64,000 bases of DNA from Monocercomonoides exilis PA203 (Eukaryota; Protista; Preaxostyla): positions 930,001-994,000 of the forward strand of contig LSRY02000035.1 of the NCBI GenBank assembly GCA_001643675.2, given 5' to 3'. A model generated the notes under the pieces. It was not told the origin of the DNA. It saw only the letters and a program-made list of their open reading frames with translations, and made no database searches. The position numbers and the translations under genes are program-made. Below, one piece after another: positions 1-64,000 of this stretch. The number at the start of each line of letters is the position of its first letter. The first letter of the stretch is position 1.

Positions 1-2
1 GC

Positions 3-1049
3 TCATCGTCCTCAGCATTTGTGTCAGCGTCGTCTTATTCGTCTGCTGTCTCCTTGAGTTATGCTGCTGCCAAGCGCCATGTCATCAGCCTTGCAAAGTT
101 CTGCCAGTTTGGGCGGTCGACAGGTCTGGCAGACGGCAAGCGTGTCTCGCAGGCAGACCTCGATGTCATCTACAGAGAAGTCACTCGCCACTCCCCCGCA
201 GACACCCCAGGCGGCGGCTCAGGTGTCTCCCACTCGTATTTCGGATACAACTCGAGGCCAGGCACTTCGTACTCGGCGATGGCATCGTCGGGAACAGGGG
301 TTGGATCAATGTCGTTTGGGGACTTCTGCTCGGGTGTGCTCATTCTGGCAACGAGGCAGCATCCGGACTTGTCTGTGTATGAAGCATTGGAGTCAGTGCT
401 ACTGAGTATGGAAGAGAAGTTCATGCACCAGACACCCTTGACACCTTCTGCACACATCCTGCCCCAGCTGCACCCATCCACTCCTGGCCCATTCTCCTCT
501 TCTTCTTCCTCATCCTCTTCTTCCTCTTCCTCTTCAGACAGTCGCAGTTCCCATTCATCTCGTCCAATGTCTCCACGTTCCTCTCCTTTTGCTGTCCCCT
601 CTGCGTATGTCTCCACCTCTTCCTCTCGCAGCGGGTCTCGTTCTGCTTACTCGTCTGACTCCTCATCGATGACAAGCAGCGCTTCTGTTGTGTCGATTGG
701 GAGGCATGCGGTGCTTGCGCCAGTGACACAGCTGGAGATGAAGGTCAACAGCAGCCCTGCCTCTACCCCTTCCTCCTCAGAAAGAGGAAAAGAAGGCCGG
801 TTTGACAGAGAAAGAGAGAGGAAAAGTGCCAGCCGAGAGAGAAGCTACGGGCAAAGAGGAGGTTCATCGGGTGGATCGTCGCAGCAGACGGCGGTGGGGA
901 GCAGCTATGAGAAGTCTGTTGTTCAGCCGCGGAGTGCAGCGAGTTCGCAGCAAAGACGACACAATTCGCCTTCTTCGCAGAGTGCCTCAGGAACAGCTGC
1001 CAGTGCGACAAGAAAGACAGCCTCCAGCACTCAGCGCGCTCCCTCTCCT

Positions 1050-1081
<32 letters not shown>

Positions 1082-1289
1082 AAGCAGTGTGCCTCCATCG
1101 CGCAGGATGGTGTCGCGTTATGATGACAGTCCATATGCTGCTCCTGTGTCTCCTCAGCACAAACCAAGAATTGCACAAAGGAAAGAGAGAGAGGCAAAGT
1201 ACGTGAATGTTTCGAGCACAGCCAAGGAAGAAAAATCAGTAAATTACAGTAAAAACTCTTCAAATGCACAAGATTTAGAAGGAGGTTGA
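3..1289 (+). CDS. 5'-truncated Ser-rich protein with an N-terminal TPPP/p25-alpha-like segment
   Basis: Frame is open to the window edge. ISLAKFCQFGRSTGLADGKRVSQADLDVIYREV...MSFGDFCSGVLILA resembles the p25-alpha core (F.KLCKD..V.DGK.VT.TDVDI.F.KV...I.F.QF...L). The rest is low-complexity S/R/P sequence. Stop TGA at 1287-1289. Confidence 0.55.
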
Positions 1290-1596
1290 ACATAAAGAGC
1301 GATTATTCTTTTCAACATTTCATTTCAAATGTGAATATTTACTTCATAGCACATCATTCATTTCATCCGAAGAAATTCAAGTTCATTTTTGTATTTATCT
1401 CAATGCAATTGCATTTTCCCTTCATTCTTATGATTACTTTTTTTTTATTTCCAATATGATTATTCAGCATTGATAGAAGTTTTTTCTCACGAAAATATAA
1501 AGAGTGATATTAAGGTTATTCAGATCCAATCCCGAAAACTGCTGATTCGTTTTTGCAAGTCTCACAACTTATTTATTAATTATTCATCTATAACAA

Positions 1597-4174
1597 AGTT
1601 TGTTTTAATTTTTAAAAATATATATAAATTGTGAAAACTTTTTTCCTTTTCTTTCTATATGTAATTTAATCATAACTAACTTTTTCAAAACATCTTTAAT
1701 AATTTGCAACTTTTTCAAATTAAATGCGCTATTTTTCAGTGAGTTCTCCTGAAGCAGTTTTCAATGTGATAAAAATTGGTAAAAAGGGCACAAAAGCACC
1801 ACGACAATTAACCGTATCAAAAGAAGGCCTTCGATGTTCGAGTTCTGGGGGTGTTACATGGACTCAACCAAATGGAACGATCGTAAGGTGTTTATCATGA
1901 ATTATCCTTTTGTATAATATATGTTTTTCATTGAATATCATTTTACAGCATCACTCCTGATGATCCAGAAGGAAAAATGTTCACTGTTACAACTGTCACT
2001 CAACGAAAATTTGAAGCCAGCGATCCTGGTGTATTTAAGCATCTCCGAGATGCAGCGAGACAAACTGGAATCGGAGCGTCGAGCCTAGAATCAGCTGTTC
2101 ATCATCTTGGACTTTCTTCATCAGTTCTTCTAAAGCCTCAATTAGATCCTTCACGTTCAGGTAAAGTTGTATCCAGTCGTCCAAGAACTGATGGATCAAA
2201 ACATGTTTCATTAGCGGACTTCGAATTACTTCATGTTGTGGGAAAGGGTAGCTTTGGAAAAGTGTTCCAGGTAAGAAAGTATACAGATGGAAAAATTTAT
2301 GCGTTGAAGATATTGAAAAAAATAGAGTTGTACAATAAAAGACAAATAGAACATACGCTCACTGAAAGAAAGATATTAGCAACAATTTCTCATCCGTTTA
2401 TGCCTCGTTTACATTATGCATTCCAGACAGATACTAAACTTTATATGGCAATTGATTATGCAAATGGAGGTGAAATATTCTATCATCTTAGAAGGTATTG
2501 TTTTTCCAAATTCTTTATGCATCTTTATTTATTCTCCTTTTTCTCTTCTATTTTATTATTGGATCTTGGCAAAAAATATTGTTGTGATATGATGATCATA
2601 ACTATTCATTCATTTTCTGAATCAAGAGCTGGTCGTTTCCCTGAAGTTCTTGCAGTGTTTTATTGCGCTGAAATAGTTTCATCCATTCACCATCTTCACA
2701 AGAAGAGTATAATCTATCGGTTTGCACATTTTGATACAGCGTTATTTTTAATTTTATTTTGAAATATTATCGATAAATGTTCAGTGACTTGAAACCCGAA
2801 AATGTTTTGTTGGATTCCGAAGGGCACGTAAAGATAACAGATTTTGGATTGGCAAAGATAGGAATCACTTCTGTTGGAGGAGAATCAGACGGAAATAAGA
2901 CAATGACACTTTGCGGTACTCCAGAGTATCTTGGTTTGGTCAATAGAGTTAATTACTTTTTCATTCATTAAATTAAACGATTGCAAATATATTGTTGTTT
3001 TGTAATGTAACATGATGTGTTGAATATAATGCCAATACTGTGATTCTCTTTCTCCTTTTCTCGCATCTTTGTTCAGCTCCTGAGATTCTTCAAGGTATTG
3101 CTCATGGAAAAGCAGTCGATTGGTGGTCAACAGGAATTATGTTCTATGAAATGCTTGTTGGTGTTCCGCCTTTCTACTCCCAGAACAGACAAGAGATGTT
3201 CCACAACACAATCCACAACCCAGTCTCCATTCCAGATTACGTCTCGCCAGACGCCCGCAATTTCCTTGTGCGCATTCTGGCAAAGAGGCCGGAGGAGCGG
3301 CTGGGCTCTGGGCCGACTGAAGGGATGGAGGTGAAGGAGCATCCAGTGTTTAGAGCAATTGACTGGGATGCTCTGGAAAGAAGACAGGTGCCTCCACCTT
3401 ATAAGCCCAAATCAAAGGTTTGTATTTGCTGACAATAATTTTATAAATTCAGGAACTCAAAATGGGGAATGAGTTATGAAACCCAAAGAGAATTGCATTT
3501 CTTCTTCTTTTTTTTTTAATTGTTTTTTCTTTGTTCTATTCGATTTTCATTGTGATAATGTTTGGTTCTTTTTGATTACATTTATACAGGACGGAATAAT
3601 GGATATTTCAAATATTGACAAACTGTTTTTGAGTGAGCCACTTGTTGACACTCCAGCTCCTCCTCTTCCACCTTCCATCGCAGATGCTGTGAACAAACAG
3701 TTTGCCAATTTTGAGTTCAACAAAGATCTGCTTCGTTCCGCTGCATCAACATCCTCTCTTTCATCATCTTCTTCGTCGTCTTCTTCTTCATCCACTGCTC
3801 CATCTTCTGCTTCTCCAACGCCAAGCTCAGCACCATCTCCATCAGCTGTAAGCCCTTCAGCAGGTGCAGCCGCAGCTTCTTCAGTGATATCTTCTGCTGC
3901 TGTGCCTTCATCAGCGTCTTCCTCATCGTCTTCCTCTTCTTCTCAATCTGCAAAGCTTATACATTCTTCCTCAGAAAAGCGGCCAATGAGTTCGGTCTCT
4001 TCGGCTTCAACCACGTCACAAGGCTCTGCTATCCCTTCCAGTGGCACAGCTTCTGTTCGGAAGATCGTTCGTCCTGCGCCTTCTTCGGCGACTTCTCGCA
4101 CTGCTGCTTCTGGGGCACTTCCTTCTTCAGCTTCTGGAGTTACTCCAAAAAGTTCAATAACACCGCGTTCATGA
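1597..4174 (+). CDS. AGC-family Ser/Thr kinase (PKB/S6K/SGK-like) with a putative N-terminal PH-like domain and Ser-rich tail
   Basis: Exons by eye: 1597, 1740-1887, 1949-2494, 2627-2719, 2785-2933, 3077-3417, 3590-4174. Splicing restores [40 protein letters not shown], an AGC C-tail and the hydrophobic motif FANFEF. The start position is inferred. Confidence 0.9.
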
Positions 4175-4810
4175 TGCATTGACTTATCTGATGAAATGAA
4201 ATCTGAAGGATAAAATGTCATAAGGAGAATTTGCTGTATATTAAGTTTAAAAGTGTTGTGTTTTAAATTAAAAAAAAGAAATAAAAAAATAAACAACTTT
4301 TTTTAATAATGTTTTTTAAAATATTCTTTTTTACAATATCAATGAATCACCTTTACATTTTTTTATAATCATTTCAAAGCTGATTGGCTAATTTTCTTCA
4401 TTATTTCTGTGTTTTTGACGTAGAAGAAAATTTTCAACTTAAATAACGAAGTGTAAGTGAATTTTTTATTCAAAAGGTTAATTTGCTTCAAATTGATATT
4501 TAATAATGTTTATGAATATTAATCTCAAACGTTTTTATAAAAGAAAAGTTAAAATCGGTCTTTGGTATCTTGAATCTTCATTGAAGTTATAGAGCCCAAA
4601 ACCTGTCTCAATGGTGCATCGACGAAAAATCCAATTGCGGTCTTTTTATTAACAGCTAAATCTCTTCAGAAACTGTCAAATAATAAGTGTTAAATTCACT
4701 CAAATTAGTCTCAAAAAATCCAACTTTATTCTTTTTTGAATTATCCTTGCTTAGTCTCTTTCAATTTACATTCAACTTTCAATTTCTTTCGTCATAGCTT
4801 GTATGATGAA

Positions 4811-7800
4811 TCAAATAAAAATAGCATCAGTCTGTGATGTTTCGGCAGTAACCGTTTTTTCTTTTATTTGCTCTATTTTGCTTTCTTCATCCTCCTTTGA
4901 TGATTGCTCTAAGTCGATTGCATCAGAGACAGTCAACATGACTGTTCCAGCATGAAAGCGCTGGATGAATTCTCTTTTCAGATTGTACAGTGTTGGTCGT
5001 TGCAAAGGATCTGGTGAATAGCATTTACGCATAACATTCCACATTCCACACTCCTCCGTCAGATTAATATCTGGCCTTTCGCCATTCACAATCTTCTGAC
5101 CAGTCGTCTCTGCCTCATATTCTCCAAATGGGATTTCCAGCGTCAAGCACTCCCAAAGCATCATCCCAATTGAGAATGCCACAGATTTCTCAGTTGCTCC
5201 CATGTTCCTGTTCATCAGCAGCTCGGGCGCCTTCCACCTCAGGCACTCTTTTTTGTAATTGTCCTCATCTTCAAATGCTGATGATGGTAGAGAATCACTT
5301 TCATCATCATCACTTGCAGATGTCACAATAGTTGATGAAGAGATGGAAGAAGAGTCGGAATCTGATGAACAGTCAGAGTGCAAAGCGATGCAAATTACCA
5401 TGTGCTCTGAGAAGAGTACAATATGGGGACTCAAGTTTGACAAGGAGGGAAGTTCATCTTCCTCATCTTCAAACGAGTGGAGTGCTCCGTTCGCCACCCA
5501 GAATAAAACCTGTGCCGCTGTTTGTTCTCTCTCCTTTAATGAACCAATTGCTATTTCCTTTGTCTTATTCAGCCCATGCAATAACATGAACAGCGAATCC
5601 CTCAGATCCACAATCAATTTCTCGTGAGGCGATGAGCATGCCATTGCATCCACCAGATTCGACATTGATGAAGTTGTTGGACACAAATCCTCCCCTCGAA
5701 CAAATGTAGAATCTGAATCAGTTGAACAAGTGGATGAAATGGATGGCGAAGGAGTTCTATTTCTAATCTTTTCCTCTTCAACCTTTTCCAATGCCCATTG
5801 AGGGATCTTGTCTGAATCCTTTCCAAGAATACATTCAGTTGATCCACTCTCAGATAGAAGATGTTCTGATGATTCCGAATGCTGCATATTCGTATCATAC
5901 ACCCTCTTCTTTATCCTCTCATCATTCTTCTTCTCTGCCTCTCTTTCTGCTCTCCTCCACTGCTCCTCAGGCGACATCTCCATCGTCACCATCTCAAATG
6001 CCTTTGGATCCTTTCTAATGTTATCATTCACAATCTCTCTCAGATCTTCTGCTTCATTCTTAACCTTCTTCCATTGAACAGCCAGAACAATAATGACTAC
6101 AAGCAGTATTACAACAATCGCAATGCAAACAATCAGCAACCAATAAGATTTTCCTTCATTTCCTCCTTCAACAATTCTTTCATTTCCCTTTGAGTCACTC
6201 TTGCTCCCGTTCTTCACAACAAATCCAGCTGCCGATGAGGAGGCTTCCTTGTTTCCAAACAGTATCGACACTGAAACTTCTGTTTCAGGGGGTGCATCTG
6301 CAACAACAGACAAGGGCACTTTGCCATCCACCTCACTCTCATCCACAAATCCCGAATCTTCAAACACATAATGGTCGATAACTTCCACATCGTTTGTCAG
6401 CGATATCATGCGGAATGACAGGTTGCATGGAAGCAAAAGCGATCCCTTGAAAATGAGCCTCAGGTTGTTTCCAGCTTTTTCCACTTCAACATTTCGAAGT
6501 GTTGGGATGAAGAACGGCGAAGCTCGTTCTTTCGCAATTCCTTCCAGTTCACACCCTTCATTCAGAATCCACAGCGATGTGTTATCTTTTATTCCATCTC
6601 CACCCTTCACACTCACAACATTCAATTGCGCAGAATCCGAGCACTTCACATTTCTTCGAACAGATGGATATCCCTCAATCGATGGGTTGTTGTTCTCAAA
6701 CTCTCCTTTCTCAATCTTCAGGCTGCCTCCCCTCATGCTCAATCCTCCTCTTTTGCAATTTCGAATTGTTGTTTCCTTCATCTCCACATGGCTCTTCTCC
6801 ATATCAATCATTGATCCATTCCATTGGCATATCTCTTCTCCTTTCATTGTCTCATTTCTTTTCTTTCTCACTTCTTCGTTTCCCTCCCCATCAAACGCAC
6901 ACATCTCGATTTCAACACTTGCACTTTCTATTATCTCCACCATCATCCCTTTCTCCTTCGAATTCGAACATCCCTCAAACGAGCTGTTCAAAACTCTCAC
7001 CAACTCCTTTGCTCCATCCATCTTCATCACACCTCCCTCATCCTCCACAGAAATGTTCTTAACTGTCATTTCTTTCACCTCCACTGCTGCTTTGCCTCCA
7101 ACAACAACAACATCTCCTTCACACACAATGTTTGAGAGGCTTGTTTCATCCAGTGCCACCCTCGATTCTTCACAAAATATCAACAATGGTGCTGATGAGT
7201 GCAAATCTCTGAACATTGTTTCTTCCATTTTCAATTCTCCACTTTCCACTCTCACAATCGAGCACTCAAGCCTCTGCTCCCGTTCAGATGATCCAAATGC
7301 ACATTCACAAATCTCCAACCTTCCATTCTTCGCTTTCATCATGCTCCTGTGCTTCGCTTCAAATCCTCCTCCAAACACAAACAAACACTTCTCCACAACA
7401 CACTCATCCACAAACACCACAATGCTCTTCTCACTCCATATTTCATCAACCATTCCATTCAGATGGATTGTCGCCTCACTTCTTTTCATCGAAGTTATTC
7501 TCGCATCTCCAATCTCGCATTCTCCCCCAATCATCCCTTCTTCCTCAATCACAATGGCATTCATGATCCCTCTTTGAATGTGTTTTGCTGCGTTGTTGAT
7601 GCTCTGGCATGGATCATCCAGTGATCCACATTCTCTGCCATCTGCTCCATTCACATTCACAAACACTTGAACGCCATAATAGAACTTGATCAGAGGAATC
7701 AGATCAACATCAACCCTGTTGATCTCATCTCTCCCATAAATCGAGTTGTTCGATTTCAGTGCTTCCTGGTTGAAATCAAGCACAAACAGTGTTTCGTTGA

Positions 7801-10800
7801 TCTGCTTTTCAATCGAGTGGCATCGAATGAACACATCCTTCCCCACAAACGCTTCATTCATCCCAAACCAGATGTTCTCCATCATCAACCCAAGTGATCC
7901 AAATGCATTGCCGGCTGGCTCATTCAGATCGACTCCATCAACCATCACTCCTCCACCATATCCATTCACTTTCGAGCATTTGCACATCGAAAATGAACTG
8001 TCATTTATTCTCAAGAATGATTCTCCACTTTTCAGCACCACTTTCATCCCTCCTCCTTCCTCGCTATTCTCGCTTTTGCAATTCATTATTGAGCACGATT
8101 CAACCATGCACTCCATCCCTTCTGAAAATGTTCCCACACTCAATACCCCCGCCCCATTTTCTCCAAATGTGATGTTTGTGAATGAACAGTTCACAAATCT
8201 CAATTCTTGTTTGTCGTTTATGAGACAACAATTTCTCTCTCCTTTCAATTTTGCTTTTTCTGTTGCTCTATTTGTCTTTCCAGCCACAGTCATCGAAATC
8301 ATGCTTCTTTCCATCACTCCAGCATTCGTGATATTCACATCCTCAACAATCACCTGAGTTACAATTGGGCTGAAACTGATGAACCCTTTCAATTCACCAA
8401 TCATATTCAAAATGCATCTCTGAATCATGGCGCTCCCTCCATTCACTCTCATCAAGCAATATCCTGCGATCTCTGTCATTCCATTCATTGAGCCATATGA
8501 GCAATCCACAACAGATAGACAGGCATTTGTTCCTGATGATTCGATCAATATCTCATGTTGTGTGTTCATAGTTGGCTTGGTGAATGAAACATTGGCAAAC
8601 GACAAACTCATATTCGATGATATTATTGAGTCATTCAAATCATTCTCGTCTTCATCACTGATAATCACTGCTGTCCCTTTCTTTGTTCCTTCAATCACAA
8701 CTTGTGGCAACTCTGAATCTTGTGAATCTGGTGGCGATGAGGAAGAAAATGATATGGAATGGCTCAATAACCCTGATCCCATAATGGCAATATGCATTTC
8801 CCCTTCTCCAAGCGTTGAATATCGAAGTGATATCAAGTGGTCAATCGATGAACATGGTGCTTCTGAATATCCACACCCACTGAAGTCTCCTCCTCCATCT
8901 TTCGAAACATACCCATTTCCACTCCAGTTGCTCCACAAATACACAACAAGTGGAATCACGTATCCATCTTCTCCTGTTGTCTTCATCTCCCATCCACACA
9001 ACTCATCCAATGATCTCAACTCCTCATCACTCATCTTCCATTTCAAGTGCTCCTTATTCACAATCTCACTCAGATCCCATCCAGAAACAAACGCATTCTT
9101 CCCTTTCCAAGCGTTGCATCCCTCAAATTCTATTCCTTCGAGCACAAATGATTCCATCACATCTAACAATTCAACAAACATCCCTCCGCCCATCCCTCTC
9201 CCTCCATTCTCAGCATCCTCTGATGGAACTTCACATTCAGATAAATCCACATTATTCATTTCCAAGCTCCCTCCCTTCCCCACTGATATCATCATCCCTC
9301 CTCCTTTCATCCCATTTCCACTTGAGCAGGTTGAAGAAAAATTGCATTCTTCAACTTTTGCGCTTCCTCCTTCATTCATCCCAATATTCAAACATCCCCC
9401 TCCTCCATTTCCACCTTCCACATTCATCTCCACTCCATTCACTCTGCTGTTCTTCAATTCCAATTGAACTCCATCAGTTATTGATATTGGTGATTTCCCA
9501 TTCATTGTCAGTGTCACTCCACTTTCCATCGCAAATCCATCAACAATCAGATTTCCTCCTGTCATGTCAATGATGCTGTATCCTATCTTTCCATTGGTCA
9601 ATCCCCCGCCCTCAAATGAGACTGAACAGTTCGTCACACTGAGTGTTGATGTTGAATGGATGAATGCACTTCTCCTCGAATTCAACTGACCTTTCACAAC
9701 AAATGAAAGTCTCCTCATTGTCAGTGAACTCGAACATCCAACAAGCCAATCTTGTGTGGCTGATCCTCCATCACTCACATTCACTCCCATCCTCCCACCC
9801 TCTGATGATGAAGATGACACTATTCTGCCTGAAATTATCACACAAAATGATGGTCCTGCTATTTCATTGGTTATTGACGAAGATGAGACAACCTCAATTT
9901 CTTTTGAACTTTCACTCAATCTCGAGTTCGCACAATAATCAACTGTCAAACACCTGAATCCATCAAATCCACAATGGTTGTGATCCAACCCATTTCCTCC
10001 ACTCCCATCAACAATCACTTTTGTACCCATCGAGCACAAGTACACAAACAGTGGAATCACTCCACTTTCATCCCCATTCTCGCTCCCACTCAGTTTCAAT
10101 GCATCTGATGGAATGGTGCTTGTGTCAAAAAAGGTAAATGAGCTGGTATTCACTTTTGACTCCAAAAACACACCACTCCCACAATCAACAAACACATCCT
10201 TCCCATATGAGGCCATATTCCCATGATCTTTCGAAAACTTCACATTATGTTCAATTGTCGATCCACATCCCTCGCTTTCCATCATCACAAACATCCCTCC
10301 TCCTCTCGTTCCTCTCCCTCCATTATTCTCCGCCTTATTCCCATCAATCACGCTCATTCCATTCACAACCACTTTTCCATTTCCCTTCAATTCAACACAC
10401 ATTCCTCCTCCTTTTCCACCACCACAACTGCACCCATTCACATTGCATCCATCAACAGTCAACATTCCACTCGTTCCAACTGTTCCTTTCATCCATCCTC
10501 CATCTCCCTCATTCTTCACAACTCCACTGATATTGCATCCTGAATAAATCACACTCGTCATTCCTTCACAAAATTCAATCGCTGAATGATCATTGAATGT
10601 CAGCCCTTCTTCAATCACAAATCGTTCCATTTTCAGACTCCCGCTCTGCGCATTCACAATGCTGTATCCAAAGGCCACACTCGATGTGCTCTCTGACATA
10701 TGAGCAACTGAGCAGTCTGTGAGTGTGAGTGATGAGCTGGTCAAAGCAATGAGTGATGTTGCACTCGATAACGAAAATGGAATTTGGAACGCAATGTTCT

Positions 10801-13800
10801 TTATTGAACTCGCACTCTCAACATTTATCAAATACGAAGTTGTCATTCCACTCGGCACCTTCACATTCACATTCGTCTTGTTAATCCCACAATACACCTC
10901 CCATTCATATGACCCTGCCATCGACACAACTTCTCCCAGCTCAAACCCTGAATCCAGCACAATCTTCTTCTTTGACGAGCTGAATCTGTTCTGTGCTGCC
11001 TTTGTGATCGTTTTGCATGGAAAATACCCAAACCCACAAAACCACGAGTCATATCCTCCATACCCATTCACCTCCTTCCCCACATGTGCTGCTCCTGAAA
11101 ATGCATCCAAAAACACATTCAATGGGAATATTCCCATCCCTTCCTCATTCCGGTCATATCCCATCAGCTCATCATAAATTGATGCATTGTGTCCAACATT
11201 CAGCTTTACGGCTGTTATTGTTCCACTTGTCATCCAACTCCCATTCACAAACACATCTTTCCCTCCCAATGTTGCACTGCAACCAACAAAGTTTACTGAT
11301 GATATCGCAAAATCAAATGAGTCATCTGCCAGAAATAGCATCACACCTCCTCCATATCCACTGCTCCTACACTGTTTGAACGCTGTTGATCCTCCACTGT
11401 GCGATGTTGATGTTCCAATTCGAGCTTTGCTTGTCGAAGACGCTAACTCAATCTTTATACCACCTCCATTCCCATTCACGCATTCACATCCTTCTATTGT
11501 TGTGTTCCACACCACAAATGTCTCTCCTCCCTTTACACTTTTTGCAATCACAACCCCATCACCTGTTGTCCGATTCACATTCCGAATTGTCAAATTCCCC
11601 AGCACACTCTCTCCTGATGTTAATCCTGCTGATGATGGTTCAGAAAATAGAGGTTGACTCATTTTCATATTTTTAATCTCAACTGCACTAATCTTCAGCT
11701 GATTCAGTGCCACATCAAACACAGATGCTGAAATAACACTTCCTCCAGTTGGACCTAAGATCACCACACCCTCCAGCAAAAGTGATCCACTCCCCACAGA
11801 CACCAAAAATACACTCGGCGATGAGCTTCTTGCCACATTGTGGTCGATCTCCACATGCCCCACCTCCAGTTGCCCACTCGTCACGCTGAATAGTGTTGTC
11901 GAAGAGGTCGAAAGCGCACTCGTTCCAATCACACTCACCTCCCTCCCTTTCCCATCAATCGAAATCTTCTTTTCCCCAACACTGATTGTTGTCCCCTCAC
12001 TCTCATGCCTTCCACCCAGCACTGTGATTGCCGAGCTCAGCTGTGCCATGCTCGAACTAACTGCATGCCCCACTGTCTTGCAAGGTACTGCCTCACTCAT
12101 CCCACACAAATTGTTTGCGTCATCTCCACTCACCCCAACATATCTATCCTTCATCCCCTCCTTCAGCCAATCCTTCTTTTGTGTTTCCTGAAAAGTATTA
12201 TTTAAATAGCACACTCTTTTTTCATTTGCATTCGTTGTGTAAGATTCATAGAATGGGTTGTTCGATGAAAAGAGATTGTATCGATCTTCAAAATACACAT
12301 CATGGCCATATGGAGTGGAAGCGTTGCAACTGCAATCGTGAAAGAAAAAGAAATAGCAATAAATGTTGTTGCTTGGAGCTGTTGATTGACTTGGAGCAAA
12401 ACACAATCCTCCGCCAGTTGATGTTGCGTTGCACGAAATGAACTGTAGGCTCCTCAATTTGAATGCAGATGGAACACCATAGCAATACATCCCTCCACCA
12501 CCAAAATCCGTAAGAGAGCAAAACGTGAATAAGCAATCAAACACGCAAGCACTCTCTCCTTCTCCAATTTCCGTTATGATACATCCTGTTCCCGATATAT
12601 TAAAACTTTCTAAAAAGATTCCTCCTCCATAATCAGCTGCTTTGCAATTCTGATATTCGCAACCACTTATCCTAATGCAAGTCGAAATTGAATAAGCATA
12701 TATCCCTCCTCCACCATATCTATCAGCTGTACACGAATTGAACGAGTTATATTCCATTTCAATTGATGATATATCACAGCATGCAATTCCTCCACCATAA
12801 GAACGTGCATAACAATCATTGAATGAGCAATATTTCGCTGTAAGTATTCCTGATGCCAGATTATACATATAAATAGCTCCTCCATTTGAAGCTCCATCTG
12901 TATAACCGAGACTTGTCCCTGTTGTTTTCGAGCCATTCCATTCGCACCAGGTGAAAATGTTCGCTTCATCAGCTGTTTCATTCTGTCTTCCTGGCTTTGA
13001 TGGATTCTCTTCGCTTCCAATGAACTCAACATTTTTCGTTCTGAGGCATCCAACAAAAGAGATATTCGAGGCAGTCAACGAAGATGATCGTAAGTTGATC
13101 GATCTCACAATCCCTCCATCATACGCATCGCAAACTGATGAAAATGAGCAGCTGCTCATCGTGCATTCGCTCTCACAAAAGGAAGGGCTCAGCAACGAAG
13201 ATTCAGTTGGCTTGGTGGAAATATTGAAAAAAACCAAATCCGAAAGTGAAACACCTCCAATTGATGCAGATCCCAAAAATGGTGCAGATGACAGGCAAAA
13301 TGAAGAGAAACACGATGAAGCGACAGCAACACGGCAATGATCTGCTTTTTCGTTCTCAACAGCATTTGACGAAAAAAGTGGTGGGGCATCAAATGAAAGC
13401 AGACTTGATGGGATCAGAGTGATGCTTTCAACAATTCCACAGCTTTCAATGAGTTCGAGTGGGGATGTCCCACAGCCGACAGCAACCTCACATCCCCTCA
13501 AAACAACACAACTCCTTTCCTTTCCACAAATCACCGACTTTCCATTCACACATCCCAAACTCAGCCCTTTCCATCCAACTGAGCTGTTCTTCAAAACAAA
13601 ATTTCCTTTCAAAAAACATTCTCCAATTTCCATGTTGTTTGTCTGTTGCCCTGAAGTGCCCTCGTCAGAATGTTCTTTATTTGTTTTCATGTGGCTCCTT
13701 TTTTCATTCCAAAGCTCCTTCCCTTCGTTGTTTTCTCTATTTTTTCCGGATTTGCTTTTCATATCCGTATTTTCCTTCAAAATTCTGCCTTCAAATGTTG

Positions 13801-13999
13801 CACGTGCCTCAAAATAATTGTGACTATCGCTTTTGCCAATTGATTCTTTTCTGGGGAAAACTTCAATTTGTGCAGGAATCATTTTTTCGCTTTTTGAACA
13901 ACCGGTTTCAGACATATCTTCGAACATTGCGCCACTGTTCACATGTTTGCATCCAATGTTCCATTCAATCACAGCCAACAAAAATGTCGATATATGCAT
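4811..13999 (-). CDS. Giant intronless type-I membrane protein (copy 1): Cys/Gly-rich beta-helix-like ectodomain, TM helix, degenerate tyrosine-kinase-like domain
   Basis: 3062-aa ORF. GGAI/GGG-hydrophobic and FxxC repeats; five G.D...CG....(P/R)C.(T/S) modules; TM YWLLIVCIAIVVILLVVIIVLAV; kinase C-lobe RWKAPE...FSIGMMLWECLTLEIPF...RP. Confidence 0.9.
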   Translation of the reverse strand: MHISTFLLAVIEWNIGCKHVNSGAMFEDMSETGCSKSEKMIPAQIEVFPRKESIGKSDSHNYFEARATFEGRILKENTDMKSKSGKNRENNEGKELWNEKRSHMKTNKEHSDEGTSGQQTNNMEIGECFLKGNFVLKNSSVGWKGLSLGCVNGKSVICGKERSCVVLRGCEVAVGCGTSPLELIESCGIVESITLIPSSLLSFDAPPLFSSNAVENEKADHCRVAVASSCFSSFCLSSAPFLGSASIGGVSLSDLVFFNISTKPTESSLLSPSFCESECTMSSCSFSSVCDAYDGGIVRSINLRSSSLTASNISFVGCLRTKNVEFIGSEENPSKPGRQNETADEANIFTWCEWNGSKTTGTSLGYTDGASNGGAIYMYNLASGILTAKYCSFNDCYARSYGGGIACCDISSIEMEYNSFNSCTADRYGGGGIYAYSISTCIRISGCEYQNCKAADYGGGIFLESFNISGTGCIITEIGEGESACVFDCLFTFCSLTDFGGGGMYCYGVPSAFKLRSLQFISCNATSTGGGLCFAPSQSTAPSNNIYCYFFFFHDCSCNASTPYGHDVYFEDRYNLFSSNNPFYESYTTNANEKRVCYLNNTFQETQKKDWLKEGMKDRYVGVSGDDANNLCGMSEAVPCKTVGHAVSSSMAQLSSAITVLGGRHESEGTTISVGEKKISIDGKGREVSVIGTSALSTSSTTLFSVTSGQLEVGHVEIDHNVARSSSPSVFLVSVGSGSLLLEGVVILGPTGGSVISASVFDVALNQLKISAVEIKNMKMSQPLFSEPSSAGLTSGESVLGNLTIRNVNRTTGDGVVIAKSVKGGETFVVWNTTIEGCECVNGNGGGIKIELASSTSKARIGTSTSHSGGSTAFKQCRSSGYGGGVMLFLADDSFDFAISSVNFVGCSATLGGKDVFVNGSWMTSGTITAVKLNVGHNASIYDELMGYDRNEEGMGIFPLNVFLDAFSGAAHVGKEVNGYGGYDSWFCGFGYFPCKTITKAAQNRFSSSKKKIVLDSGFELGEVVSMAGSYEWEVYCGINKTNVNVKVPSGMTTSYLINVESASSIKNIAFQIPFSLSSATSLIALTSSSLTLTDCSVAHMSESTSSVAFGYSIVNAQSGSLKMERFVIEEGLTFNDHSAIEFCEGMTSVIYSGCNISGVVKNEGDGGWMKGTVGTSGMLTVDGCNVNGCSCGGGKGGGMCVELKGNGKVVVNGMSVIDGNKAENNGGRGTRGGGMFVMMESEGCGSTIEHNVKFSKDHGNMASYGKDVFVDCGSGVFLESKVNTSSFTFFDTSTIPSDALKLSGSENGDESGVIPLFVYLCSMGTKVIVDGSGGNGLDHNHCGFDGFRCLTVDYCANSRLSESSKEIEVVSSSSITNEIAGPSFCVIISGRIVSSSSSEGGRMGVNVSDGGSATQDWLVGCSSSLTMRRLSFVVKGQLNSRRSAFIHSTSTLSVTNCSVSFEGGGLTNGKIGYSIIDMTGGNLIVDGFAMESGVTLTMNGKSPISITDGVQLELKNSRVNGVEMNVEGGNGGGGCLNIGMNEGGSAKVEECNFSSTCSSGNGMKGGGMMISVGKGGSLEMNNVDLSECEVPSEDAENGGRGMGGGMFVELLDVMESFVLEGIEFEGCNAWKGKNAFVSGWDLSEIVNKEHLKWKMSDEELRSLDELCGWEMKTTGEDGYVIPLVVYLWSNWSGNGYVSKDGGGDFSGCGYSEAPCSSIDHLISLRYSTLGEGEMHIAIMGSGLLSHSISFSSSSPPDSQDSELPQVVIEGTKKGTAVIISDEDENDLNDSIISSNMSLSFANVSFTKPTMNTQHEILIESSGTNACLSVVDCSYGSMNGMTEIAGYCLMRVNGGSAMIQRCILNMIGELKGFISFSPIVTQVIVEDVNITNAGVMERSMISMTVAGKTNRATEKAKLKGERNCCLINDKQELRFVNCSFTNITFGENGAGVLSVGTFSEGMECMVESCSIMNCKSENSEEGGGMKVVLKSGESFLRINDSSFSMCKCSKVNGYGGGVMVDGVDLNEPAGNAFGSLGLMMENIWFGMNEAFVGKDVFIRCHSIEKQINETLFVLDFNQEALKSNNSIYGRDEINRVDVDLIPLIKFYYGVQVFVNVNGADGRECGSLDDPCQSINNAAKHIQRGIMNAIVIEEEGMIGGECEIGDARITSMKRSEATIHLNGMVDEIWSEKSIVVFVDECVVEKCLFVFGGGFEAKHRSMMKAKNGRLEICECAFGSSEREQRLECSIVRVESGELKMEETMFRDLHSSAPLLIFCEESRVALDETSLSNIVCEGDVVVVGGKAAVEVKEMTVKNISVEDEGGVMKMDGAKELVRVLNSSFEGCSNSKEKGMMVEIIESASVEIEMCAFDGEGNEEVRKKRNETMKGEEICQWNGSMIDMEKSHVEMKETTIRNCKRGGLSMRGGSLKIEKGEFENNNPSIEGYPSVRRNVKCSDSAQLNVVSVKGGDGIKDNTSLWILNEGCELEGIAKERASPFFIPTLRNVEVEKAGNNLRLIFKGSLLLPCNLSFRMISLTNDVEVIDHYVFEDSGFVDESEVDGKVPLSVVADAPPETEVSVSILFGNKEASSSAAGFVVKNGSKSDSKGNERIVEGGNEGKSYWLLIVCIAIVVILLVVIIVLAVQWKKVKNEAEDLREIVNDNIRKDPKAFEMVTMEMSPEEQWRRAEREAEKKNDERIKKRVYDTNMQHSESSEHLLSESGSTECILGKDSDKIPQWALEKVEEEKIRNRTPSPSISSTCSTDSDSTFVRGEDLCPTTSSMSNLVDAMACSSPHEKLIVDLRDSLFMLLHGLNKTKEIAIGSLKEREQTAAQVLFWVANGALHSFEDEEDELPSLSNLSPHIVLFSEHMVICIALHSDCSSDSDSSSISSSTIVTSASDDDESDSLPSSAFEDEDNYKKECLRWKAPELLMNRNMGATEKSVAFSIGMMLWECLTLEIPFGEYEAETTGQKIVNGERPDINLTEECGMWNVMRKCYSPDPLQRPTLYNLKREFIQRFHAGTVMLTVSDAIDLEQSSKEDEESKIEQIKEKTVTAETSQTDAIFI

Positions 14000-14253
14000 T
14001 TTTGGTGAGATATGTTGATTTTTATTTTTCTTGATCTAATAATTTTATTATAGGTCATATTTTGATCTTTCAAACTAATGAATGGAAAATTTTTCTGTTA
14101 TCGAATTTTATTTGTGGAAATTTATTGATAAATTCAATATGAAATAGTTGGCTGGATCAACAACTCATTAATTAATCAGCCTTGAAATTTTTATTTTAAA
14201 AAAATATTTATTTAACTGGTGAATGATGTCATATTATTTGCATTGGCATAAAT

Positions 14254-14509
14254 AGGTTATTATTTTCGAAACCCTGTTTTTTCTTTAATAAATTTATGTT
14301 CGAATATTTCACTGGAACGTCAAAAAAAAAACATCGTTAAATGAAAAGACTCACAAAAGACATCATCATCTTTATTTGTGTTAAAAACACTTGTCTATTA
14401 CACGGTTGTGATGAATTCAGCATTCGAACATAAAATCTCTTTGCAAAAATAAACAATATATCCAAAATAAAATTTTCGAAAAAAGTTATGATTTCAAAAA
14501 TAATAACCC
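14254..14509 (+). mobile_element. MITE copy A (256 bp, degenerate)
   Basis: Ends AGGTTATTATTTTCGAAA ... TTTCAAAAATAATAACCC. AAAT lies directly on both sides (14250-14253, 14510-14513). Internal similarity to copy C (AAACACTTGTCTATTACACGGTTGTGATGAATTCAGCA vs AAACATTTGTTTTTGAAACAGTTCTGATGAATTAAGCA). Confidence 0.75.
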
Positions 14510-14634
14510 AAATTAATTTATAAATTTTGACATTTCAAGAAAAATGTGGGAAATTTATTATTGAAAGGATTTCATTGTCTAATAAGTGTGAAAATCGCTT
14601 GTTGACTGATCAAAGAAAAGAATTTTCAGCATAT

Positions 14635-14885
14635 GGGTGATTATTTTTGAAATTATAACTTTTTTCTGGGAGTCAATTTTTCAAAAATTGTCATTGGGAA
14701 AAGATTTTGTGATAGAATTGTTGAATTAACACAACTTTTATCAAAACAAATGTTAAAGCAGAAATAAATATGATGTGGTCTTTTTAAAGCCTTTTCACTT
14801 TTCAATGTTATTTTGTTTATATAAAGGAGAAATATTCGAACCGAAATTTTTATTAGAAATAATACGACATCAAAAATATTGACCC
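14635..14885 (-). mobile_element. MITE copy B (251 bp), inverted relative to copies A and C
   Basis: Ends GGGTGATTATTTTTGA ... TCAAAAATATTGACCC. Flanks ATAT/AAAT. Aligns to the reverse complement of copy C (CATTGGG.AAAGATT, AAAACAAATGTT.AAGC, TTCGAACCGAAA, ATACGACATCAAAAATA). Confidence 0.8.
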
Positions 14886-15824
14886 AAATATTTTAAATTA
14901 AGATAACAAGATCGAATTTTTTTATTCTGGATTACGTAACTTCATTTCAAATTTAATCATATCATTATCAAAAACACCTTCTATTTTGGTGATGATTTGT
15001 GAGTAATAACAGAAATTTAATCAAAATACCAAATTTCATTTGATTTGAAAAATTTTCACATATACGGCTTTTCAAAAAGAATAACAAATTTGCATAATTA
15101 TATTTGAAATGATTTTGATGCTTAAATTTCAAGTGCATATGTAAATTGTTTATTTTTTTGTGATTTTAATTTTGATCTAAATATTAAGCTTTTAAAAAAA
15201 GTTTGATTGGGTCATCTTTTTAATGTGACTTTTTCCTTAACTGGCACTTTTTTTGTTTTTGCTCGCCAACAATTGAAAAACGCTGGATGACTTTCAGCAC
15301 TTTATAAATCCTTTTTAACCAGTTTTATTCTATTTATTTACTGTCTTATTATTTATTTTTGTTTTTTATACATTTAGAAATTTCGTTTTTTTTTTTTTTT
15401 CGCGTTAAATTTAATAGGACTTTTACCAGCCCACCAGGCAACTCAAAAGAAATTGATGAGTTATTTTGAATTGCATAAACTATTATTTAACTGTTTTTAA
15501 ATTCTTTTTTTCACAAACACTTTTTTCTTGTTTTTTTTCACATTTCATTTTTTTAATAACACACAAACATAATACTGATTATTTCTTTATAAATATAATG
15601 AAATGATTAAAATAAAAAATTTATATGAAAATAAAACATTCTTATAATGAAGTGCTGTCAAAATCGAACATTGTTTTTTTCTTTCTGTAAAGAATTCATC
15701 AAAATATCAAAAATGTGATCTCAGATCATCATAGGTTGGTACCATTTGCATATTCCAGACAAGTACATTTCAACAATGTTCAACTTTTTAAACATTTCAT
15801 TAAAAGAATGTTTTATTTTCATAT

Positions 15825-16080
15825 GGGTGATTATTTTTGATGTCGTATCGTTCCATTCAAATTTTTCGGTTCGAAAAAACTCCCTTGAATTTTAACAAAT
15901 GAACGTAGAAAAGAGAATATGCATTTTCATAAGTCCATCGTTTTCAATTCAGCTTAAACATTTGTTTTTGAAACAGTTCTGATGAATTAAGCACTTGTAT
16001 GAATAATCTTTACCCAATGGCAAACAATCTTTAAAAAAACAGCACACCGAAAAATGTTATTATTTCAAAAAGAATCACCC
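15825..16080 (+). mobile_element. MITE copy C (256 bp) nested in the right arm of the foldback element
   Basis: 16-bp TIR GGGTGATT(A/C)TTTTTGA (15/16 match). ATAT is duplicated at 15821-15824 and 16081-16084. The left arm shows the empty site with a single ATAT. Confidence 0.9.
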
Positions 16081-16299
16081 ATATAAATTTTTATTTAAAT
16101 CATTTCATTATATTTATAAAGAAATAATCAGTATTATGTTTGTGTGTTATTAAAAAAATGAAATGTGAAAAAAAACAAGAAAAAAGTGTTTGTGAAAAAA
16201 AGAATTTAAAAACAGTTAAATAATAGTTTATGCAATTCAAAATAACTCATCAATTTCTTTTGAGTTGCCTGGTGGGCTGGTAAAAGTCCTATTAAATTT

Positions 16300-16302
<3 letters not shown>

Positions 16303-16344
<42 letters not shown>
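16303..16344 (+). repeat. A42 homopolymer in the right foldback arm
   Basis: Paired position in the left arm is T15 (15386-15400). Confidence 0.9.
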
Positions 16345-16345
<1 letters not shown>

Positions 16346-17000
16346 GAAATTTCTAAATGTATAAAAAACAAAAATAAATAATAAGACAGTAAATAAATAG
16401 AATAAAACTGGTTAAAAAGGATTTATAAAGTGCTGAAAGTCATCCAGCGTTTTTCAATTGTTGGCGAGCAAAAACAAAAAAAGTGCCAGTTAAGGAAAAA
16501 GTCACATTAAAAAGATGACCCTATTAAATGTGATAAAAAACAAAAATAATCAGTTTCCAATGGTATCTTTAATTTTGTTCAAGGATATTTGTTTCATGAG
16601 ATATAATACACCTTTTGAAATATTCTTTATAAGAAAATCTAAAAAAAGATCCAGGAAAAAAAATTCACAATTTCAAAAATTTGATATTTTTCTGCTTTTT
16701 TAAAAAAGCCTAGGTATTTTTTTCAACATCGAAGTAATTGTTTCTTCCCTTTTCAACAAAGCAATAAATATTTATAGAATAGTATTACAAAGAAAAATAT
16801 TCGAAATAATAAATTGTCATCATCTTTATTAATCAAAAAACATTAATATTTAATTTTAATTATTTCGTTATTTATTCAGCATTTTTGATGGTAATTATCA
16901 ATTTAAAAAGAAGAAAAAGACAAAAGTTCATTTTTGAAAGAACATTGATCTTACCATCATTTATCCTTTTAATTTATTAGATTTTTTATTTTGAGGATTA

Positions 17001-17974
17001 ATGATACAACCACAAGGTTTGATAAGAAATTTGAATATTTGCTAACATTTATTTGATAATTCATGTGAATTTCTTATTTGTTGTTTTGACTTGAAAAATG
17101 TTAACATTCAAAAATTATCCCTCACAACATTTAGCAAGTGTCGCAACTGGCATCGCAACACTATATGTCAATAACCTGAACGACAAACTTAAAAAACAAG
17201 GTTTTCTTTTTTATTTTATGAAACTATTCATTCATTCTGATACTTTATTAAAATAGAACTGAAAAGGAATTTATATCTTCTTTTTTCGCAATATGGAATT
17301 GTTATTGATATAGTTTGCTTAAAAACACAAAAAATGCGCGGGCAAGCTTTTATTGTATTCCGTGAACGGGGAATGGCCGCAATTGCAATGAAAAATCTTC
17401 AAGGAAAAAACTTTTTCGGAAAGCCTATGGTATGCAAAAATTTTAATAATAATTTTGAATTTTAAAGTTCATCTCATCATTTTATATAAATTTCTATCAA
17501 ATGCAAGAACATTGCATATTCTAAAAGCCAGTCTTATGCAACAATGAGAGAAGAAGGATTAGACCCTCTATGGATGGAAAGAATGGTTCAATCTGAGCAA
17601 AGAATATTATCACTATTAGAGTCTGTTAAGCCACAAAATTCTTCTGAGGCTTCTTCTTCCACTTCATCTTCATCTGTCCCAACCATACCTCCCAATAAGG
17701 TAATTTTTGTTCAAGGACTCTCACCTTTACGAACTGAAAGCAATCTTGTGGCCTTGTTCTCCAAGTTTGGTAATTTTTAATTGAATGTTTTAATTAAAGA
17801 ATGCTTTGTTTCGACAGATATCCAGGATTTGTTGAAGTTAGACTTGCTCCAACACAAAAGGAAGTTGCCTTTGTTGAATATCAGACAATTGAACAATCTA
17901 CTCGAGCTATCGGAGGACTAGACGGTTATGTGATGGAAGATGGATCAACACTTCGCCTAAGTTATCAAAAATGA
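17001..17974 (+). CDS. SNRPB2: U2 snRNP B''/U1A (SNF) two-RRM spliceosomal protein
   Basis: Exons 17001-17016, 17135-17200, 17257-17429, 17508-17764, 17818-17974. [48 protein letters not shown] has a U2B''-type loop. RRM2 reads PPNKVIFVQGL...YPGFVEVRL...AFVEY. An alternative in-frame ATG lies at 17098. Confidence 0.88.
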
Positions 17975-18052
17975 TTTTATAAAATTAAAAAATTCACACT
18001 TCAGTTATTTTTATGTTTAAATTAGAAAATGTGATATGGCTTCAGATCAAAA

Positions 18053-19611
18053 ATGGACAAGCCTCAAACTCTTGTATATCAAGAAAAGTCATTAAATTAC
18101 ACTTGCTATGATGCAAAGTGGATACCAAAAAGTGCTAGATTTGTTGTCTTAGGATGTATGCCAAGAGGAACAGGTGTAATTGAAGTATTTTCTCTTTATG
18201 GAGGAAAGCTTGAATCACAAAAACAGGTTAATTTTTTAAATCATAATTCTTCACAAAGAGTTATAACATTTTTCATATAATCACCCAAACATTTTTCATT
18301 TCATTGTAGATTGAAAAAAAGGCATCATTTAAATGTGGAACTTTTGGAGCTGCTCTTGAAGATCGTCTTCTTGCCACAGGAGACTTTGACGGAAGACTTT
18401 CACTTTGGTTTGCAACGATTGCTGAAATGTTTAATTTTTTAAACAATATTTCTTTAATTTTTGCAAATATTGTTATTTTTTTCAAAAAGGGATTTAGAAC
18501 ATCTTTCATCGCCATTATACACAGTTGGAGCACATAAACAGATTATCAACACAATAGATGGCTGCGGCGGTCGATGGGGACATGGAGCACCTGAAATTGT
18601 AACTGGAAGCCGAGATGGCTGCGTTCATGTGTGGGATCCTCGTCAAGACTCCGGACCTGTTATGAGCCTTATTGCACCAGAAAATCTTGAAAAAAAACCA
18701 GATTGTTGGGCAGTTGCTTTTGGTATCATATTTCTATTCAAAAAAACTTTTATGTTAAAAATATAATACCAATATTTATGAATAACTTTTTTAAAAGGAA
18801 ATTCTTTTGATGACAGCGAACGTTGTGTTGCATGCGGCTATGACAACGGAGATTTGAAGTTATTAGACATGAGAACACGTTCACTACGTTGGGAGGCTAA
18901 TCTTAGAAATGGAATCTGCTCTTTAGAGTTTGACAGAAGAGATATCGAGATGAATAAATTGATTGCAACAACTTTGGAAAGCAAGTTCTATTTATTTGAT
19001 ATGAGAACTCAACATCCACAAAAGGGTTATGCTAATTTGGCACAAAAGTTTGTTGATTATTTGAAAACAAAGAATTATGACATTATATGGATTGATTGAG
19101 AAAAACTATTCAACTTTTTTCATTCTTTTACAATTTGTATAATAATCTTCCACATTTTCTGTTTCGTTGATTATTTGTGTTTCCAGGGCATCAGAAGGAA
19201 CATTATGGGACGTTTCTCATCTTCCACAAAATAGAGAATTATTTGCAACAGCCGGAGGAAAAGGAAGCATCGACATATGGAGGTTTAGTGGCAGTTAAAT
19301 ATCTTTTTTAGGCATTTATAATATTGTTGTACGTTATAAATAAACAACCATTTTCAATGCAATTGGATGATCGCAATTTAATCATATGATGCAGATATCG
19401 ATATCCATCACAGCGATGGCGTGTTGATCCCGAGGACGGAAAGACTGAAGGTGTAATGGGAGAGGTGGAGCATGTGTGTGAACAGATGCTGTCTTCACAG
19501 CCAATTCACTCGATCGATTGGAATGCAGACAAACTGGGGCTGGGTGTTGTGACTTCGTTTGATCAGACAGTCAGGGTGATTATTGTGACAAGGCTGAACA
19601 AATATGAGTGA
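18053..19611 (+). CDS. WDR92: WD repeat protein 92 (dynein axonemal assembly factor 10)
   Basis: Multi-exon. KPQ...[82 protein letters not shown] match WDR92. Confidence 0.93.
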
Positions 19612-20144
19612 AACGAAAAGAACTGTTGAATGATACACGACTGTTTATATGAGACAAAAGTTCATTCAGTGCAGACTCTGCAAAACATGTATCGTAATTC
19701 CGTTTATGATAACTTCACTTCCAAATTCATTTCTCACTACAAACTGGTTTATTGATATTTTTTTATGACCTTTTTATTTCAATTTTTTTTTATCGCAAAC
19801 ATTCGAAAAGACACTTCATGGTTCAATTTGAAAATTATAATAAAAAAATTGACCATTTAAAATATTCCGAAGAAAGAAATCTTTATTTATGCAAAGCAGC
19901 GAGAAAACATTAAGTGAAGATTAAATAGATGCAAATTGAGGTGTACTGAAGTTGAGATGAAAAATGAAAAAACAAAAAGGAGCATAAAAAATAGATTCAT
20001 TCTTCTCCATTACTAAAATATTCAATTCAGTCCTATCAGCTTCTCAGGCATGATTCCATTTCATTTGCAAGACTGTTGAAAAATTCTTCTTTTGCAATAA
20101 TTCCTTTCTCATTTCTTTTTGTGTACTTCTTTTCTTACTCCCAT

Positions 20145-21148
20145 TTATGCTCCAATTGGGAGAGGAGATGGGTCATCAATGTACTTGCCGAATAATTCGA
20201 AGTTGTCCTGCTTCACAACCCATCTTACCCCATTTTTGTCAGCAATTACCACATTCGTTAACCCTCCTGACGCAGAATCTCGATGCTGTGCGTGATAGAT
20301 TGAACGCCGCGCTATATCAACAGCTTCTTCTTCTGTCAGATCTTCGCGATAATATTGGTCAAGAACACCGATAGCAAATGGCGAACCAGAACCACATGCA
20401 AAAATCTTTCCTTGAATTCTTTGGCCTTCAGAATCTATATAATACATATCAGGCCCCTGCAAAATCCACATAAAATTACATATATATTCATTTTAATAAT
20501 TGTATAAAATTTATCAAATTTCATACAAATTGATCATATCCGACAATCATTGATCCAACAGAAAGGTCCCTTCCCTTATATTGATTCAAAATATTGGAAT
20601 AATATTTGCTTGCTCCTGCAACAGTCATAGGACGCTTGTTTTTAAGTTCGTATAACCTGTATTAATTAGAAAAAAAGTGTTTATTTGTGAGAAAAACTAT
20701 TTCAAATTAAAAAAAAGCTCCGTACTGTGCTTCCGCTCCTACAACACGGCTCCAATATTGGCAATCCGCAGCAGAACCTGCCATAGTAGAAACCATGATG
20801 TCATTGATTTGGATAATTTTTTTAACAGTTTGGCATGCTGGACAAAAGGAAAAATTTCTCAAAATTATTTTTGTCAAAACAAAAATCAAACAAATAACTG
20901 TCCCCATTGTACTTCTGGAATCAGATGCAATACATGCAAAATCTTTGCACAAGAAAGCTAAGCAAGTTGTACCATGCGCATAGTCAATAGAAGTGCCTTT
21001 AATCTATCAAAATTTCGGAGGATTGTACAAAAATAAATAAAAGTGAAAAAATGAATTCAATGGCAAAATCCCGATAAACATAAGTTATTTTAAATGTATC
21101 TCAAACTTTGTGGTCAGATTTAGGAGTATCCTTGAAAACAATCGACAT
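20145..21148 (-). CDS. PSMB5: 20S proteasome subunit beta5 (chymotrypsin-like)
   Basis: AHG|TTCLAF processing site, DSRSTMG, TVKKIIQIN, TMAGSAADCQYW, LSVGSMIVGYD, GSGSPFA, HRDSASGG. About 4 introns. Confidence 0.93.
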
Positions 21149-21318
21149 TGATCTCAGAGAAAATTAATTAAAAATGGGAACAAATAATTATTCTGGAAAT
21201 AACAAATACTCAATTTATTTTCAATCAACTGATACGTTCAAATACGTGTGAAATTATCTCTCGAATGAATTTTATCAACATGGGTCGGATCACATTTGAA
21301 TATTATTAAAAACATTTT

Positions 21319-24300
21319 ATGGAAGATGAAGAAAGCATTCATGTTTGCTTTTTTGTGAAACATTAAAGTTTTATTCCTCCTTAAAACGAGGCTTATTTTT
21401 AAAATGTGTTTTGAATGTATTATGCGAGAATTATTATTTCATTGTTTTTGTCTTTTCAAAGTGAAATGAATTATTTCATTCAATACAATTAATGTTATAA
21501 TTTTAATTATGTCTTTGATGGTTTTTATCGCTTAAACACTTCGACAGGAAACAGAATTAGATCAAAAACAAAGATTTCTTGAATTGGAGACTGAAATTAA
21601 AGAAAAAGATATTGAAATTGAAGATTTAAAGGAAGAAATACGAAAAGTTCAGCAAGAAGCTAATGAGCTCAGAGCAAGGACTTGGAGAACGCTTCAAGAG
21701 AGAGATTGCATTGCAGAAAAAGAAATTGAAGTTAGAAAATCGATTCTATCATTTATTCAGGAGCAACGAATTGCTCACGATTCTTCCTTTATGGATGAAG
21801 AAAATGAAGAAGATTTGAATCTCGAAGAAAACAAGGATGATTTATTTTCAACAAGAACTCAACAAATAATTGATCTTTTATCAAATATTTATCAAAATTT
21901 AACGAAAGAATTTCAATCATCGAAAGTACCACCACATTTAGCTTCTCCCTCATTGCCACCCCAACCAGCTCAAAAAATAAACGATCCATGTATTCCAGAA
22001 ATTCAGTCAAAAAACTCTCCACAAGCAAGTTCATGTTGCAGACAATCAGCTATTGACTCTCCTCTGACTTCTTCTCGGATTCCAAATGAAAACAAAGACC
22101 CAACTAGCTCATGTGCACAATGGCCACCGGGACATTCTTCGGAAAAAATGTGTTTTCTGGAGATGGAGGTAGAAGACGCTTGGGGGACTGCTCTGCGCTG
22201 TGAAGAAGAAGCGCGTGCAGCGAAAAGAAGGAGGCTGCAGATGGTTGAAGAGCTGAAGCATATAAACGTTTCGACGAAGGAGTTCTACGAGAGGCAGAAA
22301 AGGAAAGAGAGCGCCCTGATGGATGCGCTTCTCCACGAGACAGAAAGAAGCGAGAAGTTGGAGAAGATGAAGGAAGATGCTGAGATGAAGCTGAGCTCAT
22401 TCAGAGAGAAAATAAAAGAGCAGACTTTGGCCGATCTTTCCTCTTTGAAGCTGGAAATAAAGGATGTGACAGAAGCACTCACGCACATGCAATCCACACA
22501 ATATGTTTCTGACTATATATCTTCCCTCACTTCACCTTCCATTTCGCCACAACACCCCGAAACACCTCATTCCACATCGCTTACCACAGACGTCTGTGTG
22601 CCTGCGCCAATGCCAATGCAATCTCTTATGCCCACTTCATCGTCATCAGAAGATATCTCCAAAAAAGATCAGCCTTTGGATTATGCGACAGAAAATATTT
22701 TTTCAACTTTATCAGATAAAGATTCTTCTGAATCACCTAACATTTCAGAAAATGGAGCTGAATCTTCTCTTCCTTTATCAGCTTCTTCTTCTTCTTCTTC
22801 CACTTCCACTTCACTTTCATCTTCTGCACTTCAGATTAAATCATTTTTATCTCCGTCATTTTCAACCATTCCAACCATTTCATCTGTCCAATCACATCCA
22901 CTTCGCCATTCGCCCGGTCAGCTTGCCTTTTCTTCTCTCTGCAATCTTCTCGGCTCTTCAGCGCGGCTGTCAGCAGAATGCCGAGTTCTCCGCCGCGTCC
23001 TCCGAAAGACACAAGAGCAGCTTGACAGAGAATCAACTGCCCGGCGCCAGCTGCACGATGCGATGCAGACACTGAAAGGAAACATTCGAGTGTTGGTGAG
23101 GGTGAGGCCGATGACTGTTGGAGAAGACAGAAGCAAGAAAGGATTGGCTGAGAAGCAAAAAGGAAGCAATTCAGAGTATTCTTCTTCGACTTCTTCTTCT
23201 GCTTCGTCTTCTGCTGCTTTGACTAACCTGGATGAAGAGATTGAGAATGAGATTATCGAACAGTCAGCTCCTCTCTCTTCGTTTGAATCAGACAGCCAGA
23301 GCATCCTCAAAATAACTGGAGAAGACACAGTCGAGCTGATGCACAGAGACGCACTCTATCTGAAAATTCCTTCATCTTCGTCTTCATCTTCGTCTTCGTC
23401 TTCGGCGAATCAGCTGCAAATACCCCCAAAAGTGTTCCACTTTGACAGGGTTTTTGGGGAGAACAGCTCAACTTATGAGATCTTTCTGGAGCTACAGCCT
23501 CTTGTCACATCGCTTTTGGATGGAAAGAACGTGTGTGTTGCTGCATATGGACAGACAGGCTCTGGGAAGACGTTCACAATGCAAGGAGTGCAGCATCCAG
23601 AAAAAGGGAACCTAAAAAGCATCGGAAAGCGGAAGGAGAGGAAAGACAAGGGGCTGATTGAGCTGCTTGTGGATGAAGTGTGGAACCAGGCAGGAGAGCG
23701 GAAAATGGGGAATGAAATAGCACAGGTGCAGCTGTGGATGAGCATCTGTGAAATACGAAGAGAAAAAGTGTTCGGAATGCTGCCTTCTGACAATGCTGCC
23801 AACAAAGAGCCAAAAGTGAAGCATTCGCCGTTTGCTGCTTTGCCTCCTCTGCCTCTACAGGCATCTTCAACTTCAATAACATCCTCTTTTTCTGGTGATG
23901 GAAGCATTTTGACACAGTCAATTAAAGATTGGCTTCTCAGATGGAACCTCACTGCACAGCCTGTTTCGTCGTCAACAGCTGCACTGGATCTCATCGATGC
24001 TGCTGCCAAACAGCGAAAAACAGCTCCGACGCTGATGAATGCTACGTCTTCACGTTCACATTTTGTATGCTCACTTTTTGTTGCATCGAAAAGAAGAGTG
24101 AAAAAGCAGAAGCAGCCGAACACAAAAGCACCATCTGCACAAAATCAGCAGCAGACAAGCAAAAAAGATGCATCTTCTGAAAAGAAGGATCTTCAGAGCA
24201 TTTCAGACATTTCAAATGAAGAAGAGCAGAAGATAACAAAGGATGCTCTTAATGGTGGATCAGAACAAAACGATGAATGGGACGAAGAAGTCGTGTGCTC

Positions 24301-24862
24301 CAAATTAACGCTGATTGACCTTGCTGGCTCTGAAAATGCAGCACAGTCAGGAACAGAAGGCGCACAGCGGCTGGAATCTGCAGACATCAACAAATCTCTG
24401 GCTGCGCTTGGCTCAGTTTTGCATGCGCTTCAGATACAAACGAAGACTCAAACAAGAAAGACTCAAATATCGCAGCAAATGTCTCAACAAGGCGAAGTTA
24501 AACAAGTTGCAAAACAGCAGGCGTTGCCCAGAATACCATTTAGAGACTCGGTTTTGACGCAGCTGCTGGAAGACTCCCTTCAGATGGGATCAAAAATGAT
24601 TATGTTGATTTGCCTTTCTCCCAACAAAATGAACTACACACAAACACAATTTGCCTTGGAATTTGGTGCAAATGCTTCACGGACTGTTGGACTAAGGAAA
24701 AAAGGAGAACAAATTATTAATTTTAATCCCGGATCAGATTTGATTCTTCAAAATAAAGAACCAAAAGGAAAAGAATGGTCGAAAAAAAGTTTCGAGTTCA
24801 GACCATTGAGCTATCTCGATATATTGAGCGAAGCACAAAAAGGCAAGCAAAATGATGTTTGA
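21319..24862 (+). CDS. Kinesin-14 (C-terminal motor, NCD/KIFC type)
   Basis: N-terminal coiled coil, neck LKGNIRVLVRVRP, P-loop AYGQTGSGKTFTM, NATSSRSH, DLAGSE, INKSL, IPFRDSVLT. Short first exon 21319-21342 splices in frame to 21548. Confidence 0.92.
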
Positions 24863-25181
24863 ACATGCAAAGAAAATAGATAAAGACAATTGAGACAAAT
24901 TTTTTAGTTTTCTGAATTTTGTTCCATCTGTCATTTTTGACTTTTTTTTTAGTTATTCAATAATATTTCAATATATTTTTGGATGATAAAATCGGATTTA
25001 TAATGATTTAATTGCAGAAAAAGTTTGAAACATATCTTTGATTTATTCATAAAAGAAAAAAATTTGTCACAATTTTGTACTTATTGGATCTAAATAACCA
25101 CAGTTGACTTTTCAATCCACTCATTTTTTTTGAACCGCTGTTTTTGCTCCGGTTTTCATTGATTCCAAATTAATTCGCAGA

Positions 25182-26105
25182 ATGACCGACATGTATTCAG
25201 AATCGGAATCATCTAGCGAAGACTATTGGATCAAATCTTGGATAAGCGAGCCAAAAAATTATTTTCTTGTTAGAGTGCCTCAGTCATTTATTTTAGATGA
25301 GTTTAATCTATTTGGACTTTCAAGATATGTTTTCCATTGCGAAGAGGCACTTTCAGCCCTTTTAGACGAAGAAGATGAAGACAGTGAATCTGATCTTCAA
25401 TTAATTGATCTTGAAGCGCAAAAACTTTATGGATACATTCATCAACGATTTCTTACAACAAGCGCTGGCCTTAGAGAAGTGAAATATAAATATAAGAAAA
25501 AGCAATTTGGAGTATGCCCTCGTCTCAGTTGTTGCGACCAGCCACTTCTTCCATGTGGACTCTCAGAAAGTTTTGGAAAGGGAACCGTTCATGTGTTTTG
25601 CCCTCGTTGCGAAAATGTATATTTTGTTTTAAATCGTGAGAAAGGAGGTTTGAGATTGATTTTTGGTATATTATGAAAATATTTGACCTTTATTTTCTTT
25701 AAAATATTTTTATTTGAAAAAAAAATGTATTTTTCTTAAGTTATTGATGGAGCAAATTTTGGTCCAGCATTTCCTCACTTATTTCTCATGACATATCCCG
25801 AATATCGTCCAGACACCAGTGAAAAGAATGAAACTGGATTTGAACCAATTGTGCAGTCTCTTCATCTGCTGAAAACAACATACATTCAACAAATAAGAGC
25901 TCAACAAATAAGAGAAGGAGTTCTGAGAGAGACATTTTTGAATAGCGATGAAACAGCACACGTTACACCATTTCCATCGCCAGCATCTTCGACATCTCCG
26001 TTTGGGTATCATACAACCGATAGCGGAAAAATAGATTTTGGTGAGTCAGAATCTTCATCAGAAAGTTTCTCAACAAGTTTTTCATCATCATTCCCAGATC
26101 ATTGA
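25182..26105 (+). CDS. CSNK2B: Casein kinase II regulatory beta subunit (divergent)
   Basis: WI.....KNYFLVRVPQSFILDEFNLFGL, LYGYIHQRF, zinc finger CPRLSC...CPRC, IDGANFGPAFPHLFLMTYPEYRP. One intron at about 25648-25740. Confidence 0.9.
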
Positions 26106-26976
26106 CAGCTGAATATACATTGTGGCTAATATGAGGTTAGAGTCAAACACAAATCTAATGGAATTCTTGCCTCTCCTTCCTTTTTTTATTGAACATTAAA
26201 GTGCAATGAATTGTTTTATGTCGTCGTGAAATTGATGAGCCTTTCGGAAAGTCATTTGAATGCTTCTCTTTTCCATGTACTTTCTTTTTGTATTTAGCCT
26301 TTTCTTGTACTTTTTATTTATTTATTTTTTAAATAATTGCTTAGAAATAAAAATTATTTTAATTTCCTTTAAATCTGTTTAGTTTTTTTAAAGAAGAAAC
26401 ATGATTGAGTATTCTAGTAACAGTTTTTCGAGATAATTGAAAAATGTCTTGAGCACCAAAATGATGCTTGCTGATATGGGGAAAGAACGAAAGCAAAATA
26501 GAAATCATTGATTAATAAAAAAGAGACGAAAAATACAATTTTGAAAAATATCAATGAACGAATATTCATACACGATGAATACAAAAATCATATAAAATGA
26601 TAAATGCCTACAAAAAGGCAAAAGTTACGTTCAATAATCAAATTGCCAAACAAAAATGACAAAAAAATAACTTGTAACAACAGATTTGTAGATGTATGTA
26701 TAAATAAGGATTTCAGCGTAGTTCAAAGAAAGGTAGTTGAAATAATACACATACAAACGGACATGCAAAATCTAAAAAGAAGACAATCCAATGCATTTGC
26801 TAAAGAACACATTGAAGAGCAGTGAAAAAAGAGGAAATAACAAAAAGAAAGATAAAAAAAGAAAAAAAAGAAGATTCGTTCTCTCTGATTTGAATATTAT
26901 AACAAAAATATTCACTCATTTATTCACTCACTCCTTCATTCATTCATTCGTTCATTCATTCACATTCTAAACAGCA

Positions 26977-29900
26977 CTAAAGATCCATCAACAGCCCGGT
27001 TCCATAGAAGATAGAGTTGATGAGAATATAACAGACAATTGTGACAGTCCCACCGTATTTGAAGTAGTCGCCGGGTGTCAAATATGGCTGGTGGTTGTCG
27101 TCCTCCACAGCATAACAGCACATGTTGGGGAACGACGCAACTGTCAGAAGCATCGGAGGAGACACGTGGAGTGCACACGCCATCAGCTGTTAAGGAAAAA
27201 TAAAAAATGATGAAAAAACAATAATGTAAATTTTTAATATAAAAATTATTTAATTTATTCACAGTTAAGATGAAGCAAATAATCAAAAGAGATGCATACA
27301 ATCAATTCAACATGGAACTGTGAACCAGCAATGATAGAGTTCACAATAGGGATCAGAACAATCGCAGCCACCGTGTGTGACACGAATATTGAGATGAATG
27401 CCACGACGAGTGTGAGGATGAGCAGCTGCACGTAAATGTTGAGCGTGCTGAAGGAAGGGCCAAAGAGCTCTGAGATCAGTTGCAGCAGCTGCGACGACTT
27501 GATCGACTCGCCCAGTGCTCCTCCGCCGAGCACAAGGAGAATCATATTCCACGGCAGCTGTGTGATGTCTGTGCGGGGCACGAGATTGAAGCCGAAGAAG
27601 ATGCACAGCGGGATAAGCGCGACAATAGCCTCGTTGCCTAAGAAAGGAGCATAGCTGATGATGAACCAGAAGACGATGGTGACAACAGACACCACTGCCA
27701 CCACAACCTGCTTGATTGTCCATTTGTGACTGGAAGGTGGAGTGAAGGGCACTTCTTTGATGTCTATTTTGTAGAAGCACCGCAGAAAGACTACGCAAAC
27801 AATTGTTGACACCACAGTTACCGGAAGCGCTCCAATGGTCCTGCGAATGGAAAAAGAAATATTCATAAATTAATAAGCAATTTCATATTTATATATATCA
27901 TAACAGTAAATTTATTATTTATTTTTATTAATCAAAAAAATGATACATACCATTTTCCAAAATCAATCTTTGAGTGATCGTTCATCGCCTTGTTGATGGC
28001 TTCCAGCCCAACCATACTCTGCGGCGATGCAAGCGGTGTTGCCATGCCAGCCACATTGCCTGCCATTGCAATCGACAAAAGAAGCATCTTCGAAAATCCA
28101 CCGCGCACTGGAATTTCTCTGAGCACAGGCAGAATAAGTGAGATGATCAGAACAGTTGAGGAGATGTTGGAGATGAACATCGTCAGAAGATACTGCAGAA
28201 CAGTCACAATAATCAGAAACACGACAGGTTTGCGTGCGATTTTGAAGTGTAAGACAGCTGTTGCGATCTTCAGATCGAGTCCCGTGTGTGTCATGGCCAG
28301 TGCAATTGCATAGCCTCCCATTGCCAAATACGGTGTGTTAGAGATCGTCGATGTTATCAATCGTGTTGCATTTTCCTTCCAGTCTCCTTGCAGCACATTC
28401 ATTACCTGCGCCAGAAACGGAATAAACAGAGCAGTGACATGTGTCGGTAAGGCGTCTGTTGCCCACAAAATGGATGCCCAGATGAGCAGACCGAGACAGC
28501 GCATCTGTTTCGCAATGTTGTCCTTCCACGGAAACACGCCCATCACAATCAGCACCACAAACGAGATGATGACCCAGTGGTACTTCACGTGGAAGTACGC
28601 TGGCGACGGCGCTTTCCCAGTGGTGGACGAACCAGACGTCGTCTTCTCGCTCTCTTCTTCCCCAATCATCTGCGTGGCTGAGCCCTTTCCTGGAGTCTGC
28701 GCCAAGTCCACCGGAGTCATTGGCCGCACACCCATCTCTTCGCCTCTCGCAAGAAAGCGGTTGCGCACATCGATCAGCTCGCCTTTGCCTTGAATTGTGG
28801 ATATCTGAGCACGCTGGCGGAAGGCGGCATACTCCCCAAGAATGGTGTTTTTCTTCCACGCAACCTGCGCTTCAGTTGAACTGCGGATATCAAACAGTAA
28901 TTCTTCTTGCAGCTTTTCTTTTTCGTCTGGCTCCAGCGACATCTGACCAAGCAGCTTCGGGTTTGTTGCACCTGCATACTTCACAGAAGAGAATGTGTCC
29001 ACATACAGCTGCTGGATCTGCTCAACAATCGCACTAATTGTAGGTAGCGCATCAAACTCTGCGCGCTCTTCTTTCTCCATTTGCATTTTCTCATCTGTCA
29101 CAAGAGAAGAAATCGAACCTGTTGCAGGATCGTCCACAGACACCATCTTTTCAAGCTTTTTCAGAATCTTCCGAAATCCCTCTTTATTTACAACAACAAA
29201 ATTCTCTATTTCTGTGCAATCTACAGAAAGATCAAGAAAGGCTCGCTTCAGCTCTAACACAGCTCCCTTTGTTGGTGCTGTGGCTGCAGCGCGATTTTTG
29301 ATCTCACTTACTCGAGCAAATACAGCGGCCATTGCTTCTTTGCAAAAGGCTATAACTTTATTTTTTTCTTCTTCAAACAGAGCGCTCCATTTTGCAACGC
29401 AGTCATGTAACGAAACCATCGACACAGAAAATGATGATGAAGCAGGCATTGCTTGATCACTGCTGGATGCAGACTGAGAAGTCGAAGATGTTGTAAGGAT
29501 TGATTCCATCTGAGCATCATTGTCCTCTGTTTCTTCTGGTTCGTCGTGTAATAGTGTTGTTGGTGATGATGAAGGATCAATTAAGGATTCTGAACGAACT
29601 TCTTCATCTCCCTCAAGAATTGGAGGTGAAACATTCTCTGAATCCGGCTCTACCCTCACCATTGGAATAAATTTCGTATTGTCTCCCATCCCTTCCTCGG
29701 CTTCAGGAGGGGCACTCGAGATTCCAGTTGTTTTACGAGGTTTATGAGTTTGGATAACTTCTGGAACGGATGTACTTAAATCATTCTGATCACTTTGTAA
29801 AAATCTTTTATTTATATAAGGAGCAAATATAGTTTTTATATTTTTTTTCAAAAGTTTGTACTATTCATTGGAAAAATATCAAAAAAATGAAAAATTGGAA

Positions 29901-29977
29901 ATGAGATGAAATACATTTATATAATGTGCCTTCCATCTGTCCACTGCTATAAACTGCAATTGTCTACTAAATTTCAT
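26977..29977 (-). CDS. SPX-domain SLC13/DASS low-affinity phosphate transporter (Pho87/90/91-like)
   Basis: First exon MKFSRQLQFIAVDRWKAHYIN splices to YKLLKK (SPX start). NKEGFRKILKK, LWATDALP, MFISN, GMATPLASPQ, FVSHTVAA and SFPN permease motifs. About 3 introns. Confidence 0.9.
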
Positions 29978-30181
29978 GTTTTATATACTCTATCAAATTC
30001 CTATTAAGAAAAAAACGAAATGAATGATAATTGTGAGGTTTTATTCCCATCATCTTCCCCATTATTTTGAAAAAATATGGGTGTATAAAACATGGAGCAC
30101 AAAAAATTCTAATTTTAATTTGCGTTAAAAAATTATATTTATTTAACAAAAAATTAATTTATATGAAATAAAATTGAATTT

Positions 30182-31830
30182 TCATTCGTATTCTTCGTCG
30201 TCATCTTCTTCCTCATCTGGATCAGCATCTTCTTGATAATCTTCTTCAGGTTCTTCATCCGGTTCTTCATCTTGTTCCGCATCCATCTGTTCTTGTGATT
30301 CCTCTCGTTCAGTTGACCCCAGAATTGAATCTTCTTGTTCATTAGCTTCCTCCTGTTCTGTCTCATCTCTAGATTCTGGCTCGGCCTCTGCCTCAGCCTC
30401 AGCCTCAGCCTCAGCTTCTGCTTCTGCTTCTGTCTTTGCTTCAGCTTCGGCTGCTTCTCTTTCCAAACGCTCTTTCTCCTCCTGAAACAGATCATCAGTA
30501 GTAAAATCAATGGAAAAAAAAAAGATTATAAGATTCACATGAAATCAATTAAACAGGCAAACCTCCTCCTTACGTCTTCTTTCTTCTTCTTCTTCTTTTC
30601 TTCTCAACTCTTCCTGTTCCTTTTCTTCTCTTATTCTTTGCTCCTCCTCCTCTCTGATTCTGTCTTCTTCTTCTTTCTTCAATCTCTCTTCTTCTTCCTT
30701 CTGCAACCTCTCCTCTTCCTTCCTTTGCCTTTCCTCTTCTTCTCTCTGTTCTGTCATTTCTACAGCCATTTGCAGCTCTTCATCTGTCACTTTCTTTCCA
30801 TCCAGTCGATCCAGCGTTGGAATATGCGCCAGCACCTCTATCCGATAGTTGTCTTCCAGTTCTGCTGCAAATGGGTTTCCGAGCAGTTTCAGATGCCTCA
30901 GACGCGGAAGAAGCTCGAGCGAATCAAGCTCTTTGATATCGCTTATTTTGTTGTGTGATAGATCCAACTCAACTAAAGAAGAGAGAGAACCGCTGGGAAG
31001 TGAAGAGAAATTTTCGATTTGATTATATGACATGTTAAGACGCAAAAGATTTTGACAAGAAGTGAGTCCAGAAAGATCGGTTATAAGATTGCCAGCCTAT
31101 TTCAGTAAATTTCACAACAATTTTTTTTTTAACAGAATTATTTGTTCGCTTCAAAAAATGAAAAAAAAAATTAATGCAAACCAAATCCAACTCTTCAAGG
31201 TTTGGATTGAGGCCTTCGCAAGTTGTAAGGTTATTTGCTCGAACCTCCAAAAATCGAAGTGGCATTGTCGGAGGTGATAATCCAGAAAGTTTATTTATTC
31301 GATTTCCATTCAGATTTAATGATGATAATAAAGGATGAAGAAATGAATCTTCATCAAGATCTTCTATTCTATTTTCACTTAGATTTAAAACTTGAAGAGT
31401 GGGACGTTTTGCAATAAATGGATTTTTTATTCTATTTTGTGACAAATCAACGACAACAAGATTGTTTAAAAGTCCGCCACTCAAAGGACTGATATCTTCA
31501 ATTAAATTTTTTGAGAAATTGATAAATCTTAAATGTCTGTAATTCTCGATAACATCAATTCGTTCAATTTTCATATCAGGCATTGACAATTTTGTATAAG
31601 CTTGAGACATTCCCTCTCCTGAAACAATTTTTCAACGCGTAATTAATAAAAAATTTGAAAAATGAATCATGAAAAATATTCTTTACAAAATTAAAATTAA
31701 AAATGCAACAAATACCAGTTCTTTGTAGGTGAGATAAGCAAACGCCAATCATTTCTGCAGTAAGTGGAATTCCTTTCTGCTCAATTATGCGCCTCGGCTT
31801 TTTTGAGGTTTCATCTAAATTATCGCTCAT
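30182..31830 (-). CDS. LRRC23: Leucine-rich repeat protein 23 (axonemal radial-spoke associated) with an acidic coiled-coil tail
   Basis: PLTAEMIGVCLSHLQRTG|EGMSQAYTKL...ENYRHLRFINFSKNLIEDISPL parallels the LRRC23 N-terminus. SDS22-like LRRs, LRRcap YRIEVLAHIPTLDRLDG, E/R-rich and EAEAEA tail. Three introns. Confidence 0.75.
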
Positions 31831-32052
31831 TAACGAAAATGAGGCACTTTTTCTTTTATTCAAACGAATACCCTTAATTTATATTTTTTAATTAAAATTT
31901 TTAAGAGAACGAATGTAGTGTTCAATTTTCTTAAAATTTCGTATTTATTAATTAAAATTGATCTTTAATTGATGAAATCTCTTGAATTTCATCAAAAGTA
32001 TTGTTTATTAAAAAAACTGATTATAATAGTTGATTTTCAACATCATAATTTT

Positions 32053-32745
32053 TCAAGTGAACGTATATATTCTTGAGCAAACATCTCGGGCAATCCACGC
32101 AAATCCTTCTGAAATTCCTTCACCTGTCATAGCAGATGTAGCCTCAATGTGCCAACTTCGACCTTTAACAATCTCAGTAAGATTCATTTCCTTAATAATT
32201 TGTTCGGAAGTCATTGCACCATGAATATCTTGTTTATTTGCCAATAATAATAAAGATGCACCTGCAAGCTTTTCAGCTTTCAAAACTTTGCTTAGTTCAG
32301 TTATTCCTTCAAAAAATCGTGAAGGATCTGTACTGTCAATAACCCAGATAATCCCTTCAGTTTTTTCGAAATAATTTCTCCAATATGGCCTAATAAAAGA
32401 TTGCCCTCCAATGTCCCAAATGTTCATCTTAATTCTTGAAAGTGTTAAATAAAAATTTCGATAATAAACATAAAAAATATCAATTGCATACTTATCAAAC
32501 ATAAATGTTTCAATTTTAAATCCACGAGTTGGACTAACTTTGCTTGTATCTTCTTTTTTCAATTTTTTCATAATTGTTGTTTTCCCTGCTCCATCAAGAC
32601 CACTTTAATGTTTTGAAAAAAATAAGACAGTTTTGATAAAATCTGATATCTTATTTCAATGGCATATTGAAAATGCACACATAAGTAGAATTCGCATCTC
32701 TCTCTCTTTCAGCTTCAACTTTCTAAGAAAAGAAAGCAATCCCAT
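32053..32745 (-). CDS. ARL2: ADP-ribosylation factor-like GTPase 2
   Basis: [72 protein letters not shown], SAMTG. Two introns. Confidence 0.9.
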
Positions 32746-33010
32746 TTAAAAATTAAGTTTATTATAAATAATCTTATATAAATGATCAAAATAACGTTGG
32801 TAAAATTGTTAAATAAAGTTTTTAAATATATTATTTAAAATCAAATGTGCATTGGATAATTAATTTGTCTGAACAAAGAATAAAAAAATATTCGGTGCAA
32901 GTTCCACAACTATATTCACTTTTCACACAATATCTCCTAATAATCTTCCTTTCATAACTCTATCTCTCAAAAGTTGACAGTCAACATCACAACGTAATCG
33001 CTGAGTCTTT

Positions 33011-34868
33011 TTATGCTGACATGTAAGAATCAACAGCGATTTCATCGGGAAGTGGGGTGATGGAAACTTCAAAACGAGCTTGCACTCTATTCAAAACTTC
33101 CATATCTTCAGTGGTTGATGCAAATGTGATTGCAAGACCTTTTGTTCCAAATCTTCCTGCACGTCCCACACGATGCAAGTAGCTGTCGGAGTTGTCGGGC
33201 ATGTCGTAGTTGAAAACGATGTTCACACGTTCAATATCAATACCTCTTCCAAACACATCAGTTGCAACCAAGATACGATGTTTGAAGTCCTTGAATTCCT
33301 GATAACGCTTTGACCTGTCAAAAAAGAAAATACGCCAAAGGCATTAAGAGGAAAAAATACAGTACAAAATAAATAAGCAGAAGCGATATTATAGATTTTA
33401 AGTTTCAGTTGAAGTCAATTGACAACATATAATAATACAATTCAACAAGAAATTAGAAGCATTCAGTCAATTCAAAAGTATCATTCAAGATGAAGATGGA
33501 GAAAGATGGAAAGATATTTATATGATTGAAGATGTCAAGACGAAGAAGATGAATAATAAAACATTTATAAGAAATAAAGAAAGATCAGTTTAAAAGAACG
33601 TATAAACGAAACTGAATAATTCATAAAAAAAAATTAACCTTTCTGGCTGTGGAAGTCTTGAATGAATAGCAATTGATGGGAATCCGTATTCAGACAGCAA
33701 TCTGTTCAGCTCATCTGCGCGTGGGCAAGATTTCACAAAAATGACAACTTGGTTGAACTCGAGTAAGTCCAGCAAATCGATCAACTTCTTGTTTTTCTCT
33801 CTTTCCTCCAGCTTCACAAAATGCTGCTGCAGTCCATGGAGCGTCAGTTTGGACTCGTCATCTACGAAAATCTCCATTGGATCCTTCATAAAGTTCCTTG
33901 CGGTGGGGCGGATTTCTGCTGGAAGTGTAGCAGAAAACATCATCACTTGCTTCTGAACAGGCGTGTTCACAAAAATCATTTGCACGTCTTGGCGCATGTC
34001 TGGAGTGATGTGGAAAAGAGGAATCGGAACATCATGCGAAGGATGATGAAAAGAAGGTAATACGAACCAGCTTTTTCGAGCATTTTATCGCACTCATCAA
34101 GGATGAAATGTCCAACTTTCGAAAGATTCAAATGTTTCTTTTGTACTAATTCGAGCATTCTCCCTGGAGTACCGACAACAATGCACGGTTTGATATCTTT
34201 AATCCTTTGTATATCTTGGGCAATCGGAATTCCTCCAAAGAATGCACATGTATGTACATTTGGGAAATGTTTGCTAAAGCGTTCAAATTCATTGCTAATT
34301 TGAGTTGCAAGCTCCCGAGTATGGCATAAGACAACAACTTTAACATCCTCAATTGGATGATCAGTATCAAGTTGTTGCAATGTGGACAAAACAAAAACGG
34401 CTGTTTTACCCATGCCTAAAAATTTTAATAAAGTGTAAAATAAAAATAAACATTCAAAATAAATGTGACAAACCAGATTTTGCTTGACACAGAATATCAT
34501 TTCCAATCATGGCTTGTGGGATGCATTTCTGTTGTACTAAAAAATGAAAGAATTGATAGCAACTGAAATTAAAATATTATCCTACCATCAGAAGGATGCT
34601 CAAAGCCAGAATCGGTGATGGACTGCATCAACAAAGGTTTCAAAAGAAAGTCTCGAAACCCTGCAGCGTGAATACTTGCATAAGTACCTCTTGAAAAAAA
34701 CGAAAATCAAGTTAAAAAAACGGGAAATTGCAGTTGAACTCAACAAGATCGAAAACAAGTTGCATGCTTGCTAGGTTCAATAGATGGATCTATTGTTGAA
34801 GGTGCAGGTTCGTCCTGTTGATCAGTTGCAACTTCTTCATATTCGAAAATTTCTTCCTCAGCTGACAT
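33011..34868 (-). CDS. DDX39B: DECD-box RNA helicase UAP56/Sub2
   Basis: [94 protein letters not shown]. About 5 introns. Confidence 0.95.
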
Positions 34869-35650
34869 TGATAAAACAAACAACGGTTCCGATCATCAAT
34901 GATGATCATACCATACTATATGAAATTTCTTATGAATAATTTCATCATCAATTAAGAACATATGAGCAGGTTACTTGAAACATAAAAAACTGCAATTTGT
35001 AATAAATGCATGTAGATGTTTGGGAAATGTGAAACAATTGACATAACTTTGCAACTATTCGAAATTTGAAACTGCATCTTTATCTGTTTTAGATGCGTTG
35101 ACATTAACTCAAATTTTGCAAATGCAAACTTTAATTTTGTTATTATTTGTCGCTTTTCGCTTTGTACTTGTTTTGGAGTTCATTAAAAATTTTTATCGAA
35201 CATTTTTCTTCAAAATGAAAATTTTTTTGTTAAACCGTTCTTTATACTGAAATTTTTAATAGAACCGAATATTTTTTGTAAATATTAACTTTTCGGGTTG
35301 GTAATTTCCATTTTGAAAATTTTAATTTTCCTTCATTGATTTTAAAGTATTTTTAATCTTTTTGTGTTGGTTATCAAAAATTCAAAAGAAAATAATTGTA
35401 TTTTCATGTTATTCAAAGTTGTGTTTTTTGAAATTTATTTAATGTCGAAATAAATTGAAAAAGCGAATCATTCCTCATGAAACACATGACATATTTAAAA
35501 ATATTTCGTCATTAAAAGATGAGGGTATATTTGGTAAAAAATATCAACTCCAAGAGATGAAAAATCATTTAATTCGTTATTAGCGTTTTTTTGATTCAAA
35601 TAATGGAACTTTATCAATATTATCGAATCCCAATATAATGGAAAATTTTT

Positions 35651-36259
35651 ATGTTGTTTGTTTTACTTCAATGCATTGTTGAATGCATAAGTGGATACAA
35701 TGTACTGATTAAAGAGGGAAAAGATTTTTGTGCATCGGATGATTACGCAGGCAATACTGTTGTACATGTGAATTATAACTTTTCAATTCCAAAAAACGAA
35801 TCTAGCCAGAGGCCAGTTGGAGCAAGCGTTAGAATTTTCAACTCAAACAACGAAGAAATTTATCAATCTGATGTTAAACCAAGTGGGACAATTTCTTTTT
35901 CAACAACAAATTCTGGGGAATACAAATTTTGTTTTAACACAAACATGATGTTTTTCAGTTCAAAAAGAAACTTAATGTTGTTTTTAAAAATTTCATTTGG
36001 AAATGAAAATCTAACAGAAAACGAAAAAGCAAAAGAACTTCCAATATTGTTTTTGAAGCATCTTGAAGAAAAAATGCATTTAATCGAATCCGAACAAAAT
36101 TACTACATTCAAAGACACAATGAACTTTCATCAACTGAAAAAAGTAACACTCGCATGATTGTTGTTTTTAACGTGATTCAAATTTTTTCTGTTGTTGGAT
36201 TTGGATTCATGCAACTTCGCTTCTTTGTGCAATTCCTAAAACTCAGAAAAATCATCTGA
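35651..36259 (+). CDS. p24/emp24/gp25L GOLD-domain cargo receptor
   Basis: Signal-like N-terminus, GOLD domain (GEYKFCF), coiled coil EQNYYIQRH...STEKSNTR, C-terminal TM and QLRFFVQFLKLRKII tail. Confidence 0.88.
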   Translation: MLFVLLQCIVECISGYNVLIKEGKDFCASDDYAGNTVVHVNYNFSIPKNESSQRPVGASVRIFNSNNEEIYQSDVKPSGTISFSTTNSGEYKFCFNTNMMFFSSKRNLMLFLKISFGNENLTENEKAKELPILFLKHLEEKMHLIESEQNYYIQRHNELSSTEKSNTRMIVVFNVIQIFSVVGFGFMQLRFFVQFLKLRKII

Positions 36260-36557
36260 GAATTTAAAATGTTAATGAAAAGTTTCATTCTAATTTGTCA
36301 AAATTTAAAAGTTAGCGTAATTTCACATTTTAATATTGATGATTTTGTTTAGCAAATTAATTTGAAAATCATTTATAATTGTCATTTTTTTTCGTTTTTC
36401 AAATTTTTTGAATCAACTTTTTTTTTCTTTTATCTATGAAAATACGAGTGAAACAAAACAAATAGAAACGCTTCTTGAAAGAAAATGCATTGTTGTCTTG
36501 AAATCAAATTAAGCAAAACAATTGATAAAAAATTAAAAAAAGAAATTTTGTTATAAT

Positions 36558-39500
36558 CTATTCAGTTTTTGATCCATATCTTGCACGAAGACGTTTGATC
36601 GCTTCAGAAGGCGATGAAACATGGGGTGGTGGTTGAGTTGGTGGTGTGGGAGTGAAAGTGTACGACAAGCCATGAAAATTCTGTGACGGCGTCTGAATGG
36701 CTGATGTTGACTGAGAATACTGTGAAGATGCTGAAAGATTTGATGAAGATGTGTTCAGAGTCGACGAAGGCGCAGGAACAGAAGCCTGCCCTTTCTGCGA
36801 TGAAGTGATGATTGACTGAAGAAGTGGATGAGTAGAAGACAGCCGAGCAAGCGAAGAAGACAGAGCAGCAGCGCTTGAGGAAGTGATAAGCGTCGGATAG
36901 TCTGCTCGAAGCAGCCGATGAAGGCGAATGGAAGATGGCGAAGGAGAGAATGATAAAGATGAGGATGCTGTTGAAGCAAAACTGTCATCAAATGTCTCGC
37001 GATTTCCATGTTGGCCACTGGATGAAGAACGAGAAAAGTCTTCCGAGCGATCTTTGTCGCCCTTTGGCTGTGCATTTGCATTTTCTACAGAAGATGTGGG
37101 CGAGTGTTGTGATGAAAGTGGGGAACGTTGACGTGAATGTGGAGACGTCTCCTGAGAAGAAGGAGGATGAAGCGCTGAACGATGAGGTGAAGGAGACAAC
37201 TCGAAAGAATTGGAAGAAGAAGGCGAAAGCTCAGCTTCGATAAGATCAGTGCTCTGAGCAATTGGAGAGTCAAACTGTTGTTGTGGGTAAGTTGGAGGTT
37301 GAGGTGTTGAAATTGAATTACCTGAAGAAGAAGAAGAAGTGGAAGAAGCAGAAGCAGAATTCAAAGGTGGTTGCATTTTCTTTGCAGAAAATGAAGAAAG
37401 CGTCGAAGGCAATGGGACTGATGCTAGTGGCTGTTGTTGCATTTCTGTTGTTTGCTGAATTCCTTTGGAAACGATTGGTTGCGCCTGAAAAGCCTCAACT
37501 TTGCCAGAATTTGAAGTTAATGAAAGAGAAAAAGATGGAAATGAAGAAAACATTGAGCCAGGTTGGGAGTTCAAAGGATGTTGGATGTTTTTATTTCCTT
37601 GAATTTGAAATGATGCTTGATAAATAGCGGTGTTTGAAACTGCGTCTGAATGTGCCATTTCTTGAGTGACTTGAAGATCTTCCAGTTTCAGCGTTTCTTT
37701 TTTGTGATCCTCAAAATTCGTTGGCGGAGGAGTGTTGTGATCCATCTCGAAGTTTTCGTCCAAAAGAAATGACTGAAGTTCCTCCACGTCATCATCATCA
37801 TCATCATCTCCAGCTTCTTCTTCTTCTTCTTTTTCTTCTTTCATTCCGGCAGAGCTGTTGTCAGTTTGATGATGTTTGGACAAAGCGTCCTTCTCCACTA
37901 TTTTTTCAGAACTTTCCAGATTTTCTCTTGCTCTCCCTTCAAATTGACTTATTTGTCTTTTATCATTTTGCTCCTGCTGCATTCGTTGAGATTTCGTTGT
38001 TATCAACGGTAGCTTTGTTGACAATGATTGTGCATTTTCTCCTGAAAATTGTGCTTCCGTTTCAGAAGATGTTGGTTCAGATGGTAATTCTTTCTGTTCT
38101 TTCAAAGTTTTCGGCTGTGGAGCAAAAGTGACATGCTGAGAGAAACGCTTTTGTGACGTCTCTGATTGGATGCCTTTTGTTTCGCCATTTATTTGGCTTG
38201 ATACGTCATCTTTTCCTTTTTCTGGGAGCTGAATTCTTACAGAATTTTTGCGTTCCTTTACAGTTTTTTCTCCAAGTTCTGTTGCTTTTATTTGATTTTT
38301 GTTGTTTGCAGCTGCATTTTGAGCTTGAGAATAATGCTCGTTCCTGTTAGAGACACCGTAGAGTTCATATAGTTCTTCTTCCTCATCGTCAGTCAAAGAA
38401 GAATCAGCAACGTCAGTGTCATCATCATTGTGCTCGTTTCCTTCTCTTCCTTCATTTGCGACATCATCCATTTTTGATGCGCTCAAACCAGTCTGCTTTA
38501 ATCCCTCTGCTTTTCTTTCTTCTTCCCCAAAGAAATTTGCACGGGGCTTGACCGTTAATCCTTTCTTTGCATTTTCCATCTCCACAACCATCTGCCTCAA
38601 CGTGTCTGTTGTGCGTTTGTAGTGGGAACACGACGCTTCGAGTGATGTTACCTGAAAAAAAAATATGAACATATTTATTTTTGAAGAAAAGGAATGAGCG
38701 CCAGAAGTGTAATAACAGAAATAAATGAGTTAAAATGATAATAATAACATAATAATAATAATCGCATTTAGAGAAAATGATAACAGCCATTTGAGCAACA
38801 TTTCAATGTCATCTCGAAAAATCATATTGAACTTTTACAGCATACTTTTGCTTGTGCTTCACGGTAATTCTTTTCGATTTGTTTGACAACGCCTTCTAAT
38901 TCGATTCTCCTTCTTTCTTCTTCTTTTGCCTTTTCCGAATGCTTTGAGAGTTCTTTTTGTGCCACTGTCAATTCTCTGATTGTCTTGTTTCCGTCTTCTC
39001 GCTCTTCTTCTTCTTTCGCCTTCAATACTTCCAGCTTGTCTTTCGTTTTGGCCAATTCGAGTTGTGCCTCAGTCAGTTGCTGCGACAAACTGCTGTTCAT
39101 TCTCTGAAGCTCAGAATTCTGCCCTTCAATTTTGTTGTACTCTCTCTCTCTCTTCTCTTTTTCTGATATTCTCTGTGTCAAATCAAAAATTTGCTCGTGA
39201 AGAGCATTCATTTCAACATTGTGCTCCTTTTTAATTCGTGCCACTGTATTCTCAGCGTCAACTCGTTCTTTCTCCCTTTCTTTTTGAATTGCTTCATCTT
39301 TCCTCTTTTGCTCTTCAATATGTTGCAGCATAATTTGGATTTCTTGATCTGCTTTCCGTTTTTCTTTTTCGTGCTCAATTTGCAAAATGCTGATCTCCGA
39401 TTCTTTTTGGTGTTTGGCCTCTGTCAATGCATTCTCGTATTGCAGCTTCAATCTTATAATCTCCTCGTCCTCAACCTCTTCGTCTTCCCCAATATCTTTT

Positions 39501-40401
39501 CCACTTATTCGCATGTACTGTTTTCGCTTTCTTTCTTTCTCTTCTTTCTCTTTTTGCGCAATTTCTTGCTCTCGAATTCTTTGCTGGTTCCTAGTTTTTT
39601 CTAATTCTGAACGGAGAAAACTTACCATTTGATTCAAATCTGATCCTTTTCTTCGTTCATTTTCAATCTCTTGATTTTTCATCTGCTCTATCTGCTTCAT
39701 TTCTCTCTGAAGCCTATTGTTATCCCTTTCTAATTGTTCTGTCTGTTTTTTTAATTCTTTGATAATATCTTCTTCATCTAAAAGCATCTGCAATTTGAAA
39801 CATGATAATTATATTCAAAAAATAGTTAATAACAGCATACTCCTTTCATTTTGGCATTTTCTTTTTCAAGATTTGATAAACGTCCTAATCTCTCTGCATT
39901 TTGTCCACCCTTTTCAATTGTTTCTGCTTTTAATTGCTCCAATTGCTCTTGGAGGGCAGAAACTTTTCCCTTCTCTTCTTCCAACATGACGTTTGAATGC
40001 TTTAACTCTGTTTTTGAATCTTGCAATTCTGACATAATATCATCTAAAAATGTCTCTTGAAGGAGAATATGTCCTTTTTTCTTTCCTAATCCAAGCTGCT
40101 CAGCTTTTTGGTCCAACGATTGCTTCATAACAGAAACAAAGTTTTCAAGTTGTTGAAGCCGTGAACTCATTTTGTCCATGACCATTCGATCTCTATCAGG
40201 TGAGTTATCTTGCGAAAAATTCCCTGGTGTCCTTATCGTCTATAAAATAAGCAAATAAAATTATTGTAATTAAATTCATTTATCAGCAATCAATAAAAAT
40301 TATCATACATCAGAAGGAACATATTGTGAAGAAATAAAATGAGTTTGTTTATGCTCCGTCTGATGCGAAGGAGTTGAAGGAATTGGCGTTTTCACACTCA
40401 T
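36558..40401 (-). CDS. Hypothetical coiled-coil protein with a long low-complexity S/P/Q C-terminus
   Basis: Four exons joinable by GT-AG introns (approx. 40309-40401, 39839-40240, 38846-39788, 36558-38651). E/K/Q heptads. No recognised domain. Confidence 0.7.
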
Positions 40402-40571
40402 TCAAAAATTCAAGAAAAAAAATATGGTCAATAAATTTTTCAAATTCACTTAAATTTTATAAAAATAACATTTATTTGCTATTAAAGATGAAGAAAGAAT
40501 ATCTCAATTCTTTCACGATATTGTGGTCAAGATCGTATTTCGATTGTGAAATTCTTTGTTACTAATTCACA

Positions 40572-41067
40572 ATGGATCCTGCATTGATGGATTCTGAGAA
40601 AAAAAATTTAAAAATGATTAAATGCAAGTTGTGTGGGGACATTATATTCCTCCCTAAAACCGCAACTTTTGTTGAAAAAGAGGTATTCATTTTAATAAAT
40701 ATCAAATTATTTATCTTTCGAAACATGACCAAAATTTTAGGTTTATATTCCAAATTTTCAATCTAAAAGTGTGGAAGATGGAGAAATGAAGAAAGATTTT
40801 TGGATGGTAAAGAATATGTACGAATTTGCAAATATTGGATTTTCTCATAACGTGAAGGGTTCAGCAAAAGGAGCAACGTCAACAGTCACCCCAATAATGC
40901 CAAGTTCATCTGATTCTTCTTCATCTGCAACTCCGTCATCTGATGGTCGCGTTCTTCCAGATCACGTTCGTTTTTTGACATGCGCTGCATGTGAGCAGGG
41001 CCCTGTTGGTATTTCTCTCTCTGGAACTGAATTTCTTGTTGAAGCACATCGCGTCTCCTACGATTAA
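40572..41067 (+). CDS. RABIF: Mss4/Dss4 Rab-interacting factor
   Basis: KN...IKCKLCGDIIF, FWMVKNMYEFANIGFSH, FLTCAACEQGPVG zinc ligands. Intron about 40684-40740 restores the frame. Confidence 0.9.
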
Positions 41068-41234
41068 ATATGTTGTTTTCTTTATTCACTTCATTTCATT
41101 TTTTAGAGTGTTATTTTCGATCTTCTTCAATTGAGTCCTTATTTTGTTTGAACTTTTAAAATCAAAATTTTATTCAAGTGAAATGGTTTTGTGAAATGTA
41201 ACACAGCAAACATAGTTTTTTATTCTATTATATA

Positions 41235-44200
41235 TCAAGAAAAGATTGCATTCAAGCATTTCTTTCTTTCTTCATCAAGCTCAATCCAAAGTTTTGAAAG
41301 AACTTCAGACGGAAGACATTTTCTGATCGCTGGAAGCATCATTTTAAATTTCTCGTTGGTTGCTTGGCTAACAAAGTCTGTGTCAACAACAAAGCATAAA
41401 ATCTTGAATAAATGGGCCAACTGATTCACTCCCTTTGATAGTGAAGAGAGAGCAGTTCCTGAAGAAAGGGCATCAGAAATTTCCTTTGCAATCGCCTCCC
41501 GCTCGGGGCAAGCGCCTCCAAACAACAACGAATCACGAGCTTCAACAAACCAACAGAGCGTGTCGTGACATGTCACTGCCTCTTCCTCGTCTCCAAGAAG
41601 CGGAAGATGAGCAAAGAAGGTTAGTTTCAGTCGAAATGCGCTTTCCTCTGAATTTGGCAACGAACTTGAATGCTTCTGGAGAATCCTCAAAAGAGCAGTA
41701 ACAGCATTGTCATGTGCGTTACGCGCTTCGTCAAGCACTTGATCATCAACCAAATCAAGCTCCTCTTCAGAAGCATCACTTTTGCCTTCTTGTTGAACAT
41801 CGCTTGCACAAGAATCGTTTTGAATAAACGGATATCTAAACAGGGCACCAGATTGCTGCGATGGCATTGACAGCACAGCAGATATTTCAACATGTGAAAG
41901 AAGCGCAGGTCCAGTTGATCCCATTTTCTTCTGTTTCTCTTCGACCAGTCGTGCTGATGCCAATCTAATCTCTTTCATTCTCTCTCTTGAAAGAGGATAT
42001 TCGAGCACGCCCATCAGCTTTTCCACAGCTTCGCTGCAGAATGCGCCAAACTGTCCCTGACTCCCATTCAATGCACAGAATGCGAGTCCGACACACGCAT
42101 TACGCCGTGTGCTTTCCTCTCTCTGGACCACATCCACGGCCAAGTCAATGTAATGCAGGAAGATCGGAGCAAAGCGGGGAATTAGTTGTGATGCTTGAGC
42201 TCCTCCATATTGAATGCAGCGAGAAAGAATTGACAAACCAGTGACTCGATCTGCTTCATCTGCTGTTTGTTGAGCTGCCGCAGTGGAAGAAGAAGAAGAA
42301 AGCTGTTGCTGGAGAAGCTGGGGAGTAATTGTAAAATATGTGTCTTCTGAAGTGATAGAATTGGGGCGAGGTGGAAGAGTAACCATCTCCAAAACAACAG
42401 GAAGAATACTTTTCTCAAAATATGGAACAAACAATCCGCCAAATGTTGAGAACAAAAGAACAATGATGCGTGAAATGTTGCGAAGGACAGAGTCTTCATG
42501 TGCCAAACTCACTTTTGCATCGTCGTCTTCCTCTCCGTTCGCCACGTCTTCATCGTCGCCTTGTTCAACAACTTCCTCCAGCGCCTTTCGCCTGCTCCGC
42601 ACGTTCACAAGAACAACCCTTAGCATTTCTGCATACTTTTCTAAGTCGAAGCCATTCGCCACACTTCCAGCAAAGCATTCAATCAGGCCAGCCTGACTAG
42701 AAGATTGAGGAGAAGCCATTGCGAGTGGCTGTGCAACGTGTGAGGAAGATCCCCAGGGTGATTCCAGTTCTGCACCTTGTGCGCTTTGCGGGTTGAGAAG
42801 GCAGGAAATTGCTTTGAGAGAAGTGAGGATAGAAAGAGTGATTGATGAGCGCTCTTCGGATGAGACGTCTTCTGCGTTGATGAGAGCAGAAAAGAGCAAA
42901 GGTGATGCTGAAATGAAGAGAGAAACTGGATGGAGATGTGAAGGAACAGAAGGAAGAGGAGGAAGAGGAGGCAGTGATGATGAAGCAGGAGACGCAGCTG
43001 ATCCAGTAGATGGTATTGCAGAGATCTCATTTGCAGCTTCTTTCTGAAGTGCTTTTGGATGGAAAGGAGAGTCTGGTGGCTGAGGAGATAAAGCACGAAT
43101 GCAGAACATGATCGCAGATGCGCACAAATCAACAGGAAAGATTGAAATTGTTCCTTCTTTTGTCTCACTTTCAAGCAGAGCACAGGCAACTCTAACGGTT
43201 TCTTCAATGAATGGTACAAAATATGGTCCCATAGAATCAGCGTAGCTTGCAATGAGAGTAAGCGCAGTTTCTCTGTCGCCTATTTTGCTGCTCAGCGCTT
43301 CTTCTCTCTTTCTTGCTGAGATTCCTCTCAGATGTCGTGTTTCCAGCAGAAGTGCCGTGTTGTTGTCGCCTCTCAGAGCTGCATCCACAAATTTTCGCTG
43401 CTCTGCACTTGGATCTGTCTGCGCTTCAGCAAGCAGCGGGGGAATAAGCAGAGGCAGCATCGGCGCAAATCTACCGCGCAGAAGACTCGAAAGATGCACC
43501 CACATCATGTTAATCACATCTAACGACTCGTCAGCCACTGCCTGTTTCGTTCGAATAGCTTGTGCTGTGAAGGAGCTCCCTCCATCTCCTCCTCCACTGC
43601 CACTGCCAATTTGACTTCCATTTGCTGCTTGCGAAAGAGTCTCTTTTCCTTTGACAATTTCGTCGATCAGCTTCAGCACAGCCGATGTGAAAGGTGCTAA
43701 TAGAGGGGCTGCTGCCTCTTTCCCCACAGCAATCATCAGCTCTGCAGCAGCATTCGTGGCGAGCGCCTGGTATTTCTTGTCCTTTTCTGATTGGAGTGTG
43801 CTCGTGTCTGCTGCCATGATCCCCATCAGAAATGGTGCCAATGAAGAGAAAAATGGCTGCATTGCATCGTCAGCTGTGTCAATGACACAACACAATGATT
43901 GCATCGCTTCGTTTCGGATGGTCTTTTTGGCTTCGATGATGCGAACAGACAGAGAAAGTGCCAGCGAAGCAGCATTTGCTGAGGAAGAAGACGCTGCTGC
44001 AGTGGCAGTCGCAGCTGCCAAAGCTGACTCTTCTGAAATCTCCATCGTCAAAAGATGCCCCAAAACAGACACAATTTGAGGGAGAAGTGGAATTAAGTGT
44101 GTCTTCGGTGTTGTTTCTGCAATGTCCTGAATTGCCCGCACAGCAATGTCAATCAATGTGAAGCATCTTTTCACATCTTCCCGCTGCCCAACAGATGGAA

Positions 44201-45989
44201 GTGCCGTTGGAGCAGCCGCTGAGAGCTGTGGAGATGAGGCTGGCGGGCTTGCAAAAGAAGGTTGAGTATTCGTTAAGCCATTTCCAACAGGTGCAATTGG
44301 TATATCGCTTATGACAGATAAGATGGCGTTGAGTGCATCAGCCACAAAAGTGCGGGTGGTTGTGAAGGCGCTCTTCAGATCGCGGCAGAATGTGGACAGC
44401 GCATGCACAGCTGCCAATATCACTCGTGTGGATGGATCGTTGATGTGTGCAAGAGTCAGAGAGAGGAGAAACTGCATCTTGTCTGCGGTGAGCGTGGATG
44501 AGACCCCTTCCACAACAGACGTCATCAGAAGCAACCCAACAAAACGTTCTTTCCATTGAGATGAAGACAGACATCGTTGGACAAAGGGAATGATTGTGGA
44601 TGTTACAAACACTCCATCTAAAAACGAAACATCAAGCAAAAAAAGAGCAAGAAATAAGAAAATGAAAGAAATTGATGTTAATTAAAGATATTTCCAGCAT
44701 TTGAAAGTATTATTTAATTCATAAATAGCAAAACAAACCCATCGCTGTTGCAAATCTGTCTAGTGCAGCTATTCCAGCGTCAAGTGTGTCATTTGGATCA
44801 TCATCATCGTCTGTAATTGTCCAGTTCTCGTCTTCGGTGAAAGACATCATGAGAGCAATCACAGCCTCCACAAAAGCAGATGAAAAGCGACTTTCTTTCT
44901 TCAGCTGCTTCGCAAAAGGCTTCAACAGAGACACAACTAATTCCAGTGCTGTGTTTCGCAGAGAGAGCATTTGATAGCGGACAGATTCTGGAAGAGCTGT
45001 TGATTGAGGAGAACTTATTGATGAAGAAGTCGAAGATGGAGATGGAGCAGATGCGCTCGCAAGCATTTTGTTACAAGTGTCGACAATGTGCAGCATCCCC
45101 ATCCACAGCGACTGGAGAATATCTTCGAAAAAGGAAGGGCGCACAATCACAATGTTCATCATTTGCTGGATGCATTCAACAGACATTGAATAGTTGCCCT
45201 TCTCCAAATACCCAGTGACTGTTGCCAACATGATGGGTGCAAGTTGCTTGAATGGCTTAATGTGAGCCTTCTTTTTGCCTGCAACTGGAAGAATAAGAGA
45301 TGTTGTTTGAATAGCATTTTTTTTCACTTGATCCACTTCCGTTGAAGCAAGTGCCCGGCCAATGATTGTAACAAGTGTATTGATATGTGGAACGAAAATT
45401 GACGCATTAGAAGGAACTATAATTGAAAATATTGTGAGTGCTCCGCTTCGGATACGCGGGTTAGCGTGACTTGTCCAAGAAAAAACAGTTGATATGAGAT
45501 CAGACCACTTGTTCGAGTCCTTCTGGAGAACAATACTTCCCATATTCCCTATGCAATGCGCAGTATGATAGTTTGTTTTATCATCTAAATTATCATTGAG
45601 GAAAAGAGCGCAAAGTTGTGCTTTCATTGCGTTAAAAGTGTCTCCAGAAACAAGTAAAACGATTGAAGGATCATTTGGAAAGTCAATAAGACGTTGTCTT
45701 AGATGTACTAATGAAAAATGGCGAACCTATATTTTATTTAAGAGTGAAAGATAAATATTTTTGTTCAAAATTAATATGTTTTTTCTGATTCTTTGAAAAT
45801 GAAATCTATGCAAACACTTTCCTGTACAGAATTATTTGCTACACGAATTGCAATTAGCGCATATGCATCTGGTTGAGTTTTGACGAGATTGTCGAGATAA
45901 GCAACAGCTGAATGTCTCAATTCAGCTTTTGGAGAAAGGGCATTAAGCACTTGTTGTTCAAATGCGGAATCGGAAATTTCCGTTTGCAT
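41235..45989 (-). CDS. Importin-beta family HEAT-repeat karyopherin (importin-4/5, Pse1-like)
   Basis: IBN_N-like start (LNALSPKAELRHSA...VRHFSLVHLRQRL), KWSDLI, AALDRFA, QWKERFVGL...EG, DP..RV..AA, HDNAVTAL, LPLLGDEEEA. Two introns. Confidence 0.85.
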
Positions 45990-46102
45990 TTTTAATTAAT
46001 GTTTGCTATATGAAATAAAAATTTCAATAGCAACTGGGAAAAATGAAAAAATAAATTTTCGAATTTAAATTACGTTTATTTACTGATCATGAAAATTTTT
46101 TG

Positions 46103-49100
46103 TTAAATGAAAGATTTTGTTAAAATAAGACCATCTGCCATTCCCTTTGGCGATGATTGTTCTTTTGTTGTCATCTTTTCAAGCAGAAGAGATAAGCCTA
46201 CAATTCCCATTTCACAATGACCTCTGACAGTTTCATCGGTTTCTTGTGAAATTGAAGAATGAATATCAAATGCAGACCTAATATCACTCACAAGCGAGCC
46301 AAGTGGAAACAAATCAGGTTGAGGAGACAACAGCATTGCATTGATGACTGAATTGAGGAGCAAGGCAGCACCTCTTCTGAGACCCACAGAAGAAGATGGA
46401 AGCGAAAGAATTGATAAGCCGAGACGTGATGTCTGATAGACAGAAGGCATCAAACCCACGCCAAGCAAATCACACAGACGAGAGAGAAGGACAAGAGCAG
46501 AACTTTGAAATGAACTGGATTCTGCAGAAGAAGAAGGAGAGGAAGAGGAAGATGAGGAAGATGATGATGGATCAGTTGGATTAAAAGATGCCATTGAAAA
46601 CAGAGGAGAATAAAAGAGATGAGAATAATGTGGAACAAGTTCCCCTTTCTTCTCCATCGTCTTTAAAAGAACGTCGAAAATTGCCAGCTTCACGTTTTCT
46701 TCTTCGATTTTGACATCGTTTGGAAGGCTTTCTTGTTCTTCTTTATTCAAAAGATGAGAAGTTGATTGTGTTTGATGTGATCCAATGTCTGCCGGAGATT
46801 GTGGAATGATTAGCTTATTGGTTGAAGAAGAAGATGATGATGAAGGAGATGATGATGATGATTGAGATGTTGTTTCAATGGCCACATTTCCTGCAATGCA
46901 AGACAGCAGCTTCGGAATGTATTCATCGGGAAAGGCATCAGCCAAGTCTGCGTAGCATTCGATTGTGAAGCCGACGACAAACGAGTCCTTCTCAAAGAGG
47001 AGCGGAAGGAGCAGAGAAGACAGCTCGCTGTGCATCGACAGGACAGCCGCGTCGCGTGTGCGGAGGAGCTTTGAAATGGAATACACGCCAGACGCTCTGA
47101 TGGGGATGATTGGGTCACGAAGAGCAGAAAGGGCGCTATGGAGGGTGCGCTGTGTGGATGAGGAGGGGGCAGAGGAAGAAGAGGAGGAGGAAGAAGAGGA
47201 GGAGGAAGATGGGTCTTGGAGGAGAAGAGCGTTGAATGCAGATAAAATGAATGTTGCCATTTCTCTGAATGAAGAATCTGGATGGCGGAGAAGCTGCAAG
47301 TGATATTCAAAAATTGCAGAGGGGAAAAAGAAATTATGAAAAGTTAAAATAAAAAAATTGAATAAAAAAAGATGAATCCAAATCATAAAAAGAAAACAGA
47401 AAGTGAAAAATAAAAGGTTTTAAAATACAGAAAGAATAAATAAGCACATCTTACACACTTTTCCCAAAGGAATGAGCAGCTCTCTGATTGCAGCGTGGTC
47501 TGTAGCGAACACTTTGATGGAGCCTTCAGCAGCTGCAGTGAGGATGAACAGAACTGTTCCTATCAACTCGTCTGGATTGTACGTCATTATCGAACGGAAT
47601 GCTTCGTATTCTTCGTCATACAATTCATCATCATCATCTTCTTCTTCTTCTATTTCTTCTTTCTCTTCTTTCTCATCTGCATGTTTGGCTTCTTCCTCTT
47701 CTTCTTCTCTTTTCTCCTTCTCTTTCTTCGTCTTTTCTGTTATTTTCTCTGATTTTGCTGCTTCTGTCTCGTTTGGTGGCTTCCACAGAGTCAAAATCTC
47801 CATCGCCAGCTCAACACACAGCCGGAAGCTTTTCAATGCAGACGGGCCAATCTCTTCGCAGAAGGCGATGATGAAGTGAAGACGCCATTGGGACAGTGAA
47901 GCAGAAGAAGAAGAAGAAGAAGAAGAAGAAGAAGAAGAAGAAGAAGAAGAAGAAGAAGAAGAAGAAGAAGAAGAAGAAGAAGAAGAAGAAGAAGAAGAAG
48001 AAGAAGGATGAATAGGAAGTTCTGAAGCATTTGTAGATACAGAATCTGATGATGATGAAGAAGTGTGCTTATGTTCTGATTTTTGTTGCTTTTCCTTATT
48101 TTCATTGTCTTCTCCTATTTCCTCGATAAACTTCTTCTTCTTCTTCTTCTTCCCATTCTTTCCGTCTATCGAATGCATCCTTTTCCACTCTTCTTCCTCT
48201 TCAGCTGCTTTTTGCTTCCTCTCTTCGTAGTACTCCTTCAGAATCACCAGAAACACATCGCCCGGCAGCGACGAGGCAGCCGACAGACGAGAAATCTCCT
48301 TCAGAAGCAGCACAGCACACTTGGCGTCTCTTTCGAAGTCACGCGGCTCGTCTGAAAGAGAACAGCAGACGCTGCCGGTGTCTGTCAGCTGGAAGGCCAA
48401 TCTTTTGGGTGAATGAGAAGAAGCGAAAGAGGAAGATGAGGAGGAGGAAGAAGAAGAAGAAGAAGAAGAAAATGATGATGATGATGAAAAGTTCTTTAAG
48501 CGATAGCTTTCTGTGTTGTGAAGTAGAAGCTGGAGGAATAGATGAAGTGCTGGATGGAACAGCTCTTCCTCTTCTTGTTTTGTGCTGTCTTTTTCTCTTT
48601 TGCTCTCCTTTTCATCTTTCTGTTTACTCTCCTTTGCTGCCTTCCGCGAAATAGCCACGCTGTGCTTGAAGAAGCTGGCACATGCTTCCATCGCAGCTGT
48701 TTTGGCGGCTGATGGCGTTGACTGAATGAACGAAAGGAGGCGAAAGAGGGGATTAATGACTGGATAGAGCAAGTTGAGCAGCGCAGCGGAGGGAGGAACA
48801 GGAGACGAGTGCAAGAGAAGGTGGAGTGTCTCGAGCCCTCTCGATACATCAGACTCAGAAATAACAGTCACATTTCGTTCGGTTGATTCGCTGCTGCTTT
48901 CGATATTGTTTGGATCTTCTGACTTTTCGAGGCAATCCATTTCAGCTGTTTTTCTGTCTTCGTATTCTTGTTCTGTGCCATCCTCCAAATCCAGCAGCAC
49001 TTTCATGCGATAGAATGCGCTCAGAAGAGGCTGCAGGATGTGCTTTTCTGTGCATTCTGGGCTTCTCTCAGCCAAAACGGAGACGACAGTCACTGCCGCG

Positions 49101-50193
49101 TCAACGGTCTCCTGTGACACTGCCAGCGATGTTGGCGCTTGTGTTGTGATGTGTGCTGAGTACGTCGGCCGCGTGCTGATTAGCGTGCGGATTTGGATGG
49201 CAATGCGAGTGAAGAAGGCAGACGGTGAAATGAACGAAGGTGAGGAAGTGACGAGACGAATTGCCAATGCAGTTGCAGACAGAGATTGAGGAGATTTGTG
49301 AAGCGGGTTTGATAGCGGACTAGAAGTAGCACGTGGCTGTGGAAGTTCTGCCTGTGCTTGTGTTGCCATGGTGTCAAATATGGTTTTGGCTCCGCCAGGG
49401 CGCATAAGCGAAATTGAAAGAAGAGCAGTCAGGTAAGTCCTAAACCAGGCAGGAGATAAAGGAGAACTGAATAGCAAAGAAGAAAGAGTTGGAATAATGA
49501 CTGTAGGATATTCATCGTAAATTAGTGCTTTTATGTACTCAGAAATTTGAACTATTTGATTTAACAGTTCAGGATCAACTTGTGAAAGTTGCCGATCTAT
49601 TTGAGAAAATAATGTTGCTTGCTTTTTTGTTGGCTCAAATAATGAAAATGATGCTAATAGCTTTGAAAATATATACGAATGAGAAATGGAATAATGGAAT
49701 GAAGCTGATTGAAAAAATTGAAGATGAAGGCAAATAGCATCACCAAAATGTCGAGGGAACGTGAGTGATTTTAGTAAAGGATTAGAAATAAGCGAAGTGT
49801 GAATAAAATCAATAATTTTTTTAATATCGCTTGTTAAAGAAGATGCAGTCATTGAATTCTTTTCAATTTGATGGAATATGTTCTCACCTAAAAAAATATT
49901 CATATTTCTTTGTTGACGATAACAATGGAAGGCAAACCAGTTTCTTTTTGCCTTTTATTCAATGGAATTCCAACTCCAAAATCCAGCAGTGGTAAAATAA
50001 AACGGATAAACAAGGCAGATATCACGCTTCGAAGATTTTCAAAATCATTTACGGAATACAACTTTGAAAAAGACGAATCTTCGCAATTATTGTTTGGAAT
50101 GGATTCTATAAAACACTTGAATTCATCAAAGCTGCCTGAAGTCAGATTAGGAGTGACAACAAACGATGAGGCAATTGTATTCTCTTTTGTCAT
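46103..50193 (-). CDS. TANGO6: TANGO6/Rtp1 armadillo/HEAT protein
   Basis: GVGIPLNKR, LLSISLMRPGGA, LRDPIIPIRASG, EKDSFV, LRRGAALLL and DETVRGH match TANGO6/Rtp1 blocks. Two introns. Start may be 50193 or 50310. Confidence 0.8.
47903..48004 (-). repeat. Perfect (TCT)34 coding microsatellite (poly-Ser) in TANGO6
   Basis: Uninterrupted AGA x34 on the + strand. Confidence 0.95.
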
Positions 50194-50454
50194 AAAAAAA
50201 TATGGGAAAACTGAGTAGAATGGAACGATATTTTTGGTTTTATGAAAAAAAACTTTCATTTGTTCCAAACTTTTCTTGGAATAACAACACAATAAGTCTT
50301 GCATTCTCATGTTAAAAAAAATACAGAAAATTTCAAAAACAGACTTAAATATAAGAAATAATTAGTGGAACAATATTCTTTCTGCAAAATATTTCTTCCC
50401 AACTGAAAGATATCTTTTCCAATATGAATTTTTTCATAAACAAAATTTCCAAGA

Positions 50455-50682
50455 ATATATATATATATATTTGTTTGGTCCTTTTCTCTTTTTTCTTTTT
50501 CTTTTTATTTCCCTTTTCCTTTTCCTTTTCCTTTTCCTTTTTTTTTGGTTGTTGTTGTTGTTGTGAAAAATTGAGAACAAATAAAGTCAATTATCTATTG
50601 ATTTCTGATTTGTAAATAATAATAATAATTATAATAATTATAATAATTATAATTATTATAATTATTATTATTATTATTATTT
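50455..50682. repeat. Intergenic microsatellite cluster: (TA)n, (TTTTCC)n, (GTT)n, (AAT)n/(ATT)n quasi-palindrome
   Basis: Directly visible simple repeats. Confidence 0.85.
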
Positions 50683-51109
50683 GAGGAATTTGTTTTTGAA
50701 TGAAGAATTTCGTGTTTTATTCCTGTTAATGGTATTGCACCAATCAATTAACAATAAAATGAGAAGATCGAAAGATTAAGATGAATTATATTTCCTTCGG
50801 CTTAACATGAAATTTTTGATTGATGACTTGAATGTAATTGCCGAATATTTTCTGAGTGGAACAAGCTAATTAGAATCAATCAGAAAAAATTAATAGCCAA
50901 ACGCAACACCATATGAATCTCTTTTCAACTCTTTCTCGAATCTAATCAATTCAGAAACATTCCTCAATAAGGAATTTGTAAATCAAACAAAATAAACACT
51001 AACAGATAAATCAAAGCATTTTTATGGTATTCAAAACATCTTTGACAAATTCTTTAAGCATAACCAAAAATACATCAAATTCTTCATTGGACAATTGTGA
51101 ATTCGTTCA

Positions 51110-54100
51110 TTATGCGAATGAATAAAAATGAATCAAACAACCGAAATTCAATTTGTTTTCTTTCTCTTCTCCTTGCTCTCCTTCACGACTGCCCCTATCT
51201 TCTTTTTCTTTACTCTCTTCACCATCGTTCGAATTCATATCGTATTCAATTGCATCTGATAAAGTTACAACCCATCCATTTCCATTGCTCCCCTCAAATA
51301 AATTTCGCTTCAACTCAACAAGCGTTGGACGCACATTTTGCTCTTGTGTCATACAGTTCTTTGCAATATCCAAAATTTCACTCGCCTCTAACCTTTCCAA
51401 GCAAGGTCGCTCCCCATTAACTATCTTTTGCCCTGCAATTTCTGCCTCATATTCTCCAAATGGGATTTCCAGCGTCAAGCACTCCCAAAGCATCATCCCA
51501 ATTGAGAATGCCACAGATTTCTCAGTTGCTCCCATGTTCCTGTTCATCAGCAGCTCAGGCGCCTTCCACCTCAAACACTCTTTCCAGTTGCCTTCATCGT
51601 CCTCAAACGCTGATGAGGGTAGAGAATCTTCATCATCATTGCCACTGGCAGATGTCACAATAGTTGATGAAGAGATGGAAGAAGAGTCGGAATCTGATGA
51701 ACAGTCAGAGTGCAAAGCGATGCAAATTACCATGTGCTCTGAAAAGAGTACAATATGGGGACTCAAGTTTGACAAGGAGGGAAGTTCATCTTCCTCATCT
51801 TCAAACGAGTGGAGTGCTCCGTTCGCCACCCAGAATAAAACCTGTGCCGCTGTTTGTTCTCTCTCCTTTAATGAACCAATTGCTATTTCCTTTGTCTTAT
51901 TCAGCCCATGCAATAACATGAACAGCGAATCCCTCAGATCCACAATCAATTTCTCGTGAGGCGATGAGCATGCCATTGCATCTACCAGATTCGACATCGA
52001 TGAGGTGGTTGGACACAAATCCTCCCCTCGAACAAATGTAGAATCTGAATCAGTTGAACAAGTGGATGAAATGGATGGCGAAGGAGTTCTATTTCTAACC
52101 TTTTCCTCTTCAACCTTTTCCAATGCCCATTGAGGGATCTTGTCTGAATCCTTTCCAAGAATACATTCAGTTGATCCACTCTCGGATAGAAGATGCTCTG
52201 ATGATTCTGAATGTTGCATATTCGTGTCATATACCCTCTTCTTTATCCTCTCCTCATTCTTCTTCTCTGCCTCCTTCTCTGCTCTCCTCCACTGCTCTTC
52301 TGGCGACATCTCCATCGTCACCATCTCAAATACCTTTGGATCTTTTCTGATATTATCATTCACAATCTCTCTCAGATCTTCTGCTTCATTCTTAACCTTC
52401 TTCCACCGAACAATAAATATTATGGATACAATAAGAACAATTAGTAATATGATACCCATGACAATCACAATTAACAACCAATACGATTTTCCTTCATTTC
52501 CTCCTTCAACAATATTTCCCTCTCCCTTTGAGCCACTCTCGCTCCCGTTCTTCAAAAGAAATCCAACTGTTGACGAGGAGGCTTCCTTGTTTCCAAACAG
52601 AATCGACACTGAAACTTCTGTTTCAGGGGGTGCATCTGCAACAACAGACAAGGGCACTTTGCCATCCACCTCACTCTCATCCACAAATCCAGAATCTTCA
52701 AACACATAATGGTCGATAACTTCCACATCGTTTGTCAGCGATATCACGCGGAATGACAGGTTGCATGGAAGCAAAAGCGATCCCTTGAAAATGAGCCTCA
52801 GGTTGTTTCCAGCTTTTTCCACTTCAACATTTCGAAGTGTTGGGATGAAGAACGGAGATGCTCGTTCTTTCGCAACTCCTTCCAGTTCACACCCTTCATT
52901 CAGAATCCACAGCGATGTGTTATCTTTTATTCCATCTCCACCCTTCACACTCACAATCAATTGCGCAGAATCCGAGCACTTCACATTTCTTCGAACAGAT
53001 GTATATCCCTCAATCGATGGGTTGTTGTTCTCAAACTCTCCTTTCTCAATCTTCAAACTGCCTCCCCTCATGCTCAATCCTCCTCTTTTGCAATTTCGAA
53101 TTGTTGTTTCCTTCATCTCCACATGGCTCTTCTCCATTTCAATCATTGATCCATTCCATTGGCATATCTCTTCTCCTTTCATTGTCTCATTTCTTTTCTT
53201 TCTCACTTCTTCGTTTCCCTCCCCATCAAACGCACACATCTCGATTTCAACATTTGCACTTTCTATTATCTCCACCATCATCCCTTTCTCCTTCGAATTC
53301 GAACATCCCTCAAACGAGCTGTTCAAAACTCTCACCAACTCCTTTGCTCCATCCATCTTCATCACACCTCCCTCATCCTCCACAGAAATGTTCTTTACTG
53401 TCATTTCTTTCACCTCCACTGCTGCTTTGCCTCCAACAACAACAACATCTCCTTCACACACAATGTTTGAGAGGCTTGTTTCATCCAGTGCCACCCTCGA
53501 TTCTTCACAAAATATCAACAATGGTGCTGATGAGTGCAAATCTCTGAACATTGTTTCTTCCATTTTCAATTCTCCACTTTCCACTCTCACAATCGAGCAC
53601 TCAAGCCTCTGCTCCCGTTCAGATGATCCAAATGCACATTCACAAATCTCCAACCTTCCATTCTTCACTTTCATCATGCTCCTGTGCTTCGCTTCAAATC
53701 CTCCTCCAAACACAAACAAGCACTTCTCCACAACACACTCATCCACAAACACCACAATGCTCTTCTCACTCCATATTTCATCAATCGTTCCATTCAGATG
53801 GATTGCCGCCTCACTTCTTTTCATCGAAGTTATTCTCGCATCTCCAATCTCGCATTCTCCCCCAATCATCCCTTCTTCCTCAATCACAATGGCATTCATG
53901 ATCCCTCTTTGAATGTGTTTTGCTGCATTGTTGATGCTCTGGCATGGATCATCCAGTGATCCACATTGTCTGCCATCTGCTCCATTCACATTCACAAACA
54001 CTTGAATGCCATAATAGAACTTGATCAGAGGAATCAGATCAACATCAACCCTGTTGATCTCATCTCTCCCATAAATCGAGTTGTTCGATTTCAGTGCTTC

Positions 54101-57100
54101 CTGGTTGAAATCAAGCACAAACAGTGTTTCGTTGATCTGCTTTTCAATCGAGTGGCATCGAATGAACACATCCTTCCCCACAAACGCTTCATTCATCCCA
54201 AACCGGATGTTCTCCATCATCAACCCAAGTGATCCAAATGCATTGCCGGCTGGCTCATTCAGATCGACTCCATCAACCATCACTCCTCCACCATATCCAT
54301 TCACTTTCGAGCATTTGCACATCGAAAATGAACTGTCATTTATTCTCAAGAATGATTCTCCACTTTTCAGCACCACTTTCATCCCTCCTCCTTCCTCGCT
54401 ATTCTCGCTTTTGCAATTCATTATTGAGCACGATTCAACCATACACTCCATCCCTTCTGAAAATGTTCCCACACTCAATACCCCCGCCCCATTTTCTCCA
54501 AATGTGATGTTTGTGAATGAACAGTTCACAAATCTCAATTCTTGTTTGTCGTTTATGAGACAATCAATTCTCTCTCCTTTCAATTTTGCTTTTTCTGTTT
54601 CTCTATTTGTCTTTCCAGCCACAGTCATCGAAATCATGCTTCTTTCCATCACTTCAGCATTCGTGATATTCACATCCTCAACAATCACCTGAGTTACAAT
54701 TGGGCTGAAACTGATGAACCCTTTCAATTCACCAATCATATTCAAAATGCATCTCTGAATCATGGCGCTCCCTCCATTCACTCTCATCAAGCAATATCCT
54801 GCGATCTCTGTCATTCCATTCATTGAGCCATATGAGCAATCCACAACAGATAGACAGGCATTTGTTCCTGATGATTCGATCAATATCTCATGTTGTGTGT
54901 TCATAGTTGGCTTGGTGAATGAAACATTGGCAAACGACAAACTCATATTCGACAATATCATTGAGTCATTCAAATCATTCTCGTCTTCATCACTGATAAT
55001 CACTGCTGTCCCTTTCTTTGTTCCTTCAATCACAACTTGTGGCAACTCTGAATCTTGTGAATCTGGTGGCGATGAGGAAGAAAATGATATGGAATGGCTC
55101 AGCAACCCTGATCCCATAATGGCAATATGCATTTCCCCTTCTCCAAGCGTTGAATATCGAAGTGATATCAAGTGGTCAATCGATGAACATGGTGCTTCTG
55201 AATATCCACACCCACTGAAGTCTCCTCCTCCATCTTTCGAAACATACCCATTTCCACTCCAGTTGCTCCACAAATACACAACAAGTGGAATCACGTATCC
55301 CTCTTCTCCTGTTGTCTTCATCTCCCATCCACACAACTCATCCAACGATCCCAACTCCTCATCACTCATCTTCCATTTCAAGTGCTCCTTATTCACAATC
55401 TCACTCAGATCCCATCCAGAAACAAAAGCATTCTTCCCTTTCCAAGCGTTGCATCCCTCAAATTCTATTCCTTCGAGCACAAATGATTCCATCGCATCTG
55501 ACAATTCAACAAACATCCCTCCTCCCATCCCTCTCCCTCCATTCTCAGCATCCTCTGATGGAACTTCACATTCAGATAAATTCACATTATTCATTTCCAA
55601 GCTCCCTCCCTTCCCCACTGATATCATCATCCCTCCTCCTTTCATCTCATTTCCACTTGAGCAGGTTGAAGAAAAATTGCATTCTTCAACTTTTGCGCTT
55701 CCTCCTTCATTCATCCCAATATTCAAACATCCCCCTCCTCCACTTCCACCTGCCACATTCACCTCCACTCCATTCACTCTGCTGTTCTTCAATTCCAATT
55801 GAGCTCCACTTGTCATCGTTATTGGTGATTTCCCATTCATTGTCAGTGTCACTCCACTTTCCATCACAAATCCATCAATAATCAGATTCCCTCCTGTCAT
55901 GTCAATGATGCTGTATCCTATCTTTCCATCTGTCATTGCCCCGCCCTCAAATGAGACTGAACAGTTCGTCACACTGAGTGTTGTTGTTGAGTGAATGAAT
56001 GCACTTCTCCTCGAATTCAACTGACCTTTCACAACAAATGAAAGTCTCCTCATTGCCAGTGAACTCGAGCATCCAACAAGCCAGTCTTGTGTGGCTGATC
56101 CTCCATCACTCACATTCACTCCCATCCTCCCACCCTCTGATGATGAAGATGACACTATTCTGCCTGAAATTATCACACCAAATGATGGTCCTGCTATTTC
56201 ATTGGTTATTGACGAAGATGAGACAACCTCAATTTCTTTTGAACTTTCACTCAATCTCGAGTTCGCACAATAATCAACTGTCAAACACCTGAATCCATCA
56301 AATCCACAGTGACTATGATCCATCCCATTTCCTCCACTCCCATCAACAATCACCATTGCCCCCATTGTACACAAATACACAAACAGCGGAATCACTTCAT
56401 TTTCATCCCCATTTTCACTCCCACTCAGTTTCAATGCATCTGATGGAATGGTGCTTGTGTCAAAAAAGGCAAATGAGCTGGTATTCACTTTTGACTCCAA
56501 AAACACACCACTCCCACAATCAACAAACACATCCTTCCCATATGAGGCCATATTCCCATGATCTTTCGAAAACTTCACATTATGTTCAATTGTCGATCCA
56601 CATCCCTCGCTTTCCATCATCACAAACATCCCTCCTCCTCTTGTTCCTCTCCCTCCATTATTCTCCGCCTTATTCCCATCAATCACGCTCATTCCATTCA
56701 CAACCACTTTTCCATTTCCCTTCAATTCAACACACATTCCTCCTCCTTTTCCACCACCACAACTGCACCCATTCACATTGCATCCATCAACAGTCAACAT
56801 TCCACTCCCTCCAACTGTTCCTTTCATCCATCCTCCATCTCCCTCATTCTTCACAACTCCACTGATATTGCATCCTGAACAAATCACACTCGCCATTCCT
56901 TCACAAAATTCAATCGCTGAATGAGCTCCAAACACAAGTGCTTCTCCAATCACAAATCGTTCCATTTTTAGACTCCCACCTTGCACAATCACAATGCTGT
57001 ATCCAAAGGCCACACTCGATGAGCTCTCTGACATATGAGCAACTGAGCAGTCTGTGAGTGTGAGTGATGAGCTGGTCAAAGCAATGAGTGATGTTGCACT

Positions 57101-60100
57101 CGATAACGAAAATGGAATTTGGAACGCAATGTTCTTTATTGAACTCGCACTCTCAACATTTATCAAATACGAAGTTGTCATTCCACTCGGCACCTTCACA
57201 TTCACATTCGTCTTGTTAATCCCACAATACACCTCCCATTCATATGACCCTGCCATCGACACAACTTCTCCCAGCTCAAACTCAGGATCCAACACAATAT
57301 TCTTCTTTGACGAGCTAAATCTATTCTGTGCTGCCTTTGTGATCGTTTTGCATGGAAAATACCCAAACCCACAAAACCACGAGTCATATCCTCCAAACCC
57401 ATTCACCTCCTTCCCCACATGTGCTGCTCCTGAAAATGCATCCAAAAACACATTCAATGGGAATATTCCCATCCCTTCCTCATTCCGGTCATATCCCATC
57501 AGCTCATCATAAATCGATGCATTGTGTCCAACATTCAGCTTTACGGCTGTTATTGTTCCACTTGTCATCCAACTCCCATTCACAAACACATCTTTCCCTC
57601 CCAATGTTGCACTGCAACCAACAAAGTTCACTGATGATATCGCAAAATCAAATGAGCTATCTGTCAGCCATAGCATCACCCCTCCTCCATATCCACTGCT
57701 CCTACACTGTTTGAACGCTGTTGATCCTCCACTGTGCGATGTTGATGTTCCAATTCGAGCTTTGCTTGTCGAAGACGCTAACTCAATCTTTATACCACCT
57801 CCATTCCCATTCACGCATTCACATCCTTCTATTGTTGTGTTCCACACCACAAATGTCTCTCCTCCCTTTACACTTTTTGCAATCACAACCCCATCACCTG
57901 TTGTCCGATTCACATTCCGAATTGTCAAATTCCCCAGCACACTCTCTCCTGATGTTAATCCTGCTGATGATGGTTCAGAAAATAGAGGTTGACTCATTTT
58001 CATATTTTTAATCTCAACTGCACTAATCTTCAGCTGCCTCAACGCAACTTCAAACACAGATGCTGAAATAACACTTCCTCCAGTTGGACCTAAGATCACC
58101 ACCTCCTCCAGCAAAAGTGATCCACTCCCCACAGACACCAAAAATACACTCGGCGATGAGCTTCTTGCCACATTGTGGTCGATCTCCACATGCCCCACCT
58201 CCAGTTGCCCACTCGTCACGCTGAATAGTGTTGTCGAAGAGGTCGAAAGCGCACTCGTCCCAATCACACTCACCTCCCTCCCTTTCCCATCAATCGAAAT
58301 CTTCTTTTCCCCAACACTGATTGTTGTCCCCTCACTCTCATGCCTTCCACCCAGCACTGTGATTGCCGAGCTCAGCTGTGCCATGCTCGAACTAACTGCA
58401 TGCCCCACTGTCTTGCACGGCGCTGCCTCACTCATCCCACACAGATTGCTCGTGTCATCTCCACTCACCCCAACATATCTATCCTTCATCCCCTCCTTCA
58501 GCCAATCCTTCTTTTGTGTTTCCTGAAAAGTATTATTTAAATAGCACACTCTTTTTTCATTTGCATTCGTTGTGTAAGATTCATAGAATGGGTTGTTCGA
58601 TGAAAAGAGATTGTATCGATCTTCAAAATACACATCATGGCCATATGGAGTGGAAGCGTTGCAACTGCAATCGTGAAAGAAAAAGAAATAGCAATAAATG
58701 TTGTTGCTTGGAGCTGTTGATTGACTTGGAGCAAAACACAATCCTCCGCCAGTTGATGTTGCGTTGCACGAAATGAACTGTAGGCTCCTCAATTTGAATG
58801 CAGATGGAACACCATAGCAATACATCCCTCCACCATTATTATTTGTAAGATAGCACGAAGTGAAGAAACACTCAAACACACAAGCACTCTCTCCTTTGCC
58901 ACTTTCTGTTCCAATACAGGCAGTTCCAGAAACATTAAAATTATAAAGATGAATCCCTCCTCCATAATTATTTCCAATGCAGTTCTGGAATTCGCAACCA
59001 CTTATCCTAATGCAAGCCGAAATTAAATAAGCATATATCCCTCCTCCACCATATCTATCAGCTGTACATGCATTGAATGAATTGTTTTCAATCTTGATTG
59101 AACTGATCGAACGGCTCATTATTCCTCCACCATAAGAACGTGCAAAGCAATCATTGAATGAGCAACATTTCACTGAAAGTGTTCCTGATGCCAGATTATA
59201 TATGAAAATAGCTCCTCCATTTGAAGCTCCATCTGTATAACCGAGACTTGTCCCTGTTGTTTTCGAGCCATTCCATTCGCACCAGGTGAAAATGTTCGCT
59301 TCATCAGCTGTTTCATTCTGTCTTCCTGGCTTTGATGGATTCTCTTCGCTTCCAATGAACTCAACATTTTTCGTTCTGAGGCATCCAACAAAAGAGGCAT
59401 TCGAGGCAGTCAACGAAGATGATCGTAAGTTGATCGATCTCACAATCCCTCCATCATACGCATCGCAAACTGATGAAAATGAGCAGCTGCTCATCGTGCA
59501 TTCGCTCTCACAAAAGGAAGGGCTCAGCAACGAAGATTCAGTTGGCTTGGTGGAAATATTGAAAACCACCAAATCCGAAAGTGAAACACCTCCAATTGAT
59601 GCAGACCCCAAAAATGGTGCAGATGACAGGCAAAATGAAGAGAAACACGATGAAGCGACAGCAACACGGCAATGATCTGCTTTTTCGTTCTCAACAGCAT
59701 TTGACGAAAAAAGTGGTGGGGCATCAAATGAAAGCAGACTTGATGGGATCAGAGTGATGTTTTCAACAATTCCACAGCTTTCAATGAGTTCGAGTGGGGA
59801 TGTCCCACAGCCGACAGCAACCTCACATCCCCTCAAAACAGCATGACTCCTTTCCTTTCCACAAATCACAGACTTTCCATTCACACATCCCAAACTCAGC
59901 CCTTTCCATCCAACTGAGCTGTTCTTCAAAACAAAATTTCCTTTCAAAAAACATTCTCCAATTTCCATGTTGTTTGTCTGTTGCCCTGAAGTGCCCTCGT
60001 CAGAATGTTCTTTATTTGTTTTCATGTGGCTCCTTTTTTCATTCCAAAGCTCCTTCCCTTCGTTGTTTTCTCTATTTTTTCCGGATTTGCTTTTCATATC

Positions 60101-60334
60101 CGTATTTTCCTTCTCGATTCTGCCTTCAAATGTTGCATGTGCCTCAAAATAATTGTGACTATCGCTTTTGCCAATTGATTCTTTTCTGGGGAAAACTTCA
60201 ATTTGTGCAGGAATCGTTTTTTCGCTTTTTGAACAGCCAGTTTCAGACATATCTTCGAATCCTGTGTAACTGTTCACATGTTTGCATCCAATGTTCCATT
60301 CAATCACAGCCAACAAAAATGTCGATATATGCAT
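51110..60334 (-). CDS. Giant intronless receptor-like pseudokinase (copy 2), paralog of 4811-13999
   Basis: 3074-aa ORF, collinear and mostly identical to copy 1 at an offset of about 46,335 bp. It differs in discrete patches, the TM helix and the C-terminus. Confidence 0.9.
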   Translation of the reverse strand: MHISTFLLAVIEWNIGCKHVNSYTGFEDMSETGCSKSEKTIPAQIEVFPRKESIGKSDSHNYFEAHATFEGRIEKENTDMKSKSGKNRENNEGKELWNEKRSHMKTNKEHSDEGTSGQQTNNMEIGECFLKGNFVLKNSSVGWKGLSLGCVNGKSVICGKERSHAVLRGCEVAVGCGTSPLELIESCGIVENITLIPSSLLSFDAPPLFSSNAVENEKADHCRVAVASSCFSSFCLSSAPFLGSASIGGVSLSDLVVFNISTKPTESSLLSPSFCESECTMSSCSFSSVCDAYDGGIVRSINLRSSSLTASNASFVGCLRTKNVEFIGSEENPSKPGRQNETADEANIFTWCEWNGSKTTGTSLGYTDGASNGGAIFIYNLASGTLSVKCCSFNDCFARSYGGGIMSRSISSIKIENNSFNACTADRYGGGGIYAYLISACIRISGCEFQNCIGNNYGGGIHLYNFNVSGTACIGTESGKGESACVFECFFTSCYLTNNNGGGMYCYGVPSAFKLRSLQFISCNATSTGGGLCFAPSQSTAPSNNIYCYFFFFHDCSCNASTPYGHDVYFEDRYNLFSSNNPFYESYTTNANEKRVCYLNNTFQETQKKDWLKEGMKDRYVGVSGDDTSNLCGMSEAAPCKTVGHAVSSSMAQLSSAITVLGGRHESEGTTISVGEKKISIDGKGREVSVIGTSALSTSSTTLFSVTSGQLEVGHVEIDHNVARSSSPSVFLVSVGSGSLLLEEVVILGPTGGSVISASVFEVALRQLKISAVEIKNMKMSQPLFSEPSSAGLTSGESVLGNLTIRNVNRTTGDGVVIAKSVKGGETFVVWNTTIEGCECVNGNGGGIKIELASSTSKARIGTSTSHSGGSTAFKQCRSSGYGGGVMLWLTDSSFDFAISSVNFVGCSATLGGKDVFVNGSWMTSGTITAVKLNVGHNASIYDELMGYDRNEEGMGIFPLNVFLDAFSGAAHVGKEVNGFGGYDSWFCGFGYFPCKTITKAAQNRFSSSKKNIVLDPEFELGEVVSMAGSYEWEVYCGINKTNVNVKVPSGMTTSYLINVESASSIKNIAFQIPFSLSSATSLIALTSSSLTLTDCSVAHMSESSSSVAFGYSIVIVQGGSLKMERFVIGEALVFGAHSAIEFCEGMASVICSGCNISGVVKNEGDGGWMKGTVGGSGMLTVDGCNVNGCSCGGGKGGGMCVELKGNGKVVVNGMSVIDGNKAENNGGRGTRGGGMFVMMESEGCGSTIEHNVKFSKDHGNMASYGKDVFVDCGSGVFLESKVNTSSFAFFDTSTIPSDALKLSGSENGDENEVIPLFVYLCTMGAMVIVDGSGGNGMDHSHCGFDGFRCLTVDYCANSRLSESSKEIEVVSSSSITNEIAGPSFGVIISGRIVSSSSSEGGRMGVNVSDGGSATQDWLVGCSSSLAMRRLSFVVKGQLNSRRSAFIHSTTTLSVTNCSVSFEGGAMTDGKIGYSIIDMTGGNLIIDGFVMESGVTLTMNGKSPITMTSGAQLELKNSRVNGVEVNVAGGSGGGGCLNIGMNEGGSAKVEECNFSSTCSSGNEMKGGGMMISVGKGGSLEMNNVNLSECEVPSEDAENGGRGMGGGMFVELSDAMESFVLEGIEFEGCNAWKGKNAFVSGWDLSEIVNKEHLKWKMSDEELGSLDELCGWEMKTTGEEGYVIPLVVYLWSNWSGNGYVSKDGGGDFSGCGYSEAPCSSIDHLISLRYSTLGEGEMHIAIMGSGLLSHSISFSSSSPPDSQDSELPQVVIEGTKKGTAVIISDEDENDLNDSMILSNMSLSFANVSFTKPTMNTQHEILIESSGTNACLSVVDCSYGSMNGMTEIAGYCLMRVNGGSAMIQRCILNMIGELKGFISFSPIVTQVIVEDVNITNAEVMERSMISMTVAGKTNRETEKAKLKGERIDCLINDKQELRFVNCSFTNITFGENGAGVLSVGTFSEGMECMVESCSIMNCKSENSEEGGGMKVVLKSGESFLRINDSSFSMCKCSKVNGYGGGVMVDGVDLNEPAGNAFGSLGLMMENIRFGMNEAFVGKDVFIRCHSIEKQINETLFVLDFNQEALKSNNSIYGRDEINRVDVDLIPLIKFYYGIQVFVNVNGADGRQCGSLDDPCQSINNAAKHIQRGIMNAIVIEEEGMIGGECEIGDARITSMKRSEAAIHLNGTIDEIWSEKSIVVFVDECVVEKCLFVFGGGFEAKHRSMMKVKNGRLEICECAFGSSEREQRLECSIVRVESGELKMEETMFRDLHSSAPLLIFCEESRVALDETSLSNIVCEGDVVVVGGKAAVEVKEMTVKNISVEDEGGVMKMDGAKELVRVLNSSFEGCSNSKEKGMMVEIIESANVEIEMCAFDGEGNEEVRKKRNETMKGEEICQWNGSMIEMEKSHVEMKETTIRNCKRGGLSMRGGSLKIEKGEFENNNPSIEGYTSVRRNVKCSDSAQLIVSVKGGDGIKDNTSLWILNEGCELEGVAKERASPFFIPTLRNVEVEKAGNNLRLIFKGSLLLPCNLSFRVISLTNDVEVIDHYVFEDSGFVDESEVDGKVPLSVVADAPPETEVSVSILFGNKEASSSTVGFLLKNGSESGSKGEGNIVEGGNEGKSYWLLIVIVMGIILLIVLIVSIIFIVRWKKVKNEAEDLREIVNDNIRKDPKVFEMVTMEMSPEEQWRRAEKEAEKKNEERIKKRVYDTNMQHSESSEHLLSESGSTECILGKDSDKIPQWALEKVEEEKVRNRTPSPSISSTCSTDSDSTFVRGEDLCPTTSSMSNLVDAMACSSPHEKLIVDLRDSLFMLLHGLNKTKEIAIGSLKEREQTAAQVLFWVANGALHSFEDEEDELPSLSNLSPHIVLFSEHMVICIALHSDCSSDSDSSSISSSTIVTSASGNDDEDSLPSSAFEDDEGNWKECLRWKAPELLMNRNMGATEKSVAFSIGMMLWECLTLEIPFGEYEAEIAGQKIVNGERPCLERLEASEILDIAKNCMTQEQNVRPTLVELKRNLFEGSNGNGWVVTLSDAIEYDMNSNDGEESKEKEDRGSREGEQGEEKENKLNFGCLIHFYSFA

Positions 60335-60409
60335 TTTTGGTGAGATATGCTGGTTTTTATTTTTCTTGATCTGATTATTTTATTATAGGTCATATTTTGA
60401 TCTTTCAAC

Positions 60410-62580
60410 TTTTTTTGAAATATGCTTTTATCTTTCGATTGCTGAATGGACAAATAATGGCTGTTAGTCCAATAATCCGGCAATCGAATTTATGCACTTT
60501 TGAGAGAAACTTGTTTCAGTTTTTTGATTAACACAAAAATTCCACTTCGTTTCCTTCTTTTCAGACACATTTCATTTTTTCCCTCTTCAAAAATCAGAAT
60601 TTCAATAACAAAAGCACCAAAAATATCTTGTGACCAAAGCAACAAGAGAAAGATTTACAGATGAGCTATCTCTTTGAAAACTCTTCAAATGGCTTGTTGC
60701 CCACTCCAGAAGCTTTGGATTAGCACTCAAAATATTTATTTTGCTCAACCTTTTGCCCTTTAACCTTTCCCTTTTTTCTAAGTTTGCTTCAAATAAATTC
60801 ATTCAATTCTCAGGAAAACAAAATGTTGTGATGAAACAATTTCTGATAAACAGATTGCTCAATCTTTCATCAAGCTCAACCGCATGCTGTATGTTGTTCA
60901 GCTATGAGCTTTAAAATCAGTTGAAGTGGTTTGCTTTTTGTCAAGAGCAATTGCCTCTTCCTTTCCCTCTTGCTCAAAAGCAATCCACTTCTTCATCTTC
61001 AACATTTCTCCTCCTTTTTCTTCTTTTTCATTTTTATTTTTGTGGGCAGAGGGCAAAAAATAATCGTCTCCTCTTCAAATTATCGCTTGAATCCTTTTGA
61101 CGCGAACTCAATTTCTTCATTGTTTTCCACTTCTCTCCTTCAAATTTTCTTCCTCTGCTGCACCAGTTGAATGATTTGGCTTTATTTCTCTTCTTTTGAG
61201 TCTTTCCTATTTCTGATATTTTCCAAAAAGAAACATCAAGCTTTCCAATAAGGCATTGCATCAACGAAAGTTGACTAACTGGAGAATGTTTGACCTGCGG
61301 CTTCAACAAATTATGCTGTTTATTAGTCATGTTTCATTTCTTTGAAAATGAAAAAAGAAAGAAACACAGTTGGCAATGAAACTCACTTGCGGAGAGTTTC
61401 CAATAAAAAAGAACATTTTATCCGTTCGAGTGCATATCGTTTGTTTGCCATTTTCCTGATCTTCTGCATTCAATCTAAATTGTTTTATCTTCCAATTATT
61501 TCTTCATTCACTCTCAAAATAATGTGTTGCAAGAGCTGATAAATCTGAATCAAATGAAGGACTGCATATCTGGCATCTTTTCCTTCGGCCGAATGTGTAT
61601 CTTGCCCACCAGAACAAAGAAGCATATTTGCGTCTGAACCTCCAATCACTTCATTCAGCGGAATATTATTGTTTCTGATGAGGGAAAAGCATTCCAATCC
61701 GCCTTGTTGCAAGGATTGATGGCTGCTGCAGTCTGAATCAGAATGTGAGTTGTTCAAACAAACAGGTGGCTCCAAAATAAATTCAATCGCAATCATATCG
61801 AAAGAACCCTTTTTCCAGGCGCATCGCAGAGGATGTTCCACAAATGCTCCTTCAAAAAAGCAGTAGAATGCAAATGATTATCCATTTCTGGCCTTTCTCC
61901 ACAAAAGCGAATCAGCAAAATGGATTGCTCTCAAGCTTTTTTTTTTTTTGTTCGTTCAAGGGCAGAATTGCTGTTGTTTCTTTCAACAGCAAAAGCAGAA
62001 ATCGTGTAGAATCCATTCATGAAACTTGTCCCAAAAGAAACTCAGAATCAAATTAAAGGCTTCTTCGATACACACAATCAATCGTGCAAAGATTGCACAA
62101 AAATGTTGAGAAATTACAAAAAGCAATCGTCTGTGCAACAAGATTCTCAAATTCGAGATGTTTGGATTTTTTTGTGAGTGCATGAATCTGGCTGCTATGT
62201 GTCAACAAGTCAGCTCCAATTGGCATCTCAAAATCTCACAATATGATAATTTGATCACGAAACATTCAAAGTGAAAGGCATTTCCATGTGTAGAATACCC
62301 AATGACGATTTAGAGAGATAAAAATATTGATTATCTTCCATCTTTGCCAGACTTTGTCTTTTTGCAAGAATGCACAAATAATCCCCCATTGCATATTGGA
62401 ATTTTTCAGTAAAGAAATCCTTTTTTCGCTTGTGCTTCCATGTCTCATTCGTCTCTGGTTCTTTTTGAGAAACAAACTCGGTTTTGAATTGTGCATTTGC
62501 TCTTCAGTTTGTATCTTTTTTTTTTTGGTTGATATTGGAGCAAAGCTGCATCTGGATCTCTTTTTGCTTCAACGTTAACA
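60410..62580 (-). pseudogene. Probable decayed gene or mobile-element remnant
   Basis: More GC-rich and sequence-complex than intergenic DNA. Many short protein-like minus-strand frames are broken by stops and shifts. No identifiable motif. Confidence 0.35.
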
Positions 62581-62584
62581 GATA

Positions 62585-64000
62585 GGGTGATTTATTAACC
62601 CGAATATTTTTTTGAAAACCCGAATAAAAAATAAACAAATTTATTTTTGTGTATTGTGTATTGATTTCGTTTTTTTAAAAATATTAATAATAAATATAAT
62701 CAACAAGCTCTCGTTTCACAATTTTTCGAGTATTTCTTTCTTTTTTTTCATCATCAGAAAAATCATCATTTAAAATTTTCAATGGGTTGAATTTTCTTTT
62801 TTTCGGTTTTTCATCTTCAAACAAAGCCTTTTCAATTTCTTCATTATCTTTTTCTTCATTTTTTGACTCTTTTCTTTCATCCTTTTCTTTTTTCCATTCT
62901 ATTAAGAATTCTTCATCGGTAATTAATTTTCCAAAATAATCAAACCTTTTTGTTCTTTTCTTCAGAGTGACAGAAGGTTCTTTTGGTAGCTTCGCTAACA
63001 CTTCGTGCCACTGATGTGACAGTACTCCGCTCTTCGCAAATGATGATTTGATTGTGGAAGGCAACAAAGAAGTTTGTAAAGCTTGTGGAAGCACATCAGC
63101 TAGCGCTTCTCGTCGCAAAACAACAGAAGAAGAAGAAGGAGCTTCGTAATTGGCATTAATTGTTTTTTTAAAAACAGCAAATACGCCACGATCCAACGGC
63201 TGTGCGATGTGAGTGGTGTGGGGTACGAAGGTGACCACATCTATTGAAGAATCGGCGAACTTCTTCCACAAGTCAGGCTGCGCTCTCGAAGAATGAGAAT
63301 CAAGAAGGAGAAGGCAACGTTCATCATTCTTCTTCAAAGTTTCTCTTCTTTGTGTGATCCCTGGAAGCAACACATCTTCAGCATATTTGAGGAATAGCGC
63401 TTCAGTCATCCAGCCTTCATTTTCACCCCAAACATCTAACTGCGAACTCAGAACAAAACGCAGTTCATCTGGCAGTTTCCGACAAGGCCACAGAACGACG
63501 CTTTTTAGGGAGTAGCCATCAGCTGCAGCTGCAACGACGAGAGTTGCATTCGGCATGTTCATTGGTGTTTTGGAGAAACCGGCAGGCATGTCGGAAGGAT
63601 GGAAAACAAGAGTCGAGAAAGAATCAGAGAGTCGAAGAGAGGATTCATCAATATTAAAGATGAGAGAGTTAGAATAATGATGTTGATCATGAAGGTTTTG
63701 TAGAAGAGTGAAAAATGGAAGAAGAGTTTGTTGATTTGATGCGGAGAGCCTTTGGATGTCGACATTTCGAGGATGAGAAGCTTTGAGATCGGGGTTCCTT
63801 TTTGTGTATTGATAGGGATAGGTTTTTGAAATGTTGACTTCTTCATCTTCTTCGTCGAAGTCGTCTTTTTTCCTATCATTGATAACAGCGTTCATCTGAA
63901 TATATTAAAAATAGATAAATACAACAAATAAAAAACTGTGACAAACTAATTTCCTCATTTGTGCAGCGTTATAACTTGTCCCATTTTCACATTCGATTTT
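62585..64000 (-). mobile_element. pogo/Fot1-like DNA transposon, one end visible, continuing past the window
   Basis: Candidate terminus GGGTGATTTATT at 62585, preceded by GATA. Subterminal direct repeats AACCCGAATA at 62597 and 62617. Located 99 bp beyond the transposase stop. Confidence 0.7.
62684..64000 (-). CDS. DDE_1 (pogo/Tc5/CENP-B family) transposase, DD35D, 5'-truncated by the window
   Basis: IFNIDES, AADG, NEGWMT, LLLLDSHSSR and PHTTHIAQPLDRGVF, with 35 residues between the 2nd and 3rd Asp. A 51-nt GTTTGT...TTCAG intron at 63896-63946 joins the in-frame upstream exon KIECENGTSYNAAQMRKL. Confidence 0.93.

Follow-up and report, generated by a model that had tools for sequence, protein, structure and literature searches.

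The window, by which we mean the whole 64,000-nucleotide stretch of Monocercomonoides exilis DNA that was analysed, very probably holds parts of two independent cut-and-paste transposon systems, one consisting of MITEs of the Sola2 group and the other of a pogo element and a foldback element that duplicates TA. A preliminary description had joined the MITEs, the foldback and a transposase gene near the window's end into one linked system, and this is not supported, the pogo element and the foldback being flanked by TA and the MITEs by A-N-N-T. Every string and flank that it quoted is nonetheless in place in the window: GGGTGATTATTTTTGA at the MITE ends at 14635 and 15825, GGGTCATCTTTTTAA at the foldback end at 15209 and, in reverse complement, up to 16521, and GGGTGATTTATT at the pogo element end at 62585, while the flanks AAAT/AAAT, ATAT/AAAT and ATAT/ATAT of the MITEs and GATT/TATT of the foldback have the letters given. 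Taken by itself, the 7-mer GGGTSAT shows no enrichment across the window (15 observed vs 9.8 expected), and there is no element end at its matches at 18280, 19574, 20170, 28569, 33055, 42756 and 57675.

MITEs and giant elements with A-N-N-T duplications

The window contains three copies of a non-coding, Sola2-type MITE of 256 bp. Copy 1 (14254-14509, no strand assigned) has a decayed left end that begins AGGTTATT and lies between AAAT at 14250-14253 and AAAT at 14510-14513. Copy 2 (14635-14885, minus strand), which is opposite in orientation to copy 3, is flanked by ATAT at 14631-14634 and by AAAT at 14886-14889, where one base has decayed. Copy 3 (15825-16080, plus strand) is nested within the foldback, in its inner region, and is flanked by ATAT at 15821-15824 and 16081-16084. 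The opposite arm of the foldback (about 15620-15640) is uninterrupted and reads a single ATAT, and it provides the empty site for this copy.

The same pattern is seen throughout the genome, where the longer form of the MITE end motif occurs 2,738 times, far above chance (1 in the control), and the MITE copy number is about 1,400. The flanking 4-mers are identical in 31 of 46 candidate MITE pairs (ATAT in 18, AAAT in 4, ACAT in 4, ATTT in 3, AATT in 1 and ATCT in 1), and over all 46 pairs position -4 is A in 42 and position -1 is T in 44. The 4-bp duplications claimed earlier for the MITEs are therefore confirmed and follow the pattern A-N-N-T, which may be read as a 4-bp A-N-N-T duplication or as an N-N duplication of 2 bp made by elements whose outermost bases are T...A, two forms that sequence alone cannot separate. 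TTAA is absent from the flanks of the 46 tabulated pairs.

No Sola2 transposase was found within the window. Elsewhere in the genome, however, there are giant elements with nearly the same ends, two of which were delimited: one of 20,059 bp on C47 with the duplication AAGT/AAGT, and one of 21,974 bp on C24 with ATAT/ATAT. The giant-type end motif has 402 matches genome-wide against 0 for the control, and there are about 200 giant-type elements. Among the 100 matches listed, A-N-N-T precedes the end nearly always and TTAA never; as read off the listing, about 13 of 15 plausible pairs spaced 4.5-22 kb apart have a matching ATTT, AATT, ACAT, AAAT or ATAT. Over the first 24 bases, 22-23 are identical between MITE and giant ends. 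Well-kept MITE ends match in 20-24 of 30 bases, and the right end of copy 1 in 23 of 30; MITEs and giants resemble each other over no more than about 24 bp, or weakly up to about 60 bp.

The giants encode a protein of 1,154-1,214 amino acids that combines a ubiquitin-protease domain (UCH, about 1e-15 to 1e-16) with a DDD core. A library search with this C-terminal core returned 657 homologues, including PPL_04538 of Heterostelium album (E 2e-14 in the library search and 1e-21 pairwise), and the alignment with PPL_04538 spans the three conserved Asp motifs. The gene for PPL_04538 lies inside a 14.4-kb element on GL291006, at 3.1-6.4 kb counted from its 5′ end. In its ends and its AAAT/AAAT duplication this element agrees with PPa-4, a Sola2-Fanzor element of Polysphondylium pallidum, as given in the machine-read, imperfect text of supplement 11 of PMC3627910. 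The evidence thus supports a putative Sola2-homologous transposase in the giants, a class assignment that follows one homology chain to a published element. By hmmscan, no Pfam model for a Sola2 core was matched, and an Atlas lead to DUF7869 was not confirmed. A word-based protein search returned M. exilis paralogues alone, and in the P. pallidum element the ORFs of the part presumed to be Fanzor had no Pfam match. An inverted repeat of 327 bp that surrounds the transposase gene of the giants was considered as the element end and rejected, as it is internal.

The preliminary description had offered a second, unseen Sola-like transposase as an alternative to the pogo enzyme, and it is this alternative that the giants support. 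The 256-bp MITEs are very probably Sola2-group passengers, and they carry the same inverted end of about 24 bp as the 20-22 kb autonomous elements. The giants' DDD transposase, fused to its ubiquitin-specific protease domain, would bind the MITE ends and cut at GGG...CCC, and so would mobilise the MITEs in trans. Integration at A-N-N-T with a 4-base stagger, followed by repair of the stagger, would leave the 4-bp duplication. It is unlikely that the MITEs are instead moved by some other transposase that makes 4-bp duplications, whether from another Sola2 subfamily or from another superfamily. The likeness between MITEs and giants goes no further than about the outermost 24 bp, such that a Sola2 subfamily with a closer end could be the driver, and some 1,400 MITEs set against some 200 giant-type elements leave room for a closer partner. 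However, 22-23 of the 24 terminal bases are identical to those of the giants, MITEs and giants have one target pattern, and the TTAA of piggyBac and Kolobok is missing from the flanks of the 46 MITE pairs, the MITE ends in question being GGGTGATTATTTTTGAAATCATAAC.

The pogo element at 62585 and its terminal resemblance to the MITEs

The last part of the window holds the first 1,416 bp (62585-64000, minus strand) of an autonomous pogo-type transposon with a full length of 2,041 bp (L001:1586-3626, equivalent to window positions 62585-64625). Position 62585 had been proposed as an element end and is a genuine one, as at least 40 copies begin there. The ends are perfect 30-bp inverted repeats, GGGTGATTTATTAACCCGAATATTTTTTTG. 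Retrieval of the far end, where a 4-bp GATA duplication had been a possibility, revealed TA: L001 reads ...cagaTA|GGG ... CCC|TAattt, placing the left TA at 62583-62584 (no strand assigned) and the right TA at the equivalent of 64626-64627, just beyond the window end.

The assignment of a DD35D pogo-type transposase also holds. Exon 2 (62684-63895, minus strand) encodes 403 amino acids that match Pfam DDE_1 (PF03184) at 2.8e-14, and in the translation the second and third Asp are spaced 35 residues apart. From the sequence we predict a 51-nt GT..AG intron (63896-63946, minus strand) between this exon and an exon 1 of 333 nt (111 codons, in phase), whose 3′ part lies at 63947-64000 (minus strand) and whose ATG lies beyond the window at the equivalent of 64279. 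When exon 1 was scanned alone, it gave no significant Pfam match, including to the N-terminal helix-turn-helix of the CENP-B/Tc5 type. The same ends also bound shorter derivatives that are non-coding, and in diverged relatives of 68-69% identity the alignment still begins at the extreme end. Genome-wide there are 732 DDE_1 candidates for pogo-type genes. Longer pairs of MITE ends (L041-L047) were examined as possible elements bounded by MITE ends and rejected as neighbouring MITEs; one such pair held a second, unrelated pogo family with ends ATATAGTCCGTGACAAAACCCGGGAC, truncated on both sides by MITE insertions.

Could the enzyme at 62585 move the MITEs and the foldback as well, making unusual 4-bp AT-rich duplications? 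The three element types do occur together in one window, and the pogo end equals the MITE end for its first 8 bases and the giant-element end for its first 9. However, TA alone is duplicated at every pogo copy checked: it stands on both sides in 10 of 10 fetched copies, whose outer flanks differ between the sides and are unrelated, and it precedes 43 of 45 pogo ends genome-wide, with paired copies having TA alone in common. Beyond the shared start, positions 9-30 of the pogo and MITE ends are identical at 4 of 22, fewer than the 7.9 of the background. The giants have ends that fit the MITE end far better, together with a transposase of another kind and A-N-N-T duplications like those of the MITEs, and the foldback has TA rather than 4 bp. 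This refutes the idea of 4-bp duplications by the pogo enzyme, and the linked reading, which we regard as scarcely credible, fails because the pogo flanks are TA and the ends are unrelated beyond base 8-9. A plain TA together with ends unrelated past the first 8 bp had been named beforehand as the outcome that would speak against linkage, and it is what we observe. The pogo element would rather be moved by its own DD35D DDE_1 transposase, which would insert it at TA after cuts staggered by 2 bases.

The first bases that the pogo and MITE ends have in common, GGGTGATT, are very probably a short resemblance with no common mechanics. That GGGTGATT(T) is functional, with the same tip needed by the two enzymes or by a host factor common to them or with one family having taken the tip of the other, seems quite unlikely to us. 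Nine terminal bases are identical between a pogo and a Sola2 family of one genome, diverged pogo relatives (68-69%) align from the very tip, and the TA-type foldback starts GGGT as well. This last fact also cuts the other way, for if many families begin with GGG(T), as the foldback suggests, just 4-5 further AT-rich bases must coincide. The 732 DDE_1 candidates allow many possible family pairs, so that by a rough estimate chance could suffice, and the match was noticed after the fact. The 9-base identity between pogo and giant ends, GGGTGATTT, we leave informally to chance or convergence; we think it very unlikely that this identity reflects a shared requirement, such as a host end-binding or end-processing factor serving two unrelated transposases, or capture of a tip.

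The foldback element

The foldback, a hairpin element of about 1.05 kb plus the nested MITE, occupies 15209-16521 (no strand assigned) and has arms that are 93-94% complementary. The ends of its family read GGGTCAACTTTTTAATGGGAC, and the target duplicated is TA. In this copy the right TA is kept at 16522-16523 and the left reads TT at 15207-15208. Foldback ends number 129 genome-wide, and among the 100 listed by far the greater part have TA in front. Paired ends have TA in common and not 4 bp, for example at C2:955080/956099, C25:1694100/1695119 and C31:54851/55870. The 4-bp duplication GATT/TATT proposed for the foldback is not borne out, since TA flanks the family as a whole and is all that paired copies have in common; the GATT/TATT flanks are a decayed TA. 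The foldback belongs to a TA-duplicating family, probably of the general type of the pogo element, not to the MITE/Sola2 system, and its earlier grouping with the 4-bp MITEs had put it on the wrong side.

A pogo-type enzyme, encoded by an element with matching GGGTCAAC ends, may mobilise the foldback in trans. A pair with such ends lies 2.4 kb apart at C14:463752-466177. Among the long foldback-ended pairs inspected (L060 and L061), no autonomous element with GGGTCAAC ends was found: L060 was rejected for a nested retroelement inside it, with a reverse-transcriptase YLDD motif visible, and L061 for internal ORFs that are non-transposase.

Significance and comparison with known systems

In the published assembly paper, 35% of M. 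exilis repeats are 'unclassified' (PMC8767320). The present analysis assigns a very abundant repeat of this genome, with about 2,700 end motifs, to the Sola2 group, which helps genome annotation, and removes the tempting claim of a pogo enzyme that makes 4-bp duplications. With a candidate driver named and ends that are nearly identical, it offers a directly testable pair of MITE and transposase in a metamonad. Both systems are ordinary kinds of transposon, and no new mechanism is involved.

The closest comparison is with the dictyostelid Sola2 elements, such as DFa-1/2/3 of Dictyostelium fasciculatum and PPa-1/4/5 of Polysphondylium pallidum, described by Bao & Jurka 2013 (PMC3627910); Sola2 duplications are described there as AT-rich 4-bp AWWT (ATAT, AAAT, ATTT). 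The M. exilis elements resemble them in 4-bp AT-rich duplications of the A-W-W-T form (ATAT, AAAT, ATTT), in G...C termini with short inverted ends, and, for the giants, in large size and extra cargo genes. They differ in the giants' length of 20-22 kb, in looser inner two duplicated bases (also ACAT, ATGT, ATCT, AAGT), and in a MITE family of about 1,400 copies, of a kind that the available text of PMC3627910 does not mention for dictyostelids. The giants' DDD transposase aligns with its dictyostelid counterpart at E 1e-21 over all three Asp motifs, but it carries a UCH/USP domain, and no Fanzor was seen in the giants.

The element at 62585 resembles the pogo superfamily (IS630-Tc1-mariner; Tigger, Passer) in its DDE_1 domain, DD35D spacing and TA duplication, as well as in its inverted ends of about 30 bp, its length of about 2 kb and its shorter non-coding derivatives. 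It differs in having ends that start GGGT, and its exon 1, taken alone, has no recognisable helix-turn-helix Pfam match. The elements of piggyBac and Kolobok make 4-bp TTAA duplications, and the MITEs share this length of 4 bp, but their target is A-N-N-T, never TTAA in 46 pairs, and the associated transposase is Sola2-like.

In rice, Stowaway MITEs and Osmar mariner-like elements form a pair of MITE and autonomous element that are alike in their ends alone. Unlike that pair, the M. exilis pair is of Sola2 rather than Tc1/mariner type and duplicates 4 bp rather than TA, and mobilisation of its MITEs is a prediction from sequence. As in rice, however, these MITEs are non-coding, measure a few hundred bp, and match the autonomous element in inverted ends and duplication type alone.

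Transposable elements of the window

Five transposable elements were identified in the window by direct reading and by BLAST searches with every element type: three copies of a MITE of about 256 bp (14254-14509, 14635-14885 and 15825-16080), a foldback (15209-16521) whose arms are 93-94% complementary and which carries the third MITE inside it, and a pogo-type element that begins at 62585 and has its first 1,416 bp in the window. The motif GGGTSAT was observed 15 times in the window versus 9.8 expected, and none of the remaining matches lies at a repeat end in the BLAST of element types against the window; these are chance matches. The genome searches covered 82.3 Mb in 101 contigs, and the window corresponds to positions 930001-994000 of contig C31.

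The window also holds a paralogous gene pair on the minus strand (4811-13999 and 51110-60334), each about 9.2 kb, encoding 3,062 and 3,074 aa, spaced 46.3 kb apart and 89-98% identical within the blocks compared. The pair has a very strong C-skew on the plus strand and a tyrosine/Ser-Thr kinase domain at the protein end (PF07714, 3.2e-10), and probably belongs to a large kinase family that overlaps 'unclassified repeats' according to the sections of the assembly paper used here (PMC8767320).

TA-flanked pogo and foldback elements

The preliminary description read 62585 as an element end, and it is a true one, because at least 40 genome copies start at the position equivalent to 62583-62585. 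The full element of 2,041 bp (1586-3626 of the fetched stretch L001) has perfect 30-bp inverted ends, GGGTGATTTATTAACCCGAATATTTTTTTG. In the window copy, the far end, 625 bp past the window, reads ...AATAAATCACCC and then TAAT, the near flank is CAGATA, and the only repeat between the two flanks is TA. We observed TA/TA at 10 of 10 fetched copies, with unrelated outer bases, and TA precedes 43 of the 45 ends listed in a genome pattern search, so the suggestion that this enzyme makes 4-bp duplications does not hold. The transposase gene has two exons, and exon 2 codes for 403 aa with a DDE_1 match (2.8e-14) and 35 residues between the second and third Asp; an intron of 51 nt (GT..AG) and an exon 1 of 111 codons, in phase, are predicted from the sequence, and exon 1 scanned alone, separate from exon 2, gave no Pfam match. 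The 62585 element is an ordinary pogo-type transposon.

The pattern search also revealed pairs of pogo ends spaced by about 1,012-1,017 bp; these are short derivatives that share the ends of the full element. Non-autonomous examples with TA flanks and the variant GGGTGATTTATAAACCC lie at C34:256288-257299, C39:464349-465365 and C53:39939-40950 (C, contig), and match the foldbacks in size class. A second family of pogo type, about 2.2 kb long (L049:1431-3650 and relatives at the fetched loci L050-L059), has ends ATATAGTCCGTGACAAAACCCGGGAC, unrelated to the GGGT ends, and one of its copies (L045:1048-2740) is truncated on both sides by MITE insertions.

The foldback family end, GGGTCAACTTTTTAATGGGACTTTTTCC, occurs 129 times in the genome versus 0 for the control, with most pairs about 1.0 kb apart. 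The vast majority of the 100 listed ends have TA directly before GGG, and in pairs such as C2:955080/956099, C25:1694100/1695119 and C31:54851/55870, TA is common to both flanks, not four bases. The window foldback has TA on the right and TT on the left, and its GATT/TATT flanks, which had been taken for a 4-bp duplication, are a decayed TA. Because of the TA flanks of its family, the foldback sides with the pogo elements. Thus, the elements do not form one linked system as had been proposed: the foldback groups with the TA-type pogo, and the MITEs with giant Sola2 elements. The genome contains at least 732 DDE_1 candidates and one GGGTCAAC pair 2.4 kb apart.

One foldback copy (L060, C27:599618-605614) is interrupted by a nested retroelement, about 5 kb long, with an ORF bearing a reverse-transcriptase YLDD motif, and a 4.7-kb element with foldback-type ends (L061, C23:118113-122831) contains several non-transposase ORFs that are possibly captured host gene pieces. 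In the window foldback, the right arm has about 45 A (16303-16347) versus about 15 T in the left arm (15385-15400), a homopolymer expansion restricted to one arm.

MITEs and giant elements with shared ends

The genome has 2,738 matches to the MITE end, GGGTGATTATTTTTGA, at up to one mismatch, versus one for the reversed control. Identical 4-mers flank 31 of 46 candidate pairs from the window and fetched loci (ATAT 18, AAAT 4, ACAT 4, ATTT 3, AATT 1 and ATCT 1), with A at position -4 in 42 of 46 and T at position -1 in 44 of 46. The inner two bases covary across both sides, which marks a genuine duplication rather than a decayed TA. The foldback also offers an empty site for the MITE inside it, as the opposite arm has a single ATAT where the occupied arm reads ATAT-MITE-ATAT. 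The 4-bp duplications originally described for the MITEs are therefore confirmed, where "4 bp" follows the convention of the Sola2 literature, as the same sequences would result from a 4-bp A-N-N-T duplication or from one of 2 bp with T...A tips.

A UCH search of the genome gave a repeated match class within ORFs about 1,000-1,200 aa long, and we assembled the surroundings of two such ORFs from fetched stretches. Both lie in giant elements, one of 20,059 bp flanked on either side by AAGT (C47:1625931-1645989) and one of 21,974 bp flanked on either side by ATAT (C24:891483-913456), and both giants end in GGGTGATTTTTTTTGA(T/A)ATCATAAAAAA, an end type found 402 times in the genome versus 0 for the control. 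Among the matches listed, A-N-N-T precedes these ends almost always, and of 15 plausible pairs with a spacing of 4.5-22 kb, about 13 have matching flanks (ATTT, AATT, ACAT, AAAT or ATAT). MITE ends match giant ends at 22-23 of the first 24 bases, and well-kept MITE ends at 20-24 of 30. MITE interiors are not derived from the giants; the relation is one of shared ends, not internal deletion. The giants' transposase would move the MITEs in trans, and the stagger of the cuts is likewise putative. A second, unseen transposase, for example a Sola-like one, had been one of the two options put forward, and the giants, located elsewhere in the genome with A-N-N-T flanks and a Sola2-homologous ORF, support it.

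The pogo and giant ends have GGGTGATTT in common. They match at bases 1-9 only, and at positions 9-30 the match is 4 of 22, under the background of 7.9 ± 2.4; together with the TA duplication, this severs the proposed link between pogo element and MITEs. GGG(T) starts are common in the genome, and the TA-type foldback also has one. That the identical tip has a functional reason is quite improbable, given that transposon families here are very numerous and the match was spotted after the fact; with such starts common as well, chance or loose convergence could suffice, on a rough estimate rather than a formal test.

Assignment to Sola2

Each giant carries a single long ORF on the minus strand, outside the window, of 1,154 aa in C24 (127-3591 of stretch L070) and 1,214 aa in C47 (126-3770 of stretch L071), with UCH domain matches of 2.4e-15 and 1.3e-16. 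The layout is a low-complexity N-terminus, a complete UCH/USP domain and a DDD core; the C-terminal third has no Pfam match, and an exhaustive library search with the C-terminal part found 657 homologues. Homologues of the core include M. exilis and Blattamonas proteins and PPL_04538 of Heterostelium album PN500 (Polysphondylium pallidum), with which the core aligns pairwise at E 1e-21, all three Asp motifs in register (FDFKE/CDFKE, FFCDSGPH/FWCDNARH and HHGKNICD/YHGKSECD).

PPL_04538 is encoded on GL291006 within a 14.4-kb element (1982-16422 of stretch L072), the published PPa-4 Sola2-Fanzor element. Its ends, GTTAAATTTT...AATAAATC, and flanks, AAAT/AAAT, equal the GL291006_1 lines for PPa-4 in supplement 11 of Bao & Jurka 2013 (PMC3627910), barring machine-reading errors; ORFs of its 3' half had no TnpB/OrfB match in the Pfam copy used. 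In the sections of that paper drawn on here, Sola2 transposases are encoded by the 5' 7 kb of PPa-1/4/5, and Sola2 duplications are AT-rich, 4-bp AWWT sequences (ATAT, AAAT, ATTT). From the alignment, the place of PPL_04538 in PPa-4 and these statements, we assign the giants to Sola2, and with them the MITEs, by virtue of shared ends and duplication type.

The M. exilis assembly paper (PMC8767320) puts repeats at 46%, with 35% unclassified and 4.5% DNA transposons, and neither Sola nor MITEs came up in a term search of its accessible text. To the extent of that text, the Sola2 assignment is therefore new for M. exilis, and the kind of element is already known.
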